Shown: positions 1 to 34,088 of the stretch, in pieces | Layout: the number at the start of each line of letters is the position of its first letter | Position numbering within the stretch: position 1 is the first letter of the stretch | Assembly: GCA_001303665.1 (NCBI GenBank) | Contig: LJUF01000001.1 | Location: 1-34,088 of the forward strand | Source of the DNA: Phycisphaerae bacterium SM23_33 | GTDB lineage: Bacteria > Planctomycetota > Phycisphaerae > SM23-33 | Direction: 5' to 3' | DNA: 34,088 bases | The notes under the pieces: generated by a model | What the model saw: only the letters and a program-made list of their open reading frames with translations | Told to the model about the DNA's origin: nothing | The model's database searches: none | Translations under genes and position numbers: made by a program

Positions 1-1839
1 GTTGAAGTAGTTGTTGACGGTACGGCTGACGTTGGACGCCGCGCCGACGGCGGCCATGGCCGGCAGCCCCGCGCTGCCGCCGATGCCCAGGGCCATGCCC
101 TCCATCATGTTCTTGCCGATGTCCATGAAGACGCCAGACGGGGAAAAAATGTCAAGCGCGTCCTTGGCTTCATCGAGAATGGACTGGATCGTCCGCCGGA
201 TGCTGTCAACGATGTCCTGCACCTTGGACTCGATGCCTGATTTCAGCCCATCCATAATGGATTGCCCCAAGCCGTAAAGCTCGTCGCCCAGGCCCGAAAC
301 GGCCTCGATCACTTTGGCCACCAAGTCCGCAAACAGGCCGAGGATAGTGTCTATCCCCGTGGAAATGGCCGAGGCCATCAGGTCCATCATCTCTGGCACG
401 ATGGAACCGCCGACCAGGGCCTCCTTCAGGTTGGTGAAGAAGGCGATTACGCTGGAGATGAAGCCAGAGACGGCGGCGATGAGCGTGCCGAAGGACAAAT
501 TGAATAGATTGATGATCCCCTCGAAGAGAGCTGTTACCAATCCGATCAGGCCCTCTTTCCACGCTTCCCAACCAGCCATGATCAAGTCCAAATCCCCACT
601 GAAAATGCCCTTGACGATGGCCATCGCCCCGCCGACGAGCTGGCAGATGGACTCCAGGCCCAGCATGAACGTGTCGGCTATGTCGGAAAGCGTGGCCGTC
701 ACATGCTCGGCCACGCTGGCGATGGCCGTGATGATGCCAGTCAAAGCGCCGATGATTCCCAGGATGGCCCCGCCGATGACGATGGCTACTATTTCGATAG
801 CTTGTCCAATGGCAGACCACACATCGCCCCAGTCAAGGCCCAGCTTGCCCAACGCTTCCGTTAAGTTGGAGAAAGCTGCTTGCAGCGAAGGCCATACCTG
901 ATCAACGACAACGTCTCGAATAGCCAACACGATGGGTTCTATGATTCCCCATGCGGTTTGGAAAGCGGCGGGCATCTCGCCGCTCAAGAGTGCCGTCAAT
1001 TTCTCGATGGCGACGGGCAAGTTCTCGCCCAGCCATTGCCCAGCGACTTGCGCCCATTCCACCAACTGCGGCCCGTATTCCTGGGCCAGTTTACCCAACG
1101 GCTCCATCAAGGCTTGCAGGGCGGGCAGCATGGCGATGCCGATTTGATCCTTGGTGTTCTGCAATTGCGCCCTGAGTTGCGCCATCTGCTCGGCGGCGGT
1201 CAGGGTGCCCCCGCCGAATTCGTCCACCATGCGCTTGCCCGCCTCGACGGTCGCGTTGAGCAAGGCGATGGATTTCTCCTCGGCGGTCAGCTCCTCGACG
1301 CTCTTGCCGAGCTGGGCGGCCATGGCCTCGTTGGCCTCGCCCAGCTTCAGGACCAGGCCGGTGTTGTCGATCAGCATGGGCGAGCCGCGCTTGACGCCGG
1401 TCACGAGCGACTGGAAGAGGAAATCCACGTCCTGCCCGGTAGCGCGGGCGGCGGCCCTGGCGATCTCCAGCAAGGCGGGCATTTCCTTGCCGAAAGCCTG
1501 GCCCAGTTCCTCGCCCGCCCCGGTCAGGGCCACGTTCGCCTTGCGCATCAACTCGAAGTCGCTGATGGTGCCCGCCGACGCCTCGCGCAGGTCGTCCAGC
1601 GATAGGCCGACGCGCTCGGCCATCTTGTCGAAGGCGATACCGATGCCCTCCAGCGGCGCGGCGTCGACGGCCAGCTTGAGCAGGCCCGCGCCGATGGCCG
1701 CCGTCGCCGCCACTACCGCCGTGGCTGCTGTGGCGGCAATCGTGCCCAGCCCGGTCAGCGCCTTGCCCACGCCGCCCAGCACCTTCGTGCTGTTGTCCTC
1801 GGCGTTGATTACTATTTCGATGACGTTCTTAGAGGCCAC
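1..1839 (-). CDS. Tail tape measure protein, N-terminal 613 codons (3' end runs off the window)
   Basis: Absent from the ORF track because there is no stop in the window. My reverse-complement translation from GTG 1839..1837 (GAAGGAAG SD at 1853..1846) is open to base 1: VASKNVIEIVINAEDNSTKVLGG...LKLAVDAAPLEGIGIAFDKMAERVGLS... It is Ala/Gly/Leu-rich and helical, with a hydrophobic GAILGIIGALTGIITAIASV segment typical of tape measure proteins. It follows the G/GT chaperone pair. Confidence 0.9.
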   Translation of the reverse strand, partial: MASKNVIEIVINAEDNSTKVLGGVGKALTGLGTIAATAATAVVAATAAIGAGLLKLAVDAAPLEGIGIAFDKMAERVGLSLDDLREASAGTISDFELMRKANVALTGAGEELGQAFGKEMPALLEIARAAARATGQDVDFLFQSLVTGVKRGSPMLIDNTGLVLKLGEANEAMAAQLGKSVEELTAEEKSIALLNATVEAGKRMVDEFGGGTLTAAEQMAQLRAQLQNTKDQIGIAMLPALQALMEPLGKLAQEYGPQLVEWAQVAGQWLGENLPVAIEKLTALLSGEMPAAFQTAWGIIEPIVLAIRDVVVDQVWPSLQAAFSNLTEALGKLGLDWGDVWSAIGQAIEIVAIVIGGAILGIIGALTGIITAIASVAEHVTATLSDIADTFMLGLESICQLVGGAMAIVKGIFSGDLDLIMAGWEAWKEGLIGLVTALFEGIINLFNLSFGTLIAAVSGFISSVIAFFTNLKEALVGGSIVPEMMDLMASAISTGIDTILGLFADLVAKVIEAVSGLGDELYGLGQSIMDGLKSGIESKVQDIVDSIRRTIQSILDEAKDALDIFSPSGVFMDIGKNMMEGMALGIGGSAGLPAMAAVGAASNVSRTVNNYFN

Positions 1840-2283
1840 CTGAAAGCTTCCTTCTGTACAGCGCCGCCCGCGCTTCCATTTCCTGGCAGCGCAAGTCGCA
1901 CAGCATCTCGAAAAGGTGCTTGCCGCGTTCTTGCGCCAACTGGGACGGCGTGCAACCGTACATCATGCGCAACCGGTAACGCAGATATTCCGGGGGCGGC
2001 TGGCCCGTGCCCGTCCACAGGTGCACGGCCAGCCGCGTTTCTAGTTTTTTCCGCCGACCTCCGGGTTGGTCTCCGCTTTGACGGCCTCGTTGATGGCTTC
2101 GGCCAGGGCTTTCAACTGCGTGCCCCGGTAGCCCTTGCCGCGCACGCCGCCCACGACCAGGCGGTCGAGCACGTCCAGGTACTCGCGCATGGTCACGCCG
2201 CCCACCCTGGACATGTCCAAGATCTCCAGGTCGTCCAGCTCGAACTGGTCGAGGTCCACGGCGACCTTGATGTCTTCTGCCAC
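1829..2283 (-). CDS. Tail assembly chaperone frameshift product (gpGT-like, -1 PRF)
   Basis: The -1 frame after A_AAA_AAC stays open for about 71 codons (LETRLAVHLWTGTGQPPPEYLRYRLRMMYGCTPSQLAQERGKH...SGGL) to the stop at 1829-1831. This is the plausible-looking tail of the otherwise junk ORF 1829..2518. It overlaps the tape measure start by 11 nt. Confidence 0.7.
2041..2283 (-). CDS. Tail assembly chaperone (gpG-like)
   Basis: 80-aa acidic ORF between major tail and tape measure genes. GTG start 2283 has GGAGG 7 nt upstream. It ends GGA AAA AAC TAG, which contains a slippery heptamer. Confidence 0.8.
   Translation of the reverse strand: MAEDIKVAVDLDQFELDDLEILDMSRVGGVTMREYLDVLDRLVVGGVRGKGYRGTQLKALAEAINEAVKAETNPEVGGKN
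2044..2050 (-). promoter_or_regulatory. -1 programmed ribosomal frameshift slippery heptamer A_AAA_AAC
   Basis: Minus-strand sequence is GG A AAA AAC TAG. The X_XXY_YYZ pattern is in the correct zero frame, immediately before the G stop codon. Confidence 0.7.
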
Positions 2284-2294
2284 GTACCGACCTC

Positions 2295-2759
2295 CTACGA
2301 AGCGACGACGGCCGTCGAGGTGCTGGCCACCTTGACCGTGAACCCGGCCATGATGGGGCCGCCCGCCGAGGCGTCCATGGGCGGGTAGGTGAAACTGACC
2401 AGGATGCCCGCGCCGGTGGTGATCCGGTCGTCCCCCGCCGACCCGCCCTTGGGCGACCAGCGCAGGCAGAAGCCGCCGCCGCAGCCCGTCGCCTCGAAAG
2501 CGGCGCGGACGAGGTCATAGGCCTCGACGTTGACCTCGGTGTACACGATGGCGGCCACCAGTTCCATCGGCTCCCTCTTGCCGCCGGCGATGAGGGCCGT
2601 GTCGCCGTCCAGCGTGTACGCCTCGCCGCTCATGCGGGCCTGCTCCGTCCCGCCCAGGCTCTGCGCCTCGCCGCTGATGTCGGTCCAGGTGACGCAACTG
2701 TCGGTGCTGATCTCCAATTTGCCGCAAGCCAGCGGCACTTGTCCCGTTGTCTGTGCCAT
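2295..2759 (-). CDS. Major tail (tail tube) protein
   Basis: 154 aa with an ATG start. It sits directly upstream of the G/GT pair, and its size and beta-rich composition are typical of siphovirus tube proteins. The C-terminus is Ser/Thr-rich (VKVASTSTAVVAS). Confidence 0.7.
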   Translation of the reverse strand: MAQTTGQVPLACGKLEISTDSCVTWTDISGEAQSLGGTEQARMSGEAYTLDGDTALIAGGKREPMELVAAIVYTEVNVEAYDLVRAAFEATGCGGGFCLRWSPKGGSAGDDRITTGAGILVSFTYPPMDASAGGPIMAGFTVKVASTSTAVVAS

Positions 2760-2795
2760 TTTTTGCCTCCTAACTGGGATCGCTTAACGATCCGT

Positions 2796-3131
2796 TCATT
2801 TCCTGCTTTTGCCCGGCCCCGCGCGGACCCACTTTTCGGCCTCGGTTTTCCACTTGGCGACGGTCGAAGTCCGCTTGTAGTTGAAAAGCTCGCGGACTTT
2901 GTCGTCGTCCGCCTCCAGAAAGTCCCGCACGGTCACCACGCCGATCTCCCTCAGCTTTTCCGCCCGCGCCTCCCAGCCTGGCAGTTCCGAGAGCGGCGGC
3001 GGACGCACTTCGGAGATGGCCCTGACCTTCACCAATGCCGCCAGGACGCGGGACTCGAAGCGGTCGCCGCTCACGATGTCGCCCGGCTGGTGGCCGGTAG
3101 TCAGTGATTTGAGAACCCGGTAGAGTGCCAT
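2796..3131 (-). CDS. Hypothetical protein (neck/tail module)
   Basis: 111-aa ORF with an ATG preceded by GGAGG-N7. The sequence looks like real protein. The C-terminal half (LPGWEARAEKLREIGVVTVRDFLEA) resembles a helix-hairpin-helix. I recognise no family. Confidence 0.6.
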   Translation of the reverse strand: MALYRVLKSLTTGHQPGDIVSGDRFESRVLAALVKVRAISEVRPPPLSELPGWEARAEKLREIGVVTVRDFLEADDDKVRELFNYKRTSTVAKWKTEAEKWVRAGPGKSRK

Positions 3132-3143
3132 GTCAGTCCCTCC

Positions 3144-3599
3144 TCACGTCTGCGTGCCCGCCCGGACGACGATGACGAAGCGCGCGCCCATGTACTTCAC
3201 GCCGCCGTACTCGAAGACGACGCGCCGCCAGGACCAGCGGAAGCTGGTCACGCAGGCCAGCCCGAACAGCGGGTAACTCAGGTTGTCTAGGATGTCCTCC
3301 GTCTCGTTGGCCACGTCCACGCACTTCTTCATGTCCTCGGCGATGTGGGACCGCTGGCGGGCGTAGATGTCGGCGTGGACGGTGTATTCCTTGACGCTGT
3401 GCTTGCCGCTCAAGGTCACGCGGTCGGTCTCGCCCGTCCAGTCCGTGCCGGTGTTCTCCTCCGGGTAGACCTGCAGTAGCGGGTAGTCGTGGATGCCCTC
3501 GGTCAGCTCGTCGTAGGTCTGCGAGCGCACCAGGGAAGCGGCGTCGTCCATTATGCCCTCTATGGCGTCCAGCAATGCGTCCAGCGTGTAAACGGCCAT
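3144..3599 (-). CDS. Neck / tail-completion protein (position-equivalent to HK97 gp11, tail terminator class)
   Basis: 151 aa, lying between the gp10-like gene and the tail tube gene. The function is assigned from gene order only. Confidence 0.55.
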   Translation of the reverse strand: MAVYTLDALLDAIEGIMDDAASLVRSQTYDELTEGIHDYPLLQVYPEENTGTDWTGETDRVTLSGKHSVKEYTVHADIYARQRSHIAEDMKKCVDVANETEDILDNLSYPLFGLACVTSFRWSWRRVVFEYGGVKYMGARFVIVVRAGTQT

Positions 3600-3600
3600 G

Positions 3601-3987
3601 TCATTTCACCACGATTTTGTTGACGACCCTGCCCAGCAGGTCGAAGATGCGGTTCGCGTTGTCCTTGAGCGCCCGTTCCAAGTATTTCTTGCCGGGAACT
3701 TTCGTGCCCTTCGCAGTCGTCCATCCTAATTCTTGGAATGGAGCATAAACCACGTTGCTGCCCACTACGCCTTGCACCGTGTTGCTTTGCTGCCTGACCT
3801 CCGGCGTGATGCTGGCCCTGAGCCGCCCCGTATCCACCGGCGCGTTGATCTTGGCATGGCGTTCAACGAGCAGCGTCGCGTCCCTCATGCCCTGCAGGAA
3901 CGCGCCGCCTTGCAGGTCGCTGACGATCTGCTCCATTTTGGCTTGCACCTTTTCCATTCCCCGGACTTCTACGGTTACGTCGGTCAT
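3601..3987 (-). CDS. HK97 gp10-family head-tail joining protein
   Basis: 128 aa carrying the hallmark APVDTGRLRASI motif of the HK97-gp10-like family. Position is consistent with a neck module. Confidence 0.85.
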   Translation of the reverse strand: MTDVTVEVRGMEKVQAKMEQIVSDLQGGAFLQGMRDATLLVERHAKINAPVDTGRLRASITPEVRQQSNTVQGVVGSNVVYAPFQELGWTTAKGTKVPGKKYLERALKDNANRIFDLLGRVVNKIVVK

Positions 3988-3994
3988 TTGACAA
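3978..3994. repeat. 17-bp perfect direct repeat, copy 1 (cgtcggtcatttgacaa)
   Basis: Identical 17-mer occurs again at 4179-4195, 201 bp away. Copy 1 covers the first 10 nt of the gp10-like CDS (ATGACCGACG on the minus strand) plus the -35 hexamer of P1. Confidence 0.9.
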
Positions 3995-4016
3995 GATTTC
4001 CAATTGATACTATAAT
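3988..4016 (+). promoter_or_regulatory. Consensus sigma70-type promoter P1
   Basis: TTGACA (3988-3993), a spacer of exactly 17 nt, then TATAAT (4011-4016). Both hexamers match consensus perfectly. The predicted start near A4023 coincides with the first paired base of the downstream long stem. Confidence 0.7.
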
Positions 4017-4022
4017 ATCTTC

Positions 4023-4155
4023 ATTAAGCGGTAGAGAGCCTAGCCCTCCCGGGGTGGTAGAGTTGGAGGGGCGTGCCCCACATTAACCTGCGTAGCGTCT
4101 CCCGGTGGGGTTGGTCGGAGACCCAAGCCACCCGCTAGGCTCTTTGCCGCTTAAT
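4023..4155 (+). ncRNA. Unclassified structured RNA candidate (about 133 nt, 22-bp closing stem)
   Basis: 4023-4044 (attaagcggtagagagcctagc) pairs with 4134-4155 (gctaggctctttgccgcttaat) over 22 contiguous pairs. Two of these (4032/4146, 4034/4144) are G-U wobbles only in the plus-strand RNA and would be A-C mismatches on the minus strand. The GC-rich interior has several alternative helices, for example 4097-4102/4117-4122 and 4052-4057/4128-4133. It is followed by AGTTTCT. Confidence 0.45.
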
Positions 4156-4178
4156 AGTTTCTATCACCGCCTACCTAT

Positions 4179-4195
4179 CGTCGGTCATTTGACAA
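4179..4195. repeat. 17-bp perfect direct repeat, copy 2
   Basis: Identical to 3978-3994 and carries the -35 hexamer of P2. On the minus strand it gives only the pseudo-start ATGACCGACGATAGGTAG. Confidence 0.9.
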
Positions 4196-4217
4196 CCTAG
4201 AACATTTGTGTTATACT
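4189..4217 (+). promoter_or_regulatory. Near-consensus sigma70-type promoter P2
   Basis: TTGACA (4189-4194), 17-nt spacer, TATACT (4212-4217). The spacers of P1 and P2 are unrelated, yet both keep the 17-nt spacing and a good -10. Confidence 0.6.
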
Positions 4218-4221
4218 ATGT

Positions 4222-4302
4222 TTGGTTGGCAAGCGATTCGCGCTCGATAGGCGGTTTTCTTTATGCCCCCAATCTGCTAGAGTTGCGGTGCTTGCCAACC
4301 AA
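4222..4302 (+). promoter_or_regulatory. 5' leader stem-loop of the P2 transcript
   Basis: ttggttggcaagc (4222-4234) is perfectly complementary to gcttgccaaccaa (4290-4302), giving a 13-bp stem that begins at the predicted P2 start. The leader runs about 240 nt to the HNH start, with a T6 run at 4331-4336. Confidence 0.4.
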
Positions 4303-4337
4303 CAAGAACCGCCAGCGGAGCGGGGGCACTTTTTTCA

Positions 4338-4440
4338 GGGCGAGACCTGGCGAAGCGAGGCGCGGCATGGCGAGACGAGACGAGGCCTGTCCCGGCTTGC
4401 CCGGTCCTGGCAGGGCGTGGTTGATCGAGGCAAGGCAAGG
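4338..4440. repeat. Degenerate purine-rich repeat block U (upstream flank of the cassette genes)
   Basis: Shares exact words with the downstream block: ggcgagacctg (4339/5373), gcgaggcgcgg (4355/5465), ggtcctggca (4403/5478), ggcaaggcaagg (4429/5428). GAGAC/GAGGC/AAGGC pentamers recur with roughly 10-nt phasing. Confidence 0.6.
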
Positions 4441-4466
4441 ATTATCATAGAAAGGAATGCAGTCAT

Positions 4467-4967
4467 GTGAAATCACCTAGAAATGGATGGCGCGAAGCCG
4501 TCCTGGAACGGGACAATTTTGAATGTCAACTCTCAAAGTTGTTCGGCATAGCTGAGTTGACTGGCGTGCCCTGTTCGGAGGCGTTGCAGGCACATCACAA
4601 GACCTATGAACGATATGGTCAGGAACGCCCGGAAGATGGAATATGTGTTTGTGAAAGGTGCCATGACATCCTAACCGATGCGATAAGGCGCACACGCTAT
4701 TCAGCGAGAAATGCGCAATTCAAATGGGAACGAGATGTCGAAATGGTTACACCGAAACCAAGAAAGGATAAGGACAGTGAAAAAGCTACATTTTACCATC
4801 GTGGGCGAAGCCCCATTACTGATGCACAACGGGCGGCTGGCCGACAGGGACGACCCGTACAGCCGCAAGATGAGCGAGATCTCCAGCAAGAGGAGCAAAA
4901 CCGACGCCGATTACGAAGAACTAGCCAGGATGGAGTTCTTGGGCGGCCTCTACCTAGACGAGAATGA
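4467..4967 (+). CDS. HNH endonuclease (small phage type); C-terminal extent uncertain
   Basis: GTG start with AAAGGAA SD. WREAVLERDNFECQ...LQAHHKTYERYGQERPEDGICVCERCHDILT fits the HNH/zinc-finger pattern. About 43% GC. After about residue 100 the frame turns into Arg/Gln-rich low-complexity sequence that overlaps the next gene. Confidence 0.7.
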   Translation: MKSPRNGWREAVLERDNFECQLSKLFGIAELTGVPCSEALQAHHKTYERYGQERPEDGICVCERCHDILTDAIRRTRYSARNAQFKWERDVEMVTPKPRKDKDSEKATFYHRGRSPITDAQRAAGRQGRPVQPQDERDLQQEEQNRRRLRRTSQDGVLGRPLPRRE

Positions 4968-5361
4968 ACAACCTTGTATCCCCGGTTACGTCTTCGAGGC
5001 GTGTATCATTGGCAAGGGTGGCGCTGCCAGAAAGGAACGGATGGGCAAGGAAGCTGCTGCCGCTGTTTGGGTATTGGATGATGCGCCCTTGGAATATGAT
5101 GGACCGCGTGATCCCCAAGAACTTTGGCAGGACAAACGCTTCATATCGCAGTCTCTTGTCAGGGTGCAACGGAATACCGTCAAGCGCACCCGTCCCCGCT
5201 TCAAGGAATGGCAGGCCAATGTCACGGTCGAGTTCAACGAGAACTTGGTTGACGAGACCGATGTCCGCCGTTGGATTGAAGTCGCTGGTGAGCAAGTCGG
5301 CCTGATGGACTGGCGGCCTCGCTTCGGGCGGTTCCGCGTTGAATGGGACGGGCACAAATAA
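4777..5361 (+). CDS. Unknown protein, possible RAMP-like fold (speculative)
   Basis: ORF 4711..5361. The favoured start is GTG 4777 (AAGGA upstream), giving VKKLHFTIVGEAPLLMHNG... Composition is good throughout. Features include a beta-strand plus LLMHNG, then QPCIPGYVFEACIIGKGG, and a C-terminal GLMDWRPRFGRFRV. I recognise no family with confidence. Confidence 0.6.
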   Translation: MKKLHFTIVGEAPLLMHNGRLADRDDPYSRKMSEISSKRSKTDADYEELARMEFLGGLYLDENEQPCIPGYVFEACIIGKGGAARKERMGKEAAAAVWVLDDAPLEYDGPRDPQELWQDKRFISQSLVRVQRNTVKRTRPRFKEWQANVTVEFNENLVDETDVRRWIEVAGEQVGLMDWRPRFGRFRVEWDGHK

Positions 5362-5365
5362 CAGC

Positions 5366-5535
5366 ATGGCCTGGCGAGACCTGACGAGACTGGACGAGGT
5401 CGGACCTGACGAGACTTGATGGGGTGGGGCAAGGCAAGGGTGCTCTCAATTGTTAATGTACAAGGCGAGGCGCGGTTGGTCCTGGCATGTTCAGGCGCGG
5501 CGCGACCGGGTTGTGTTAGGCAAGGTAGAGCTTGG
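5366..5535. repeat. Degenerate repeat blocks D1+D2 (downstream flank of the cassette genes)
   Basis: D1 is 10-nt phased: ctggcgagac / ctgacgagac / tggacgaggt / cggac ctgacgagac (5371-5415), then ggcaaggcaagg. D2 (5461-5535) matches block U in colinear order with one gap of about 40 nt. Confidence 0.6.
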
Positions 5536-5542
5536 CATGGAA

Positions 5543-5570
5543 AAGGGCTGGCTGAAAAAAGTCAGCCCTT
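5543..5570. terminator. Bidirectional hairpin terminator between convergent units
   Basis: aagggctg (5543-5550) pairs with cagccctt (5563-5570). On the minus strand it lies 2 nt after the connector stop and is followed by TTTTCC. On the plus strand it is followed by TATCATC. The U-tracts are short. Confidence 0.5.
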
Positions 5571-5572
5571 TA

Positions 5573-6244
5573 TCATCTCCTACCAACCGTTGGTTTAACA
5601 TAACGCCCATCTATGAGCAACCTTCTTATGTCAGGGTCTAAAGATTGGCGATATAGTAAAGTTCCCAACTCACTTGAAGCTAAGACATCAGACATAGCGC
5701 TTTGGAAACGTTTATACCACCTGCTCGACTGCATCAGCGCCGCTTCCTTGATGTCGTAAGGCACGCTGGCCGCGAAGCCCCACCTGGCCGTGATGCGGCA
5801 AGTCGGCGCGCCCCTGCTCACGTCCGTCAGCGGCCTGAACCCGCCCTTTGAGGTGTACTTCCCCGAAGTGAAAACCGAATAATCCCCCGTCGGGTCCACC
5901 ATGACCATGTCGTAAGGCGTGCTGTTGAAGTCCGGCGCCTGCGGGTCGCCGGAGCAGGCGATCCAGTCCGCCGCGGCCCAGGCTTCGTAGTCGTCGTCGG
6001 CGGCCGAGTCTTTCACCTCGACCAGGGTGACGGACACGCACTCGTCGATGTAGAGGTACGGCCTGCCCGTCCCGGCGTAGATGCGGGCGCTGGCCGTCGC
6101 GTCGGCCTCGAAACCGTCTGGCCGGTTGCAGGCGCGGTTGATGTTGCGCTCCGCCGCCGCGATGAGCGCCGTCAGCGTGGCGTCGTCCGCCGCGCTGGTC
6201 TTGTCTATGCGGGCGCGTAGCTCGACTGCTGTGGCGTACGCCAT
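5573..6244 (-). CDS. Head-tail connector protein (gp6-like N-terminus, extended)
   Basis: MAYATAVELRARIDKTSAADDATLTALIAAAERNINRACNR is typical of the gp6-like head-tail connector / DNA-packaging family. ATG with GGAGG-N7. At 223 aa it is longer than the usual ~110 aa. Confidence 0.7.
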   Translation of the reverse strand: MAYATAVELRARIDKTSAADDATLTALIAAAERNINRACNRPDGFEADATASARIYAGTGRPYLYIDECVSVTLVEVKDSAADDDYEAWAAADWIACSGDPQAPDFNSTPYDMVMVDPTGDYSVFTSGKYTSKGGFRPLTDVSRGAPTCRITARWGFAASVPYDIKEAALMQSSRWYKRFQSAMSDVLASSELGTLLYRQSLDPDIRRLLIDGRYVKPTVGRR

Positions 6245-6256
6245 GTCGTGTCCCTC

Positions 6257-7186
6257 CTAGCGGTGCTCCCCGTACCACTGCACCGTCTTGCGCAGGCCCT
6301 CCAGCAAGGGCGTCCTGGCCTCCCACCCGATGGCGGCCTTGGCCCGGCTGGAGTCCAGCACGCGCCGGGGCTGGCCGTCCGGCCTGGACGTGTCCCATTT
6401 CACGCCGCCCTCGAAGCCCGTCGCGCCCTGGACGTAGTGGACGAGGGCGTCGATGCGCACCTCCTGCCCGCTGCCCAAATTCAGGGGCTCCGGCCTGTCG
6501 TACCTCTCGGCGGCCAGCACCAGCCCCTCGGCGGCGTCTTCGACGTACAAAAAGTCCCGTGACGGCTTGCCCGTGCCCCACACGACGATGTGGTCCTCGC
6601 CCCGCTCCCTGGCCTCGACGCACTTGCGGACGAGCGCCGGGACGACGTGGCTGGTCTCCAGGTCGAAGTTGTCGCGCGGCCCGTACAGGTTCGTCGGCAA
6701 CAGGTATATGCCGTTCATGCCATACTGCTCCCGGTACGCCTGCAATTGCACCAGGAGCATCTTCTTGGCCAGTCCGTAAGGGGCGTTGGTCGGGTCGGGG
6801 TAGCCGGACCACAACGCTTCTTCCCTCTGTTTGTACTCAGCCCGCGGATAAGCACAAACTGTCCCAACTTGGACGAACTTCTCGACGCCGTTCAGCCGGG
6901 CCTGCTCGACGAGCTGGATGCCCATGACGGCGTTCTCGTAAAACAACGTGCCGGGAGACTCTTTATTCAGCCCAATGCCACCCACTACCGCCGCCAGGTG
7001 GAACAGCACGTCCACCGGTCCCGCGTCCAGGAACATCTCAGAGACGCCCGACGGGTAACGCAGGTCGTACCGCGCCGACCGGGGCACGAAGGGCTCGCAG
7101 CCCTCCGCCTTCAGCCTGTCGCAGAGGTGGGAACCAAGGAACCCTGCCCCACCCGTCACGACGACGTTTTTGCCTCTCCAGTCCAT
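6257..7186 (-). CDS. GDP-L-fucose synthase-like NAD(P)-dependent epimerase/reductase (SDR)
   Basis: VVVTGGAGFLGSHL Rossmann motif and YGLAKK (YxxxK). NLYGPRDNFDLETSHVVPALVRK and WGTGKPSRDFLYVEDAAEG resemble Fcl/WcaG signatures. Confidence 0.7.
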   Translation of the reverse strand: MDWRGKNVVVTGGAGFLGSHLCDRLKAEGCEPFVPRSARYDLRYPSGVSEMFLDAGPVDVLFHLAAVVGGIGLNKESPGTLFYENAVMGIQLVEQARLNGVEKFVQVGTVCAYPRAEYKQREEALWSGYPDPTNAPYGLAKKMLLVQLQAYREQYGMNGIYLLPTNLYGPRDNFDLETSHVVPALVRKCVEARERGEDHIVVWGTGKPSRDFLYVEDAAEGLVLAAERYDRPEPLNLGSGQEVRIDALVHYVQGATGFEGGVKWDTSRPDGQPRRVLDSSRAKAAIGWEARTPLLEGLRKTVQWYGEHR

Positions 7187-7722
7187 CGAAATACCCCCAG
7201 CCTCGGATGCACCTCAATCGGTTTCCCCAGGAGCTCGTTGGCCGCCTGGGAAACGCCTATCTGCCCCTCGTCCTCCCCCGTGTAGTCGTGCAGGCAAACG
7301 TAGCCCTCGACGTGCGGCAGCCAGGCCAGCAGGTCGGCCTTGACTTTGTCGTAGAAGTGAGAGGCGTCGTGGAACAGCAGGCTCACCTTCGGCCCCCGCC
7401 AGTCCAGCCCCGCCCGCGTCGAGTCGCTCTTGACGATCCTGACCCATTGGCCCAGGCCCAGGCGCTCGACGTTGGCCTTGGTCGAGTCGAAGTCGGGCGT
7501 CACGTAGCCGGGGTTGGCCGGGTCGAAGTCGTCCACGCCGTAGACGACCTTGTCCGTGCCCTGGCAGGCCAGGGCCAGGGCGCACAGGCTGCGCCCCTGG
7601 CAGACGCCCAGCTCCACGACGACCGCGCCGCCCGGCAGGGCGGCCACCAGGCGCTGCAAGTATCCCAGTTCCAGGCCCATCGTCTGGCCGCTGACCGACT
7701 CCCAAGCATCAGGATGTTGCAC
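7156..7722 (-). CDS. Class I SAM-dependent methyltransferase
   Basis: VVELGVCQGRS motif I, then LLFHDASH...AWLPHVEGYVCLHDY. Paralog of 18574..19098. GTG start with GGAGGA SD. Confidence 0.65.
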   Translation of the reverse strand: MQHPDAWESVSGQTMGLELGYLQRLVAALPGGAVVVELGVCQGRSLCALALACQGTDKVVYGVDDFDPANPGYVTPDFDSTKANVERLGLGQWVRIVKSDSTRAGLDWRGPKVSLLFHDASHFYDKVKADLLAWLPHVEGYVCLHDYTGEDEGQIGVSQAANELLGKPIEVHPRLGVFRWTGEAKTSS

Positions 7723-8248
7723 CGGCCTTCCTCCAAAACGTCGCTTGCCAAGGGTAATCGTTGTACGGCCCCGGCCCGAAGAAGCAGCGTTCCCCCCAAC
7801 CGGATACGTCGAAATGCTCCAAGTAATAAGCCCGATCCGAGTTGTCCAATACCAGCCAGCCGCCCGGTTTGACCTTGGCCTTGGCGTGGCGCAGGCACGA
7901 CGGCCTGGCCCTGCCGTCCACGAAGACCAGGTCGAACGGCTCGAAATCGTCTATGGCCGAGGCGTAGCGCCTGAAATTCTTGCCCGGATAGGATTCGCTG
8001 TAATAATGCTCCGGCTTGGCGGGGTCCGTCCCCAACTCGCCGTCTTCGGGAGGGATGAAAAGAGCCGTGACGTTTTCCAGGTCGGGCTGAAGCTCCCCGT
8101 GCTCGTGCTCGACGGTGACCACCGAAGCTACCCTCTCGGCGAAATAGACGGTGCTGCCGCCGGAGCCCCACTCGAAGACGCGCATGTCCGGCGTCAAAAT
8201 GCTGTCCAAGAACTCTTGGGCGACGTAAGGAATCCAAGGAACGGCCAT
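7709..8248 (-). CDS. Class I SAM-dependent methyltransferase-like protein
   Basis: VFEWGSGGSTVYFA (motif I-like) and DLVFVDGRAR. ATG 8248 overlaps the upstream stop (TGATG). Confidence 0.55.
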   Translation of the reverse strand: MAVPWIPYVAQEFLDSILTPDMRVFEWGSGGSTVYFAERVASVVTVEHEHGELQPDLENVTALFIPPEDGELGTDPAKPEHYYSESYPGKNFRRYASAIDDFEPFDLVFVDGRARPSCLRHAKAKVKPGGWLVLDNSDRAYYLEHFDVSGWGERCFFGPGPYNDYPWQATFWRKAGATS

Positions 8249-8865
8249 CACGCCTTCTCGAAAATGTACGTCGCTTGGGGATGCTCCGTCCAATACTCCC
8301 GCCAAACCGCGCTCAACCCCCGCTCCTCGTAGAAGTTCAGCAGTTCCCGCTCATTGTGGACGTGGGTGTACGTCGGCTGGCCGGGGTAGCCGGTCGTGTC
8401 GTTGCGCACGGTCGGCCCCCCGTGGACGCGGACGCGGTGCAAGACGAGCTTGCCTGTCAGTGTTTGACATAATGCCTCACTACCCCTGGCCCAATCGTCC
8501 ATGACCTCTATGAGACTGGAGGCCAGCACCACGTCGTGTCCGGCGTAGTCGTGGCCCACCATGTCGGCCACGAAGAACTCGCGCCCTGGCCACAGCCTTC
8601 TGGCCTCGTCCACCATATGAGGCGAGAAGTCGAAACCGGTATACCGGACGCGGGGATAGCGCCGGGCCAGGACCTCCGAGTAATGTCCCACCCCGCAACC
8701 GGCGTCCAAGAGGGTCGCCGCCCCGCCCAGTCGCTCCATCGCCCTCAGGAAATACTTGAACGGCGGGTGGGTCTCCCAATCCGGCTTGGCCAGGTCCTCC
8801 AGGGCCAGCGCCCCCATCGCCTCCGCCACCCCCGCGTCCAGCCAACTCTTGTAAGGGTCTACCAT
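8248..8865 (-). CDS. Class I SAM-dependent methyltransferase (Methyltransf_11/25-like)
   Basis: LLDAGCGVGHYS motif I, followed by YTGFDFSPHMV and VVLASSLIEV. Confidence 0.75.
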   Translation of the reverse strand: MVDPYKSWLDAGVAEAMGALALEDLAKPDWETHPPFKYFLRAMERLGGAATLLDAGCGVGHYSEVLARRYPRVRYTGFDFSPHMVDEARRLWPGREFFVADMVGHDYAGHDVVLASSLIEVMDDWARGSEALCQTLTGKLVLHRVRVHGGPTVRNDTTGYPGQPTYTHVHNERELLNFYEERGLSAVWREYWTEHPQATYIFEKA

Positions 8866-9695
8866 TTCGACTGCGCCCCCCTGATGGCCGCCACGTAAGG
8901 CTTATAAACGTGCTCGCGCTGCCAACCGCTCACCTCGTAGGTGCTGGGGTACATCTGATTCTCTCCCTGGAAACCGTGATAGTGCCACCACAGGAGCGGC
9001 TCGCCGCCCACGCGGACCTGGCCGTCCTCGACGGAATACCTGCGGTGCTCCGCATTCCACGGGGCGCGGTTGGCCCCTGGGTGCTGAATGGCGTGGACGT
9101 GCCACCGCTTCTCAAGAACGCTGTCCCAGTATTTCTGGTCGCAGAATCTCTCTGGGTGGTCGGGCTCGTGCCGGAGGTAGCACCATTCTAGGCAGAGCCG
9201 CCGCCACTCCCCGATGCAGGCCAGCCCGTCGTCGTCTCTCTTGGCGTGGACCAGGCCGACGTTGTACTTGCCGTTGCGCTCGAACCCCTTCAGCCTGGGC
9301 GGGAAGTCGTGCGGCGTGATGGCCAGGGAACGGCCGCCTATCTCTTGGAAAACCGGCTCCGGATCGGCGAAGAACATGATGTCGGCGTCCAGGTAGTTGA
9401 CGTGGTCCACCGGGCCGTTCCTGAGCACGAACAGCATCCAGCCGGGCGTGCAAGTCCAGTAGAACTCCCGCAGGCTCCTGGTGGCTCGCGCGGCCCGCAG
9501 CGCGTCGTCCTCGAAGCTGGCCATGCCGATGATGCTGACGTTCGGCAAGGCCAACTTGACCAGGCCGTTCACGACGGCGTCGTCGAGGGCCAGGACCCAC
9601 AGGTGGTATTCCGGGCAATGGCGCTCCAGCGACTCCCACAGAACATAGCCTTTGTGACGGTAGGCCCAGTCGAAGTAAGTGCAAAAGTACCTCAA
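8859..9695 (-). CDS. Glycosyltransferase, GT-A fold (GT8-like, DXD)
   Basis: YLDADIMFF DXD motif, YNVGLV, and CDQKYW. The likely start is TTG 9695 (GAGGAG-N6) overlapping the upstream stop as TTGA. The ORF track maximum is 9773. Confidence 0.6.
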   Translation of the reverse strand: MRYFCTYFDWAYRHKGYVLWESLERHCPEYHLWVLALDDAVVNGLVKLALPNVSIIGMASFEDDALRAARATRSLREFYWTCTPGWMLFVLRNGPVDHVNYLDADIMFFADPEPVFQEIGGRSLAITPHDFPPRLKGFERNGKYNVGLVHAKRDDDGLACIGEWRRLCLEWCYLRHEPDHPERFCDQKYWDSVLEKRWHVHAIQHPGANRAPWNAEHRRYSVEDGQVRVGGEPLLWWHYHGFQGENQMYPSTYEVSGWQREHVYKPYVAAIRGAQSKW

Positions 9696-10321
9696 CCTAA
9701 ACTCCTCGCGTACTCTAAATCGCCTGGGGTATTGACGTTCACCGCATGGCCCTGGGTGAGAACAAGCTGGCAACCTATAAACCCGAATGTCGCACTGAGC
9801 TCAGTGAATTTTGAAATCGTAGGAATTCTATCTAGCGTCGGCCTGGATAGGTGAGCTACCCCACCAAACGAAAAACCTCTTGGGTCTGGAGGTGTTGCGA
9901 CACTGGCCCTGACCGCAACACCCTCTTCAAAATACAGGCGTGTCCCCCGCCCATCGTATGGTTTCACAACGGCCACAGAATCTGGCTTGTCCAGAACGCA
10001 CTGCACTACTTCATTACTGATGAACATGTCAGCATAGGTCATTACTAAACTCTTCTCAAGTGGGAACATCTGTGATGCAAGATGAAGTGAGTACAGGCTG
10101 CCTGTCTCAAAATATTGACTGTTAAACACGTACGCCGCCCTAACCGCTTGCATGACCATCGTGGCTCGATAGCCCACGACAATAACTACATCAAGGCTAT
10201 TTCCCTTGAGAATGCGAATCTGTCTCTCAAGTATGGATTCATCCCCGACCTTCAACAACGACTTGGGCAGGGGGAATCCCATGCGTTCCCCCTTGCCAGC
10301 GGCAAGCACGATGGCCTTCAT
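9692..10321 (-). CDS. Nucleotidyltransferase (LicC/PntC/sugar-1-P NTP-transferase class)
   Basis: MKAIVLAAGKGERMGFPLPKSLL is the GXGXR signature of the NTP_transferase family. ATG 10321 forms an ATGA overlap with the upstream stop. About 45% GC. Confidence 0.7.
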   Translation of the reverse strand: MKAIVLAAGKGERMGFPLPKSLLKVGDESILERQIRILKGNSLDVVIVVGYRATMVMQAVRAAYVFNSQYFETGSLYSLHLASQMFPLEKSLVMTYADMFISNEVVQCVLDKPDSVAVVKPYDGRGTRLYFEEGVAVRASVATPPDPRGFSFGGVAHLSRPTLDRIPTISKFTELSATFGFIGCQLVLTQGHAVNVNTPGDLEYARSLG

Positions 10322-11037
10322 CTGTGCGACTTGCACCTCCTGCAAATGTCAAGGAATCTGTCGCCAACCGAAAGCCGGTTGTACGTCTCCCGAACCCGTG
10401 AAGAAAACAGAATCTCCTCAAGCGTCCCGTCAGTGAGGCTCCCGAAAGTGTGGCGGTACTTCCAATCCATGCAGCAAAGTCCGACCTCGGCGTCCCGCGT
10501 GATGACGACTTGGCCCAGCGGTGCCCGACACGGAACGTTGCGATCCACATACGGTGCCGCATAAATCTTCAACCTGTCGTCCAAGCCCCCGCGATCCATG
10601 TAAGTGACGCCCGGCCAATCCCTGGCCTCCACGTCGCCGTACAGAGTCACGACGATGTGGTTCACCCCCGCCTCCATAAGCTCTTGGGCCAGACCCCGTG
10701 TCAGGTAGTGCCCGTTAGTCTCGATAATGACCTGTGACTCCGGGCAACAGTCTTTAGCCTTGCCTATGAACAGAAACAGGCGCGGGTCAATCAGGGGCTC
10801 GTTGTATTGGTTGAAATAAATCTTGCCGCCATAGCCGTACTTCCCCAGCGTCTTAAGAACGCCATATACCGTTTCCATAGAGATGATCTTGGGCTCCCTG
10901 ACCCGCCAGGTCGAAGCCATTTCCAGATGCAACGGACATTTCTTGTGAAGCCACGAATACTGGCACAGGTTCGACAGCTCTATGGCGACGCCGGTCGTGA
11001 ACTCGAAGGGATTCACAGAACCCTCGCCCTGAGCCAT
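10318..11037 (-). CDS. Radical SAM/SPASM-like protein with non-canonical N-terminal Cys motif
   Basis: Radical-SAM-like core blocks (IELSNLC, YNEPLIDP, IIETNGHYL, IVVTLYG) and a C-terminal SPASM/twitch-like Cys pattern (CRAPLG...GLCC...CRRC). Where CxxxCxxC is expected it has only CQYSWLHKKC. Confidence 0.5.
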   Translation of the reverse strand: MAQGEGSVNPFEFTTGVAIELSNLCQYSWLHKKCPLHLEMASTWRVREPKIISMETVYGVLKTLGKYGYGGKIYFNQYNEPLIDPRLFLFIGKAKDCCPESQVIIETNGHYLTRGLAQELMEAGVNHIVVTLYGDVEARDWPGVTYMDRGGLDDRLKIYAAPYVDRNVPCRAPLGQVVITRDAEVGLCCMDWKYRHTFGSLTDGTLEEILFSSRVRETYNRLSVGDRFLDICRRCKSHR

Positions 11038-11756
11038 CGGCTCGTCAAGTCAAGCGACAGGACTACGAACAAGATGATGCAGATGATCATGCTCGTCTTG
11101 CCATAGTCGAACAATCCCATAGAGGCTGTCAATTCCAGCCCCAATCCACCCGCTCCGGCCACGCCCAGCAACGTGGCCTGCCGGAAACTGGACTCGAAAC
11201 GGTAGAGCAGGAAGGACAACGCGGCGTTGGCTTGCGCTGGCAGAAAGATGTATACGTAGCCTTGAAACTTGTTCGCGCCGTCTATGGCGGCGGCGTCCAT
11301 GATCTCCGGCTCCGTCGCTTCCAGATTCTCGGACAGTAGCTTCCCAAGCACGCCGCCGGAATAAATCCACACGCCCATTATCCCGGCGAGCGAGCCGAGC
11401 CCGACGGCGGCCACGAAAAGGATGCCCAGGATCATGGCGGGGATACTGCGCATGGCAAGCAGCATGGTCCGCCCGCACAGGTACACAATCCAGTTCTGCG
11501 TCATGTTCCAACTGGCCGCCCATGCCAGTGGGATTGCCGAGAGAAAACCCAGCGTCGTGCCGAACAGCGCGATCTTCGCCGTCTGCCAAAGCGCCGGCAG
11601 GAGACCGGGCAACGCCCGGAAATCGGGGGGCCACAGCTTGGACAGATACCGCAGTATCCTCGGCATCCCCGTGCATATCTCGAACGCATCCCCGCTGAAT
11701 ATCATGGCGGCAAGGAGCAAGATAGTAAGCCATGAAAGGAATCGGGCCGCGGTCAT
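11013..11756 (-). CDS. phnE: PhnE-like ABC transporter permease (phosphonate/phosphite family)
   Basis: Multi-TM protein with RSIPAMILGILFVAAVGLGSLAGIMG, GKLLSENLEA and AAAIDGANKF blocks resembling PhnE. ATGA overlap with phnD. Confidence 0.65.
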   Translation of the reverse strand: MTAARFLSWLTILLLAAMIFSGDAFEICTGMPRILRYLSKLWPPDFRALPGLLPALWQTAKIALFGTTLGFLSAIPLAWAASWNMTQNWIVYLCGRTMLLAMRSIPAMILGILFVAAVGLGSLAGIMGVWIYSGGVLGKLLSENLEATEPEIMDAAAIDGANKFQGYVYIFLPAQANAALSFLLYRFESSFRQATLLGVAGAGGLGLELTASMGLFDYGKTSMIICIILFVVLSLDLTSRWLRARVL

Positions 11757-12601
11757 TCAACCAAGCCCTCTTCCATCAGGACGCGGACGTAGTCGTAGTC
11801 GGAATCTGCCCCTGGCACGAACCCCTTGACTTGGTCGCACCCGGCGAACGCTTCATCTGAAAGGCTGAGCAATGCATTTCTAACACGTTCTTTCAGTCTG
11901 GAATCCATGTCCGCCCTGACTCCCCAGCAATTCATGGGAATGGGCGGCGTGGTCGCCAAAATCACAAAGTCCTCGCCCGGCACCCCCGCCCCCTGGCTGA
12001 CGGCCAGATTGGTCCGCCAGTCGTTCGTGCCGCCAGCGTCCACGCTGCCCGCGACGACAGCCTCCAGCACGGCTGGGTGGCTACCGAGAAACCCATACTC
12101 GGCCAAGTCATCCAACTCAATGCCATTCTCCTTCATGTTGACCACGTTGGACAGGTAACCAGACGTGGAGCCGATGTCGGGGAAGGCCATCGTCTTACCC
12201 TTGAGTTGGTTGAATGTGAACGGTTCGTCCCAGATACCGGGGCGACCGATGATGATGCCGTGACACTCGGCGATGCCCTCCGGGTTGATCTCTCTCACCA
12301 AGGGCTCAACGCCGATCTGCTCATGAGCCTGGATATAGGGCATCCCACCCAGGCGGGCCATGTCCGCCGTGCCGTTGGCCAGTGCCTCGACCACGGCTGC
12401 GTATTCCGTCGTAGTCTGCATCTCTACGTCCACGCCTAGTTTTTCCTCCAGCTCTGCGATGACGCCGCCATAAGCGGCTATGGCCGTAGCCGAATCAATG
12501 CCCGGCGCGGGCGAGAACACAATACGAAGCGTCTCTCTCCGCGTTGGCGCACATGCGGCCAACACCAGGACCAGCAATACAAAGGATTTCCTAAAATTCA
12601 T
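11753..12601 (-). CDS. phnD: PhnD-like substrate-binding lipoprotein (phosphonate/phosphite ABC family)
   Basis: Lipobox signal (LVLAAC), RIVFSP, YAAVVEALANGTADMARLG, and PDIGSTSGYL, all typical of the Phosphonate-bd family. Confidence 0.65.
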   Translation of the reverse strand: MNFRKSFVLLVLVLAACAPTRRETLRIVFSPAPGIDSATAIAAYGGVIAELEEKLGVDVEMQTTTEYAAVVEALANGTADMARLGGMPYIQAHEQIGVEPLVREINPEGIAECHGIIIGRPGIWDEPFTFNQLKGKTMAFPDIGSTSGYLSNVVNMKENGIELDDLAEYGFLGSHPAVLEAVVAGSVDAGGTNDWRTNLAVSQGAGVPGEDFVILATTPPIPMNCWGVRADMDSRLKERVRNALLSLSDEAFAGCDQVKGFVPGADSDYDYVRVLMEEGLVE

Positions 12602-13229
12602 AACCGAACCTCCTTATCAATTCCCCGTCCATCCGGGCCACCAACGCCTTGCTTTCTTCGTTGTAATACTCTTGGTATGGATGCACTGCTTCCCAACGTG
12701 TGCGCTTTAAGTTGGGATCCGGGTGCCTGTCAACCCTGGCAGTGCCGACACTTCTTATAATTTGATCCGCTTCCTCCGCTGTGACCAAGTCTGGCACGAT
12801 GCCGACTTTGGCAAAGACCGGGACGATACCGCTATACCAGTCTTCCATACGCACGATGTAATCCGCCTTGTCGGCCTGCATCATTTCCCAATAGATGGTC
12901 AGCGACACACACGAGCCGTGGCGTTTTTGCGAAACCAATTTCACATATTCATTGAAGTCCCCCTGAAAATGCGTGTAATCAACGACGCGAACCCACGACC
13001 AGAAGGCGACGTACCATGACCACGGATTGCGTATGAAGGCGATGGCTGGCGGGACCAGCAACCCGCGACTGGTGTACGTCTCAGCTAAATGCTTGTAAGC
13101 CAAATGTTTTGCCTTCACAGCCCCTATCGGCTTTAATCCATGCTTTCGCAACTCTCTCAGGATGCGATCAAAAGCAGTTCCGCCGCATCGCGTCACATGA
13201 AGGTGTATCAGTCTATCGTGCGTGGGCAT
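12591..13229 (-). CDS. Sulfotransferase family protein (paralog 1)
   Basis: HLHVTRCGGTAF (5'-PSB-like P-loop) and FIRNPWSWYVAFW (3'-PB-like RNPxxRxxS class). ATG 13229 aligns with the paralog's start (MPTHDRL versus MLTDRL). C-terminal YYNEES...IRRFGYEF is shared with the paralog. Confidence 0.65.
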   Translation of the reverse strand: MPTHDRLIHLHVTRCGGTAFDRILRELRKHGLKPIGAVKAKHLAYKHLAETYTSRGLLVPPAIAFIRNPWSWYVAFWSWVRVVDYTHFQGDFNEYVKLVSQKRHGSCVSLTIYWEMMQADKADYIVRMEDWYSGIVPVFAKVGIVPDLVTAEEADQIIRSVGTARVDRHPDPNLKRTRWEAVHPYQEYYNEESKALVARMDGELIRRFGYEF

Positions 13230-13251
13230 TTCGGCGTTGAGGTCGTTGTAT

Positions 13252-13905
13252 TCAATCAAAGGTGTACCCAAAACCTTTTATTATAATCTCGTCCCACTCT
13301 TCCACCCAACGGCGGTTTTCTTCGGTGTAATATCTTTTGTAGTCGCCGGGCGGCTCTCCTTCGGGCGTCAATGCGGGGCGATAATGCCACTCTTGCGAGA
13401 TAAAATACCTGACGATCTCCTCGGCGGTCATTCGCTCGACGGGTCCCTGGCCGCAGGCGTCGTAAACGGCCATGACGTTGTCTCTTGCATACTTCAATAC
13501 AATGCGGACGATCTCATCGAATAGATTCTCGAACCGGATAACGTCATCGGCGTCATTCGCTCCCAGCCACTCCATTAGGCACCACGTCTGGGTACGAAAG
13601 TCCGGAAACCTTTCGCCTCTTCGTACCTCCTCCAGATATTCACTGAAGCTGCCAAAAAAACAGGTCATGGGGTGGCCCCTCACACGGCACCATCGCTCCA
13701 CGTACCATTCCCACGGATTGCGGACGATGGTTACCGCTGGCGGCATTGATATGCCAAGTTGCCTGACAAGAACCTTATACTCATCATAGGTTCCATGTTC
13801 CGGGTCGGCATAAATCAATATCCCCGGCAATCTTCTGAGAACCCCTGTCAAGACCTTCCCGCCTGAGCGTGGCGGACGCAGGACAGCCAATCGGTCAGTC
13901 AGCAT
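13252..13905 (-). CDS. Sulfotransferase family protein (paralog 2)
   Basis: LRPPRSGGKV, IVRNPWEWYVERW, and YYTEENRRWVEEWDEIIIKGFGYTF. Clearly paralogous to 12591..13229. Confidence 0.6.
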   Translation of the reverse strand: MLTDRLAVLRPPRSGGKVLTGVLRRLPGILIYADPEHGTYDEYKVLVRQLGISMPPAVTIVRNPWEWYVERWCRVRGHPMTCFFGSFSEYLEEVRRGERFPDFRTQTWCLMEWLGANDADDVIRFENLFDEIVRIVLKYARDNVMAVYDACGQGPVERMTAEEIVRYFISQEWHYRPALTPEGEPPGDYKRYYTEENRRWVEEWDEIIIKGFGYTFD

Positions 13906-15067
13906 CTTTCACCAAGCACCGCCCGTCCACCTTGTATCCCTCTCGGAGCAACTTCTCACAAAGCGAAGCCAAACCGAAATGGCCCCACCACGTCCCGAAG
14001 CAGACGGTGTCTTGCAAGGCTGCATTTGGGGCGATTTCTTGGCCGTACCATGACGAGGAATAGTCGCGCTGCATCTGGGCCTGAAGCTGAGACGAAAGCG
14101 TCCTGAGTCTCCACCCGTGTTCTCCGAACTGCGGATTGCGGACTTTGGCCACTTCCGGCGCAACTCTTTTCAGGATTTGATGGCGATAGGACCCAACCTG
14201 CGATTCCTGTTGGCCCAGCCCGTATTCATGCAGGACGCGGATCATATCGGGGACCAAGTAGGGAAACACCCATTCCCCCTTGACGGGGGCGAAAAAGTAA
14301 GGGTGATAAGGCAGGACGCGAAACACCCAGTCCAGCCCAGGGCCGTTGACCAGCGCATGCGTCACGTCGTTGGCGAGGTAGCCGGAAAAACATTGCAGCT
14401 CGCCGTCGTCTTCAGGGATGAGGCCCTCCTCCTGGAGGTAGTCAACAGGATCGTACCAATAATTGAAACACCTGGCCCACAGGCCCCCGTTCTGCCGCTT
14501 CCACGCGTCCTCGAAGCGGCACGATCTGGCATGGTGATTCTCAAACAGCGGCTTTACGCCGCCCCCGTAAACCGCGAACTTGGAGCGTTCCCATCCCTCC
14601 GCTTCCAGTGCCATCCGTGAGTGCCTGTGCTCCCCCTCCACCTCCACGAACAGTATTTCGCCCAGCCATTCCGGGCCGTTCTTTTCAAATAGTTTCCTGA
14701 TCGTGTGAGAAATCAGGCGGCTGTCGTAGCCCCCGGAGTGCAAGACGACATGAAATCGCCCCGGCGTCCAGGCTCCCTCCACCACACCCACGAAGGCATC
14801 ATAGAGTAGGTCCAAGAACTTTCCTCTACCGATTTTTTTCCTGTCCGGCGGGTCGGCGGCCAGCGCCTCCATCTCCTCGCCCCACGTCGCCTCCGGGGGC
14901 ATCATGTCGATCTCGCGGAACATCGTCTTGCAATGCCGCTGCCTGGGGTCGACGCCGTAGCCGGTCTCGTAAATCCGAAAGTACGGCTCCCTTCTGAGAG
15001 TCAGCACGTCCGGCAGTATCTCGTGGATCCAGGGCGATTGCCCAACGCTACTCTTGAATAGATTCAT
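13895..15067 (-). CDS. PP-loop ATP-pyrophosphatase superfamily protein (asparagine-synthetase-like domain)
   Basis: VVLHSGGYDSRLIS matches the SGGxDS PP-loop. ATG 15067 (MNLFKSS) follows the upstream stop by 2 nt. The N-terminal 123 codons of the track ORF are Arg/Gly junk. Confidence 0.55.
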   Translation of the reverse strand: MNLFKSSVGQSPWIHEILPDVLTLRREPYFRIYETGYGVDPRQRHCKTMFREIDMMPPEATWGEEMEALAADPPDRKKIGRGKFLDLLYDAFVGVVEGAWTPGRFHVVLHSGGYDSRLISHTIRKLFEKNGPEWLGEILFVEVEGEHRHSRMALEAEGWERSKFAVYGGGVKPLFENHHARSCRFEDAWKRQNGGLWARCFNYWYDPVDYLQEEGLIPEDDGELQCFSGYLANDVTHALVNGPGLDWVFRVLPYHPYFFAPVKGEWVFPYLVPDMIRVLHEYGLGQQESQVGSYRHQILKRVAPEVAKVRNPQFGEHGWRLRTLSSQLQAQMQRDYSSSWYGQEIAPNAALQDTVCFGTWWGHFGLASLCEKLLREGYKVDGRCLVKDAD

Positions 15068-15069
15068 AA

Positions 15070-15984
15070 CTATCCCAACTTCCCCAAGTAATGCGCGAAC
15101 GTCCCCGGTATGGCCTCCTTGCGGAAATACTCCAGCCACACCCACCGGGCCTCCTCGCCGTGCGCCCGCAACTGCGCGTCGGTGTGGGTATCCAAAATCT
15201 GCTTGACGCGTTCGTTCATGACCGGCGCGTCGCTCTCCGGGAAGACGAACATGAATTTGCTGTAATCCACGAAGTCCTCGAAGGGCAGCTCGTACTCGTC
15301 TCCCATCCAGACGGGCGGCCTCCCTGCGCTCATGGCCTCCCAAGTCCGGTAGGCGTCCAGCTCGACCCCTCGCGGGCTGAGCGCCAGCTTGCTCTGCGCG
15401 AAGGCGTTGACGAACTCTTCCCGGCGCTCCCGCCACTGCTCCGTACCTTCGGGGATGTAGCCGAAGAAGTCGTCATAAAAGCGCATGAGGGACTTGATGG
15501 ACTTGTCATCGGCCACGGCGTGGCAGGCCCGACGCCGCACGTCGCAGGCCCCGTCCCTGCCGACGAAGCAGACGTCGTAAGGCAGCGTGCCGAAGTCCGC
15601 CGGTTCCGGCTCGAAATCGTCCACGAAATGGGGCACGCTGACCGTCAGCGGGTTGGGGTCCCTGCGCGACTTCACGGCGCGGAACAGGACCGACGGCAAA
15701 CCCCAGTCGTCCGAGCACGCGCTGTAGTCGTGGAAGAACCAGCGGTGCTCGTTGCCCCGGTAGTCCGGCAGGGACTGGACGAACGAGCGGACGTATTCCG
15801 CCCCGCCGCCGTGCCCGCCCCCGCTGTCCCACCAGATGAGGCCGAGGTCGACCGGGGTGTAGAGCCAGTCGGCCCCGTCCGGGCCGGGGACGAACTCGAA
15901 ATGCTCTCCCGTCCCTGGGTTGTCCAGCAGGATGTCGCGCTTGGCCCTGGGGTGGTTGGTCAGGCAGGCGTGGACTTTGATCAC
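15070..15984 (-). CDS. Exostosin-like glycosyltransferase (GT47-like), paralog A
   Basis: LALSPRGVELDAYRTWEAMSAGRPPVWM fits the exostosin C-terminal signature. GTG 15984 forms a GTGA overlap with the upstream stop. Paralog of 16200..17087. Confidence 0.65.
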   Translation of the reverse strand: MIKVHACLTNHPRAKRDILLDNPGTGEHFEFVPGPDGADWLYTPVDLGLIWWDSGGGHGGGAEYVRSFVQSLPDYRGNEHRWFFHDYSACSDDWGLPSVLFRAVKSRRDPNPLTVSVPHFVDDFEPEPADFGTLPYDVCFVGRDGACDVRRRACHAVADDKSIKSLMRFYDDFFGYIPEGTEQWRERREEFVNAFAQSKLALSPRGVELDAYRTWEAMSAGRPPVWMGDEYELPFEDFVDYSKFMFVFPESDAPVMNERVKQILDTHTDAQLRAHGEEARWVWLEYFRKEAIPGTFAHYLGKLG

Positions 15985-16190
15985 AGCGCTCTCTTTTTTA
16001 CATCCTTCCGTGGCCTTAGCTTGAGACATTCCGGGCAAGTCACGTTGTGCCAATAGGCGCTGTGCGCCACCCGTGTCCCCGGCAACCCGCACGCAGTGTT
16101 CCAATTGAAGCCCTTCAGAGGTTGCCGCGATGCGGGCCAGACCCAAAAATGAATTACACCCTTCTCCCCAGCACGTTCGCCAAAACCCAT
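15981..16190 (-). CDS. Small Cys/His protein (possible zinc ribbon), unknown function
   Basis: 69 aa with protein-like composition (HFWVWPASRQPLKGFNWNTACGLPGTRVAHSAYWHNVTCPECLK). ATG start. It exactly fills the gap between the two GT47-like genes. Lower GC. Confidence 0.5.
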   Translation of the reverse strand: MGFGERAGEKGVIHFWVWPASRQPLKGFNWNTACGLPGTRVAHSAYWHNVTCPECLKLRPRKDVKKRAL

Positions 16191-16199
16191 CTCGGCCCC

Positions 16200-17087
16200 C
16201 TATAACATTTCCTCCAAATACCTCAACACCATGTCGTCCCACCTGGCCGGGGCCAGCCAGTCCGCCCAGGCCCGCCGCGCCCTGTGCGCCATTTCCCGCA
16301 TACAGGACTGCGGGCGGCAACGTTCGTTGATGGCCATGATCTCCCCGGCCACAGACGCGGCCCTGGCCTCCGGCACTTGAAAGGAGCAGGCATCCCAGTC
16401 CACGTATTCGGGCATGGGCAGCGCGTAGTCGTCGGCCAAGACGACGGGGATGCGGCCCGCGCTCATAGCCTCGAACAGCCGGTAAGAGTGCTGGCCCGCG
16501 CCCCTGGGGGCCAGCACCAGCCTGGACTGCTTCAGCGCGTCTATGAAAATCTGCCTGCGCTGGTCCCCCTCCGGCGTGCCCTCGTAGCGGCCCCAGTGCC
16601 TATTGACGGTGTCCAGGTAGCAGTTCAGTCCGGGGCAGGCCCTCAGCGAGTCCAGGCAGCGCCGCCGGACGCCCAGCGGGTCATGGTCCAGGCCGACGAA
16701 GCAGACGTGGTACAAAAGCTGCTCGTAGTCCATCCCGGCCAGCCGCCCGAAGTCGTCCACCGCCGGGGGCCAAGGGACCACGTTGGGGTCGCGGCGGCGC
16801 TTGTCCACCGACTGCCTGAAGACGACGGCCTGCGTCCCGATAGGGGCGTCCTCGTCCGAGTGCATCCACAGGACGTGTCGGCGCTCGTGCTTCTCCCAGG
16901 TCGGCAGCCTGGCCAGTGTGGGCAGCACGCCTCCCACTCGCTGGGGGTGCCTGCGCTCCACGTCGCCCAGCTCGACCAGGACCACGAAAGCGTCGGCCTC
17001 GGCGGGGTTCTCCGTATATTCGAGCGTGGTCGGCCTGGCCACGGGTCGGGCGGGAACGTCCAGTTCGGTATAGGCGTAGACTTTCAC
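16200..17087 (-). CDS. Exostosin-like glycosyltransferase (GT47-like), paralog B
   Basis: LVLAPRGAGQHSYRLFEAMSAGRIPVVL, with HVCFVG as in paralog A (DVCFVG). Confidence 0.65.
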   Translation of the reverse strand: MKVYAYTELDVPARPVARPTTLEYTENPAEADAFVVLVELGDVERRHPQRVGGVLPTLARLPTWEKHERRHVLWMHSDEDAPIGTQAVVFRQSVDKRRRDPNVVPWPPAVDDFGRLAGMDYEQLLYHVCFVGLDHDPLGVRRRCLDSLRACPGLNCYLDTVNRHWGRYEGTPEGDQRRQIFIDALKQSRLVLAPRGAGQHSYRLFEAMSAGRIPVVLADDYALPMPEYVDWDACSFQVPEARAASVAGEIMAINERCRPQSCMREMAHRARRAWADWLAPARWDDMVLRYLEEML

Positions 17088-17416
17088 GTGTAATCGTCCT
17101 CGTCAAAGTGCTCCGACGCCAGCACGAGGCACAGGGCGTCGGGGCTGAAGTTCTCCAATGTGCGGCGGGCCGTCGGCTTGACATAAAGCCCCGTCCGGGG
17201 CGAATCCAGCCGGTGGCGCTCCTCGTCCACCACCACGTCGAGGCGGCCCCGCAAGGCCACCATCACCATCCGGCAGGTCTTCATGGCGTGCCCGCCCCGC
17301 GTCTCGCCGGGCGGGACGTTTTCGATCCAGAACGCCCGCTTGACGTCGAAGGGGAGCTCGCACACCGTCAGGCCGCCCCGGTGGTCGGGATAGGTCATGA
17401 ATTCAATGATCGGCAA
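17084..17416 (-). CDS. FdtA/WxcM-like cupin (NDP-4-keto-6-deoxyhexose 3,4-ketoisomerase family)
   Basis: DHRGGLTVCELPFDVKRAFWI...TRGGHAMK...LYVKP...ALCLVLASEHFDEDDY follows the FdtA pattern, except that HAM replaces the usual HAH. TTG 17416 has GGAGG-N6. The alternative start is ATG 17398. Confidence 0.6.
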   Translation of the reverse strand: MPIIEFMTYPDHRGGLTVCELPFDVKRAFWIENVPPGETRGGHAMKTCRMVMVALRGRLDVVVDEERHRLDSPRTGLYVKPTARRTLENFSPDALCLVLASEHFDEDDYT

Positions 17417-18275
17417 GCTCGGCCTCCAATTTCCGCCTCAACTGCGGCAGCCTCTTCTCTATGGCCGGGGGGTGCGGGCGGTCGAATGGCCCGGTGCGGC
17501 ACGGCCCCCGCGTCTCCGGCAAGAAGTCGTGGCAGCCGTTCCACCGGTCCTCTATGGCCCGCCTCTCGGCGTCGCTTCCCCGGACCCACGGGAGATACAC
17601 TTGCTCGAAATAGCCGGGGATGCACCTTCCGGGGGCGACAGACTCCCGGTAGTATTCCGTCTTGGCCTTGACCTGCGACGGCCACACGTAAGAGTAATGC
17701 GGCATCCCGGCGAAGAAGGCCAGGTGGTCGTGCTCCCGCCAGGGGCGATGTTCCGGCCCGGAGGAAAGGACCGTCGGCGGGCGATGAGTCTGCCAGTTCG
17801 CGCCGGGATACCACCGCTGTACCCGGTGGAACTCGAACCCCTGCTCGAAGGAGCCCTCGCCGAAAATCCTGTCGAACCCGCCGAAGAAAGCCCAACTCCT
17901 GAAGCTGATCGAGTCCCAACGCCCCGTCTCCAAGACCTCGATCACCTTCTCGATGGTCTCCGGGTAATGGACCTCGTCCGAGTCGACGTGGAAGACGAAG
18001 TCCGCGTCGGGGCGGATCAGGGCTCCGTAGGCGCGGCACATCTCGTCTTTCTCCGACCATGGGCCATGGATCATCTGAATCTTCCCGTCCGGGTCGGGGA
18101 AGTCCCTGATGGTCTCCACCGTGCCGTCCGTGGACTCGGTGAACCCTTTTTGGACGAAATAGCCGACCGGCCCCTCGGTGACGACGATCTGCGACGCATA
18201 GGGGTAGATGGTTTCCAGGCAGGCGTCGAGAACGTAATTGCCGTTGAAGACGATCATGCCGAAGGCGATGTTCAT
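17403..18275 (-). CDS. Glycosyltransferase, GT-A fold (GT2-like)
   Basis: N-terminal MNIAFGMIVFNGNYVLDACLETI and HVDSDEV (DXD) are typical of family-2-like transferases. Confidence 0.55.
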   Translation of the reverse strand: MNIAFGMIVFNGNYVLDACLETIYPYASQIVVTEGPVGYFVQKGFTESTDGTVETIRDFPDPDGKIQMIHGPWSEKDEMCRAYGALIRPDADFVFHVDSDEVHYPETIEKVIEVLETGRWDSISFRSWAFFGGFDRIFGEGSFEQGFEFHRVQRWYPGANWQTHRPPTVLSSGPEHRPWREHDHLAFFAGMPHYSYVWPSQVKAKTEYYRESVAPGRCIPGYFEQVYLPWVRGSDAERRAIEDRWNGCHDFLPETRGPCRTGPFDRPHPPAIEKRLPQLRRKLEAELADH

Positions 18276-18296
18276 TTTACTTCCCCATCTCTTGCC

Positions 18297-18581
18297 CTAC
18301 TGCCTCGCCCTAAAAGCGCTGAACAATGCAGACCAACGCCCCCGTTCACACACTTGACGAATTTGCCAGTATCTCGCCTCGGCATTGTCCCATTCACAAC
18401 TTGTCTCCAAAAACTGATTATAGTGCCAATTTTTGCACTTATCGCACCATTCATAGGTGGCCCTGCAATCAAGCAGTTGCCTGATACCCGATCCGAAATA
18501 CCACGTCCAGCCACGCGCTACCGTCCCGGTTAGAAATAATGCGACACTAATCACAAACATCGCCAAAGGTATGCTAGACAC
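18297..18581 (-). CDS. Small membrane-anchored Cys-rich protein, unknown function
   Basis: N-terminal TM helix (IPLAMFVISVALFLTGTV), then CRATYEWCDKCKNWHYNQFLETSCEW...VCERGRW. About 48% GC. GTG 18581 or ATG 18560. Confidence 0.45.
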   Translation of the reverse strand: MSSIPLAMFVISVALFLTGTVARGWTWYFGSGIRQLLDCRATYEWCDKCKNWHYNQFLETSCEWDNAEARYWQIRQVCERGRWSALFSAFRARQ

Positions 18582-19098
18582 AATACACCCCCGTCAGCCA
18601 GTGGACCTTCCAGGGCTCCCCCAGCAAGGCCCTGGCCGCCGCCTGCACCCCCGGAACGTGGGGGTTGTTAAAGTCATGCAGGCAGACGTAACCTTCCACA
18701 TGGGGCAGCCAGGCCTCGATGTCGGCCCGCACGCTGCCCTCGTCGTGGGCGGCGTCTATGAAGAGCAAGCCGACCTTGCCCCCTTGCCAGTCCCGACCCG
18801 TCTCGGCGGAATCGCCCTCAACGACCACGCAGCGTTCCTGCAGGCCTATCGCCGCGATGTTCTGCTCCAAGACTTCCCGGCTGGGCGCGACCCAACCCGG
18901 ATGGTCCGGGGTGAAGTTGTCCACCAGGTAGACGGTGCCCTTGCAAACGCTGGCCATGGCCAGGCCCGACCGGCCCCGGTTGGTCCCCAACTCGACGACG
19001 ATGGCGCCGTCAGGAAGAGTCTCAACCAATTCGATGAGCAATTCGATGTCCTGGTCCGGCGTCTCGCCCTCGATGTCCCGCCAGTCCACTACCAGCAC
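18574..19098 (-). CDS. Class I SAM-dependent methyltransferase (paralog of 7156..7722)
   Basis: IVVELGTNRGRS, LLFIDAAH, and EAWLPHVEGYVCLHDF. In-frame GTG at 19098 or 19089 (TAGTG overlap). The upstream part of the track ORF is junk. Confidence 0.65.
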   Translation of the reverse strand: MLVVDWRDIEGETPDQDIELLIELVETLPDGAIVVELGTNRGRSGLAMASVCKGTVYLVDNFTPDHPGWVAPSREVLEQNIAAIGLQERCVVVEGDSAETGRDWQGGKVGLLFIDAAHDEGSVRADIEAWLPHVEGYVCLHDFNNPHVPGVQAAARALLGEPWKVHWLTGVYCV

Positions 19099-19820
19099 CC
19101 CCGTATCCGCTCTTTCAGCATGTCGTCCAGGAGGGCGAGGATCTCGTGGCCCTCGCCCAACCTGCCCGCGAGGATGCCCCTGGAACCGTCTCGGTAGACG
19201 CCGTAGCGGGTGACATTCAGGTAGGGCGCGGGGAAGTCCCGCACGACGCCCAGCATCCGCTTGCCCGACCGCCTGGCCCGCTCCGTGCCTTTCCTCTCGA
19301 CGGTCCAGTGATCCTCGCCTTCCACTAGCAGGCTGATCAAATATTCCACGTCCCACATGCCGGGCTGCAAGGACAGAAGATATTCCGCCGTGGCCTTGTC
19401 GTACTCCCCGACCAGCGGCCTGTCCCCGATCTGCTGCCACTCCTGCCACTGCCTGCCGTCCAGCAGGTCGTCGGTCCAGGGCCGCAGGTTGATGTAGCCG
19501 ATGGACTCGTCGTCCCGCATCATGGCCGCCAATTCGACCATCAGCGCGTTGTCTACCGGGTCCAGCAGATAATAGTCGTCCAGGAGCAGCACGACGGTCC
19601 GGGCGTCCGTCTGCCGCAGGTAAGCCAGCACGTTGCTGGCCCACAGCTTGTCCGGGCCGTAGAACCAGAATTTGTAGGGCAAGCCATCGAGCCAGGGCTG
19701 CTCCGTGCCGGCCACGATCTCCAATTCCCAGGGTCTCCCCGGCCAGCCCTCCTCCAAGAAGTGGCAGAATCCCGGTATCAATTTGCTGTACAGGTCACAG
19801 GTGACGCAGACGACTTTCAC
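19089..19820 (-). CDS. Hypothetical protein, possible GT-A-fold transferase
   Basis: Begins MKVVCVTCDLY like the neighbouring GTs, with VVLLLDDYYLLD as a possible DXD region. GTG 19820 forms a GTGA overlap with the upstream stop. Confidence 0.4.
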   Translation of the reverse strand: MKVVCVTCDLYSKLIPGFCHFLEEGWPGRPWELEIVAGTEQPWLDGLPYKFWFYGPDKLWASNVLAYLRQTDARTVVLLLDDYYLLDPVDNALMVELAAMMRDDESIGYINLRPWTDDLLDGRQWQEWQQIGDRPLVGEYDKATAEYLLSLQPGMWDVEYLISLLVEGEDHWTVERKGTERARRSGKRMLGVVRDFPAPYLNVTRYGVYRDGSRGILAGRLGEGHEILALLDDMLKERIRGCW

Positions 19821-20443
19821 GCACACAAGACGAAGCCCCCCAAAGCATAGGACAAATAGAGGATGCTCGGCTCAGGCACCTGCCCCGGCACCTCGGCCAG
19901 AGCCCTCTCCTTGGCGCAGGGCAGCCAGCGGCTGTCGTCGTCGGCCTTGACCCAGTACCGTTCTTTCAGGACGGCGTAACCCTCCAGCAACCCCGGCAGC
20001 CTGTCCGGGCCGTAGACGCGGTGGTATTCCCCCACGACGGCGTCCACCCCGACGGGTACGGTCAGCAACATGATCCCGTCGCCGTCGAGCCGCATCCAAC
20101 CTCTCAGCTTCCGCATGGCCTTCAGGTCGCCGTCCGGGTCGAGCGGGTCGCCGTAGCGCCCCAGGCCCACGTGCTCGACGGTCGAAACGTTCAGGATGTA
20201 GTCGAACGGCTCGTCGAACTCGACGGCCATGACGTCCCGCCGGACGTACCGCACGCCCTGGGGAGGCGCAATGTCCTCCAGCCCGACGGCCACGACGGAG
20301 TAGCCCTTGCTCGCGGCGTCTGCGGACAGGTAAAAGCCCTCCATCGGCCCGAAGTCCAGCACGCGCCTGCCCGCGCCGCACGGGGGCAGGTTCTCCATGG
20401 CAAAGCCCCACTCGATCCCCCTGTCGCCCGCAAGCGTCTTCAT
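19817..20443 (-). CDS. DUF268-type SAM-dependent methyltransferase-like protein
   Basis: RVLDFGP and NVSTVEHVGLGRYGDPLDPDGDLKAM match my recollection of the DUF268 signature. ATGA overlap at 20440-20443. Confidence 0.6.
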   Translation of the reverse strand: MKTLAGDRGIEWGFAMENLPPCGAGRRVLDFGPMEGFYLSADAASKGYSVVAVGLEDIAPPQGVRYVRRDVMAVEFDEPFDYILNVSTVEHVGLGRYGDPLDPDGDLKAMRKLRGWMRLDGDGIMLLTVPVGVDAVVGEYHRVYGPDRLPGLLEGYAVLKERYWVKADDDSRWLPCAKERALAEVPGQVPEPSILYLSYALGGFVLCA

Positions 20444-21237
20444 AAGAGCGGCCCCCCTCTGGCCCTGCGGTACAGCTCTTCGTCGTCCAGCGTCCACTCA
20501 GCGTCCGATATGTGGGCGCGCGGGTACTTGGCGTGCTCCTTGAACAGGTCCTCGTTGTGCTTGTAGTCGCCCCATTCTTCCTGGTGTCCGCTCCTGGCCT
20601 CGTAGCCGTGGCGGGCGTCCCTCTCGTGCTCCTGGTGGATGGCGGCCACGACCAACGTGGCGTCCACCACGGGGACGCGCTGCGCGGCGTAGGACAGAGC
20701 CCAGTTGTCCCAAAACGGCACGCCCACGTAGAAGTTCAGCATGGCATCGAACAGGTCGCCGTTGCGGTAGGCGAAATAGTCCATCGCGCCCAGGCTGTGC
20801 CGCTCCCCGGTGCGGCAGGCGAACTCGCACAGCTTCTCTTCCCATCCGGGGCCGAAAGACCATTCCTTGTCGAGCCGTATGTCTATCCGCCCGCCCACCA
20901 TGAGGAAGTCGCCGAGCTCCCGCGCGCAGCGGACGACGGCTTCCGGCAGGTGCAGGAACATCATGTCGGCGTTGGTCCAGCACAGCAGGCCGTTGGAGGC
21001 CCTCGCCCTGGCCTTGGCGAAGACGTCGCTCAGGACCGGCCTGCCCCTGGGACTGACGGCCACGCCGGGGACGTGGACGCAGCCGAACTCCCCGGCGGCC
21101 TCGGCCACTCCGGGATCGTCGCCCAACAAGATGATCTCGGGGCGCGGCGTGAGGCGCGCCCAGGTGTTGAGCGCGTTCCTCTGGATAACGTTCCGGTAGC
21201 CCTCGAAGGCGCAGGGAACGGAGAACAAAGTTATCAT
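20440..21237 (-). CDS. Hypothetical protein, probable GT-A-fold glycosyltransferase
   Basis: MITLFSVPCAFEGYRNVIQRNALNTW, ILLGDD, and WTNADMMF (DXD-like). ATGA overlap at 21234-21237. Confidence 0.45.
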   Translation of the reverse strand: MITLFSVPCAFEGYRNVIQRNALNTWARLTPRPEIILLGDDPGVAEAAGEFGCVHVPGVAVSPRGRPVLSDVFAKARARASNGLLCWTNADMMFLHLPEAVVRCARELGDFLMVGGRIDIRLDKEWSFGPGWEEKLCEFACRTGERHSLGAMDYFAYRNGDLFDAMLNFYVGVPFWDNWALSYAAQRVPVVDATLVVAAIHQEHERDARHGYEARSGHQEEWGDYKHNEDLFKEHAKYPRAHISDAEWTLDDEELYRRARGGPLL

Positions 21238-21851
21238 TGTCGCGCCTTTCCGAACCGGTGCTCCACCACCGTGCCCCGATGGCTGTTGAAGTCCGGCCCC
21301 AGCAGCCAGACCTTGACGGGATGCTTCTCCAACGCCCTCAGCAGCGCCCCCTGGTCGTGCAGCCTGAAGCGTTCCCACTCCCGCCGCCACTCGGCGAAAA
21401 GCCGCTCCGTGCCGTCCGTGCGCCGGAACCACATCACGCCGGTGTTGAGCATCAGCGGCCAACCGTCGGCCAGTTCGTCCTGGGTGACGCGCCGCTCTTC
21501 CTCGGTCAGGCTGTGCAGGGGTTGGGATTGCCCCTCGCTGGGCACGATGACCAGCTCCCACCCGTCGTCCAGGATGCGGAATCCCGCGTCCAACCTGCCG
21601 CGCACGCGGGTGTCGGCGTCCAGGTAAAGCGTCCGCTCGAACGGCGACAGGGGCAGCAGGTTGACCTTGGCCCACCGGCCTGGCATCCCCCGGTCGGGCC
21701 AGCTCACGCGCCGCGCGCCTTCCACCTCGTCGCCGACGACGGCGACCGGCCAGTCGTGGTGCCGCCGCAGGGACTCGATGCTCTCCGTCGCCTCCCCGAC
21801 GGCGCGGGCTCCGTATGCGACGTACAGGACGCCCTCACGGGAACCCGCCAT
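21234..21851 (-). CDS. Glycosyltransferase, GT8-like nucleotide-diphospho-sugar transferase
   Basis: VLYVAYG, TLYLDADT (DXD), and MLNTGVMWF. Confidence 0.6.
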   Translation of the reverse strand: MAGSREGVLYVAYGARAVGEATESIESLRRHHDWPVAVVGDEVEGARRVSWPDRGMPGRWAKVNLLPLSPFERTLYLDADTRVRGRLDAGFRILDDGWELVIVPSEGQSQPLHSLTEEERRVTQDELADGWPLMLNTGVMWFRRTDGTERLFAEWRREWERFRLHDQGALLRALEKHPVKVWLLGPDFNSHRGTVVEHRFGKARQ

Positions 21852-22524
21852 GCGGCATCCACCGGACTTGCAGACTTTGCCAGTTGGACGGCAACGCCTG
21901 GATCACCGCCGCGCTCCGGTACAGCGACCTCAGGAAGCCGTGCCGCTCGTCGTTGCCGGCGGCGATCTCTTTGGCCCACAAGCCGACGAGCCTTTTCGTG
22001 GCGGAGGTGCGCCGCAGCCACACCAGGCGGGGATCGTAGACCGGCGTCCGCAGGTCCCTCACCACCTGCACGGTCCTGTCCCGCTCGTCCTCGCTGCCCA
22101 CGTCGGCTGCCGTCGTCGTCTCGCCCGCCAGCATGGCCAGCACTTCCCACCCCTCGATCCTGGATTCGCGGCAGCGGGACAGCCCCGACTCGACCGCCCG
22201 CGGGGTCACCGGCAGGGACGGTTCCCATATCACGGTGAAGTCGAACGGCAGCCGGAGGTTGCCGTCAACGAATGCCAGCTTGGTGGTCAGGTCCCCGAAC
22301 TCCGACAGTTCGGGGTGCCCTCCCCTCACCAACACACCGCTGTGGGCGTAGTCCACCGAGACGATCCGCCTGTCGGGTCGCGGAATCTCGACCCGGCCCT
22401 GCGCCAGCCACACCCGCGCTTGTTGCTTGCCGACTTGAATCCAGTCGCCGGGGTAAGCGATCTCCTGTATGCCTCTCACGTCGTATGTCAGCGTGGACAG
22501 GACGCGGACCCACTTTTTGGCCAT
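21835..22524 (-). CDS. Hypothetical protein (first gene of the island)
   Basis: 229 aa with protein-like composition and an ATG start. I recognise no motif. Confidence 0.55.
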   Translation of the reverse strand: MAKKWVRVLSTLTYDVRGIQEIAYPGDWIQVGKQQARVWLAQGRVEIPRPDRRIVSVDYAHSGVLVRGGHPELSEFGDLTTKLAFVDGNLRLPFDFTVIWEPSLPVTPRAVESGLSRCRESRIEGWEVLAMLAGETTTAADVGSEDERDRTVQVVRDLRTPVYDPRLVWLRRTSATKRLVGLWAKEIAAGNDERHGFLRSLYRSAAVIQALPSNWQSLQVRWMPHGGFP

Positions 22525-22534
22525 TTCCTACCCG

Positions 22535-22564
22535 GAGGGGGCAACCCCGCGGGGCCGCCCCCTC
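22535..22564 (-). other. GC-rich 13-bp hairpin at the capsid-module / island boundary
   Basis: Minus-strand GAGGGGGCGGCCC-CGCG-GGGTTGCCCCCTC. It contains two G-U pairs that would be A-C mismatches in the plus-strand RNA. No U-tract. It sits 10 nt upstream of the 22524 start. Confidence 0.5.
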
Positions 22565-22575
22565 TCCTCACGATA

Positions 22576-23037
22576 TCAGTCTATCCGCTCCGTCCAGTTC
22601 GTGGTCGGGACTGCCTTGAAGCGCGATACGCACCCGTACAGGACGGCGGCGTATTCGACGGCTCCGCCAGCGATGACGACCTGGAACCGCACGTGCTCGA
22701 AGCCTCTGTCAACGTCCAACTCCTCGGTCTGCAACTCGATGCAGACCAGGTCGTCCCCGTCCCCGGTGGCCTGGACCAACGGCGTGATGGCCTTGGCCCC
22801 CGCCGTCTTCGACGACGTGATGGCCTTGGCCCCGGTGCCCCCCGGCCCCCGTGCCTGCTGGAGCGCGCAGTTCAGGGTGGCACCCTGCTGCATCTCGCCC
22901 ACGTTCAGCACCAGCCAGGCCCGGTGGTAGTTCTGCAAGCTCACCCACGCCGAGTTGTGCGTGCCGATGGCCTGGCTGTCCGCGTACTCGATGGCCAGCG
23001 GATACATCAGTTCCGACAATTCTGCCGTGTAACTCAT
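22576..23037 (-). CDS. Virion-module protein after the capsid gene (possible decoration/cement protein)
   Basis: ATG 23037 with AGGAGG SD; 153 aa. Contains an 11-aa tandem duplication (AKAITSSKTAG/AKAITPLVQAT). Function is inferred from position only. Confidence 0.5.
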   Translation of the reverse strand: MSYTAELSELMYPLAIEYADSQAIGTHNSAWVSLQNYHRAWLVLNVGEMQQGATLNCALQQARGPGGTGAKAITSSKTAGAKAITPLVQATGDGDDLVCIELQTEELDVDRGFEHVRFQVVIAGGAVEYAAVLYGCVSRFKAVPTTNWTERID

Positions 23038-23051
23038 CTGTTCACCTCCTG

Positions 23052-24374
23052 TTAGCTGCCGACCGGCCCGCCCAGGATCACGAACGGCGAAACGGTCGTG
23101 GTCTGGTCCTGGTACGTCAGCGGCGCCGACAGCCAGGGCTGGCCGTCCACGCGGTGCACGGCACGCCACGAGGTCTGGTCATAGCGCCAGTAGTCGTACT
23201 CGGTGCTCTCGATGGTCGTGGCCTGCCGGTCGCCGATCAAGTAGTAGTTGAAGTCGGCCAGCAGCACGTCGCCCTGGGCTCCCAAGACCGGGCTCTTCTC
23301 CGACCAGATGACGGGAAGGCCCAGAAGAACGCCGGGCACCCCGTCCCGCCCGCTGGGCTGCCACCAGTAAGCCGGGTTCCCGGCGGGGCCGGCCAACTGG
23401 ATCATGCTGGCCATCGCCGACTGGCTGATGACCCACACGCCCCGGCCCGAAGGCAAGAAGTTCATCATCATGTTGGCCAAGTCGGCGATGCCGATGGCCC
23501 CCGCCACCGCCCGCGCCACGACGATGGTCGGCGAATTGACGGCGGTGATGACGCCGAGGGGTTGCCCCGCGCCGGTGCCGCGCAGGAAGGCGTAATCCTC
23601 CATCCAGGTGATGCACCCGGCGAAGCCCATCGGCCCCATCAGGAAGTCGGACAGGCTGATGGCCGAGTCGTCGAGCAGTTCGTCACTCGCGCGGGTGTAC
23701 ATGATGAGCTTGTGCGCCACGAGCTCGATCTGCTTGAACTGCGCCGTCGTCAGGTCCTTGGCCTGCGCCTCGGCGACCCAGTACGCCTGCATCCCGCCGA
23801 ACCAGGCGGGGACGCCCGTCGTGCCGGTGGCCGTCTGGTCCAGCACGGGGATCTGCAACGCCCTGCGGCGCATCCTGATGATGGTAGCCCGGTTGCGAAC
23901 GATGGACTGTTCCCCCATCACGGCCTGCAACTGCGCCAGGAACTCGGTCGGCACCAGGAACCCGCCGGACGCGCCGACCGCCTCCACCATCTGCTTCTCT
24001 TCCTGCTTGCCGCGCTTGGGCGACTTCTCGCGGAAGGGCTGCAAGCGCGGGTCGCGCCTGCGGATGTCCTGGTGCGGGTGCAGGTGGAACCACATCGTCC
24101 GCAGGTATTCCTCCCACGACTTGAACTCCGTCGGGCTCTCGCGTTGCCCCTTCTCCTCGTCCGGGCCTTGCTCGGCCTCGGTCTCACGCGCCAACTCCTG
24201 GGCGTGGTGCTCCACTTCTTTCAATTGCAGGGCTTGGGCCTTCAGCTCCATGGCTCGCGTCTGCATCCCCTCGACCTTTTGTTTCTCCTCCATCGGAGCG
24301 TCCGGGTCGGAAAGGATTTCGGTCACTTGCCCGAAGAGATGGTCGGCCTCGCCCAGCATGTCTTTCCAATGCAT
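23052..24374 (-). CDS. Major capsid protein, HK97 fold, with N-terminal coiled-coil delta-like domain
   Basis: GGFLVPTEF, IPVLD, AYWVAEAQAK, MYTRASDELLDDS, and FLRGTGAGQPLGV are hallmarks of the HK97 family. ATG 24374 has GGAGG-N7. The track start GTG 24380 is the alternative. Confidence 0.9.
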   Translation of the reverse strand: MHWKDMLGEADHLFGQVTEILSDPDAPMEEKQKVEGMQTRAMELKAQALQLKEVEHHAQELARETEAEQGPDEEKGQRESPTEFKSWEEYLRTMWFHLHPHQDIRRRDPRLQPFREKSPKRGKQEEKQMVEAVGASGGFLVPTEFLAQLQAVMGEQSIVRNRATIIRMRRRALQIPVLDQTATGTTGVPAWFGGMQAYWVAEAQAKDLTTAQFKQIELVAHKLIMYTRASDELLDDSAISLSDFLMGPMGFAGCITWMEDYAFLRGTGAGQPLGVITAVNSPTIVVARAVAGAIGIADLANMMMNFLPSGRGVWVISQSAMASMIQLAGPAGNPAYWWQPSGRDGVPGVLLGLPVIWSEKSPVLGAQGDVLLADFNYYLIGDRQATTIESTEYDYWRYDQTSWRAVHRVDGQPWLSAPLTYQDQTTTVSPFVILGGPVGS

Positions 24375-24376
24375 TT

Positions 24377-26152
24377 TCACACCTCCATAGCTATGCTGAT
24401 TCGTTCTCGTTCCGCTTCGATGAGCTTCAGCATTTCCCCGGTGGGTGCCGCTTCGTTCTGCGGCCCGGCCTCGTCGGAGGTGGGTGCTTCGCCGGGCGGC
24501 GGCCCGGCCTTGCCTCGCTCTTCCATTATGTCGATCCCCGCCGATTCCAACGCTTCCAGCAGCGATGTCACGGCGGCCTTGATCCGGTTCGCGTTGGCCG
24601 TGGAAAGCACGCGGCCTTCTTTGACGGCCTTGATTTCGCTTTCTGTAATTTGGTGGTGCTTGCCCTCGCCGTCTTGCCAGACCAGCTTCAGCTCGCCCGC
24701 GTCGACATGGCGGGCGACGGTCACGCCCCCGCGTTCCTTGTCGTCCGTCGCGCCGGGCTCACGGTCTTCTTTCCCCTCATGATCTGCGTCGCTGGCTTTC
24801 TCCCAGGGCGGCACGATGCTGTCGTCGTCGAACTCACGCCGCATCCTGGCGTAGTACCCGGCGATGCGAGACTTGATTTTCGCCTGGTCGGCGGCGGGAA
24901 TGTCCGCCCCGCCCCTCGCGCCCTGCAGCACGCCGGCCACGGCGAAAAGGCCGCGCGGGACGGCCTTGACTTGCCCGCCCACCACGTCGCAGAAAAGCAG
25001 CTTGTAGGCAGTAAAGTTGTCGGCGTTCCCGGCGTCGTACCAGAAGTGGCAGGAACGGTACTTCGCGTTCGGCCCTTCCTCGGCCCCCGCCCACGCCCTG
25101 ACGCGCTTCTGGGCGGCGACGTTATCCCACGCCCGGCCCCTGTCGGCCAACGGCCAGTCAGTCTTGCCGGAGACGCCCTTGGCGTCCCTTTCCTCCTCCT
25201 CGCTCTTCCCCGGCCCCGGCCTCTCGGCGCGGCGCATTTCCCCGCCGCACTTGGGGCACTTCACGTCCCGGCAGTGCTCGTCGCTCTCTATCGTGTGGCC
25301 GCACTCCAGGCACTCGCACAGGTACGGCCCCCCGTCGTCGTCCTGCTTCGGCGGGGCGTCCTTCTTGTGGTCGTCCACCCACTCCTGGGCTTCCTCGACG
25401 CTGAACTTGTCCTTGTCAAAAACGTAGCTCTGGACAGTCATGGTCGTTTCGCCCTTCAGCTTGCCGACGACGGCTTGGATGCCATTGTCCGCCGCGCCGA
25501 TGCTGATAGTGCGGAACGAGCCTTCCTGGAAGTCGCCGGGGTCGCGCACCCGGATGCGGATGGTGTTCTCGGTCACGTCGGGGGCGGGCTTGTCCTCGGA
25601 GGGCTGGGCTTTGGCGGAGGTGGTGGTAGTGGCGGAATTCATCGCAAAAATGACGGGGCTGATTTCGTAAAGCTTCACCGTGCGGAGATTCCTGACAGTA
25701 ACGTTCTTGCCATTCCTGTCCACGCTGGTGAAGTCATAATCCAGAGCGTCGTAGCCGAAGCTCCATTCTTCCGCTGCCCCGTTTTTCAGGCGGCTGAAAA
25801 CACCACGCCCCTCCGGCGTGTCCATGAGCATTTGGATTTTGGCGAACGCGCCGCCCGTCGCTTCAGGCGTTTTCTCCAGTACTTCAGGCGGCAATTGATC
25901 CCGTCCCACTTCCGCCAACACCAACGGCTTGCCGACTATCCGCATGATAGAGTCTGCCTGGTGGTTGTCCAACACCTTGACCTTGTGCCCCCGTTCGGTG
26001 AACGTCTTGGTGAACGCACCGAGGTGCAAAATGTCATCTCCCTCATCCACGTTGCCGAAAATCGCGAAGAAGGCCTCGATGATGCCCTGGTCCTCGTCAG
26101 TCTTGGTGATGAACGCGGGAAAGGTTTTGTGTTCTATCTTCCTTTCTGTCAT
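24377..26152 (-). CDS. Prohead serine protease (HK97 family) fused to a zinc ribbon and scaffold-like C-terminal region
   Basis: The N-terminus (HKTFPAFITKTDEDQGIIEAFFAIFGNVDEGDDILHLGAFTKT...VLDNHQ) is of HK97 prohead protease type. CECLECGH...CPKCGG lies at 25247-25318. It continues with WPLADRGRAWD...YKLLFCDV...GARGGADIP and a coiled-coil tail. ATG 26152 has a GGGGGTGA SD. The track start is 26179. Confidence 0.8.
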   Translation of the reverse strand: MTERKIEHKTFPAFITKTDEDQGIIEAFFAIFGNVDEGDDILHLGAFTKTFTERGHKVKVLDNHQADSIMRIVGKPLVLAEVGRDQLPPEVLEKTPEATGGAFAKIQMLMDTPEGRGVFSRLKNGAAEEWSFGYDALDYDFTSVDRNGKNVTVRNLRTVKLYEISPVIFAMNSATTTTSAKAQPSEDKPAPDVTENTIRIRVRDPGDFQEGSFRTISIGAADNGIQAVVGKLKGETTMTVQSYVFDKDKFSVEEAQEWVDDHKKDAPPKQDDDGGPYLCECLECGHTIESDEHCRDVKCPKCGGEMRRAERPGPGKSEEEERDAKGVSGKTDWPLADRGRAWDNVAAQKRVRAWAGAEEGPNAKYRSCHFWYDAGNADNFTAYKLLFCDVVGGQVKAVPRGLFAVAGVLQGARGGADIPAADQAKIKSRIAGYYARMRREFDDDSIVPPWEKASDADHEGKEDREPGATDDKERGGVTVARHVDAGELKLVWQDGEGKHHQITESEIKAVKEGRVLSTANANRIKAAVTSLLEALESAGIDIMEERGKAGPPPGEAPTSDEAGPQNEAAPTGEMLKLIEAERERISIAMEV

Positions 26153-26214
26153 TTTCTCACCCCCTTTGCCGTGTGCCATCGGGCAGTGGGCGGTGGATTA
26201 TGTTTAGTTGCGGG

Positions 26215-26264
26215 AAACAAAAAAAGCCCCTTGTCCGCTTGGTTCTCCGTAGCGGTCAAGGGGC
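26215..26264 (-). terminator. Intrinsic terminator T2 (minus strand)
   Basis: GCCCCTTGACCGCT-loop11-AGCGGACAAGGGGC (13 bp with 1 mismatch), followed by TTTTTTTGTTT. Confidence 0.75.
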
Positions 26265-26301
26265 CGTGTGATTCAATCAGTGGGCCGGGCTATCCAGTTG
26301 T

Positions 26302-26350
26302 CAAAAACAGAAACGGCCCGCGTCGCGTGTCGGTGGCGACTGCGGGCCGT
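26302..26350 (-). terminator. Intrinsic terminator T1 (minus strand)
   Basis: ACGGCCCGC(A)GTCGC-loop9-GCGACGCGGGCCGT (14 bp with one bulge), followed by TTCTGTTTTTG. Confidence 0.7.
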
Positions 26351-26378
26351 GTGCTTGGCAGTGGGCCGGGTTATGAGA

Positions 26379-26567
26379 TTACAGCTTCTCAGGCTTGTAT
26401 CCGATCACCAGTTCGGCCACGAGGTACACGAGCGCCGTCAGGTGCCGGATCATCTGGCTGAATATCTCCAGTTTGCGCTTCTTGTCCATCATCTTACCAT
26501 AAATGCGGGCGTTTGTCAAGAATCCCTTAGAGCCACTTTCCGGAAAATATCCCGTCCTGATTGCCAA
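26379..26567 (-). CDS. Small hypothetical protein (possibly shorter, from ATG 26492)
   Basis: Has a hydrophobic segment, HLTALVYLVAELVIGY. The last ORF before the twin terminators. Start is uncertain. Confidence 0.35.
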   Translation of the reverse strand: MAIRTGYFPESGSKGFLTNARIYGKMMDKKRKLEIFSQMIRHLTALVYLVAELVIGYKPEKL

Positions 26568-26728
26568 GTAATCACTTCCATAAGGGCATAAAAGGCATGT
26601 TCAAAGGGGATGACAGTTGTGGCCGCCAATCTGTAAGCTTGTAATACTACTTGCTCCGCATTCTCGATATATTCTGGATTGCTGATGCCAGCAGCAAGGG
26701 CTCTATATTTAGCTTCCCATTCTGTCAT
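26516..26728 (-). CDS. Small hypothetical protein
   Basis: 70 aa with protein-like composition (MTEWEAKYRALAAGISNPEYIENAEQVVLQAY...). Lies in a low-GC patch. Confidence 0.45.
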   Translation of the reverse strand: MTEWEAKYRALAAGISNPEYIENAEQVVLQAYRLAATTVIPFEHAFYALMEVITWQSGRDIFRKVALRDS

Positions 26729-26808
26729 TATTTCGTCTCGCTCATTTGTCTTGTTCGCCTGAAAACGAAAGAGCCATTTTCATATCCCTAATCATATCCT
26801 CAATCCGT

Positions 26809-27111
26809 TCATTCCCCTTCACCTAAAACCTTTGCCAGCAACTCTTGTTGTATCTTCAACTGGGCGTCAATGTAGGCGCGGTAAAACTGGCGATAACGAC
26901 CTGGGAACAGAAAGCGATAAAGCCGAGTGCTAGTAGGGCCGCCGTACATTTTCTTTTTCAGCGCGGCGTATTCCGACCACGATGGCAGGCTTTTCAATTG
27001 GATGCGAATACCCAGGCTCTCAATGATAACTCGCGTCCCCTTCTTAATGCCTTCTGCCAACGCGTCGACGGCGGCGTCGTAATCAAGATGTTCCATGTAA
27101 TCAGTGTTCAT
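26809..27111 (-). CDS. Hypothetical protein
   Basis: ATG 27111 (MNTDYMEHLDYDAAVDAL...) forms an ATGA overlap with the upstream stop. The upstream part of the track ORF is junk. Confidence 0.55.
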   Translation of the reverse strand: MNTDYMEHLDYDAAVDALAEGIKKGTRVIIESLGIRIQLKSLPSWSEYAALKKKMYGGPTSTRLYRFLFPGRYRQFYRAYIDAQLKIQQELLAKVLGEGE

Positions 27112-27632
27112 TTCGTCTCGCTCGGCCCCACGACGGTGTTCGGCAAAGTGCCGCGCCGCAAGTCCTCTGGCCCTGGCTCGCAGTCGCACCGCCTCACGTC
27201 CGGCGCGTTCACCGCCCCGCAGCGCAGGCAGAGCCAGCCGGTGGGGATTTCTTTTTCTTCATCATAATACACTGCTATTACCTTGTCCACCATTTCTATG
27301 AATTCTCCTTCTTCCACCGTCAAGTCGCGTTTCATGGCATCTTCTTTGATAGCTATAATACGAGCAAGAATATCAACCAGCTTAGCATATTCATCCTCCC
27401 ACCATACCTGTCCATGTTTATGCGTCGCCGTCGTCTCGCTCATTCGTCCCTCATAAAGATGTCCCGACAAATAGAAAATGAAAGGGATGTCATCATTGGT
27501 TCCAATTTCTAATACGGGTCCCCACGCTTGGAAAAGTTGTTTGCCAAGCCTTTTTGTCATCGTTATTTTAAGAAGGTAGGGAAATTCATCATAGCTATCA
27601 TTGATTGCACCTGTTACAAATTCTACGAACAT
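27108..27632 (-). CDS. Hypothetical protein with C-terminal zinc-ribbon-like CxxC...CxC
   Basis: ATG 27632 (MFVEFVTGAINDSYDEF...) with a GGAGG SD. AT-rich body. Contains CLRCGAVNAPDVRRCDC. Confidence 0.55.
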   Translation of the reverse strand: MFVEFVTGAINDSYDEFPYLLKITMTKRLGKQLFQAWGPVLEIGTNDDIPFIFYLSGHLYEGRMSETTATHKHGQVWWEDEYAKLVDILARIIAIKEDAMKRDLTVEEGEFIEMVDKVIAVYYDEEKEIPTGWLCLRCGAVNAPDVRRCDCEPGPEDLRRGTLPNTVVGPSETK

Positions 27633-27967
27633 TTCCCCTCCAACGCACACACGGGCGCGGCCAGCCGCTTCCGCTTCGCCCTCGCCAGCCGCTCCCTGTA
27701 GTCGGCCTCCATCAGCGCGATGGCCTCGTATAGGTTGCCGCCCGTCCAACCGCCCGCCAAGGAGACGCCGTGCCGCTTCATCCAGCCCACGTCGGCCATC
27801 GTCAGGTCCTTCTTCGCCAACTCGACGACGGGTTCATAGCTGGCGGCCTCCGGGTACTTGTTGATGATCTGTAATAGTTTCTGCCGAGCCACGTCGCCCT
27901 CCGGCTTGCCGCGCTGGTCGTCGGCCAGGCGGGCCAGGGCGCGGACTTTGCGCTTCCAGCGGTTCAT
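27623..27967 (-). CDS. Hypothetical basic protein
   Basis: ATG 27967 (MNRWKRKVRALARLADD...) preceded by GGAGGAGG-N7. The alternative is ATG 28024, which forms an ATGA overlap. Confidence 0.5.
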   Translation of the reverse strand: MNRWKRKVRALARLADDQRGKPEGDVARQKLLQIINKYPEAASYEPVVELAKKDLTMADVGWMKRHGVSLAGGWTGGNLYEAIALMEADYRERLARAKRKRLAAPVCALEGKCS

Positions 27968-28020
27968 CCCTCTGCCTCCTCCGCAAGTTCCCGGTTGATC
28001 CCGTCTATCATCTTCTTCGT

Positions 28021-28476
28021 TCATTTCTCTTTTCTGGCCCGCTCCCAGTCGGCTAACCGCCGCAGCGCCTTGACGTCCCGCCACGTGGGGAGCGCGCCTT
28101 CATGCTGCTCCGCCAGCCGCCACACGGCCAGCGTGACGACGGCGCGCCGGTAAGCGACGTCCAGCAGCTTTCCGAAGCGGTGCCAGAGGTAGCGCAAGTC
28201 GGTGACGAAGCCCCGGTCGCGGATGGCGACGATGACGTCATATTGCCAGGAATCTGGTTCCAGCACCCGCAGCTTGAACGGCCCGAACTCGAACCGGTCC
28301 CCTGGCTGGCATGGAAACTCGTCATATCGGGCTTGGCAAACCTTGGCGGCGTCCAACAAAAGGCGCTCGGAGAATCTGGCAATATCGCCGCCCGTCCATT
28401 TGTAACCGTAGCGCTCCACGCCGCCCAGGGCGTCGTAATGGGCTTCTACCTCGATCAAGCCTTCCTTCTTACTCAT
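28021..28476 (-). CDS. Hypothetical protein
   Basis: ATG 28476 (MSKKEGLIEVEAHYDALGG...). Protein-like composition. Confidence 0.55.
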   Translation of the reverse strand: MSKKEGLIEVEAHYDALGGVERYGYKWTGGDIARFSERLLLDAAKVCQARYDEFPCQPGDRFEFGPFKLRVLEPDSWQYDVIVAIRDRGFVTDLRYLWHRFGKLLDVAYRRAVVTLAVWRLAEQHEGALPTWRDVKALRRLADWERARKEK

Positions 28477-28648
28477 CTTGCCACCTATCCCATATTCTAT
28501 CACACAACTCCTGCACGGCCAATTGCGTCTTCTCCAGCCGCTTGTTGGCCTTTTCCGCTTGCTTGTGGATCACGGCCACGCCGCACAGGACGAAGAACAG
28601 CAGCAGGGCGACGGCGGCTTGTCCGAGGCAGAGGAGCCAGATGTTCAT
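28469..28648 (-). CDS. 59-aa single-pass membrane protein (not in the ORF track)
   Basis: My translation: MNIWLLCLGQAAVALLLFFVLCGVAVIHKQAEKANKRLEKTQLAVQELCDRIWDRWQDE. ATGA overlap with the upstream stop at 28645-28648, and its stop overlaps the next ATG. Confidence 0.5.
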   Translation of the reverse strand: MNIWLLCLGQAAVALLLFFVLCGVAVIHKQAEKANKRLEKTQLAVQELCDRIWDRWQDE

Positions 28649-28845
28649 TCTAAGTCAAACTTCCCCGTGACTTTGAAAGCGAGGCGGCGCAAAGCACCAT
28701 GCGTGCTGTCAAGACCCATTGCAACCAGGACGACAAAAAACGTATTGATGCAATTCCAGGCGAACAGAAGAGCGATGAAAGCCGCCAAGTGTTCAAGGTC
28801 GTCTTGCAGATACGCCATGAAAAAGTCAATTACACTTTCACGCAT
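28645..28845 (-). CDS. Small membrane protein
   Basis: 66 aa with a hydrophobic core, HLAAFIALLFAWNCINTFFVVLVAMGL. Confidence 0.5.
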   Translation of the reverse strand: MRESVIDFFMAYLQDDLEHLAAFIALLFAWNCINTFFVVLVAMGLDSTHGALRRLAFKVTGKFDLE

Positions 28846-29044
28846 CTTGCGCCCTCCTCCAATCCAGCGCGTTCTGCCAGAAAATGTCGTGCCAGTGCAA
28901 CGTCAACTCGCGGGCAAAGTCGTGCCCCAGGCCAGCATCTACCAAGGTATCATAATATGCCTTGACGAGCGGGCCGCACTGCGAGAGCATGGTTTCTGTT
29001 TCTTCGGCTTGCTTGGCGAATAGCACCGGATCAAAGTTAGACAT
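28838..29044 (-). CDS. Small hypothetical protein
   Basis: ATG 29044 (MSNFDPVLFAKQAEETETML...), just downstream of the portal gene. Confidence 0.5.
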   Translation of the reverse strand: MSNFDPVLFAKQAEETETMLSQCGPLVKAYYDTLVDAGLGHDFARELTLHWHDIFWQNALDWRRAQDA

Positions 29045-29086
29045 TTGACCAATCCCCCCCAGACAGACCATGAGTTTTCTTGGTTA

Positions 29087-31516
29087 TTATAGGTATGGTA
29101 ATAACGTACATCTGCACATTGGATGAAGTGGCGGTGAAATTACATCCTCATAGTCGAACTTCATCGTCTGTTGCTTACCGTCCTCCATTTCAACCGCCAT
29201 CGTGTCGCCCCGTTTCCAAAAGCTGTCGCCCACCTTGATGATCTTCTCGTGCATCTCCGCGCACCAGGGGCAACGTCGTTCGTCAATCGCTGAATACCAT
29301 TGTTTGAGTTGTATCCCCCACCCGTTGTAAAGCATGTCGGCTGCCCGACCACTCGCCCTGATACTCTCAGTCCTCGATATGTTTTCGCGCCGGTAAGCCG
29401 GCATCCGCTGCTCGAACCAGGCGAAGTCCTCCGGCGAAAGGTCGCCCCCCATCCATTGCCCGAAAACTTCTTCCAAATGCTTTTGCATCGTCGGGATGCT
29501 CCACCCCTCTTCCATCGCCTGCCTGAAGACCTGGCTCATCATGTTGTCGGTAACATCAATGATTTCCTCGGTGAACGGCATCAGGTAGGAATCCAGGAAC
29601 TCGCTGGTGAGTACGTTGTACACGTCGAATTCCATCCCGAACTCCGCGTTCAACTGCGTTGCCCTGTCCACTATCAGCCCCGATACGACTGGCACGAACG
29701 TCTTCCGCCAGTTGTCCTTGCCCGCCATCGCCAAATAATCGGTCACCGCCAGCAAGACCGTCCCCCAGGCCACCGTCGCCTTGTCCTGCAATGCCTTCGC
29801 CTTGCCTTCCGAGACAATGGCCAGGATCTCCCGCAGGTCGTTCCCGAACGCCTCCGCCGCCGCGTCCCCGAAGCGTTTCTCCCACGAGCGGGCCTGGGCG
29901 TCCATCTGCTTCCAGAAGGCGGCTTTCTGCTCGGCGGTCATGCGGGACTGCTCCGGCGCTTCCGTCTCTTCCTCTTGCGCTATGGCCTTGGCTTCTTCTC
30001 CCTCCGCCTGCTCCTGCGCCCCCGGCGCGCCTTCCTCGGTTTCGGACTCCGCTTCTCCCTCCTCCCCGAAGCCCCGCGCCGGGACCTCGATGAGCGTCAT
30101 GGGGATCAGGTACACGTCGCCGCCCTCGACGGGGTCGAATTTGAGCACCGAGCGGTACTCGTTGCGGGTGATGCCCCCCGACTTGAAGGCCGTCGCCGCT
30201 GCTTCTTTCTTATCCGCCTCCGTCGGCGTCAGGGCAGGCACCCTGGACAGGTCGAAGGCCACGAACTCGCCGCGCTCCCCTTGCAGGTAATACTGGTAGT
30301 CCGCTTCGAACCAGCGCAGCTCCGGCGCCATCGTGTCCTCCCAGAACGCCTTGCGGGCCTCCTGGTAATTCGCGTAAGTAGCCCTGGAAAGGCCGATCCG
30401 GGTGCCGATCAGGATGGGCGGCACGCCGAAGGGTCCGGTGATGCGGGCCTCGCTGCGCTCGTCTATGACCTCGAAGCCCATCTCGTCAAAGGACAGGCCG
30501 AGGCGCTGGTACTCGCCGCCCTGGTCCAGCACGGCGATCTTGTGCATCTCGTCCGTGCCGCCGTAGATCTCCATCCACCGCTCGCGGGCGCGGGCCACGT
30601 CCACGTCCGTCATCGGCACGTCGAACTTCAGCAGGCCTGGCGGCATCGCGCCTTTCTCGAAGAAGAGCTTGAGGTACTTGGTGACCTGGTTGTCCACGTC
30701 GGCCGAGCGGGCCATGGGGGAGACGGGCGAGAGGCCGTAGCCCAGGCCGTCGAGGGGGTCGAGCGGGTTGGGAAGCTTGACGTGGATGACCTGTTGCGGC
30801 AGATAGGGCACGCCGTCGGCCTGCGATTTGCCTTCGGGCACGTAGTAGAAGCCGAGCAGCTTCTCGTCGCCGTCCCTGGCCTTCAGCGCCTTCCCGCCAG
30901 CGTCCAGAAGGGCTTTGTGTTCCCCCTTCTCTTTTTCGCCCACCCTCCACGTCGGATGGAACTTCATGGTTTTACCACGGTAGTCGGGGTGCGGGACGAT
31001 GTACGTCCTGTCCGGCCGCAGCAGCCACAGCGCTTTGGGCACCGGGCCGCCGTCGGGGTCCGGTTCCACGTAGATATAGACGTTGCCCGCCAGGTTGAGG
31101 TAGACCTCGGCGATGCCTTGGAACTCGCTCCAACTCATGTAGCGGTTGGGGCGGGCCGCGAGCCGCTGCAAGGGGTGGTCGGCGGGCAGGAGCTCCGGTT
31201 CGTCCTGCGTGCCGCCGTAGGCCCGGAGCGGCGCGATGGTGATGGACCGCACCTTGTACATGATGGCCGAGTAGACGACGGCGTTCTCGTTGAAGCCCTC
31301 CTGGGCATAGGCGGTGTAGTTGACGATCTGCCACTGGGGTTGGCCCATCCTCCAGGACGACCACAGGAACGGCGCGGCCTTCGCCTCCCCTGGCCAGGTG
31401 GGGACGGCCATCGGGGCACGGGCGGCGGGGCGGCGCGGGGCCATGTAGCGCGTGCCGTAGCGCCAGAAGTCCAGCGTCCATCTCAGGCGTTCAAGGAAGT
31501 TCGGTTTGTCCATCAT
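29087..31516 (-). CDS. Portal protein fused to an SPP1 gp7/MuF-like minor head protein domain
   Basis: 809 aa. The N-terminal ~480 aa has portal-like blocks (YSAIMYKVRSI, WLLRPDR, VDNQVTKYLKLFFEKGAMPP, GVPPILIG). An acidic linker follows. The C-terminus (ISRTESIRASG...RRCPWCAEMHEK...PPLHPMCRCTLLPY) is the MuF/gp7 signature. Confidence 0.85.
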   Translation of the reverse strand: MMDKPNFLERLRWTLDFWRYGTRYMAPRRPAARAPMAVPTWPGEAKAAPFLWSSWRMGQPQWQIVNYTAYAQEGFNENAVVYSAIMYKVRSITIAPLRAYGGTQDEPELLPADHPLQRLAARPNRYMSWSEFQGIAEVYLNLAGNVYIYVEPDPDGGPVPKALWLLRPDRTYIVPHPDYRGKTMKFHPTWRVGEKEKGEHKALLDAGGKALKARDGDEKLLGFYYVPEGKSQADGVPYLPQQVIHVKLPNPLDPLDGLGYGLSPVSPMARSADVDNQVTKYLKLFFEKGAMPPGLLKFDVPMTDVDVARARERWMEIYGGTDEMHKIAVLDQGGEYQRLGLSFDEMGFEVIDERSEARITGPFGVPPILIGTRIGLSRATYANYQEARKAFWEDTMAPELRWFEADYQYYLQGERGEFVAFDLSRVPALTPTEADKKEAAATAFKSGGITRNEYRSVLKFDPVEGGDVYLIPMTLIEVPARGFGEEGEAESETEEGAPGAQEQAEGEEAKAIAQEEETEAPEQSRMTAEQKAAFWKQMDAQARSWEKRFGDAAAEAFGNDLREILAIVSEGKAKALQDKATVAWGTVLLAVTDYLAMAGKDNWRKTFVPVVSGLIVDRATQLNAEFGMEFDVYNVLTSEFLDSYLMPFTEEIIDVTDNMMSQVFRQAMEEGWSIPTMQKHLEEVFGQWMGGDLSPEDFAWFEQRMPAYRRENISRTESIRASGRAADMLYNGWGIQLKQWYSAIDERRCPWCAEMHEKIIKVGDSFWKRGDTMAVEMEDGKQQTMKFDYEDVISPPLHPMCRCTLLPYL

Positions 31517-31611
31517 TATTCTCTGTCCCGGTTATAGAAACGAAAGAGCATAACTATGAAAAACGTTTGTAGCAACTCAATCATAACGAATAACCACTCG
31601 CTGTCTGTCAT
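31516..31611 (-). CDS. 31-aa hydrophobic micro-ORF between terL and portal (not in the ORF track)
   Basis: MTDSEWLFVMIELLQTFFIVMLFRFYNRDRE. Its ATG overlaps the terL stop (ATGA) and its TAA overlaps the portal ATG (TAATG). AT-rich. Confidence 0.35.
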   Translation of the reverse strand: MTDSEWLFVMIELLQTFFIVMLFRFYNRDRE

Positions 31612-33053
31612 CCCACGAAAACACCTTTACGCTTCAAATTCGCCAACACCACCGCGTCCCCGCAGTCAGGCGAACGCTTCAATCGTTTGACGATATCCTC
31701 CTTGCTCTCTACCTGGACGCCCTGCGTGGTGATCTTCCATTTCGGTGCGGTCAGATCGGCCAGCAGTTCCGGATCGTCGGGCAGGGCCACGTCGTCGCCG
31801 TCGTGCGGGTCCAGGCTCTCCCTCATGCCCCAGTACGCCTCGGCCCGCACGTTGCGCATCTCCAGCCGCTTCGACTTGTCCCTGGCTTTGGTGCCCTCCC
31901 CGAAGTTGACGCCCTTGACGCTGAAGCCTTGGTCGCGCAAGATGTCGTAGGGCGACGAACCCCAACCGACGATGTCCAGGTTGACGGGCACGGACTTGTC
32001 CCCGCCGACGGCGCTCACCACCAAAGCCGCCGCCCTCGGCCCGTCGGTCACGGCTTTGCCGGGATGCTTCGCCAGTTCGCCGAACCAGTTACCCCAGCGC
32101 GGGGCCATGACCATCCTGTCCTTGCCGCCCCTGGCTACGTCCACGCCCAGGCAGGTCATCGGCTCTCCCGGTTTCTCCCTTTCCTTCCACCGCTCTTGGG
32201 CGAGGCGGACCCAGTCGGTCGGTATGATCTGCCAAGGGTCATCCCCGACTCCGATAGTAAAGTCTCCATATAGGAGCTGACTTCTGAGAGGCTCCGGCAA
32301 TCCCTGTAGAATTGCCTCATAGCCCGTGTTAGCAAGGTAAGGGTTATCCGAAAGGCGTGCAGGTATAAAAGTGCGGCTTTTGGGCTGAATCGTTTCTCCG
32401 TCATGCTCGAACGGCTCACCGCTTTCCACCTCCACGTCCTCGTCCCCGACCCTGGCGAACCAGCGCAGTTCCCCCGGCACGGCGGGGTCGGGGTGCTTCT
32501 CGTCCAGCCAGGGAGCCCAAAATTTAATTACCCAACGTCCCGTTGCTGCTGTGGGTGGATTACCACAGGCAATCACGCGAACTCTCTGGCCAAGAATCGT
32601 AGTCCTGGCCCATGCTGTCAGAAATCTAAATTGATGCTCAGTGAAATCTGCGATTTCATCGAAGGCCACTAAATCGTGGGGACGACCTTTGAATCGAATT
32701 ACATCCTTCTCGTATTGGCAACTTGCTAGTTCAAGAATACGATCACCAGGTATGTCCCTCCAAAGCCCACTGACTGAATTGTATTTTGCATTGGTGTCAG
32801 CGAGAATCTCGTGGGTTCTCAAGACCACATCGCGAAGCTGCGGAAATTCCCGGCGTAGGAGCAAGCTCTTTTTGTGGCTTGTAAGGGCTAATCCGATAAG
32901 CAGATCGCTTTTTCCCCCGCCTGCTTGCCCTCCGAAATAAAGAATATCTGCTTCAGACAAACATGCCTGAAGTTGAGGCCCAGGGAGCGGCAACCAAAGT
33001 GCTTGATCCGGATATTGATAAAGATAGGTCAACCGAGCCAATTGAGTTTTCAC
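31608..33053 (-). CDS. terL: Terminase large subunit
   Basis: FGGQAGGGKSDLLIGLAL Walker A, LVAFDEI Walker B-like, and a C-terminal nuclease-like region (GVDVARGGKD). GTG start. Located upstream of the portal gene. Confidence 0.9.
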   Translation of the reverse strand: MKTQLARLTYLYQYPDQALWLPLPGPQLQACLSEADILYFGGQAGGGKSDLLIGLALTSHKKSLLLRREFPQLRDVVLRTHEILADTNAKYNSVSGLWRDIPGDRILELASCQYEKDVIRFKGRPHDLVAFDEIADFTEHQFRFLTAWARTTILGQRVRVIACGNPPTAATGRWVIKFWAPWLDEKHPDPAVPGELRWFARVGDEDVEVESGEPFEHDGETIQPKSRTFIPARLSDNPYLANTGYEAILQGLPEPLRSQLLYGDFTIGVGDDPWQIIPTDWVRLAQERWKEREKPGEPMTCLGVDVARGGKDRMVMAPRWGNWFGELAKHPGKAVTDGPRAAALVVSAVGGDKSVPVNLDIVGWGSSPYDILRDQGFSVKGVNFGEGTKARDKSKRLEMRNVRAEAYWGMRESLDPHDGDDVALPDDPELLADLTAPKWKITTQGVQVESKEDIVKRLKRSPDCGDAVVLANLKRKGVFVG

Positions 33054-33058
33054 GCATC

Positions 33059-33787
33059 TTACACGTAACCAAACGATTTATACATCAGTATGCGATTAAA
33101 GGCACTCGCCTGCCCTTCGCTACCATGCAACCAGTTATGATAACCCTGACTACATACAAATAAGTTTTCGAGACGGTTATCATGTTTATTCCCATTCAAA
33201 TGATGTACCAGTTCATCTGAGCACAAAGGGCGCCCAAGTTCTTTGGCTATGACAACGCGGTGCCCTAATTCATTATCAACAAATACATAAGGCCGATGAT
33301 CGCCGTTTGCGTGCAATCTGGCAACGTGGCATTCCCAACATACCTCGGCCCGCCTTGCCATTAGCTTGCCACATCCGCAAATATTATATTGTGGGGCTTC
33401 CGAAGGGTCTATGCCTCTAGTGTCAAGTAACGCCCGGACAGCCTCACTATCAGACTCCTTAATACGTTTATGTCTTCGGCAATTCAGGCATAATGCTGAT
33501 GTCTTCGCTTTCGGCGCTCCACATTCACAAAGGTTGTATTGACATGTATCACGGGGACTTCTGCCTTCGGCACTAAGCAACGCTCGCATGTTAGCACTAT
33601 TGAGCCTCCACTCACGCCTCCGACACCTCAGGCATCTCTTCCCGCCAGGACTTTTGAGTCCACCACACTCAGGACAAACGTAACGCTCCGGCTTGGATGC
33701 CTGGCCTACGCCAGCACATTTACTACATCTTTTGGATGTCCGATACTTATAGCCCCCACAATCAGGGCAAATATTCACGTTCGACAT
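33059..33787 (-). CDS. HNH endonuclease with four N-terminal zinc-ribbon repeats
   Basis: ELVHHLNGNKHDNRLENLFVC...HNWLH forms the HNH core. It is preceded by four repeats of a CxxC(G)...CxxC(R) pattern. ATG 33787 has a GAGGA SD (the track start is 33823). About 43% GC. Confidence 0.8.
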   Translation of the reverse strand: MSNVNICPDCGGYKYRTSKRCSKCAGVGQASKPERYVCPECGGLKSPGGKRCLRCRRREWRLNSANMRALLSAEGRSPRDTCQYNLCECGAPKAKTSALCLNCRRHKRIKESDSEAVRALLDTRGIDPSEAPQYNICGCGKLMARRAEVCWECHVARLHANGDHRPYVFVDNELGHRVVIAKELGRPLCSDELVHHLNGNKHDNRLENLFVCSQGYHNWLHGSEGQASAFNRILMYKSFGYV

Positions 33788-34088
33788 CTTGTTCCTCATT
33801 AGCTTGTGCATAAATCTCGGCAAGCTGCTTTAGTGCTCGCTCCTGTTGCTCTGCCGTTAGTTGTACATTCCCTACCAGCAATGGCCCACCTTCCGCCCCG
33901 GTGATCTCCTGCCGCAATTTTCTTCCCCCTGTCTCCTTTGCTAAATCATCCAACACGCCGCGCAACTCACTAATGATAGCCGCATTGAATCGCTCAATAT
34001 CTATTCGCTCAATATTCTTACCAGCGCCAATTTGCTTGACATCTGGCAACCATACATTATGATAATTCCCGTCTTCACCCTGCTCATA
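33762..34088 (-). CDS. terS: Probable terminase small subunit, C-terminal part (5' end outside the window)
   Basis: The frame is open from base 34088 (YEQGEDGNYHNVWLPDVKQIGAGKN...). Coiled-coil acidic C-terminus. The call rests on its position upstream of HNH and terL only. Confidence 0.45.
   Translation of the reverse strand, partial: YEQGEDGNYHNVWLPDVKQIGAGKNIERIDIERFNAAIISELRGVLDDLAKETGGRKLRQEITGAEGGPLLVGNVQLTAEQQERALKQLAEIYAQANEEQDVEREYLP

What the first reader, a model, noticed from the sequence alone, without database searches (positions are those of the whole stretch)
3978..5572. Opposite-strand cassette in the neck module: consensus promoters, structured RNAs, HNH nuclease and an unknown protein
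This is the only plus-strand coding region in the window. It is wedged between the connector gene and the gp10-like gene, and parts of it drop to about 43% GC.

Its architecture, in order:
- A 17-bp direct repeat plus a perfect TTGACA-17-TATAAT promoter.
- A ~133-nt RNA whose 22-bp closing stem begins at the predicted transcription start.
- The second repeat copy plus a TTGACA-17-TATACT promoter.
- A leader that also begins with a 13-bp stem.
- Degenerate repeat block U.
- A small HNH nuclease, then a ~194-aa unknown protein.
- Repeat blocks D1 and D2, then a hairpin terminator.

A self-contained promoter-to-terminator unit firing head-on against the late operon has the classic layout of a prophage-expressed moron. 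An RNA, a nuclease and an unknown partner protein together would fit an RNA-associated immunity or exclusion module, or a mobile homing cassette that carries cargo. I cannot assign the set to any described system from the sequence alone.
Basis: partly seen in the sequence, partly recalled or inferred. Interest (0 to 1): 0.85.

Follow-up and report, generated by a model that had tools for sequence, protein, structure and literature searches.

The report
Phage VIPR RNA-guided interference cassette
This cassette is a VIPR system, a phage-borne relative of CRISPR first described in 2026. A small Cas7-like protein reads "GGC-NN" repeat RNAs, and one of those RNAs is programmed against the head-tail connector gene of sibling phages that lack the cassette.

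Summary
The unit can now be assigned: it is a VIPR (Viral Interference Programmable Repeat) locus.

- **Protein.** The 194-aa "unknown" protein is a Vipr RAMP. It matches the solved SUSP1 Vipr protein (PDB 36pp, E=5e-39). Its model (pLDDT 93) resembles Csm3/Cas7.
- **Guide RNAs.** The "degenerate repeat blocks" U, D1 and D2 are pentanucleotide GGY-NN arrays, the vrRNA guides. They occur only here in 34 kb, and only on the vipr strand.
- **HNH.** The small HNH gene lies directly upstream of vipr in at least 44 of 82 related loci, so it is a conserved accessory gene.
- **Insertion.** The cassette is a precise 1,585-bp insertion (3988-5572). In four related phages the connector stop abuts the gp10-like start.
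- **Target.** Read with the published 1-nt-skip code, vrRNA D2 matches the connector gene of five cassette-free related phages at 25-27 of 30 coded positions, in the wobble frame. The phage's own allele matches only 21 of 30.
- **133-nt RNA.** The promoter-driven structured RNA is real as sequence. It has no Rfam match and is absent from all relatives, so it is not the system's RNA partner.

Verdict: a new member of a known, very recently described kind.

The parts
3978..3994 (+). Direct repeat, copy 1 (CGTCGGTCATTTGACAA). It contains the first 10 nt of the minus-strand gp10-like gene (ATGACCGACG) and the -35 box of P1.
3988..4016 (+). P1, a perfect sigma-70 consensus promoter (TTGACA-17-TATAAT).
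4023..4155 (+). RNA-1, a 133-nt element closed by a 22-nt inverted repeat, with a predicted three-way junction. No Rfam family, no homologue in relatives, function unexplained.
4179..4195 (+). Direct repeat, copy 2. Similarity to copy 1 continues at about 70% through the -10 box, so the promoter was duplicated.
4189..4217 (+). P2 (TTGACA-17-TATACT, with an extended -10 TG). It is the likely promoter of the VIPR operon.
4222..4302 (+). Leader hairpin with a perfect 13-bp closing stem that starts at the predicted transcription start. An alternative pairing (4264-4278 with 4314-4328) followed by T6 is possible.
4339..4466 (+). vrRNA U. It has 20 GGYNN units (4339-4438; 12 canonical GGY), then GG and an A/T-rich tail (ATTATCAT...) that runs into the HNH start. 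Target not found.
4467..4967 (+). HNH accessory (vap-like) gene with a GTG start. The conserved domain is about the first 100 aa (4467-~4780). The rest of the ORF is the -1 frame of vipr. H43, H44, C62-x2-C65 and H66 are invariant, and C20/C36 complete the zinc site.
4777..5361 (+). vipr, a 194-aa RAMP (Cas7/Csm3-like) protein. It is homologous to SUSP1 Vipr and keeps the GGY-binding residues H17, R139, D178, W179 and R180.
5363..5463 (+). vrRNA D1. It has 15 units, only 6 of them canonical GGY and 8 GAY, ending GGCAA GGCAA GG plus a tail (..CAATTGTT..). It may be decayed. Target not found.
5464..5572 (+). vrRNA D2. It has 15 units (5464-5538; 10 canonical), then GG, a terminator hairpin (5543-5571) and TTATCATC. 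Its NN code targets connector genes of related phages.
5703..5747 (-). Site in the phage's own connector gene that is homologous to the D2 target. It matches 21 of 30 NN positions (below the published 80% criterion), in the wobble-skipping frame.
5573..6244 (-). Head-tail connector gene, the right flank of the insertion. Its stop codon directly abuts the cassette.
3601..3987 (-). HK97 gp10-like gene, the left flank. In cassette-free relatives its start abuts or overlaps the connector stop.

Best explanation
Window 3988-5572 is a VIPR locus of the HNH-associated clade. It is inserted exactly between the connector and gp10-like genes of an HK97-like tailed phage and points against the late operon.

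Inferred expression: host RNA polymerase starts at P2 (and P1) and makes a plus-strand transcript with this order: leader hairpin, vrRNA U, HNH, vipr, vrRNA D1, vrRNA D2, terminator. The transcript is processed into guide RNAs of roughly 100 nt.

Mechanism, inferred from the published SUSP1 system and from conserved residues here: Vipr protomers polymerise one per GGYNN unit, bury each GGY and present the NN dinucleotides. The NN pair with double-stranded DNA while skipping every third base.

Shown here: the D2 code matches the connector gene of related, cassette-free phages at 83-90% of coded positions. The skipped base falls on the codon wobble position. The site lies about 130-175 bp from where the cassette sits. 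The carrier's own allele has 9 mismatches.

Inferred outcome: when a sibling phage co-infects or superinfects, the D2 complex binds its late operon and blocks it, and/or the HNH nuclease damages its DNA. The rival is excluded.

The P1 plus 133-nt RNA unit is a later, lineage-specific addition of unknown role.
For: Vipr identity
- PDB sequence search hits 36pp_D, 'SUSP1 Vipr protein', at E=5e-39 over residues 2-190.
- The AlphaFold model has pLDDT 93.4. Its top PDB fold matches are all Csm3/Cas7 RAMPs.
- It belongs to PHROG 4652 at 1e-52.
- SUSP1 residues H17, R138, D177, W178 and R179 are conserved here (their roles are taken from 10.64898/2026.04.26.720927).

vrRNA arrays
- In the window, GGYNN arrays score only at 4339-4438 and 5464-5538, plus one 4-unit chance run, all on the plus strand.
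- The same kind of array flanks vipr, on its strand, in every relative examined.

HNH
- An HNH gene lies directly upstream of vipr in 44 of 82 loci.
- The HNH-bearing Viprs form their own clade.

Insertion
- L095-L098 have the connector stop abutting the gp10-like start.

Target
- D2 matches the phage's own connector at 21 of 30. Only 2 of 400 unit shuffles reach that score anywhere in the window, and 0 of 2000 within the gene.
- An IMG/VR scan with units 1-10 returned 5 hits. All are at the homologous codons of connector homologues (54-70% aa identity) and extend to 25-27 of 30.
- Only the 1-nt-skip rule gives these scores. Skips of 0, 2 or 3 give 16-20.
- Three hits in the roughly tenfold larger genome set do not extend (21-22 of 30) and are not in connector genes. 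This shows what chance hits look like.
Against: - No expression, processing or binding data exist for this locus. The vrRNA ends are inferred.
- The SUSP1 K33 contact, whose alanine mutant abolished silencing, is Ser33 here, and the Y3-pocket residues differ.
- D1 is mostly GAY units. In SUSP1 the GGY>GAY change abolished silencing, so D1 may be inactive.
- No targets were found for U or D1.
- The window's HNH scores below the Pfam threshold, and there is no evidence that it cleaves or is guided.
- The paper's type (I-VII) could not be assigned because its figures and data files are not held.
Confidence: 0.87

Rival explanations
1. RNA-guided homing (gene drive). The Vipr-vrRNA D2 complex brings the HNH nuclease to the connector gene of cassette-free sibling phages, next to the empty insertion site. 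Recombinational repair from the carrier genome then copies in both the cassette and the linked resistant connector allele. This extends the best explanation rather than excluding it.
For: - The target lies 130-175 bp from the insertion point, and the carrier allele is mismatched.
- The cassette is a clean intergenic insertion that relatives lack.
- Close HNH-vipr relatives occupy three unrelated contexts.
- Two other HNH-type loci have a vrRNA that partly matches the immediately adjacent gene in the wobble frame: L010 at 19 of 22, 27 bp away, and L055 at 24 of 30, 289 bp away. Overall there were 5 real hits against 1 shuffled hit in 1083 tests.
- The closest solved HNH domains belong to RNA-guided nucleases: IscB at 4.6e-9 and the HNH-bearing Cascade CasD at 4.6e-7.
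Against: - There is no evidence of cleavage or of an HNH-Vipr contact.
- Most vrRNAs in related loci show no match to their flanks.
- The sample is small. Linkage of a guide to a resistant allele would also be selected under pure exclusion.
- Scanning for a perfect target of the L010 guide found nothing.
Confidence: 0.22
2. The HNH gene is an independent, protein-guided, free-standing homing endonuclease that happens to sit beside vipr. In this case the VIPR works only as a repressor.
For: - Phage HNH genes are common selfish elements. A second, unrelated HNH_3 gene lies at 33059-33823.
- The characterised type II VIPR silences without a nuclease.
Against: - HNH stays directly upstream of vipr, ending at or within the start of vipr, in 44 of 82 loci, down to about 40% Vipr identity.
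- The HNH proteins are homologous to one another and track the Vipr clade. A hitch-hiker would not do this.
Confidence: 0.1
3. One reading: the 133-nt structured RNA, the HNH and the unknown protein together form a new RNA-associated immunity module.
For: RNA-1 is strongly structured (z = -4.8) and sits behind a perfect promoter.
Against: - RNA-1 and RNA-2 have no homologue in any related HNH-vipr locus.
- RNA-1 has no Rfam match.
- The protein is a Vipr, whose cognate RNAs are the GGYNN arrays.
Confidence: 0.03
4. The repeat blocks act at the DNA level, as phased protein-binding sites or iterons, or are recombination scars, and are not guide RNAs.
For: They are G-rich, periodic and flank the genes like the ends of an element.
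Against: - They are strictly strand-specific relative to vipr in all loci.
- The variable dinucleotides use all 16 combinations.
- D2 decodes to a real gene only under the published RNA code.
Confidence: 0.02

Closest known systems
Type II VIPR of Escherichia phage SUSP1 and the P. fulva prophage (bioRxiv 10.64898/2026.04.26.720920; structures in 10.64898/2026.04.26.720927; PDB 36pp)
   Same: - Homologous Vipr protein (36% identity, E=5e-39) that keeps the GGY-binding residues.
- GGYNN arrays both upstream and downstream of the genes, each ending in a short constant tail.
- The 1-nt-skip code, with the skipped base on the codon wobble position.
- Natural targets in competing phage-like elements.
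- No self-target at 80% or above.
   Different: - The accessory gene is a small HNH nuclease upstream of vipr, not a DNA-binding vap1 downstream.
- The Vipr falls in a separate clade.
- The tail is short and A/T-rich, with no recognisable SUSP1-type pseudoknot.
- K33 is replaced by Ser.
- U has 20 units, against the published range of 9-16.
- The target is a structural (connector) gene of sibling phages that lies next to the cassette's own insertion site, not a satellite or a lysis-lysogeny regulator.
Nuclease-encoding VIPR types III and V (same preprint)
   Same: - An HNH-domain vap is figured for type III.
- The vrRNAs of these types target viral sequences.
   Different: - The preprint describes these types as enriched in cellular defence islands and as serving host immunity.
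- This locus sits inside a phage structural module and targets that phage's own relatives.
- Whether it belongs to type III could not be checked.
Class 1 CRISPR Cas7/Csm3 backbone subunits, including HNH-bearing Cascade
   Same: - RAMP fold with G-loop and thumb; the top fold matches are Csm3.
- One protomer binds per fixed-length RNA segment.
- The nearest solved HNH domains include the HNH fused to Cascade CasD.
   Different: - No CRISPR array, no Cas1/Cas2, no Cas10 or large subunit.
- The guide is read discontinuously (2 of every 5 nt), not as a continuous spacer.
IS605-family TnpB and IscB (OMEGA) guide-RNA homing (PMC10690162)
   Same: - A mobile element encodes its own guide RNA.
- That guide recognises the vacant or donor-less site.
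- The HNH domain is most similar to that of IscB.
   Different: - No RuvC domain and no transposase.
- The NCBIfam IscB score is 21.6 bits against a 175-bit cut-off.
- Homing is only hypothesised here.
PeSL promoter/stem-loop cassettes of T4-type phages (PMC2839356, PMC4122927; known to me from the titles and abstracts only)
   Same: Duplicated consensus early-type promoters, each followed by a stem-loop, flank an inserted gene set. They could mediate modular shuffling.
   Different: No sequence relationship was tested, the phage lineage is different, and only two copies occur in this window.

Membership tests
VIPR system | Vipr protein: a minimal RAMP (RRM core, G-loop, thumb) homologous to characterised Viprs | tested here: met
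   PDB 36pp_D 'SUSP1 Vipr protein' at E=5e-39 over residues 2-190. Model pLDDT 93.4. Foldseek top hits are Csm3/Cas7. C-terminal G-loop motif GLMDWRPRFGRF is invariant.
VIPR system | Residues that recognise the GGY motif (SUSP1 H17, R138, D177, W178, R179) and the target backbone (K33) | tested here: inconclusive
   H17, R139, D178, W179 and R180 are conserved. K33 aligns to S33, and E71/M72 align to Y71/V72. Five of the six functionally tested or G-binding positions are kept.
VIPR system | Tandem YNNGG (GGY/NN) pentanucleotide arrays flanking vipr on the same strand | tested here: met
   U has 20 units and D2 has 15. They are the only long arrays in 34 kb, both on the plus strand. D1 has 15 degenerate units. 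Arrays are present in all relatives checked.
VIPR system | Constant 3' tail after each repeat tract | tested here: inconclusive
   The arrays end in GGCAA(GGCAA)GG followed by ATTATCAT, CAATTGTT or a hairpin plus TTATCATC. Relatives share a GGCARGG...CAATCAT-like motif. No conserved fold was established.
VIPR system | Minimal locus of vipr plus one accessory (vap) gene, with no CRISPR array and no other cas genes | tested here: met
   Only HNH and vipr lie between the flanking phage genes. HNH-vipr synteny holds in 44 of 82 loci.
VIPR system | NN dinucleotides specify natural targets by the 1-nt-skip rule, with the skipped base on the codon wobble position, in competing mobile elements | tested here: met
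   D2 matches five IMG/VR connector genes at 25-27 of 30, in frame. Other skip rules give 16-20.
VIPR system | No self-target at 80% NN match or above | tested here: met
   The best self match is 21 of 30 (70%) for D2, 23 of 40 for U and 19 of 30 for D1.
VIPR system | vrRNAs are expressed, about 100 nt long, and co-purify with Vipr; silencing is programmable | not testable with these tools
   This needs small-RNA sequencing, pull-down and reporter assays.
VIPR type III (HNH vap) | Placement in the preprint's Vipr phylogeny and its vap cluster | not testable with these tools
   The figures and data S4 are not held. My own tree only shows an HNH clade distinct from the SUSP1, LESphi2 and Medea1 clade.
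CRISPR-Cas (class 1) | CRISPR repeat-spacer array plus a cas gene set (Cas1/2, large subunit) | tested here: not met
   There are no direct repeats of CRISPR type and no further cas-like ORFs. PADLOC gives no hit.
IscB / OMEGA nuclease | RuvC plus HNH protein scoring above the NCBIfam guided_IscB cut-off, with an omega-RNA | tested here: not met
   21.6 bits against a 175-bit cut-off, covering the HNH domain only. Rfam gives no hit.
Free-standing HNH homing endonuclease | Intergenic insertion absent from relatives, plus cleavage of the cassette-free allele near the insertion site | tested here: inconclusive
   The insertion and empty sites are shown. The HNH catalytic residues are intact. Cleavage cannot be tested here.

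The most novel reading that the evidence does not exclude
The HNH-type VIPR cassette is an RNA-guided homing element. One of its own vrRNAs (D2) marks the cassette-free allele of the gene next to the insertion site in sibling phages. The HNH cuts there. Repair then copies the cassette together with the resistant connector allele. This would be a programmable gene drive operating between viruses, built on a pre-CRISPR RAMP.
Probability: 0.2. Interest if true: 0.85.

Novelty: new member of a known kind. Interest (0 to 1): 0.5.

Why it matters
VIPR was described only in 2026, and experiments so far cover type II systems that lack a nuclease.

This locus adds three things:
- It is a clean natural example from the HNH-associated clade, carried by a phage rather than a cellular defence island.
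- It has an identifiable natural target, a visible self/non-self difference (9 mismatched coded positions in the carrier's own allele), and empty-site relatives.
- The target lies next to the insertion point. This makes a specific question testable: do nuclease-bearing VIPRs merely exclude rival phages, or do they also drive their own spread by RNA-guided homing?

It also shows that a reader working from raw sequence can recover such loci from the repeat blocks alone.

Tried and rejected
- **Rfam.** A permissive search of 3800-5800 gave only a chance snoRNA hit on the wrong strand. No tRNA or tmRNA was found.
- **PADLOC.** No match for either protein.
- **NCBIfam.** No match for Vipr.
- **DNA similarity to phages.** blastn of the cassette against 50,697 phage records gave nothing.
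- **RNA-1 and RNA-2 homologues.** None in 94 fetched loci apart from identical copies. The 21-nt RNA-1 arm had no exact match in the metagenome or genome collections. That metagenome collection evidently lacks the contigs L005-L009 that carry this phage. The five identical JGI contigs give no covariation information.
- **RNA-1 versus RNA-2.** Beyond the promoter, the two units show no convincing similarity.
- **Targets of U and D1.** No significant local match. No exact 10-unit match in IMG/VR or in metagenomes.
- **L010 guide.** A scan for a second perfect flank target found nothing.
- **A selected HNH/vipr overlap.** Rejected. The -1 frame of the vipr 5' end is just as open in loci without HNH.
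- **gp10-like protein as an IMG/VR query.** It found no relatives. The connector protein did.
- **Paper type assignment.** Not possible, because the supplements are not held.


Full report
**Observation**

- Two near-perfect sigma-70 promoters lie at 3988-4016 (12/12) and 4189-4217 (11/12).
- Only three sites of 11/12 or better exist on either strand of the 34-kb window. Block shuffles expect 0.1.
- Each promoter is embedded in a copy of the 17-mer CGTCGGTCATTTGACAA, which occurs exactly twice. Similarity between the two copies continues at about 70% through the -10 box.
- Copy 1 includes the first 10 nt of the minus-strand gp10-like gene. The second copy therefore records a duplication of the original junction.
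- The 133-nt element 4023-4155 is closed by 22-nt arms (91% complementary). It folds far better than shuffles (-70.2 kcal/mol, z = -4.8).
- The leader begins with a perfect 13-bp stem and as a 118-nt unit gives z = -2.5. The longer stretch up to the HNH start is unremarkable (z = +0.4).
- The cassette is less GC-rich than its surroundings: 54.6% against 60.9%, with HNH at 48.7%.

**Surroundings**

The window is the structural module of an HK97-like tailed phage, on the minus strand.
- Identified genes are the portal, the prohead protease, the major capsid protein, the connector (5573-6244) and the gp10-like gene (3601-3987).
- Five JGI metagenome contigs are 99.8-100% identical copies of the same phage and carry an identical cassette.

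**Identity of the 194-aa protein**

- It belongs to PHROG 4652, function unknown (1e-52).
- It has 656 homologues in the large protein collection and homologues in 130 deposited phages. These include Felixounaviruses, Gordonia phage Trine, Mycobacterium phage LittleE, and Pseudomonas phages LESphi2 and Medea1.
- An AlphaFold model built on 30 homologues is confident (pLDDT 93.4). Its best PDB fold matches are all Csm3/Cas7 RAMP subunits.
- A profile search of PDB sequences gave a single hit: 36pp_D, "SUSP1 Vipr protein", E=5e-39 over the whole length.

That hit led to two 2026 preprints describing VIPR (Viral Interference Programmable Repeat) systems. According to those papers:
- A minimal RAMP, Vipr, polymerises on vrRNAs made of 9-16 tandem GGY/NN pentanucleotides followed by a constant tail.
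- The NN dinucleotides pair with double-stranded DNA while every third target base is skipped. That skipped base is usually the codon wobble position.
- The complex silences competing phages.

The SUSP1 residues that bind the two guanines (H17, R138, D177, W178, R179) are conserved here. K33 is Ser33 and the pyrimidine-pocket residues differ.

**The repeat blocks are the guide RNAs**

- A register-aware scan for GGYNN arrays scores only 4339-4438 (U, 20 units) and 5464-5538 (D2, 15 units) in the whole window, plus one 4-unit chance run. All are on the plus strand and none on the minus strand.
- D1 (5363-5437) keeps the period but has 8 GAY units against 6 GGY. In the preprint, changing GGY to GAY abolished silencing, so D1 may be decaying.
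- In every related locus examined, arrays of this kind flank vipr on its own strand. They end in GGCA(A/G)GG plus a short A/T-rich tail.
- In 258 units from the closest relatives, 79% are GGC or GGT and all 16 dinucleotides occur at NN.
- The "terminator" hairpin 5543-5571 is embedded in the tail of D2.

**HNH**

- The ORF at 4467 hits PHROG HNH families (4e-9).
- Its Pfam score is sub-threshold because an 11-residue insertion splits the first zinc knuckle. Relatives pass the threshold (26-29 bits).
- H43, H44, C62, C65 and H66 are invariant, and C20 plus C36 complete the zinc site.
- A homologous HNH gene lies immediately upstream of vipr in 44 of 82 loci.
- In a neighbour-joining tree these Viprs form a clade separate from the SUSP1, wV8, LESphi2 and Medea1 group, which carries a different downstream accessory gene.
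- The nearest solved HNH domains are those of IscB (4.6e-9) and of HNH-bearing Cascade CasD (4.6e-7).
- The formal 166-aa ORF overlaps vipr by 191 nt. The same frame is equally open in loci without HNH, so I see no evidence that the overlap is selected.

**The cassette is an insertion**

- In related phages L095-L098 (connector 54-70% identical) the connector stop abuts or overlaps the gp10-like start. Window 3988-5572 is therefore a precise 1,585-bp intergenic insertion.
- Close HNH-vipr relatives (76-80% Vipr identity) lie in quite different places: after a lytic transglycosylase gene (L010), and between the clamp-loader and primase genes (L012). The unit is mobile.
- Where it is co-oriented with its neighbours it has no promoter or structured-RNA region of the kind seen here.
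- In this window it opposes the late operon. That is a plausible reason for it to carry its own promoters (inference).

**Natural target**

- Replacing each GGY of D2 by one wildcard gives NGANGCNTGNCTNATNCANGCNGCNCGNTGNTANAANAGNTTNAT.
- Its best match in the window is the phage's own connector gene (minus strand, 5703-5747), at 21 of 30, with the wildcard on the wobble position.
  - Only 2 of 400 unit shuffles reach 21 anywhere in the window, and 0 of 2000 do so within the gene.
- An exact scan of IMG/VR with units 1-10 (20 specified bases) returned five contigs. All hits are at the homologous codons of connector homologues, and none of the five contigs carries the cassette.
  - The full code matches 25-27 of 30, or 25-27 of 28 without the last unit.
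  - The target peptide is EACLMQAARWFKRF. The carrier's own is EAALMQSSRWYKRFQ.
- Other skip lengths give only 16-20.
- The same scan of a roughly tenfold larger genome collection gave three hits that do not extend (21-22 of 30) and are not in connector genes. This calibrates chance.
- The published criteria for a natural target are met: at least 80% NN match, the wobble register, and no self-target. The own allele escapes with nine mismatched positions.
- Targets for U and D1 were not found.

**Mechanism and open points**

- *Shown:* the components, their conservation, the insertion, and the D2-connector correspondence.
- *Inferred from the SUSP1 work:* filament assembly, gapped pairing, and transcriptional block of the rival's late operon.
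- *Unknown:* what the HNH does.

[quoted passage not shown] Here an HNH-type system is carried by a phage and aimed at its own relatives.

The target lies 130-175 bp from the insertion point. Two other HNH-type loci have a guide that partly matches the immediately adjacent gene in the wobble frame:
- L010 matches at 19 of 22, 27 bp away.
- L055 matches at 24 of 30, 289 bp away.
- Overall, 5 real hits were found against 1 shuffled hit in 1083 tests.

For these reasons I raise RNA-guided homing as the most novel reading that the evidence does not exclude. The analogy is TnpB guide-RNA homing (PMC10690162). The sample is small, and tight linkage of a guide to a resistant allele would also be favoured under simple exclusion. 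I give it about 0.2.

**The 133-nt RNA**

- It has no Rfam family.
- It has no homologue in any relative.
- Its arm has no exact match in two large collections.
- No variation is available to test covariation.
- It is not part of the conserved system.
- The layout, duplicated early-type promoters each followed by a stem-loop at the transcript start, resembles the PeSL cassettes of T4-type phages (PMC2839356, PMC4122927). Its role remains unexplained. Possibilities are 5'-end protection, RNase III processing, or an independent small RNA.

**Verdict**

This is a real, coherent feature and a new member of the recently described VIPR kind, in its HNH-associated clade. What I could not find in the two preprints I read is a defined natural target next to the insertion site, together with the homing hypothesis that it makes testable.

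Noticed in passing
window 6257-~22000 (minus strand): A block of roughly 16 kb lies between the major capsid gene and the connector gene. Part of it encodes sugar- or modification-type enzymes: NAD-epimerase, several SAM methyltransferases, a SPASM/radical-SAM protein and a nucleotidyltransferase. This is an unusual place for such a cluster and might modify the virion or the DNA.
   Followed up: partly
window 34036-34063 (+): A third near-consensus sigma-70 promoter (TTGACA-16-TATGAT, 11/12) lies at the very end of the window. It is the only other such site in 34 kb and may start another plus-strand (early?) unit beyond the window.
   Followed up: no
window 33059-33823 (-) and 31608-33053 (-): A second, unrelated HNH_3-domain protein lies next to a 481-aa ORF with no Pfam hit, which by position may be the terminase large subunit. 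This would be the common HNH-terminase pairing.
   Followed up: no
window 29087-31516 (-): The portal protein is fused to a Mu F-like (minor head protein) domain, giving an 809-aa protein.
   Followed up: no
L004 (Escherichia phage wV8, EU877232) 3708-3890 and 5106-5292: The repeat_region features annotated 'DR_4' on either side of gp95/gp94 in this 2008 GenBank record coincide with the vrRNA arrays and tails of a SUSP1-type VIPR locus. gp95 is the Vipr homologue and is still labelled hypothetical.
   Followed up: partly
window 5363-5437 (+): vrRNA D1 has 8 GAY units against 6 GGY. Its first units repeat the start of U (GGCGA GACCT GRCGA). It may be a partial duplicate that is decaying, or this clade may tolerate A at position 2: GAY makes up 11% of units in close relatives.
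   Followed up: partly
window 4264-4335 (+): The segment TGCCCCCAATCTGCT inside the leader hairpin can pair instead with AGCGGAGCGGGGGCA, which is followed by T6. This gives an attenuator-like pair of mutually exclusive structures between P2 and vrRNA U.
   Followed up: no
L012/L015 (IMGVR_UViG_3300029267_002377, 108.9 kb): This large phage carries a related HNH-vipr cassette between its clamp-loader and primase genes. It also encodes a Ro60/TROVE protein and a queuosine-type gene set (PTPS, radical SAM, GTP cyclohydrolase I).
   Followed up: no
L045 2472-2522 (-): A vrRNA of this locus matches, at 25 of 34 positions, a sequence only 10 bp from its own array on the opposite strand. The match is not in an open frame and is unexplained. 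It may be an artefact or a regulatory self-site.
   Followed up: no

Follow-up and report, generated by a model that had tools for sequence, protein, structure and literature searches.

Directly behind a promoter of perfect consensus, the DNA of Phycisphaerae bacterium SM23_33 (contig LJUF01000001.1) carries a long inverted repeat. The question raised by this locus is what the repeat encodes: a structured RNA, as a preliminary description made from the letters alone had put forward, or something else. We have analyzed the whole stretch of 34,088 nucleotides in which it lies (hereafter the window). The hairpin sequence will be referred to as RNA1, and its immediate surroundings are as follows:

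3978-3994, + strand: left copy of an exact 17-nt direct repeat, CGTCGGTCATTTGACAA
3988-4016, + strand: P1, a sigma-70-type promoter, TTGACA-17-TATAAT, 12/12 (-35 at 3988, -10 at 4016)
4023-4155, + strand: RNA1, closing stem 4023-4044/4134-4155 around an 89-nt interior
4179-4195, + strand: right copy of CGTCGGTCATTTGACAA
4189-4217, + strand: P2, TTGACA-17-TATACT with TG before the -10, 11/12

The hairpin and its promoter

When the sequence was read through, position 4023+k was found to pair with position 4155-k for every k from 0 to 21. The 22-bp stem with two G-U pairs that had been described is hence confirmed base by base, U4032-G4146 and G4034-U4144 being the only non-Watson-Crick pairs. 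A repeat search returned the same arms, 22 nt each and 89 nt apart, their DNA sequences being 91% complementary. No other local stem of the 34-kb window is as long. In 40 mononucleotide shuffles the longest stem averaged 16 bp and never exceeded 21 bp with G-U counted like Watson-Crick pairs, and an analytic estimate places the chance expectation of a stem with 2 G-U among 22 pairs at about 3e-5 per window. The inverted repeat is real and beyond chance; it could represent a recent palindromic duplication instead of a selected helix.

A fold calculation had been proposed as a check and came out in favor of a structured plus strand. The minimum free energy of the + strand is -69.4 kcal/mol (z = -4.0), a value that none of 200 dinucleotide shuffles equaled; that of the - strand is -59.5 kcal/mol (z = -2.7). 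The interior is GC-rich, as had been noted (67% G+C), and its 89 nt are predicted to form a three-way junction. It was also right that RNA1 holds no open reading frame: no ATG occurs within it, and the sole in-frame start is a GTG that opens a frame of 10 codons not preceded by a ribosome-binding site.

P1 is the only 12/12 sigma-70 site in the 34 kb, both strands having been scanned, and its -35 abuts the start codon of a divergent phage gene encoding a tail-completion protein. The position of the stem directly behind this promoter was likewise borne out, its first base being the seventh base after the -10 hexamer. Judging from this arrangement, RNA1 is probably transcribed from P1 on the + strand.

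Comparison with known RNA families gave no assignment, in agreement with the preliminary description. Rfam produced no match at the gathering score and, at E<=10, microRNA noise only; ARAGORN detected neither a tRNA nor a tmRNA; and none of the riboswitches and ribozymes of Rfam was found, including the hammerhead, which separates vrRNAs (the guide RNAs discussed below) in some VIPR types. A resemblance to Y RNAs had been suggested as an analogy. It was not upheld: no Y RNA or YrlA match was obtained from Rfam at E<=10, and no Ro (Rsr)/TROVE family was hit among the ORFs scanned with Pfam. A retron was also considered, and no reverse transcriptase family was found when 34 ORFs, including all genes of the cassette described below and its neighbors, were compared with Pfam or PHROGs.

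The 3' side of the hairpin bears on where its transcript would end. The stem is flanked by CTTC on one side and by AGTT on the other; AGTTTCTATCACC follows it directly, and then come the right-hand 17-mer and P2. The sequence 3' of the stem reads GCCGC-UUAAUAGUUUCUAUC, a weak U-rich stretch. A consensus scan calls no intrinsic terminator at RNA1, AGUUUCUAUC coming after five A-U closing pairs. This sequence can be looked at in a different way, namely that RNA1 acts in trans as a small RNA in its own right, about 135-145 nt long and running from P1 to the U-rich UUAAUAGUUUCUAUC. Its target would belong to the host or to a rival phage, and it would be a mere passenger next to VIPR. A perfect promoter, a paired 5' end, a G+C-rich stem and a U-rich sequence are what a typical small-RNA gene has. 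The cassette in which RNA1 lies is moron-like, with promoters and a terminator of its own, and the confinement of RNA1 to one phage is often seen with strain-specific accessory RNAs. However, no terminator is called, and the U-run amounts to just UUUCU after the five A-U closing pairs. We regard an independent small RNA as unlikely, also in view of features that RNA1 has in common with a neighboring module (see below).

A VIPR cassette in a phage structural module

The window covers a phage structural module, with terminase, portal, protease and major capsid genes on the minus strand. RNA1 is located in a cassette within this module. The preliminary description had not recognized this context: the second promoter and hairpin, the pentamer repeats, the HNH and Vipr genes, and the nature of the block as an insertion. 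The components of the cassette and its flanks are the following:

3601-3987, - strand: tail-completion gene, HK97 gp10-like, left flank of the insertion
3988-5572, + strand: cassette of 1.6 kb between the head-tail adaptor and tail-completion genes
4338-4466, + strand: vrRNA1, about 20 YNNGG/YNNGA pentamers
4467-4967, + strand: vap, small accessory gene of HNH type, initiated at GTG (HNH PHROGs)
4777-5361, + strand: vipr, RAMP-like Vipr protein of 194 aa (phrog_4652; PDB 36pp_D)
5365-5540, + strand: vrRNA2 and vrRNA3, pentamer-repeat units 3' of vipr
5541-5572, no strand assigned: distal terminator-like hairpin of the cassette (A-run 5', T-rich 3'), abutting the adaptor stop codon
5573-6244, - strand: head-tail adaptor gene, right flank of the insertion

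In cassette-free relatives, whose tail-completion proteins are 69-73% identical, the adaptor stop codon lies 9 nt from the tail-completion ATG or overlaps it, and the 4 nt ATGA are present at both cassette junctions here. This comparison with relatives shows the segment 3988-5572 to be an insertion. The relatives of the tail-completion protein in the protein database reach at most 73% identity and are devoid of the cassette; a search of IMG/VR with the same protein returned no relatives of the phage.

VIPR systems were first described in 2026, as comprising a RAMP-like Vipr protein, an accessory gene (vap) and vrRNAs (bioRxiv 10.64898/2026.04.26.720920, 10.64898/2026.04.26.720927). A vrRNA is about 100 nt long, with 9-16 YNNGG (GGY/NN) repeats and a 3' tail (bioRxiv 10.64898/2026.04.26.720920). 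The vrRNAs guide dsDNA binding and silence rival phages, and VIPR is related to the CRISPR RAMP proteins; the examples described are from Escherichia phage SUSP1 and a P. fulva prophage (bioRxiv 10.64898/2026.04.26.720920, 10.64898/2026.04.26.720927). The vipr product of the window matches 36pp_D, the "SUSP1 Vipr protein", over its full length, with E = 1.3e-38 for the family profile and 3.9e-27 for the single sequence; 36pp is the one solved structure that the family profile matches. The pentamer-repeat units measure about 80-130 nt, are G-rich with a 5-nt periodicity and short tails, and lie on both sides of vap-vipr. Exact YNNGG in register account for 12/21, 7/15 and 11/16 pentamers in vrRNA1, vrRNA2 and vrRNA3, respectively, many of the others being YNNGA. 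Since both the Vipr homologue and the periodic tracts match the VIPR definition, the locus is a VIPR system.

The A/T-rich tail of vrRNA1 extends into the vap ribosome-binding site, and the last 191 nt of vap overlap vipr in a different reading frame. The vap/vipr pairing and an overlap of 185-191 nt are kept in related loci, and a small HNH gene directly upstream of vipr was found in 66 of 166 loci, including nearly all of those with a Vipr more than 50% identical to that of the window. The arrangement differs from that of Felixounavirus wV8, where the gene adjoining vipr is downstream of it; here vap is of HNH type, upstream and overlapping.

The 3' end of RNA1 lies 622 nt upstream of vipr. 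Both belong to one strand of the same inserted cassette, and from this position we read RNA1 as the outermost non-coding module of the VIPR cassette. As in described VIPR loci, the system is phage-encoded and RNA1 is non-coding, in the "long intergenic sequence" flanking vipr; unlike a vrRNA, RNA1 is closed by a 22-bp stem. We rejected RNA1 as a further vrRNA: it has at most two consecutive YNNGG and 2/26 in its best register, compared with 7-12 units in register in vrRNA1-3, and a 3' tail of the A/T-rich vrRNA type, GGCA(A/G)GGA...ATTAT..., was not found in it. The analogy with guide scaffolds that had been drawn beforehand can be retained in one respect, as the hairpin does belong to an RNA-guided locus, and has to be abandoned in the other, the guides being the adjacent YNNGG vrRNAs and not RNA1. 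When vrRNA1-3 were examined for self-targeting under the 1-nt-skip rule, no match was obtained in P1 or RNA1; the best one, 23/32, falls in the adaptor gene.

Homologues of RNA1 were searched for at several levels. The 166 VIPR loci contained none by blastn and nhmmer, and a single-sequence covariance model (R1) run over about 860 kb found no homologue, its best foreign match scoring 19.6 bits (E = 0.12). There was no match in phage (megablast, blastn) and plasmid collections, nor to the exact arm pattern in IMG/VR. A degenerate 17-mer over both arms retrieved 75 loci from 185,579 GTDB species genomes. They are single chance matches, the exception being an unrelated 28-nt tandem repeat in locus L087, and two inverted copies of the arm pattern were never found in these genomes. 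As to the phage itself, all 11 of 11 contigs of the same phage that span the region are 100% identical over their overlap, with no polymorphism. Because no homologue was obtained and the phage contigs are identical, there is no comparative evidence for or against the RNA1 stem.

These searches also bear on whether RNA1 might be a mobile element, a MITE with 22-bp terminal inverted repeats. Its 133 bp and the near-perfect 22-bp inverted repeats at its termini would suit such an element. However, it is not flanked by a target-site duplication, the 17-nt direct repeats being 28 and 23 nt away; it is present in single copy in the window, and neither the GTDB species genomes nor the phage and plasmid collections contain dispersed copies. 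A MITE is hardly credible, and we rejected it for the lack of a flanking duplication and of further copies.

A recurrent leader at related VIPR loci

A second promoter and stem module, here termed RNA2, lies 200 nt downstream of the first and immediately precedes vrRNA1:

4222-4336, + strand: RNA2, VIPR leader
4222-4235/4289-4302, + strand: S1, closing stem of RNA2
4250-4256/4307-4313, + strand: helix a1:b1
4264-4270/4322-4328, + strand: helix a2:b2
4330-4335, + strand: U-run, with CAGGG next

About 170 loci with Vipr homologues were fetched for comparison with this leader. The same architecture was identified in 11 loci (the window, L095, L098/99, L103, L105, L111, L115, L127, L177, L261 and L264): a consensus-like promoter, a closing stem, a pseudoknot and a U-run. 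The U-run is succeeded by CAGGG with the first vrRNA, or immediately by vap. The closing stem measures 10-18 bp in 10 of the 11 loci and starts 2-7 nt past the -10; positions drawn at random show a stem of at least 10 bp in 10% and one of at least 14 bp in 0.3% of cases. In L105 the automated search for a closing stem failed and an internal one was assigned by eye; the L264 leader was assessed by eye only, and no U-run was called in L111. Two segments of the loop, a1 and a2, pair with two segments 3' of the stem, b1 and b2, and their order a1<a2<b1<b2 is that of an H-type pseudoknot. The loop-tail duplex beats all or nearly all shuffled tails in 7 of the 10 RNA2-type leaders tested; the pairing was not significant against shuffled tails in L095 and L105.

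The helix sequences of the leaders are unrelated from one locus to another. L098 and L177 form the sole closely related pair: their helices keep 98% of paired cells, against at most 48% for slid partners. The stem differs by one compensatory double change, from A-U to U-A, and a2:b2 by five changes from U-A to U-G. The RNA2-type leaders of related loci gave no family when compared with Rfam. An automated scan for leaders with crossing stems returned 14 sense and 7 antisense matches; it was too strict and missed known cases, and we give it no weight as evidence.

The leaders also inform on the coding strand of RNA1. In 11 of 12 modules, RNA1 among them, the fold of the sense strand is more stable than that of the antisense strand and has more G-U pairs, G-rich composition contributing to the difference. 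The proposal that a plus-strand RNA is more plausible than a DNA palindrome is strengthened by this result and by the layout that the 11 related leaders share. It had originally been based on the two G-U pairs being specific to the plus strand, an argument that is correct but weak: such an outcome has a prior of about 1/4 by chance, and the G-rich + strand folds better anyway.

The functional form might instead be the DNA or the minus-strand RNA, acting as an RNase III-type hairpin that processes or stabilizes the late mRNA just before the tail-completion gene, as a cis-antisense partner of that mRNA, or as a cruciform or binding site for the HNH protein during movement of the cassette. Transcripts of the late genes, which lie on the minus strand, must cross the cassette in antisense to reach the tail-completion gene; the - strand retains a fold with z = -2.7; a hairpin stands at each end of the cassette, and a 22-bp duplex is long enough for RNase III. 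Against this, both wobbles turn into A-C mismatches on the - strand, P1 faces the opposite way, and other VIPR loci are co-directional with their neighbors, yet have sense-strand leaders. We consider a minus-strand or DNA function very unlikely. A likeness exists to lambda OOP and P22 sar, which are short, hairpin-rich RNAs transcribed from a strong promoter antisense to a phage operon. RNA1 differs from them in that it overlaps neither the tail-completion coding sequence nor its ribosome-binding site.

Several of the 11 leaders directly precede vap-vipr and not a guide RNA. In the SUSP1-like phage wV8 a shorter leader hairpin is similar to the tail between vrRNAs, which suggests that leaders may delimit the first guide RNA on its upstream side. 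Like a CRISPR leader, the module is a promoter-bearing non-coding region that heads a guide-RNA locus; CRISPR leaders are A/T-rich elements that function as DNA, in transcription and in the acquisition of spacers, and do not form compact structured RNAs, and we know of no acquisition step in VIPR. In the two reports on VIPR there is no mention of a promoter-proximal structured leader, nor are the transcription, bounds and processing of the guide array treated (bioRxiv 10.64898/2026.04.26.720920, 10.64898/2026.04.26.720927). The recurrent leaders point to a directly testable cis-regulatory layer of VIPR. The stem-pseudoknot-U-run leader of this VIPR clade is better supported and more general than RNA1.

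Possible origin of RNA1 and its place in a proposed P1 transcript

RNA1 and RNA2 were compared directly, and two further elements were located:

4055-4097, + strand: part of the RNA1 interior, weakly and collinearly similar to RNA2 4275-4322, including the 8-mer TAGAGTTG
4166-4173, + strand: ACCGCCTA, spacer element separating RNA1 from P2, complementary at every position to TAGGCGGT (4248-4255) in the RNA2 a1 arm

The two modules have in common the 17-nt sequence around the -35, the sequence ACCGCC at a similar distance 3' of the closing stem, and TAGAGTTG, which a search of the whole window located only at 4058-4065 (RNA1) and at 4278 (RNA2). The local alignment of 4055-4097 with 4275-4322 scores above those of all 125 other chunks of the window (p about 0.02, a post hoc and marginal value). 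This weak similarity and the common motifs argue against a separate origin of RNA1 as an independent small RNA. RNA1 also resembles an RNA2-type leader in its G-rich sense strand with G-U pairs and in its location at the 5' edge of the vap-vipr cassette. It differs in its longer stem (22 bp versus 10-18), in the apparent absence of the a1:b1/a2:b2 pseudoknot, and in having neither a vrRNA nor vap directly after it.

When the three features of the leaders were looked for in RNA1, one was clearly present: the 12/12 promoter with a stem beginning 7 nt after the -10. As to the loop-tail pairing, GGUGGU (4053) and ACCGCC (4166) are a candidate a1:b1, the best duplex having -19.3 kcal/mol (p = 0.22), and no b2 segment was detected. 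The third is not present: RNA1 is not succeeded by a U-run, CAGGG and then a vrRNA or vap. Overall, RNA1 looks like an extra, orphan leader-like RNA in the VIPR cassette.

The 17-mer gives an indication of how such a module could have arisen. CGTCGGTCATTTGACAA is present in two exact copies 201 nt apart, 0.08 being expected, and joins the initial 10 nt of the tail-completion gene on the minus strand (ATGACCGACG, read reversed) to the -35 hexamer. In view of this composition, the right copy, before P2, is a gene fragment that recombination left behind. The RNA1 unit proper comprises the 184 nt (3995-4178) between both 17-mers. RNA1 does not appear to derive from a recent simple tandem duplication of RNA2, because the 17-mers are identical and the remaining units barely alignable; recombination between two allelic cassettes is the more likely source of the unit.

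The same evidence can be read as the trace of a mere accident, RNA1 being a functionless scar of illegitimate recombination or palindromic duplication, with P1 created through the -35 contained in the duplicated 17-mer. The 184-nt unit does lie between direct repeats that carry 10 nt of the adjoining gene, its interior resembles a decayed version of the RNA2 3' half in which the U-run has been destroyed, and RNA1 is an orphan. It is hard, however, to obtain by accident a perfect TATAAT at a spacing of precisely 17 nt to the duplicated -35 and a stem at a leader-type start, and 20 Watson-Crick plus 2 G-U pairs are unexpected in a decaying sequence. We hold a functionless scar to be distinctly unlikely.

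The explanation that we favor, and to which we give about an even chance, is that RNA1 is derived by divergence from a leader of this VIPR clade. It would have kept the strong promoter and the long closing stem at the transcription start, would have lost the pseudoknot-terminator, and would make up the 5' end of a P1 transcript reading into the VIPR operon. The descent from a leader is suggested by the features compared above. According to this proposal, host RNA polymerase would initiate at about 4023, and the 22-bp stem would seal the 5' end of RNA1 as a compact, nuclease-resistant domain. As no efficient terminator follows RNA1, transcription from P1 would read through and would therefore generate a second, longer transcript class, which would continue past P2 and RNA2 into vrRNA1-vap-vipr.

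Any regulatory effect of RNA1 might be exerted through the spacer. ACCGCCTA is a possible remnant b1 arm or a possible anti-terminator. In the thermodynamic fold of the long transcript, the spacer ACCGCCUA (4166-4173) pairs with RNA2 a1 and alters the RNA2 fold; the wider spacer:RNA2 duplex has -30.5 kcal/mol, which is not significant against shuffles (p = 0.08). Within a P1 transcript, ACCGCCUA could thus pair with UAGGCGGU (4248-4255) of RNA2 a1, remodel the pseudoknot and terminator, and shift read-through. This competing-helix logic, with its 8-nt complement in the spacer after RNA1, and the hairpin and U-run with which RNA2 precedes genes are reminiscent of attenuators. The differences are that no ligand, protein or ribosome sensor is known, that the competing pairing is without statistical support, and that RNA1 has no terminator.

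A more far-reaching and speculative proposal, to which we assign a low probability, is that RNA1 and RNA2 represent an undescribed class of promoter-proximal, pseudoknotted leaders that control how the vrRNAs and vap-vipr are expressed and how their 5' ends form. Transcripts from P2 would stop at the pseudoknot-terminator of RNA2, and those from P1, which contain RNA1 and ACCGCCUA, would refold RNA2 into a form that allows read-through into the guide array. If true, an RNA-guided silencing system would here be under the control of a switch built from two promoters. RNA1 is less important than the recurrent leaders, as it is an orphan of a single genome; its value is that of a natural terminator-less leader upstream of an intact one, and as such a natural variant it could reveal how read-through is controlled.

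A recurrent leader of VIPR loci

In this VIPR clade, a structured leader recurs 5′ of vap-vipr (the genes of the HNH-type accessory protein and of the RAMP-like Vipr protein) or of the first vrRNA, the VIPR guide RNA, both in the window and in 10 other loci. Its parts are a promoter and, beginning at the transcription start, a closing stem, together with an H-type pseudoknot (a1:b1, a2:b2) and a U-run. The leader has no corresponding Rfam family and is absent from the text of the VIPR preprints.

Positions of the VIPR leader in the window and in fetched loci (L-numbers)
window, 4222-4336
L095, 2913-3040
L098, ~150-265
L177, ~2571-2686
L103, 169-~300
L105, 534-~705
L111, 1149-~1262
L115, 792-~950
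L127, 168-~270
L261, ~58-180
L264, ~500-615

A promoter (TTGACA..TATACT) is also present in the SUSP1-like VIPR locus of Escherichia phage wV8 (L263, 1113-1210). Downstream of it comes a short hairpin leader, the 3′ part of which is similar to the inter-vrRNA spacer.

Overlapping genes and degenerate guide RNAs

Of 12 loci checked, 9 show the HNH vap ORF and vipr overlapping by 185-191 nt in different reading frames: the window (4467-4967 versus 4777-5361), L090, L092, L095, L098, L100, L103, L177 and L260. Within these loci vap has a conserved stop position and a conserved arginine-rich tail motif, and it is missing from the public gene calls shown for them.

The three vrRNAs of the window's phage (4338-4445, 5365-5540) are degenerate, many YNNGA, YNNGT or YNNGC replacing YNNGG pentamers, and low-complexity CGAGA repeats open vrRNA1. 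Scored by the published 1-nt-skip rule, the adaptor gene of the phage itself (5702-5749, minus strand) agrees with the NN code of vrRNA3 at 23 of 32 positions, a value barely over the maximum of 22 reached in 200 shuffles and lower than the 80% applied by the preprint to good targets.

The cassette and its phage surroundings

The first 10 nt of the tail-completion gene form part of a 17-nt direct repeat (3978-3994 and 4179-4195); a fragment of this gene therefore lies inside the cassette, before the leader promoter P2, and looks like the footprint of recombination between cassette variants. Also within the cassette, a promoter-like site (TTCACA-16-TATGAT, 10/12; 4444-4471, minus strand) is directed at the tail-completion gene and could restore its transcription after insertion.

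The capsid and adaptor genes are separated by a large auxiliary block (~6257-22500, minus strand). Among its genes are those of several methyltransferases, of glycosyltransferases (two GT47-type and one GT2) and of the following:
11753-12601 (-), PhnD-like phosphonate-binding protein
11013-11756 (-), ABC permease
10318-11037 (-), radical SAM/SPASM protein
6257-7186 (-), NAD-dependent epimerase

A second HNH endonuclease gene (Pfam HNH_3; 33059-33823, minus strand) adjoins the large terminase gene, which is the usual terminase-associated position, and bears no relation to vap. Eleven contigs (L004 and L005-L014), which come from no fewer than 10 separate metagenome or run assemblies (ENA, JGI, Logan), agree at 100% identity over the same phage region; for an environmental phage such uniformity is unusual.

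Follow-up and report, generated by a model that had tools for sequence, protein, structure and literature searches.

What does a small open reading frame (ORF) that loosely recalls CRISPR RAMP proteins do between two genes of a phage neck module? The question is raised by a stretch of 34,088 nucleotides (the window) from Phycisphaerae bacterium SM23_33 (contig LJUF01000001.1, positions 1 to 34,088). The ORF, at 4777–5361, encodes Vipr, a small Cas7-like RAMP protein, and the segment 3988–5576 around it is, with good confidence, best explained as a whole by a phage-borne VIPR (Viral Interference Programmable Repeat) cassette. The first descriptions of VIPR date from 2026. In the available text of the preprints, Vipr is an early-branching or ancestral RAMP lineage, and the RAMP effectors of CRISPR are proposed to descend from VIPR as their viral ancestor (bioRxiv 10.64898/2026.04.26.720920,.720927).

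Organization of the locus

In a siphovirus-like phage contig, the cassette is encoded on the strand opposite to the neck module and interrupts the neck operon between a head-tail adaptor gene and an HK97 gp10-like gene (Table 1). Genes for the tape measure, the portal, and the terminase are found elsewhere on this contig. The two flanking genes are 1585 bp apart in the window. The GC content is 0.61 for the contig and 0.68 for the MAG, and the host assignment is therefore uncertain.

Two promoter-like sites lie at the gp10 side of the cassette. They are related by a 44-nt direct repeat, in which the P2 part (4179–4222) duplicates the P1 region (3978–4021). Judged by its sequence, P2 is the probable promoter of a transcript comprising vrRNA-A, the HNH gene, vipr, vrRNA-B, and vrRNA-C. 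The 133-nt hairpin element at the cassette edge is predicted to be stable (MFE −70.2 kcal/mol, z −3.5); it has no Rfam match and no homologue in the compared loci or the MAG. The structure of the leader hairpin is weakly supported, because its z is only −1.4. An Rfam search of 3900–5700 gave no match, neither to a hammerhead nor to another known RNA.

Table 1 Features of the VIPR cassette and its flanks (positions in the window).
Feature	Position	Strand	Remarks
HK97 gp10-like neck/tail-completion gene	3601..3987	-	Downstream flank of cassette
Promoter-like site P1, TTGACA-17-TATAAT	3988..4016	+	12/12; abuts start codon of minus-strand gp10-like gene
133-nt hairpin element	4023..4155	+	22-bp closing stem; cassette edge
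Promoter-like site P2, TTGACA-17-TATACT with TG	4189..4217	+	11/12
Leader hairpin	4222..4302	+	13-bp perfect arms; between P2 and first guide array
vrRNA-A, 20 tandem GGYNN units	4339..4438	+	12 GGY, 3 GAY, 5 degenerate
HNH accessory nuclease gene (vap), predicted	4467..4967	+	166 aa; GTG 4467 to TGA 4967
vipr, RAMP protein	4777..5361	+	194 aa; GTG start; profile, structure-sequence, and fold matches
vrRNA-B, 14 units	5368..5437	+	8/14 GAY instead of GGY; ends GGCAA-GGCAA
vrRNA-C, 15 units	5464..5538	+	Matches head-tail adaptor gene of related phages
Terminator-like hairpin, bidirectional	5537..5576		Ends cassette (+ strand) and adaptor gene (- strand)
Head-tail adaptor gene (gp6-like)	5573..6244	-	Upstream flank of cassette in late operon
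Phage's own vrRNA-C site, EAALMQSSRWYKRFQ	5703..5746	-	Adaptor codons 167–181; 21/30 guide positions

The ORF encodes a Vipr protein

The best-supported start of vipr is the GTG at 4777, with a Shine-Dalgarno-like site (AAAGGA) 8 nt upstream. The match to phrog_4652 (E 2.8e-52) starts at residue 23 of the longer form that begins at ATG 4711, which fits this start. The earlier note had taken the ORF for a real gene and made its conservation the test; 656 homologues are found at E ≤ 1e-3, and among the best 120 listed most are 189–195 aa long. In a phmmer search of PDB sequences, residues 1–189 align to residues 1–188 of the 202-residue Vipr of Escherichia phage SUSP1 (E 3.9e-27, 36% identity). 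The SUSP1 system is a type II VIPR composed of Vipr, vrRNAs, and vap1, with a structure under PDB 36pp (bioRxiv 10.64898/2026.04.26.720920,.720927). A tblastn search with the window Vipr matches 130 phage records, Felixounavirus relatives of SUSP1 among them. Searches of the protein against Pfam, NCBIfam, and PADLOC gave no match.

The AlphaFold (AF2) model of Vipr is confident (pLDDT 93, pTM 0.85), and its top PDB matches in Foldseek are Csm3/Cmr4/Cas7 RAMPs of type III and type VII CRISPR complexes. Together with the SUSP1 match, these folds bear out a RAMP likeness that had been judged weak and by eye. The individual motifs on which that judgement rested also have a place on SUSP1 Vipr (10.64898/2026.04.26.720927). 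The LLMHNG motif holds H17, which reads G1 in SUSP1 Vipr; PCIPGYVFEAC corresponds to RRM helix 1; and the C-terminal glycine-rich stretch GLMDWRPRFGRF is the G-loop with D178-W179-R180. The GGY-reading residues of SUSP1 Vipr (H17, R138, and D177-W178-R179) all have identical counterparts in the window protein (H17, R139, and D178-W179-R180), which are invariant or nearly so across 22 relatives. SUSP1 residues K33, which contacts the backbone, and E71 and M72, which form the Y3 pocket, are not kept, the window protein having S33, Y71, and V72.

Of the Cas5/6/7-type pattern proposed for this ORF, the RAMP part holds and the implied membership in a CRISPR system does not. Neither a CRISPR array nor a further cas gene lies in the window, and searches against PADLOC and NCBIfam gave no Cas match. 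Csm3 subunits do head the Foldseek list, as expected if the product were a Cas7/Csm3 left over from a decayed CRISPR-Cas system, but those matches have 10–16% identity and a TM of about 0.5, against an E of 3.9e-27 to SUSP1 Vipr, and GGYNN arrays stand where a CRISPR array would be. We reject this candidate as extremely improbable.

Guide arrays

Arrays of a five-base unit, GGYNN, replace a CRISPR array here and are the key to the locus; the earlier note had overlooked them. The array expected of a VIPR has four or more tandem YNNGG or GGYNN units in the intergenic sequence on either side of vipr, with GGY conserved and NN variable. The three arrays lie on the vipr coding strand and flank the HNH gene and vipr, at the same positions as the arrays of related loci. 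No other GGYNN array is present in the 3.43 Mb MAG, except one coding repeat of 15-nt period.

Among 562 units from 8 loci, the frequencies are 0.94 for G at position 1, 0.81 for G at position 2, and 0.98 for Y at position 3, and positions 4 and 5 are near-uniform. Position 2 is A in 14% of these units, indicating that GAY units are tolerated. The 3' ends of the arrays are also alike in the 8 loci, GGCAR-GG being followed by about 20–28 AT-rich nt, often with AATYAT. In the window, vrRNA-A ends with GGCAA-GGCAA, and its AT-rich tail (4439–4466) holds the ribosome-binding site of the HNH gene. From its unit sequence, vrRNA-B may be a decayed array or a tolerated variant; in SUSP1, a change of GGY to GAY abolished silencing, according to the legend of Fig. 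S12 (bioRxiv 10.64898/2026.04.26.720920,.720927).

For vrRNA-A and vrRNA-B, no target scores above shuffled-guide nulls, either at the nucleotide level in the MAG, the window, and five related phages (L024 and L040–L043) or at the amino-acid level in 413 collected proteins. The idea that these two guides are aimed at the uninterrupted adaptor/gp10 junction was rejected, the best matches having no consistent position. When IMG/VR was scanned for exact guide sub-patterns, those of vrRNA-C (22 bases), vrRNA-B (20 bases), and vrRNA-A (20 bases) gave no match, and the 15 matches to a 16-base vrRNA-C pattern are all chance. Of two pattern scans of metagenomes, the first gave no target and the second gave two real ones.

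vrRNA-C matches the adaptor gene of cassette-free relatives

The published pairing rule has the NN dinucleotides of the guide base-pair with the target, one target base in three being skipped; at least 80% of the NN positions have to match. By this rule, vrRNA-C matches the adaptor gene at 27 of 30 positions (90%) in four related phages (L040–L043) and at 24 of 30 (80%) in two more (L044–L045). The best of the shuffled guides in 2000 trials reaches 22 of 30. In all six phages the match falls on the same adaptor codons, EACLMQAARWYKRF in the coding sequence, with the skip on the wobble base. The NN code of vrRNA-C reads [DE]A[CW]L[IM][HQ]AAR[CW]Y[KN][SR][FL][IM], and at the amino-acid level the match is 14 of 14, against a null maximum of 7. 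A full match of 30 positions is absent from the sampled relatives.

The phage's own adaptor allele is below the published 80% threshold, yet it is the best match to vrRNA-C in the whole MAG. All three conserved codons that are mismatched specify minority residues (A169, 10%; S173, 17%; S174, 12%), and both arginine codons are mismatched through codon-family differences.

The site matched by vrRNA-C lies next to the insertion point of the cassette. In all seven relatives examined (L024 and L040–L045), including the six target phages, the adaptor gene directly abuts gp10, and the site matched by vrRNA-C is 130–173 bp from this junction. The VIPR of one target phage, L040, shows no reciprocal targeting of the window phage.

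The HNH partner and its overlap with vipr

The gene upstream of vipr encodes a protein that matches HNH families of PHROG, at best with E 4.4e-9 (phrog_119). Its match to Pfam HNH (E 0.032) is below the Pfam cut-off, and the sole NCBIfam match, to the IscB HNH domain (E 2.5e-4), is far below its cut-off. In the structure model, residues 4–85 make up a confidently folded HNH core and residues from about 90 to 166 a basic, mostly disordered tail; Foldseek found no significant match to the model. The invariant residues include H43, H44, D57, C62, and H66. Full or near-full conservation of H43, H44, H66, and the zinc-binding cysteines across 16 homologues suggests that the active site is functional.

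In 11 loci an HNH gene precedes vipr, and the pairing is kept down to 44% Vipr identity. Cassettes of this type are found in varied neighbourhoods, among replication, lysis, and structural genes.

Gene callers tend to drop the HNH gene at such loci or to shorten Vipr to about 150 aa, and database entries of both proteins are unreliable for this reason. On four near-identical metagenome contigs, the JGI gene calls leave the HNH gene out entirely. These contigs have no substitutions in the cassette and are therefore uninformative on frame use.

The earlier note had also seen the HNH frame continue into vipr as a basic low-complexity sequence, and had left two readings, a disordered basic tail encoded in an overlapping frame or a stretch in which one frame is not translated. 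The overlap, in which vipr occupies the +1 frame, measures exactly 191 nt and comprises the last 63 HNH codons, rich in Arg, Gln, and Glu. In all 11 loci vipr is in the +1 frame relative to the HNH gene, and the HNH frame stays open for 128–218 nt into vipr. After synonymous-codon shuffles the median open length is 26–113 nt (per-locus P 0.0004–0.14; Fisher combined P about 2e-8). Stops in the HNH frame are avoided for 128–191 nt and are frequent beyond; where vipr is type II-like and has no HNH partner (three genes), the corresponding frame closes after 53–89 nt. The comparison of synonymous sites that had been proposed as a check shows that such sites differ less often in the overlap (0.49 vs 0.60). 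The sequence of the tail is conserved barely above what the Vipr constraint alone would give (z 2.0, vs 1.3 in a control region), and residues 90–135 are modelled as disordered. The HNH frame thus stays open for longer than chance while the tail itself is barely conserved, and both frames are probably translated in the overlap, which favours the first reading. A fusion of HNH and Vipr by frameshift was considered and is not needed: in each locus a ribosome-binding site and start codon for vipr itself are present within the HNH frame, and in-frame stops lie 33–105 nt upstream of the vipr start.

Proposed mechanism and alternatives

By extension from the published work on SUSP1, the arrays would be transcribed from the consensus promoter or promoters and cut into vrRNAs. 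Vipr would polymerise along the array, with a single protomer on each GGY presenting the NN bases, and the filament would invade double-stranded DNA at the cognate site of a co-infecting or superinfecting relative. We infer for the window that binding within the adaptor gene would block the rival's late operon of neck and tail genes. As in the VIPR types that carry a nuclease, the HNH partner may, by analogy, cleave the DNA to which the filament is bound, and its basic tail, if translated, probably contacts nucleic acid or the filament.

The position of the target beside the insertion point raises the possibility that the cassette, besides serving as a weapon, is a mobile element that spreads selfishly. 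The filament would bring the HNH protein to the cassette-free adaptor allele of a co-infecting phage, the cut would fall 130–173 bp from the insertion point, and repair with the cassette-bearing genome as template would copy the cassette in. Free-standing phage HNH homing endonucleases spread in such a manner. The phage's own allele would be immune because it is recoded, the switches of arginine codon family would be a synonymous escape from a code that ignores wobble bases, and the conserved vipr/HNH overlap would couple the synthesis of both proteins. We regard such RNA-guided homing as conceivable, although rather unlikely, and are similarly tentative about its general form, in which the guides of HNH-armed VIPR systems aim at cassette-free alleles of the genes flanking their own insertion sites. 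Consistent with homing, the junction is empty in the relatives and six of the seven have the site, the own allele is mismatched at codons that the guide specifies, and the same cassette type occurs in quite different gene neighbourhoods. In addition, among 32 guides from seven HNH-vipr loci, six have their best own-locus match (P ≤ 0.015 each) in or beside the cassette, five hitting adjacent genes and one the locus's own vipr (binomial P 7e-6). However, just one of the three guides in the window has a target in the flank, partial matches to own flanks could equally mean self-regulation or an origin of the guides from local sequence, cleavage and gene conversion are predictions drawn by analogy, and the available text of the VIPR preprints makes no mention of homing.

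The HNH protein could also be a non-cutting, DNA-binding helper like vap1, the complex merely blocking transcription of the rival's late operon. This is a possibility to which we give limited weight. Nuclease-free silencing has been demonstrated for SUSP1, where vap1 enhances protection, as given in the accessible parts of the preprints (bioRxiv 10.64898/2026.04.26.720920,.720927); in the window, the HNH protein is below the Pfam threshold and the canonical Asn of the H-N-H motif is not evident, the invariant residue near its position being D57. Against a purely silencing role stand the conserved histidines and zinc-binding cysteines, and the discovery preprint, in the portion available, treats the nuclease-bearing types as target-destroying. 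Finally, the HNH protein might be an unrelated free-standing homing endonuclease that happens to lie beside vipr, its tail being read-through, untranslated or without function, in which a stop codon has yet to arise. The marginal conservation of the tail, its modelled disorder, and the omission of the gene from the JGI calls agree with such a chance association, but the pairing, frame relation, and overlap persist to 44% Vipr identity, stops are avoided for 128–191 nt and then frequent, and synonymous differences are rarer in the overlap. We consider this reading improbable.

We conclude that the cassette is a newly found example of the already described VIPR systems, for which a homing-like spread, argued by analogy, is possible. 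Natural VIPR targets are known for few clades, according to the available text of the preprints (bioRxiv 10.64898/2026.04.26.720920,.720927), and the locus is a clean natural example of a target outside enterobacterial phages. The guide, the cognate site in six cassette-free sister phages, and the recoded, sub-threshold copy of the carrier beside the cassette are visible together, which makes self/non-self discrimination directly testable. Two points go beyond the preprint text as available, the conserved HNH/vipr overlap of 128–218 nt and a tendency of guides towards similarity with the genes at their own flanks. Homing, if true, would connect RNA-guided targeting in phages with selfish spread, as with TnpB/IscB in transposons.

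Comparison with known systems

The closest described relative is the VIPR of SUSP1, which is likewise phage-borne and has a homologous Vipr with the GGY-reading residues and GGYNN vrRNAs on both sides of the genes. Its target is also read with one-base skips that fall on the codon wobble, and lies in a competing mobile element. The accessory protein differs, being an upstream, overlapping HNH-domain protein in the window and the downstream DNA-binding vap1 in SUSP1. In the window, about 20–28 AT-rich nt form a short vrRNA tail, whereas that of SUSP1 is a pseudoknot of roughly 40 nt, and window-type arrays, unlike those of SUSP1, tolerate GAY units. The target is an allelic neck gene of sister phages in the window and a satellite in SUSP1.

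The nuclease-bearing VIPR types are numbered III–V in the available text of the discovery preprint, which has an HNH-domain Vap in its Fig. S21. The window cassette shares with them a Vipr, a predicted HNH nuclease, and GGYNN guides aimed at viral sequences, and its place among types III–V, including the type number, is inferred from that partial text. According to the same text, these types are enriched in cellular defence islands, whereas the window cassette is inside a phage virion operon; neither gene overlap nor targeting of flank alleles is mentioned there.

Csm3/Cmr4/Cas7 subunits have the same RAMP fold with an RRM core, a thumb, and a glycine-rich loop, and polymerise on guide RNA with bases flipped at fixed intervals, as the SUSP1 papers describe for Vipr. 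VIPR, however, has a period of 5 rather than 6, spreads its guide information over non-contiguous bases, and targets double-stranded DNA. The window also differs from the systems of these subunits in lacking a CRISPR array, Cas10/Cas11, and adaptation genes.

TnpB/IscB guide-RNA nucleases promote the retention of their transposons. With these nucleases and with phage HNH homing endonucleases the cassette has in common a nuclease gene inserted between conserved genes, a recognition site in the cassette-free allele near the insertion point, and an own allele protected by polymorphism. In contrast to both, recognition in the window would, by analogy, come from a separate RAMP-RNA filament and not from the nuclease.

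Identification of the ORF as vipr

The + strand ORF lies where the earlier note had placed it. A longer form would start at ATG 4711. GTG 4777 is favoured because the phrog_4652 profile alignment begins at residue 23 of the longer form, because homologues are mostly 189–195 aa in length (among the 120 best listed), and because an AAAGGA ribosome-binding site precedes GTG 4777 by 8 nt, with such a site in every related locus.

A Pfam search of the protein gives no match. Among PDB chains its sequence matches, over nearly the full length, the "SUSP1 Vipr protein" (36pp; E 3.9e-27) of an Escherichia phage type II Viral Interference Programmable Repeat (VIPR) system. VIPR systems are described in three 2026 preprints (among them bioRxiv 10.64898/2026.04.26.720920 and 10.64898/2026.04.26.720927). 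According to these preprints, Vipr is a ~20-kDa protein, presented as an early-branching RAMP, that polymerises with one protomer per repeat on a vrRNA in which GGY alternates with NN. Pairing with double-stranded DNA is through the NN dinucleotides, every third target base being skipped, and in nature the systems are aimed at competing phages and satellites. The SUSP1 residues reported to hold G1 and G2 (H17, R138, and D177-W178-R179; 10.64898/2026.04.26.720927) align with H17, R139, and D178-W179-R180 of the window Vipr, residues that vary little or not at all among 22 relatives. SUSP1 K33 and E71/M72 are lost, with S33 and Y71/V72 in their place.

An AlphaFold model built on the relatives' alignment has a pLDDT of 93 and a pTM of 0.85. 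The structure search that had been proposed as a check, run against PDB, places RAMP subunits of type III and type VII complexes on top (Csm3, Cmr4, and type VII Cas7 subunits; E to 2e-5, TM ~0.5). With the SUSP1 match and this resemblance, the RAMP-like call, made by eye, was right, and its motifs were well chosen, as the Vipr identity and the alignment of the G1/G2-holding residues show.

Guide arrays and cassette signals

A scan for period-5 GGY units reveals exactly three arrays in the window, unremarked in the earlier note, all on the + strand and all adjoining the HNH and vipr genes. In the whole 3.43-Mb assembly there is one further hit only (G000 contig C21:1333–1452), a 15-nt-period GGC/GCC/CGC repeat that resembles a coding low-complexity repeat, not vrRNA.

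Features of the cassette and its surroundings
Feature	Position	Strand	Remark
gp10-like gene	3601-3987	-	cassette flank
44-nt direct repeat, copy 1	3978-4021		
Cassette	3988-5572		
Hairpin	4023-4155		133 nt
44-nt direct repeat, copy 2	4179-4222		
vrRNA-A	4339-4438	+	20 units
HNH gene	4467-4967	+	GTG 4467 to TGA 4967; 166 aa
vipr	4777-5361	+	194 aa
vrRNA-B	5368-5437	+	14 units
vrRNA-C	5464-5538	+	15 units
Head-tail adaptor gene	5573-6244	-	cassette flank
Second HNH endonuclease gene	33059-33823	-	adjoins large terminase gene

The layout is the same in related loci: an array ends with GGCAR-GG, ~20–28 AT-rich bases follow, and the next array opens with GGCRY. The 562 units taken together have G 0.94 at the first position, G 0.81 (A 0.14) at the second, and Y 0.98 at the third, followed by N and N. 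vrRNA-B is atypical, with GAY in 8/14 units, and may be decayed, since a GGY-to-GAY change is described in the preprint text as abolishing SUSP1 silencing. Two promoter-like consensus sites (12/12 and 11/12) lie 5' of the first array, and a bidirectional terminator-like hairpin closes the cassette.

The two copies of a 44-nt direct repeat, 201 nt apart, each join the first 10 nt of the gp10-like gene (CGTCGGTCAT) to a consensus TTGACA promoter, and in the second copy this gene start is dead (M-T-D-D-R-stop). From this arrangement, the cassette edge appears to have acquired the 133-nt hairpin element by nested insertion or duplication. The hairpin, closed by a 22-bp stem, is very stable (MFE -70 kcal/mol, z -3.5); Rfam has no match for it, and the related loci examined and the MAG contain no homologue.

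The cassette is an insertion in a phage genome

The window, which is the whole contig, carries genes for tape measure, portal, large terminase, and neck proteins on its minus strand, which marks it as a fragment of a siphovirus-like genome. With a contig GC of 0.609 and a MAG GC of 0.678 (322 contigs), the host assignment is uncertain; genes run off both contig ends, and the phage may be mis-binned instead of being a prophage of the MAG organism. The second HNH gene is unrelated to that of the cassette; with the adjoining large terminase gene it makes up the usual HNH-terminase packaging pair.

The cassette has a lower GC and the opposite strand to its flanking genes. Those two genes are directly adjacent in seven related phage contigs, indicating that the cassette is an insertion. 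In relatives, this cassette type sits among replication, lysis, or other genes, indicating that it has moved.

Guide C matches sister phages

Under the published rule (NN pair, skip one), guides A, B, and C have no match in the MAG above shuffled-guide nulls. Guides A and B are orphans, with no target above chance in the MAG, related phage loci, or IMG/VR. Across the whole assembly, guide C matches best in the adaptor gene beside the cassette (21/30), in register with the codons so that the skipped base is the wobble base. Read as codons, guide C is [DE]A[CW]L[IM][HQ]AAR[CW]Y[KN][SR][FL][IM]. EACLMQAARWYKRF, present in many adaptor homologues, matches these codons at 14/14 (null maximum, 7). 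At the DNA level, the adaptor genes of four related contigs match at 27/30 and those of two further, more distant contigs at 24/30 (maximum of 2000 guide shuffles, 22). The site is among the better conserved parts of the adaptor protein (0.79 vs 0.70 overall). The carrier's allele, EAALMQSSRWYKRFQ, is found in no other of 120 homologues; it has a minority residue wherever a conserved codon is mismatched, and both Arg codons mismatch through codon-family differences. Since the relatives' sites outscore the carrier's own, guide C is predicted to recognise sister phages, not its carrier.

One such target phage, L040, has its own distant VIPR locus (L040:11653–12998; Vipr identity 29%, three GGYNN arrays, a neighbouring RHH gene in place of HNH), and its guides have no match above chance in the window phage.

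For seven HNH-vipr loci, we also searched each locus with its own guides (32 in total). The best own-locus match is inside or beside the cassette for 6/32 (P<=0.015 each; binomial P 7e-6): adjacent genes account for five of these matches and the locus's own vipr for the sixth, and the matches are usually in frame. In frame, guide L015:2040–2139 matches the final 16 codons of the upstream gene (L015:1835–1887), guide L011:3966–4050 the opening codons of the gene downstream (L011:4069–4112), and guide L022:3936–3995 its own vipr G-loop (L022:3854–3882; 18/20), with an Arg family switch again accounting for one mismatch. These three matches may reflect self-regulation or recoded target copies.

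The HNH gene overlaps vipr

The ORF upstream of vipr has matches in HNH PHROG families (E 4.4e-9), and H43, H44, D57, C62, and H66 are invariant in 16 homologues. Its frame does continue into vipr, as had been noticed, for 191 nt, with vipr in the +1 frame. By tblastn, an HNH gene, in some cases overlooked by gene callers, lies 5' of vipr in ten further loci (Vipr identity 82% to 44%). In 11/11 loci vipr is +1 relative to HNH, and the HNH frame is open 128–218 nt into vipr. Shuffling synonymous codons inside each vipr gene gives median open lengths of 26–113 nt (per-locus P 0.0004–0.14; Fisher combined P 2e-8, indicative only, as the loci are related). Past the HNH stop codon, stops are common in this frame, and in three type II-like vipr genes without an upstream HNH the frame closes after 53–89 nt. 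The synonymous-site comparison suggested earlier finds differences somewhat rarer in the overlap (0.49 vs 0.60). Amino-acid conservation of the HNH tail is barely above that expected from Vipr constraint (z 2.0 vs 1.3 in a control region), and the AlphaFold model of the HNH protein is confidently folded at residues 4–85 and disordered at 90–135. In our reading of these sequence comparisons, both frames are probably translated. The exact sequence of the tail would be unimportant; its presence, its length, and its basic character would count. A frameshift joining the frames is unneeded because vipr carries its own start signals.

Gene callers differ at the overlap (related loci L016–L019, L020, L022, and L023): JGI calls keep vipr only and drop HNH, and non-JGI callers give the full HNH and shorten Vipr to 135–151 aa. 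Many Vipr entries in public protein sets are therefore truncated, e.g. P0100 (151 aa).

Proposed function and relation to known systems

The best supported reading is a VIPR interference cassette that would disable related phages. Expressed from host-type promoters, the Vipr complex would bind the rival's adaptor gene in mid-operon and perhaps cut it, thereby disabling the rival; the HNH protein is perhaps what cuts the target. The geometry also fits a homing element, in which the cassette would be copied into a cut adaptor allele: the target site is 130–173 bp from the insertion point, the relatives' empty sites carry it, and the carrier's own allele is recoded.

The available text of the VIPR preprints mentions neither homing nor the HNH/vipr overlap. 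An HNH-bearing variant is already mentioned in the discovery paper. The kind of system is thus already known, and the interference cassette of the window is an additional VIPR member.

Follow-up and report, generated by a model that had tools for sequence, protein, structure and literature searches.

In chloroviruses, glycosylation of the capsid protein takes place in the cytoplasm and relies on virus-encoded equipment, namely transferases, a methyltransferase domain and a GDP-fucose pathway (PMC5408694). Phage glycosyltransferases that change the serotype of the host are well known (reviewed in PMC12619734), and that review also cites work on DNA hypermodification, in which glycosyltransferases of viruses attach diverse glycans (Pyle 2024). 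The genes phnD and phnE, finally, have previously been reported in viruses as phosphorus AMGs (PMC11310336).

The window analyzed here, a stretch of 34,088 nt (contig LJUF01000001.1, assembly GCA_001303665.1, Phycisphaerae bacterium SM23_33), comes from a contig binned into a bacterial MAG and carries an island of ~16 kb (6257-22524) among phage head genes. Profile and structure searches bore out the view, taken in an initial annotation, that the block is phage-borne and dominated by enzymes of glycan synthesis and tailoring. The island is the largest instance seen of a hypervariable locus that recurs across the lineage and is built on a conserved core of two genes, and on balance we favor a function in virion glycosylation; if so, the particle would carry a strain-specific glycan coat.

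Position and conservation of the island

As initially described, the flanks are HK97-like, as judged by Pfam and PHROG matches. The upstream flank holds the minus-strand gene for the major capsid protein (23052-24380; HK97 fold with N-terminal delta domain; PF05065, Phage_capsid, E 6e-47), and the downstream flank holds a gp6-like head-tail adaptor on the same strand (5573-6244; PF05135; phrog_442, E 2e-13; 33-67% identity across relatives). An S78 protease (24377-26179) and a portal (29087-31516) complete the flanking head genes, and the contig contains no distal tail, lysis or replication genes. GC3 frame analysis and ORF calls confirmed the expected number of about 24 co-directional ORFs between the stop of the capsid-side gene at 22576 and the start of the adaptor gene at 6244: all 24 lie on the minus strand, 22 being solid and two small and uncertain. 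Every start/stop overlap listed earlier was present (ATGA at 10318, 11753, 20440 and 21234; GTGA at 15981 and 19817; TTGA at 9692; TGATG at 8248), suggesting translational coupling. Overlaps between neighboring ORFs span 1-31 nt, and the sole intergenic gaps measure 51, 38, 21, 12, 9 and 2 nt. Terminator-like hairpins between 5000 and 24900 show no excess over chance (20 found versus 15.1 +/- 5.1 expected). Promoter-like sites within the island are also at chance level.

Chimerism was excluded: at least six samples, assembled independently, yielded contigs that together cover the island and both junctions. At the adaptor-side junction, contigs of at least six assemblies agree at ~100% identity, the capsid-side junction was found in contigs from six samples, and contigs of nearly identical sequence, obtained from independent samples with independent assemblers, tile the whole island. 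Binning into a bacterial MAG might point to an assembly chimera, or to a bacterial polysaccharide locus beside a prophage remnant; however, this explanation is refuted by the tiling, by the phage structural genes on both flanks and by dozens of related contigs with the same architecture, IMG/VR viral contigs included.

The site is occupied in at least 42 relatives (capsids 40-77% identical), where the capsid gene is followed by a jellyroll gene and then, always in first place, by the same two core genes, one of the 21835 family and one of the GT8-like family, with 5 to >10 kb of variable cargo behind them. The distance from capsid to adaptor is 5.8-9.2 kb or >10 kb in these relatives, versus 16.8 kb here. 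Three others have no island or a single transferase-like ORF, namely L089 (gap of 538 bp), L012 (1234 bp) and a cultured Bradyrhizobium phage, which has no island at the head-to-neck junction. The picture of an island spliced into this junction is thus right in that the junction is contiguous in these three, but not in the sense of a single one-off insertion: the lineage comprises widespread uncultured HK97-like tailed phages with the locus at a fixed site between the jellyroll and adaptor genes. Turnover is extreme, with 79 of 97 crude gene families confined to a single locus and 15 of the 21 crude window ORFs without a homologue among 22 other islands. The two other islands scanned with Pfam (L007 and L033) nevertheless share the theme of sugar transferases, enzymes of sugar-nucleotide metabolism and methyltransferases of the sugar type; a GT4+GT8 fusion together with MT24 and TylF in L007 indicates that transferases and sugar O-methyltransferases occur elsewhere too. 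HNH genes are inserted at the same site in relatives, and the island edge carries a recombination breakpoint.

Core pair and neighboring head protein

The first core gene (21835-22524, minus strand) matched nothing in Pfam, NCBIfam or PHROG, and its 111 homologues are without exception unnamed. Its structure model (pLDDT 92) predicts a GT-A fold (Foldseek: BFVD, E 2e-5; WrtF, GtrB and PBCV-1 A64R in the PDB) preceded by an extra N-terminal beta domain of ~50 aa, which resembles the C-terminal domain of lambda gpFI and DUF7210. Alignment with hhalign links its family to that of the second core gene (98.9% probability, E 1e-17) and places the YLDADT motif of the latter opposite TVIWEPS, indicating a GT8-like paralogue that has lost its DxD. 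We propose that it is a non-catalytic, acceptor-binding partner.

The second core gene (21234-21851, minus strand) encodes a GT8-like retaining glycosyltransferase with intact DxD, in which K62, D78, D80 and H198 are invariant across 47 homologues. On its own the sequence stays sub-threshold (Pfam Nucleotid_trans, E 4e-4; GT8, E 0.05); its family profile, in a match of 42-66 residues on which the GT8 assignment is based, retrieves glycogenin-2 (1.6e-6), glycogenin-1 and Skp1 alpha-galactosyltransferase from the PDB. The closest solved relatives are hence protein-directed GT8s, and we propose that the enzyme is the initiating transferase. Since none of 50,697 deposited phage genomes holds a BLAST-level relative, it is an analogue, and not a homologue, of the glycosylation enzymes of mycobacteriophages. 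Each core family occurs in at least 40 relatives, the GT8-like one often with a second paralogue.

Between core and capsid gene lies a minus-strand gene for a jellyroll head protein (22576-23037; phrog_28483, E 2e-18). Its AlphaFold2 model (pLDDT 94.6) matches viral jellyrolls in Foldseek, including the BPP-1 cement protein (3j4u_H; TM 0.50/0.54), and the protein is likely a decoration or cement protein and a candidate glycan acceptor. In all relatives, among them L089, which has no island, and the phages of Bradyrhizobium and Ralstonia, the gene comes immediately after that for the capsid protein; it was accordingly rejected as an island member. The capsid protein itself ends in a conserved SPFVILG tail with no obvious Ser/Thr-rich extension.

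Enzymes of the variable cargo

Around seven glycosyltransferases had been predicted. Profiles or structures support six GT-type proteins including the core pair, while two weak GT-A candidates found no backing: a 245 aa protein (19089-19826) without profile matches and with one homologue, in the L060 island, and a 265 aa protein (20440-21237) that is also called in the independent contig L110 and matched nothing in Pfam, NCBIfam, PHROGs, plasmids or hhalign. Here and below, all cargo genes are on the minus strand. Two exostosin/GT47-like paralogues (16200-17087, PF03016, E 3e-17; 15070-15984, E 4e-10; 32% identity) were confirmed by Pfam, and a GT2-like enzyme (17403-18275) is weak yet above the Pfam cut-off (PF00535, E 7e-6, 26.6 versus 23.3 bits) and matches phrog_13126, a beta-1,4-glycosyltransferase (E 6e-6). 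The second GT8-like enzyme (8859-9695, YLDAD motif) has no Pfam match; as with 21234, it took deeper searches to support the call, here by hhalign with the DxD region of the core family (81% probability, E 1e-5). Profiles also confirmed an FdtA/WxcM-like cupin of the sugar-nucleotide 3,4-ketoisomerase type (17084-17416; PF05523, E 7e-30) and a GDP-L-fucose-synthase-like SDR epimerase/reductase (6257-7186; PF01370, E 4e-55; PDB 7LL6, 1.6e-67), whose NCBIfam Fcl score of 268 bits lies below the cut-off of 500.

Four of five predicted SAM methyltransferases stood up: a DUF268-type enzyme (19817-20443; PF03269, E 1e-21; homologue in the L078 island), a class I enzyme (8248-8865; Pfam Methyltransf_25/11/12) and two Methyltransf_24 paralogues (7156-7722, PF13578, E 7e-16; 18574-19089, E 1e-14, called as 171 aa in L110), which are 48% identical and do have the motif AWLPHVEGYVCLHD in common. 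The fifth (7709-8248), with homologues in the L071, L072 and L076 islands, is possibly Methyltransf_24-like, its match being weak and under the cut-off (PF13578, E 9e-4). Neither of the two proposed sulfotransferases (12591-13271 and 13252-13905) has a Pfam match of its own, yet deeper searches support both as divergent and Sulfotransfer_2-like. The former has 159 homologues, 19 of 100 of which match PF03567 (Sulfotransfer_2; best E 2.5e-20), and its family profile finds SULT4A1 in the PDB (5e-9); the latter, assigned on this family evidence, is a paralogue (34% identity) with R-x-GG and RNPW-WYV motifs in common.

The sub-block 9692-15067, which includes these sulfotransferases, has a GC content of 0.51-0.60 versus 0.61-0.70 elsewhere in the island. 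Its lowest coordinates belong to the predicted nucleotidyltransferase, profile-confirmed as a LicC-like nucleotidyl (cytidylyl) transferase (9692-10321; PF12804, NTP_transf_3, E 2e-17; best PDB match 1JYK, a CTP:phosphocholine cytidylyltransferase, 1.4e-8). The neighboring radical-SAM/SPASM-like protein (10318-11037) retained its SPASM assignment (E 9e-9), but its radical-SAM-like core appears degenerate, with Radical_SAM under the cut-off (E 3e-4) and no CxxxCxxC motif seen. PhnE, an ABC-importer permease (11013-11756; TIGR01097, 220 versus 216.7 bits; at least four transmembrane segments), and PhnD, a phosphonate/phosphite-binding lipoprotein (11753-12601; PF12974, E 1.5e-53; TIGR01098 above cut-off; best PDB matches 5JVB and PtxB; lipoprotein-type signal sequence with LAAC lipobox), were both confirmed by profiles. 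At the highest coordinates of the sub-block lies a 390 aa protein (13895-15067), for which the 'AsnB-like' label found no confirmation: an SGGYDS PP-loop-like motif was recognized by eye, and no profile library searched gave a match. Three island ORFs could be assigned no function. One uncertain ORF (18297-18581, 94 aa, GC 0.49) has one transmembrane helix, a Cys-rich tail and no family match; the other (15981-16190, 69 aa) contains Cys, and an alternative call extends a GT47 gene (GT47a) over it.

Proposed pathway and competing readings

In the virion-glycosylation reading, the locus would be transcribed together with the head genes, and the core pair would initiate a glycan on a virion surface protein, candidates being the jellyroll protein and/or the major capsid protein: the DxD-less 21835 would bind the acceptor and 21234 transfer the first sugar in the cytoplasm. 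The two GT47 enzymes, the GT2-like and the second GT8-like enzyme might then extend the glycan, with the Fcl-like reductase and FdtA-like isomerase diverting GDP- and dTDP-keto-deoxy-sugars of the host, four to five methyltransferases O-methylating the product and the two sulfotransferases sulfating it from PAPS. The low-GC sub-block was presumably acquired later, and may add a phospho/phosphono head group or be a separate phosphorus-uptake passenger. A cytoplasmic acceptor, as originally argued, is consistent with the enzymes, all predicted soluble, and with profile searches that detected neither a priming phosphoglycosyltransferase nor a flippase, polymerase or exporter in the island. PhnD and PhnE are envelope proteins, which argues against the whole block being purely cytoplasmic and strictly late. 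The lipoprotein and permease fit a phosphorus AMG, or pre-late expression, better than virion decoration, and may be mere phosphorus-uptake passengers.

Their location also places at least part of the block's action in the envelope of the living cell, where the enzymes might instead, in the course of infection or lysogeny, remodel a glycan on the host surface (LPS, capsule, S-layer glycan or EPS), working on host lipid-linked intermediates to block superinfection or to alter receptors or properties of the infected cell. Soluble transferases can act on such host-made intermediates, loci for surface polysaccharides are the typical setting of the GT47, GT2, Fcl, FdtA and sulfotransferase families, and serotype-changing phage enzymes provide a precedent. 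A priming transferase, flippase or other partner gene may, moreover, lie elsewhere in the genome because the contig is incomplete. We nevertheless consider this reading unlikely, given that the island also lacks a ligase and any membrane-anchored transferase, and that one head-module position with the same two first genes persists in relatives down to 40% capsid identity. Conversion modules, by contrast, usually lie near integrase or att sites and have their own promoters; promoter-like sites are at chance level here. Decoration of modified bases in phage DNA, evading restriction, has viral precedent in the work cited by the review above, and the replication module of this phage lies outside the window; it is very improbable, however, for a locus placed within the head module, not beside replication genes, with protein-directed GT8s as the solved relatives nearest to its core enzyme and, within the window, no base hydroxymethylase, DNA glycosyltransferase family or nucleotide kinase.

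A mixed hot spot, in which the core pair alone is head-related and the rest are unrelated AMG or moron passengers without a common product (PhnD/PhnE for phosphorus uptake, sulfotransferases, methyltransferases), would account for the extreme cargo turnover, the lower GC of the sub-block, the HNH insertions and the recombination breakpoint, and accords with viral phnD/phnE as phosphorus AMGs. We regard it as quite unlikely, since the cargo is strongly skewed to one sugar theme here, in L007 and in L033, the start/stop overlaps suggest coupling, and the nucleotidyltransferase, PhnD and PhnE adjoin one another again in the L033 island.

Setting and assembly of the island

Nearly all genes of the window lie on the minus strand. 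Read in transcription order, they comprise an HNH gene (33059-33823), a putative terminase (31608-33053) named from its position alone and without a Pfam match, and an 809-aa portal (29087-31516) whose C-terminal region matches head-morphogenesis (minor head protein) PHROGs, followed by a low-GC, 2.9-kb stretch of small ORFs (26180-29087), a 600-aa S78 protease-scaffold fusion (24377-26179), an HK97-type capsid protein (23052-24380) and a 153-aa jellyroll protein belonging to phrog_28483 (22576-23037). The island (22524-6257) separates the jellyroll gene from a gp6-like head-tail adaptor (5573-6244), beyond which a short plus-strand cassette (4467-5570) precedes a gp10-like gene (3601-3987) and further neck and tail genes that continue past the left end of the window. 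No close cultured relative was found, the best capsid matches being 32-34% identical, and megablast of the structural half of the window returned no match among deposited phages.

The arrangement is not an assembly artefact. Positions 659-16244 are 99.8-100% identical to contigs of GCA_001302675.1, three ENA assemblies and two JGI metagenomes, and another six contigs, drawn from JGI, ENA and Logan samples, cover positions 14057-25788. Every part of the island, including both of its junctions, has therefore been assembled independently, which excludes the chimerism that the initial annotation had considered. GC3 frame analysis and ORF calling resolved the interval 6257-22524 into 24 co-directional ORFs, of which two are small and uncertain, in agreement with the roughly 24 predicted beforehand, and every start/stop overlap of 1-4 nt listed at that stage is present. 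The largest non-coding gaps within the island measure 51 and 38 nt, and terminator-like and promoter-like matches occur at chance level. An apparent 298-nt gap at 18276-18573 turned out to be filled by a low-GC ORF (18297-18581; 94 aa, GC 0.49) encoding one transmembrane helix and a Cys-rich tail, with no family match.

Enzyme families in the island

Profile searches bore out most of the enzyme families that had been predicted by eye. We count six glycosyltransferase-type proteins and four to five methyltransferases (three Methyltransf_24-type, one Methyltransf_25-type and DUF268), together with a GDP-fucose-synthase-like SDR (PDB 7LL6, E 1.6e-67), NTP_transf_3, SPASM, two GT47, FdtA and GT2-like proteins. 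PhnD and PhnE score above their NCBIfam cut-offs, that of PhnE being an equivalog cut-off. For the proposed radical-SAM/SPASM protein 10318 (ORFs are named by their lower coordinate), the SPASM part held, while Radical_SAM reached 21.6 bits against a cut-off of 29.5 and CxxxCxxC was not seen in the sequence.

Single-sequence searches were of little help for several ORFs. Pfam gave no real matches up to E 10 for 8859, 12591, 13252, 13895, 19089, 20440 and 21835, PDB searches with 8859, 12591 and 13895 gave no useful match, and among ten island proteins scanned against PHROGs solely the GT2-like protein had a match. Family-level comparisons supported the two sulfotransferases called in the initial annotation. 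The paralogues 12591 and 13252, neither of which has its own Pfam match at threshold, yielded 159 relatives in an exhaustive HMMER search; 19 of 100 relatives match Sulfotransfer_2 (PF03567), the family profile finds SULT4A1 among solved sulfotransferases (E 5e-9), and R-x-GG and RNPW motifs are conserved in the family. At family level, the two proteins combine a profile match with the 5'-PSB- and 3'-PB-type motifs of PAPS-dependent sulfotransferases.

Other assignments did not survive. The AsnB-like PP-loop call for 13895 comes down to an SGGYDS motif, with no match in Pfam, NCBIfam, PHROGs, PDB or plasmids. The suggestion that 19089 and 20440 are weak GT-A candidates was dropped because hhalign comparison with both core families described below revealed no similarity; neither protein has a library match, and tblastn against plasmids was negative for both, as it was for 13895.

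A conserved gene pair and variable content across relatives

The capsid protein, used as query against viral, genome and metagenome collections, retrieved about 100 related loci. Among those with enough downstream sequence, at least 42 share the order capsid, jellyroll, 21835-family and GT8-like gene, often followed by a second GT8-like paralogue, then by variable genes and the adaptor. The same junction also exists unoccupied, so that both states for which the initial annotation had suggested a search were found: the capsid and adaptor genes are 538 bp apart in one relative (L089), with the jellyroll gene only between them, and a cultured Bradyrhizobium phage carries capsid, jellyroll homologue and neck genes with the island absent. 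Another relative (L012) has a spacing of 1,234 bp, holding a jellyroll-like gene and one transferase-like ORF; the capsid-to-adaptor distance is 5.8-9.2 kb at eight complete islands, more than 10 kb at six truncated ones and 16.8 kb in the window. Related contigs were binned with Anaerolineae, Phycisphaerae, Gammaproteobacteria and Parcubacteria, and binning is therefore uninformative on the host.

The constant part of the island is the pair formed by 21835 and 21234. In the 21234 family, D78, D80 and H198 are invariant in 47 homologues, and the family profile finds glycogenin (E 1.6e-6) and the Skp1 galactosyltransferase, with a match that spans just 42-66 residues; against Pfam, 21234 itself gave GT8 at E 0.05 and Nucleotid_trans at E 4e-4, both below cut-off. 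The DxD motif in a YLDAD context and the conserved downstream, metal-binding His are features that 21234 shares with CAZy GT8 transferases (glycogenin, Skp1 alpha-galactosyltransferase); the phage proteins, at about 200 aa, are shorter than glycogenin. ORF 8859 aligns with this family across the DxD region and has YLDAD in the same columns.

The neighbouring 21835 family carries no annotation anywhere among its homologues; a first word-indexed search returned four proteins and was repeated with an alignment from metagenome loci. Profile-profile comparison identified it as a paralogue of the GT8-like family next to it (98.9% probability, E 1e-17), with TVIWEPS in place of YLDADT and the conserved acidic residues gone from the site. 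Its model (pLDDT 92) consists of a GT-A-fold domain preceded by a beta domain of ~50 residues that resembles the lambda gpFI C-terminal domain and DUF7210; among the GT8-like proteins and their paralogue, the fold was modelled for 21835 only. From the paralogy and the loss of DxD, it follows that the invariant module pairs a catalytic GT8-like protein with a DxD-less paralogue bearing an added domain. A comparable arrangement is found in GtfA-GtfB, which glycosylates serine-rich-repeat adhesins and in which a transferase works with a paralogue that lacks catalytic residues and binds the protein acceptor. There, too, the two genes adjoin, but the fold is GT-B rather than GT-A; by analogy, we infer that 21835 might act as an acceptor-binding or docking subunit.

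Beyond this pair, island content differs widely. Crude clustering of 23 islands confined 79 of 97 gene families to one locus and left 15 of the 21 window ORFs without a counterpart in other islands; only these singleton counts were used, as the clustering merged core and MT24 families via over-long ORFs in GC-rich DNA. Glycan enzymes nevertheless recur: one related island (L007) combines a Glyco_trans_1_2 protein with a fusion of GT4 and GT8 and with a double methyltransferase that includes a TylF domain, and another (L033) has a methyltransferase and a nucleotidyltransferase-PhnD-PhnE cassette. Within the present island, the sub-block 9692-15067 has a GC content of 0.51-0.60 compared with 0.61-0.70 in the rest and holds the LicC-like nucleotidyltransferase, SPASM, PhnE, PhnD, both sulfotransferases and the PP-loop-motif protein. 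This contrast points to layered acquisition, and the sub-block looks like the more recent addition. Recombination has also acted at the island edge: contig L110 (JGI 3300027888) is 100% identical to the window across 14057-22750, that is 8.7 kb of island, and all of its 136 differences fall in 22750-23336, within the N-terminal two-thirds of the jellyroll gene and the capsid 3' end. The pattern marks a recombination breakpoint that joins the same island to a different head allele. Two further contigs (L111, L112) differ from the window in 25000-25800 only, and a third (L114) mainly in 20500-21000.

More generally, the head-neck region looks like a hot spot for insertions. Some relatives carry an HNH endonuclease gene inserted after the capsid gene and ahead of the jellyroll gene (L007, 8724-9485; L033, 9465-10097). 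In L033, two non-enzyme-looking ORFs (11331-12860) separate the 21835-family and GT8-like genes, one with repeated GDVDV/ANDGVDIG motifs and the other LamG/concanavalin-like by eye, neither with a Pfam match; they may encode head fibres or decoration proteins.

Proposed virion glycosylation and alternative readings

The initial annotation described a glycan synthesis and tailoring island set between phage head and neck genes, and this observation stands; its interpretation, modification of virion proteins or possibly DNA in the cytoplasm, is supported in part. In the model that we favour, a glycan would be assembled in the cytoplasm on a head-surface protein. This model fits because the locus has a fixed position in the head module, because the core pair stays strictly beside the capsid and jellyroll genes over deep divergence, because the enzymes are predicted to be soluble and no lipid-carrier priming, flipping, polymerising or exporting functions were found among them, and because the nearest solved GT8 relatives are protein-directed. 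Variable cargo would then set the composition of the glycan. In this phage, Fcl-like and FdtA-like enzymes would provide deoxy-sugars from host intermediates, and the glycan would undergo several O-methylations as well as sulfation. On the acceptor side, the jellyroll model (pLDDT 94.6) is a viral jellyroll whose structural neighbours include the Bordetella phage BPP-1 cement protein; for this reason, the phrog_28483 protein is probably an exposed decoration or cement protein, standing outside the island gene set. Its positions 86 and 105 are Thr/Ser in 92% and 81% of island-bearing relatives, and the three island-less relatives have A/A/T and A/G/D there, respectively. As acceptor residues these positions are a weak lead, confounded by phylogeny with three divergent island-less sequences only, and we discarded Thr86/Thr105 as evidence for a glycan acceptor.

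Bacterial O-antigen and capsule loci resemble the island in their hypervariable content at a fixed site between conserved flanks and in their families (GT2, GT47-like, Fcl, FdtA, methyl- and sulfotransferases). The flanks here are, however, phage head and neck genes, and no priming phosphoglycosyltransferase, Wzx/Wzy/Wzz or ABC exporter was found among the window ORFs scanned, as already noted in the initial annotation; the one multi-pass membrane protein is the importer permease PhnE. As regards DNA as the acceptor, neither a base hydroxymethylase nor a DNA-directed transferase was found in the window, which does not include the replication module where such genes usually lie.

PhnD and PhnE work in the envelope and therefore sit uneasily with a programme that is strictly late and purely cytoplasmic. 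LicC is the closest match of the nucleotidyltransferase, and phosphite and phosphonate binders are those of PhnD; in L033 (14638-17790) NTP_transf_3, PhnD and PhnE recur in order, with 29%, 39% and 43% identity to their counterparts in the window; the next ORF there has an IIPAAG nucleotidyltransferase-like N-terminus. Because the three genes are repeatedly linked, the cassette may take up a phospho or phosphono head group and activate it with CMP. Neither the window nor the L033 cassette encodes PhnC or another ABC ATPase, so that a full PhnCDE importer is lacking and the incomplete system would depend on an ATPase of the host. Just as simply as head-group activation, the cassette could be read as auxiliary metabolic genes (AMGs) for phosphorus uptake; viral phnD/phnE AMGs are likewise phage-borne without the PhnC ATPase (PMC11310336). 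What differs from those is the location inside a glycan island, beside a LicC-like nucleotidyltransferase, in a second island as well.

Returning to glycosylation of the virion, the closest precedents are mycobacteriophages of cluster O (Corndog-type) and cluster F1 (Che8-type), for which the accounts relaying Freeman et al. 2023 report products that decorate capsid and tail tube in the cytoplasm (PMC11600133, PMC11256854, PMC12619734). According to PMC12619734, the sugars are attached near the C-terminal ends of the capsid or tail tube proteins; on the capsid side of this comparison, the C-terminus in the present phage is a family-conserved TTTVSPFVILG tail without an obvious Ser/Thr-rich extension. 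Shared with the mycobacteriophages, insofar as these sources describe the systems, are phage glycosyltransferases accompanied by an O-methyltransferase, and in cluster O the location of the genes inside the virion structural operon (PMC4351075). The same features recur here, with glycosyltransferases and methyltransferases tightly packed on the strand of the structural genes at a position kept in at least 42 relatives. There are also differences: the mycobacteriophage clusters described have ~2-4 genes compared with ~24 genes and 16 kb in the predicted system here, and they occupy the portal-protease site in cluster O and the genome end in F1 (PMC4351075) rather than the jellyroll-adaptor site. 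A tblastn search with 21234 against 50,697 phage records returned no match and hence no sequence tie to the mycobacteriophage transferases. Sulfotransferases, sugar-nucleotide enzymes, the nucleotidyltransferase, PhnD/PhnE, the core of GT8 and DxD-less paralogue and the lineage-wide hypervariability all go beyond those systems.

Chloroviruses and other giant viruses also glycosylate their own capsid, for example PBCV-1 Vp54 (PMC5408694, PMC9614988, PMC10117803), and chloroviruses do so with virus-encoded GDP-fucose enzymes and a methyltransferase domain (PMC5408694). Gene content likens the island to these systems, in which a jellyroll capsid protein is modified in the cytoplasm by soluble viral transferases: common to both are a viral GDP-fucose-pathway enzyme, methyltransferase activity and clade-specific glycan genes. 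Structure comparison with the 21835 model also returned the PBCV-1 A64R transferase, albeit as a weak neighbour (TM about 0.38-0.43). Giant viruses, however, have eukaryotic hosts, genomes of at least 300 kb and mostly scattered genes, in contrast to the compact, operon-like arrangement seen here in a tailed phage of small size.

To our knowledge, reports of virion glycosylation in phages have so far been confined to a small number of mycobacteriophages, which use two to four enzymes. The present locus would join such loci as a variant, set apart by its size, its sulfation capacity, its core of enzyme and pseudo-enzyme and, above all, by being a hypervariable locus common to a widespread uncultured lineage, which occurs in sediment, groundwater and wetland metagenomes. 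If so, an entire environmental phage lineage would keep a dedicated, rapidly diversifying glycan locus in its head module, which in one genome, the present one, reaches 16 kb and about 24 genes, sulfation capacity included. A more far-reaching version, tentative and in our judgement less likely than not, is a true 'serotype locus', that is, a hypervariable, recombining island that would build strain-specific glycans on the jellyroll decoration protein, here methylated, sulfated and possibly phospho- or phosphono-decorated, with the dead GT8 paralogue as the capsid-docking subunit and O-antigen-like diversifying selection acting on virion glycans. Which pressures would favour variable glycans on a phage surface where no animal immune system acts then becomes a question; candidates are grazers, lectin-like defences of the host, the stability of the particle, and adsorption to particles or to non-host cells. 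The two-gene core offers a compact, testable unit. For AMG surveys, the locus advises caution: when viral contigs carry PhnD/PhnE, sulfotransferase or 'polysaccharide' genes, these may serve virion decoration instead of host metabolism.

The surroundings of the island hold several minor features. Rfam and tRNA scans of the whole window gave no matches. In the protease (24377-26179), the S78 domain is followed by a zinc-ribbon-like segment (CxxC...CxxC) and then by a long C-terminal part that resembles a scaffold. The small-ORF stretch at 26180-29087 may be a second moron region; it occupies the portal-protease site at which cluster O mycobacteriophages place their glycosylation genes. Sigma-70-like promoter matches are in excess across 24000-34088 (15 compared with 4.1 +/- 1.9 expected). 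An intergenic, GC-rich inverted repeat (GGCTGGCC...GGCCAGCC; 1985-2035) coincides with points at which other assemblies stop or scaffold: L001 has an N-run there, and the contig L002 ends; an apparent 12-nt indel at 2000-2035 between identical contigs was traced to the scaffold gap in L001 at this hairpin. Finally, the plus-strand cassette at 4467-5570, which breaks the minus-strand run of virion genes, has a lower GC content (0.53-0.55) and contains an HNH-like ORF (4467-4967) and a phrog_4652 ORF (4777-5361; E 3e-52), with a hairpin at 5550-5567 between the convergent genes.

Follow-up and report, generated by a model that had tools for sequence, protein, structure and literature searches.

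A phage structural operon that encodes the binding protein and the permease of a phosphonate-family ABC importer raises the question of what this pair could be doing there, among genes for glycan modification. We addressed this question in a window of 34,088 nt (positions 1 to 34,088 of contig LJUF01000001.1, assembly GCA_001303665.1, Phycisphaerae bacterium SM23_33), which comes from phosphorus-cycling sediment of a sulfate-methane transition zone.

Layout and composition of the glycan-modification island

The island, ~17 kb in length (5573..22524, minus strand), sits between the major capsid protein gene (23052-24380) and the head-tail and tail genes, and its Pfam contents include GT2, two GT47-like genes, FdtA, an epimerase/dehydratase and several methyltransferases. 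The flanking structural genes, recognised with Pfam and PHROGs, are those of terminase, portal, protease, capsid and tape measure. The importer pair belongs to a block of six ORFs, and our ORF check recovered all six on the minus strand as the preliminary description had given them. They encode a nucleotidyltransferase (NT) of the NTP_transf_3 superfamily with a GXGXR...PK motif (9692..10345), a SPASM/rSAM-like protein (10318..11037), a PhnE-type ABC permease of 247 aa (11013..11756), a substrate-binding lipoprotein (SBP) of 282 aa from the PhnD/PtxB/HtxB (PhnT) family (11753..12601), and two sulfotransferase-fold proteins, paralog 2 (226 aa, 12591..13271) and paralog 1 (217 aa, 13252..13905).

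The genes on either side of the block are likewise on the minus strand. Directly downstream of the NT lies a GT8-like GT-A glycosyltransferase with the DxD motif YLDAD (8859..9695), whose AF2 model (pLDDT 97) has glycogenin, LARGE1, LgtC and WbbM as its best Foldseek matches (E about 1e-9); some of its homologs carry PF03407. It is followed by a SAM-dependent methyltransferase (8248..8865; Pfam Methyltransf_25/11/12/23). On the other side, a 390-aa ORF (13895..15067) contains a PP-loop-like SGGYDS motif, read from the translation; it has no Pfam, NCBIfam or PDB match, and tblastn did not find it in the related phage contigs L007 and L008.

An assembly artefact at the block boundaries can be ruled out, as six independent assemblies from different samples (NCBI GCA_001302675.1, Logan, three from ENA, and JGI SMTZ1) match the window at 99.9-100% over 9-18 kb across both edges. 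The block had been described as a low-GC module at 45% against 67%. The dip is real and its size was overstated: GC is 55.6% in the block, 65.0% in the left flank and 63.6% in the right flank, and 45% is reached by a single 200-bp window (10001-10200). By gene, GC is 50.9% in the NT, 51-53% in the two sulfotransferase-like genes and 59-60% in PhnD and PhnE. The block is the lowest-GC 4.2-kb stretch within the island; just 2.5% of all windows of that size have a GC this low, with only the 25.4-29.8 kb region lower.

The further proposal, that the block was acquired as a separate module bounded at 9690 and 13905, did not hold up. The lowered GC3 is shared by the ORF at 13895..15067 (GC3 0.66), so that 13905 is not a compositional boundary, and the GT8-like and methyltransferase genes outside the block are conserved together with it in L007 and L008. 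The GT8-like gene directly follows the NT in both contigs, and also in L099 (tblastn and contig lookup); the methyltransferase (49% identity in L007, 38% in L008) keeps its position after it. Moreover, PhnD-PhnE GC stays near 54-60% in phage backgrounds of 50% and 65% alike.

Identities of the block proteins

The SBP has the lipobox LAAC and matches Pfam Phosphonate-bd (1.5e-53) and TIGR01098 (score 125, cut-off 112), and it falls below the cut-off of the TIGR03431 PhnD equivalog (124 vs 261). Its closest solved structure is Te_PtxB (5JVB, 2.4e-30). The permease passes the TIGR01097 cut-off (220.1 bits vs 216.7) and also matches Pfam BPD_transp_1. Together these matches confirm that both proteins belong to the phosphonate/phosphite ABC family, as first read from the sequence. 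PhnD-type SBPs span phosphite, methylphosphonate, AEP and glycerol-1/3-phosphate as ligands (PMC5700983, PMC12718374). The oxyanion ligands Y67, S145-T146-S147 and H175 are retained in the window SBP, and the STS-H residues are invariant. The phosphite caps Y208/D22 are replaced by N224/G34, and the E. coli AEP residues D205/E177 by N224/W195. The phosph(on)ate oxygen ligands are thus kept, but the site has lost the Tyr/Asp cap by which PtxB is limited to phosphite. The window SBP has C113 where every relative has the phosphonate-binding Tyr, indicating that this copy may bind more weakly or may bind something different.

The PhnE start overlaps the PhnD stop (ATGA), and the EAA loop of PhnE, which couples to the ATPase, is intact and is better conserved among phage and cellular copies than any other segment. 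In agreement with the preliminary description, no ABC ATPase is encoded in the 34 kb window: the sole Walker A motif in six frames is that of the large terminase, there is no LSGGQ signature, and PhnC queries found no match at E<=1 (tblastn). The same motif scan found both Walker A and LSGGQ in every cellular PhnC that served as a positive control. The DNA covered is 34 kb for this phage and at most about 20 kb for each related contig, and an ATPase could lie elsewhere in the phage.

The gene callers start the NT at 10321 (209 aa). It matches Pfam NTP_transf_3 (2.2e-17), and its top PDB match is LicC (1JYK), at 1.4e-8 with the single sequence and 7.3e-17 with a profile of the phage family. The next PDB matches to this profile are at 4e-12 to 1e-11, and PntC (6PD1) is at 9.6e-9; IPCT is also among the best NT matches. 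A LicC-like N..Y..(T)..YSL.L segment is present and conserved across the phage copies. The NT meets no NCBIfam cut-off, all scores being far below, with archaeal GlmU and IPCT among these sub-cut-off matches, and AglF, MurU and RmlA among those of related NTs. Its AF2 model is poor (pLDDT 64), and Foldseek ranks GlmU and RmlA on top, with LicC outside the top 50. The proposed LicC/PntC class is borne out in that LicC is the best solved relative, although no family cut-off is passed and the low-confidence model could not tell LicC or PntC apart from GlmU or RmlA; the assignment is best read as a nearest-neighbour statement from sequence.

The calls for the remaining proteins stand at the superfamily level. 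The rSAM-like protein, a BtrN-like twitch/SPASM protein, matches Pfam SPASM (8.7e-9) and BtrN (4M7T, 1.5e-13), with Radical_SAM at 21.6 bits under a cut-off of 29.5 and a non-canonical N-terminal motif, C25-x5-H31-x2-C34. The L007 and L008 copies, which occupy a different place within the island, keep CX5HX2C and the auxiliary-cluster cysteines C170, C188/189, C232 and C235. The two sulfotransferase-fold paralogs share 31% identity (E 1e-20) and one family profile (A3), which matches sulfotransferases in the PDB (SULT4A1, 1.9e-8); Pfam Sulfotransfer_2 is matched by 11 of the 52 family members, and paralog 2 by itself has no Pfam match. Paralog 2 retains the P-loop Arg and the catalytic His56, with the 3'-phosphate-binding Ser changed to Ala; in paralog 1 this Ser is changed to Glu.

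Recurrence in phages and complete cellular counterparts

PhnD-PhnE pairs lacking an ATPase were found in the window, L099 (80% identity), L007, L008/L009, L010, L011, and twice in L097, and the ATPase is absent from 8/8 pairs of this phage clade. Each pair adjoins an NTP_transf_3 nucleotidyltransferase or sits one gene from it, and all lie within islands of glycosyltransferase and methyltransferase genes; in the window, L008 and L011, capsid or portal genes are close by. At least six divergent phage glycosylation islands share this arrangement. Relative to the window copy, SBP identity is 46-64% in L007-L011 and falls to about 36%, and the PhnD-PhnE junction nevertheless stays tight, the two genes being always kept together with translational coupling. 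Between the window and L099, PhnD (80%) and PhnE (91%; pN 0.057, pS 0.62) are the two best-conserved genes of the cassette, with pS values of 0.62-0.75 that are saturated. PhnD-PhnE is under strong purifying selection across phage lineages.

Among cellular PhnD+PhnE loci, 39/40 have an ABC ATPase within 7 kb, the lone exception lying at a contig end; the genome scan also showed several cellular PhnD-like proteins with no permease or ATPase in the vicinity. By pairwise distance, the SBPs nearest to those of the phages are cellular SBPs associated with an NT; a neighbour-joining tree does not recover the two groups as sisters. A cellular NT adjoining PhnDCE has PntC (6PD1) and LicC as its top PDB matches. 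Complete PhnD-PhnC-PhnE loci beside transferases occur in metagenome-assembled genomes of Chloroflexota and Methanosarcinales. L015 (Chloroflexota) encodes LicD, two NTs, PhnD-PhnC-PhnE, a third NT, glycosyltransferases and AglB; L029 (Chloroflexi) has a TagF-like gene and a sulfatase-family gene beside NT-PhnDCE-NT; and L018 (Methanosarcinales) combines NT-PhnDCE-NT with a CDP-alcohol phosphatidyltransferase and a B12-rSAM. A further locus, L016, has the order NT-PhnDCE-methyltransferase. One phage, L098, carries a complete set (TagF-like, PhnD, PhnC, PhnE, NT, second TagF-like) directly upstream of its prohead protease and SU10 capsid genes.

LicD, TagF-like and CDP-alcohol transferases were not found by tblastn in the window, L007, L008, L011 or L097, and L010 has one weak TagF-like match (E 3e-5) over an N-terminal GT4-like region. 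This agrees with the earlier failure to identify a LicD-like transferase in the window, where the conserved neighbor of the NT is the GT8-like sugar transferase. The earlier idea of import, activation as a nucleotide (NMP/NDP) conjugate and transfer gains strong comparative support from the recurrent phage pairs and from the complete PhnDCE loci with transferases.

A salvage-and-decorate reading and its alternatives

We consider it somewhat better than an even chance (about 0.55) that the block represents a reduced form, carried by a phage, of a cellular salvage-and-decorate cassette that combines import, activation and transfer to a glycan. The lic pathway of Haemophilus and Streptococcus pneumoniae, which decorates surfaces with phosphocholine, consists of the importer LicB, the kinase LicA, the cytidylyltransferase LicC and the transferase LicD. 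The steps proposed for the phage would resemble it in proceeding from uptake of a head-group precursor through CTP activation by a LicC-type enzyme to a surface glycan; of the solved structures, LicC is nearest to the phage NT, and the cellular counterpart L015 carries LicD. In contrast to the LicB permease, the phage importer is a PhnD/PhnE-family binding-protein/permease pair. The window also lacks LicD and an ATPase, its presumed target is a phage-built glycan, and the block has no kinase, which fits a substrate already carrying phosphorus. Teichoic acid and other CDP-alcohol systems (TarI/TarJ/TarL, TagD/TagF, IPCT-DIPPS) are comparable in that IPCT is among the best NT matches and complete relatives are flanked by TagF-like glycerophosphotransferase-family genes (L029, L098) or a CDP-alcohol phosphatidyltransferase (L018); there, however, the polyol-phosphate is made inside the cell, whereas the phage cassette has an importer attached and the window has no TagF-like gene.

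The Pnt phosphonate-tailoring pathway (Ppm/Ppd/AEPT plus PntC; Rice et al. 2019, PMC6697681) uses a LicC-like nucleotidyltransferase to activate a small phosphonate, which then decorates a glycan or lipid. For the phage importer a phosphonate is one candidate ligand, and PntC (6PD1) heads the PDB list for the cellular NT by PhnDCE. Pnt makes AEP de novo from PEP, whereas the phage block has an importer, and the window yielded no PEP mutase gene. The PhnCDE, PtxABC, HtxBCD and GpxABCD importers (TC 3.A.1.9) share the SBP and permease families and the STS-His oxyanion site with the phage set, but the latter has no ATPase gene, has neither the PtxB phosphite cap nor the E. coli AEP pair E177/D205, and lies in a glycan island rather than a catabolic or oxidation operon. 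Actinobacteriophage virion glycosylation loci, reportedly described by Freeman et al. in 2023 (see also PMC11256854), place glycosyltransferases inside the structural operon, and in the window they likewise lie between capsid and tail genes of a siphovirus-like module. At about 17 kb, the window island is much larger than those loci, and it contains in addition sulfotransferase-fold genes, an rSAM-like gene, several methyltransferases and half a transporter.

Other explanations have to be weighed. Cyanophage PstS boosts host phosphorus uptake during infection, and PhnD-PhnE could similarly let the host take up more phosphonate or phosphite for making nucleotides, with the NT adjacent by coincidence. 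The family assignments and the phosphorus-cycling sediment fit this, and besides pstS and phoH, viral phnD and phnE are catalogued as phosphorus-cycling auxiliary metabolic genes in a groundwater virome survey (PMC11310336). We regard this as unlikely, given that no C-P lyase, phosphonatase or PtxD occurs in the window or among the Pfam calls of the phage loci, that the phosphite-specific cap is missing, that the pair lies in a late structural/glycosylation operon beside an NT in every lineage, and that the nearest cellular counterparts are in glycan clusters with LicD, TagF-like and CDP-alcohol transferases, not in catabolic phn operons. The systematic loss of phnC, the coupling to an NT and the placement in a glycosylation island set this clade apart from such viral genes and are undescribed in the literature searched, where no paper was found to treat LicD and phnD together.

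Similarly doubtful is that the NT is an ordinary sugar-1-phosphate enzyme feeding the GT8-like transferase, with PhnD-PhnE as passengers or as importers of a sugar or polyol phosphate used as sugar donor. The NCBIfam matches (GlmU NT domain, AglF, MurU, RmlA), the Foldseek ranking and the conserved retaining GT8-like transferase next to the NT would all be expected, but that ranking was built on a pLDDT 64 model, and with the sequence profile LicC scores about 5 orders of magnitude better than any sugar-1-phosphate enzyme. The NT also retains the LicC-like segment. The transferase partners in complete loci use CDP-alcohols, and the order NT-PhnD-(C)-E-NT is kept from Methanosarcinales to phages, which is hard to explain without a functional link. 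Less probable still is a role outside transport, such as signalling, superinfection exclusion, or poisoning or retargeting of a host transporter, by an importer that is inactive without its motor. The consistent lack of an ATPase in the phage clade would agree with this, and the cellular PhnD-like proteins with no permease or ATPase nearby indicate that transport-independent uses of the fold may exist. Yet PhnE, the most conserved gene of the cassette, retains its coupling loop, the STS-H residues are invariant, and joint retention with translational coupling is what a working binding-protein/permease pair predicts.

Under the salvage-and-decorate reading, the membrane-anchored PhnD-family protein and PhnE would bind an organophosphonate or organophosphate that has a sizeable side group and bring it into the cell, and the ligand would not be phosphite. 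The ATPase would be supplied to PhnE in trans, most likely as a host PhnC-like subunit. LicC, PntC and IPCT form CMP- or CDP-conjugates, and the adjacent small NT would likewise join the imported compound to a nucleotide. In the last step, the activated head group would be added to a glycan that the surrounding island builds; judged by gene position alone, this glycan most likely belongs to the virion and not to the host envelope.

Structural module, glycan island and block boundaries

The genes of the window lie nearly all on the minus strand and together form a tailed-phage structural module, comprising the large terminase (31608-33053), an 809-aa portal fused to a Mu-F-like minor head protein domain (29087-31516, minus), a prohead protease (24377-26179), an HK97-type major capsid protein (23052-24380), head-tail connector and adaptor genes (~2.8-6.2 kb) and a tape-measure protein (1-1962). 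Between the capsid and connector genes lies an island of ~17 kb (5573-22524) encoding a GT2 enzyme, two GT47-like enzymes, an FdtA-like isomerase, an NAD-dependent epimerase/dehydratase and at least five methyltransferases, and the block at 9692-13905 sits in the middle of this island. The window has no DNA match among isolated phages, and known phages share no more than 34% identity with its capsid and portal proteins. Neither a prophage copy nor a host was found among GTDB representative genomes, where the highest identity to the substrate-binding protein (SBP) of the block is 42%, in Anaerolineae MAGs. The entire analysis is computational.

Several features lie outside the island or at its edge. 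The lowest GC of the entire window falls between protease and portal (25400-29800; 54.8% over 4.2 kb, 46% at 26501-27000), in a stretch holding just short ORFs without family matches. An HNH endonuclease gene (33059-33823, minus, GC 47.8%) directly adjoins the large terminase; such neighbors are commonly seen in HNH-assisted packaging, which the gene may serve, or it may be a mobile endonuclease. A lone opposite-strand ORF of 216 aa without family match (4711-5361, plus) lies in a low-GC gap with connector/tail genes on either side, and looks like a moron.

The ORFs of the block have the coordinates given in the preliminary description, which had also reported a GC dip and proposed a separately acquired module with edges near 9690 and 13905. 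The dip exists, with other figures: we measured 55.6% GC in the block, 65.0% in the left flank and 63.6% in the right. The block is the lowest-GC 4.2-kb stretch of the island, mainly due to the nucleotidyltransferase (NT) gene (50.9%, GC3 0.54) and two sulfotransferase-like genes (51-53%, GC3 0.62), while the PhnD and PhnE genes have 59-60% GC (GC3 0.72-0.79). Lowered GC3 extends past 13905 into the ORF at 13895-15067 (minus, 390 aa). Searches of Pfam, NCBIfam and PDB left this ORF without a match; it contains an SGGYDS motif resembling the PP-loop of asparagine-synthase-type ATP pyrophosphatases, and it is absent from the related phage contigs L007 and L008.

The two boundaries, for which a check had been proposed, are crossed by six contigs from independent samples and assemblies at 99.9-100% identity, so an assembly artefact is ruled out. 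The proposed edges find no support, because flanking genes are co-conserved with the cassette and the low-GC3 tract overruns 13905; nor is a recent horizontal insertion bounded by 9690 and 13905 supported, given that the 8.2-9.7 kb genes are co-conserved and that PhnD-PhnE keep ~54-60% GC in phages of 50-65% background. The cassette itself looks exchangeable: a close relative, L013, carries another gene in the place upstream of the GT8-like gene, the position of the SPASM gene varies from phage to phage, and the GC of PhnD-PhnE departs from its surroundings (above background in L007 and in another relative, L099, and below it in the window). The lineages have diverged far enough to show that the association itself is old.

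An importer pair with no ATPase in the window

The preliminary description assigned the SBP and the permease to the phosphonate/phosphite ABC family and saw no ATPase in the window, and both statements stand. The SBP (11753-12601) matches PF12974 (Phosphonate-bd) from end to end (1.5e-53; 182.1 bits, cut-off 27) and passes TIGR01098 (125 bits against 112.05), and PhnE (11013-11756) passes the TIGR01097 equivalog (220.1 bits against 216.7). The SBP scores below TIGR03431, the equivalog of the E. coli-type PhnD that binds 2-AEP (124.4 bits against 261.1). NCBIfam hints of the "Selenate/tungsten/DVU_155x" kind were set aside as generic sub-threshold similarity. The SBP has a LAAC lipobox, and the PhnE start overlaps the PhnD stop (ATGA).

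A six-frame motif scan of the 34-kb window found the Walker A motif of the terminase as the sole one and no ABC signature motif; applied to the cellular and phage PhnC controls, the same scan recovers both motifs every time. Searches of the window by tblastn with PhnC queries returned nothing at E<=1. A complete ABC importer is thus not encoded within the 34 kb, as the gene for the nucleotide-binding subunit is missing. The EAA loop of PhnE, through which the ATPase docks and is coupled, is conserved in phage and cellular copies.

We mapped published ligand residues (PMC5700983) onto the SBP using HMMER and MAFFT alignments. Among solved structures it is closest to the phosphite binders Te_PtxB, Pm_PtxB and Ps_PtxB, with HtxB next, and the oxyanion site is kept (Y67, S145-T146-S147 and H175, corresponding to Y55, S130-T131-S132 and H160 of Te_PtxB). 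The Tyr208/Asp22 cap that confines the PtxB pocket to phosphite (PMC5700983) is replaced by N224/G34, a departure from the phosphite binders, and the amine-binding D205/E177 pair of the E. coli AEP protein is replaced by N224/W195, with D194 adjoining W195. Because both the cap and the pair are replaced, the pocket should accommodate a phosphonate or phosphate head carrying a larger side group. Binders of glycerol-1/3-phosphate (GpxB; PMC12718374) belong to the same family, which makes phosphate esters as plausible as phosphonates as the ligand. Codon 113 of the SBP encodes Cys in the window copy only; all relatives, including the 80%-identical L099, have Tyr at this position (Y100 of PtxB), the second Tyr, which in PtxB and PhnD forms a hydrogen bond with an oxygen of the phosph(on)ate.

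Homologs of the SBP led to further phage contigs, of each of which ~20 kb or less is visible, where PhnD is directly followed by PhnE, without an ATPase, in glycosyltransferase/methyltransferase islands. The closest, L099 (80% identical), shares with the window the order ST-like, PhnD, PhnE, SPASM, NT, GT8-like; L007 and L008/L009 are ~63% identical, and L010 and L011 46-50%. The IMG/VR phage contig L097 carries two ATPase-less PhnD-PhnE pairs (4530-6045 and 9995-11511), and none of the best 80 PhnC-like viral loci lies on it. One of its pairs is akin to the type of the cellular loci and of a second IMG/VR phage, L098, and the other to the window type. Structural genes are close to the cassette in two of these contigs, namely a portal gene in L008 and an SU10-type capsid gene in L011. 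In every case an NTP_transf_3 gene adjoins the PhnD-PhnE pair or lies one gene off. L010 and L011 represent the two phage lineages that diverge most, and in both a DUF3307 gene and a gene of metallo-beta-lactamase fold come after PhnE (11610-12823 and 11619-12832, respectively); the latter fold is also that of PhnP, a phosphodiesterase of the C-P lyase pathway.

Synonymous sites are saturated between the window and L099 (pS 0.62-0.75), so that dN/dS is not computable and pN and pS are given instead; PhnE (91% identical) and PhnD (80%) are nevertheless the best-conserved genes of the cassette. In a scan of representative genomes, an ABC ATPase is encoded within 7 kb of 39 of the 40 cellular PhnD+PhnE loci, the exception being at a contig end. 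The conservation of PhnD and PhnE despite saturation, together with this cellular contrast, argues that the loss of phnC is a stable, selected feature of the phage clade and not decay. In a neighbor-joining tree, whose topology is to be taken as tentative, the phage SBPs are monophyletic and are not sister to the SBPs of the NT-associated cellular loci.

The nucleotidyltransferase, its neighbors and complete counterparts

The NT gene (9692-10345) encodes an NTP_transf_3 protein with the signature AAGKGERMG...PK, comparable to the GXG(T/S)RX4-8PK of LicC/PntC-class cytidylyltransferases. Its top PDB match as a single sequence is LicC (1JYK; 1.4e-8), with an alignment of just ~130 N-terminal residues, and a profile of five phage NTs matches LicC at 7.3e-17, the next structures at 4e-12 to 1e-11, and PntC at 9.6e-9. 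Every NCBIfam match is far below cut-off, and those of the window NT mix IPCT and MocA with GlmU-type sugar-1-phosphate enzymes; AglF, MurU and RmlA also appear, all far below their cut-offs, for related phage and cellular NTs. An AF2 model built from just five sequences has a pLDDT of 64, and Foldseek on this model gave no subfamily separation. The LicC/PntC-like assignment offered in the preliminary description can be read as a nearest-neighbor statement only: LicC is the top solved relative by sequence, and no curated model is passed.

The protein at 10318-11037 (minus) is a BtrN-like twitch/SPASM protein (PF13186, 36 bits against 21.5; best PDB match BtrN, 1.5e-13) that keeps four auxiliary-cluster Cys positions. 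It scores below the PF04055 cut-off (21.6 bits against 29.5), and the canonical CxxxCxxC is missing; in its place stands C25-x5-H31-x2-C34. L007 and L008 share this variant, which points to a cluster with a His ligand or to a function independent of SAM. The two sulfotransferase-fold paralogs (12591-13271 and 13252-13905; 31% identical) have no Pfam match when searched singly. At 1.9e-8, a profile of their family picks up solved sulfotransferases (SULT structures), and Sulfotransfer_2 recognizes 11 of the 52 relatives. Both retain the P-loop (5'-PSB) Arg and the catalytic His. Ala or Glu replaces the 3'-PB Ser (consensus RNPWxWYVS) that binds the 3'-phosphate of PAPS, and the paralogs may use a donor other than PAPS.

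LicD, TagF-like enzymes and CDP-alcohol phosphatidyltransferases use CDP-activated alcohols as substrates and transfer a phospho-head group. For a LicD-type or other CDP-alcohol phosphotransferase, PF04991, PF04464 and PF01066 were all without match among the window ORFs scanned, and tblastn searches of the window with LicD, TagF-like and CDP-OH transferase queries were negative. Two candidate LicD-like ORFs were rejected: that at 8859-9695 has a confident model (pLDDT 97) of a GT8-like GT-A sugar transferase, and the alignment of that at 19089-19826, inspected by eye, shows a GT-A-type LLLDDY motif.

Such transferases are present at related loci (L015, L018, L029 and L098). Complete PhnD-PhnC-PhnE sets flanked by related NTs occur in four cellular loci and one phage. 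In a Chloroflexota MAG (L015) the set is accompanied by an ABC-2 exporter pair, LicD, NTs (two upstream, one downstream), glycosyltransferases and AglB/STT3, and in another Chloroflexi locus (L029) by a TagF-like glycerophosphotransferase-family gene and a sulfatase-family gene. In Methanosarcinales (L018) a CDP-alcohol phosphatidyltransferase and a B12-radical-SAM enzyme lie beside it, and a metagenome contig (L016) has an NT upstream and a methyltransferase downstream. In the IMG/VR phage L098, TagF-like genes lie on both sides, and the cassette is directly upstream of prohead protease and SU10 capsid genes. The cellular NT beside PhnDCE has PntC and LicC as top solved relatives, and its similarity to the window NT is detectable (33% over 136 residues). 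These loci present the pattern that would be expected if the importer feeds the NT and the activated product decorates a glycan or lipid.

Two further observations concern these loci. The island of L098 encodes a GT1/GT2 fusion glycosyltransferase split by an intein with a LAGLIDADG endonuclease domain (2368-5697). In L018 (5796-8290) the NT-PhnDCE-NT cassette adjoins the CDP-alcohol phosphatidyltransferase and the B12-binding radical SAM enzyme, and the pairing of NT and B12-radical-SAM enzyme recalls fosfomycin, with its phosphonate methylation on a CMP-conjugate.

A proposed import and head-group pathway

As the most probable mechanism, we propose that the anchored SBP and a PhnE dimer would import an organophosphonate or organophosphate, with the power coming in trans from an ATPase, probably a PhnC-type subunit of the host; that the NT would make a CMP- or CDP-conjugate of the imported compound; and that a transferase would attach the head group to the island-built glycan. 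For import, the trans ATPase and the conjugate, the proposal draws on the families identified, on the synteny and selection observed, and on the loci with complete sets. We infer the coupling of the steps, the ligand, the ATPase partner and the transfer of the head group to the glycan. A monoderm host is suggested by two observations: Chloroflexota contain the nearest cellular relatives, and every phage SBP has a lipid or TM anchor. As the phage has no recognizable LicD, TagF-like or CDP-alcohol transferase, candidates for this activity are a host enzyme, an unassigned island protein or, speculatively, the sulfotransferase-fold paralogs. The latter would use a CMP/CDP-conjugate instead of PAPS, loosely like the PAPS-like donor in Campylobacter MeOPN. 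From the place of the island between capsid and tail genes we infer that the glycan is on the virion, and the host envelope may be an alternative target. A more far-reaching version of the proposal holds that the phage clade carries the specificity half only, borrows a host ATPase, imports an organophosphonate or a polyol/amino-alcohol phosphate, cytidylylates it in LicC-like fashion and produces virions coated with a teichoic-acid-like glycan or phosphonoglycan, the paralogs perhaps being the missing transferases; we consider this version unlikely, with a probability of roughly 15%.

Viral phnD/phnE genes are currently catalogued as phosphorus-acquisition genes (PMC11310336), and a plain phosphorus-scavenging auxiliary metabolic gene (AMG) would be the reading in line with that practice. 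It fits poorly here, as catabolic genes are missing, an NT is a constant neighbor and the cellular relatives lie in glycan clusters. The NT itself may instead be a sugar-1-phosphate enzyme serving the adjacent GT8-like transferase, a reading that the weak subfamily placement of the NT allows, but one that offers no explanation for the conserved NT-PhnD-(C)-E-NT arrangement. A role of PhnD-PhnE other than transport is disfavored by the conservation of both the ligand site and the ATPase-coupling loop.

All component families are known, and the logic of the proposed pathway mirrors the lic and Pnt pathways. In the searchable literature we found no description of an ATPase-less PhnD-PhnE pair conserved across phage lineages, of coupling between PhnD-PhnE and a LicC-like enzyme in phage glycosylation islands, or of a cellular NT-PhnDCE-NT cassette with LicD, TagF-like or CDP-alcohol transferases, and no joint mention of LicD and phnD. 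If the proposed pathway is true, these phages go beyond glycosylating their particles and take up an external building block to decorate their own glycan, by a new route to phosphorus-containing surface decorations; a phage binding protein and permease plugged into a host ATPase would amount to a novel type of virus-host transporter chimera. The cassette of NT-PhnDCE-NT with LicD, TagF-like or CDP-alcohol transferases in Chloroflexota and Methanosarcinales appears to be undescribed in cells, and would tie PhnD-family importers to salvage of glycan or lipid head groups and not to phosphorus nutrition. For this clade, the viral phnD/phnE genes now counted as phosphorus-acquisition AMGs in virome surveys may be misannotated.
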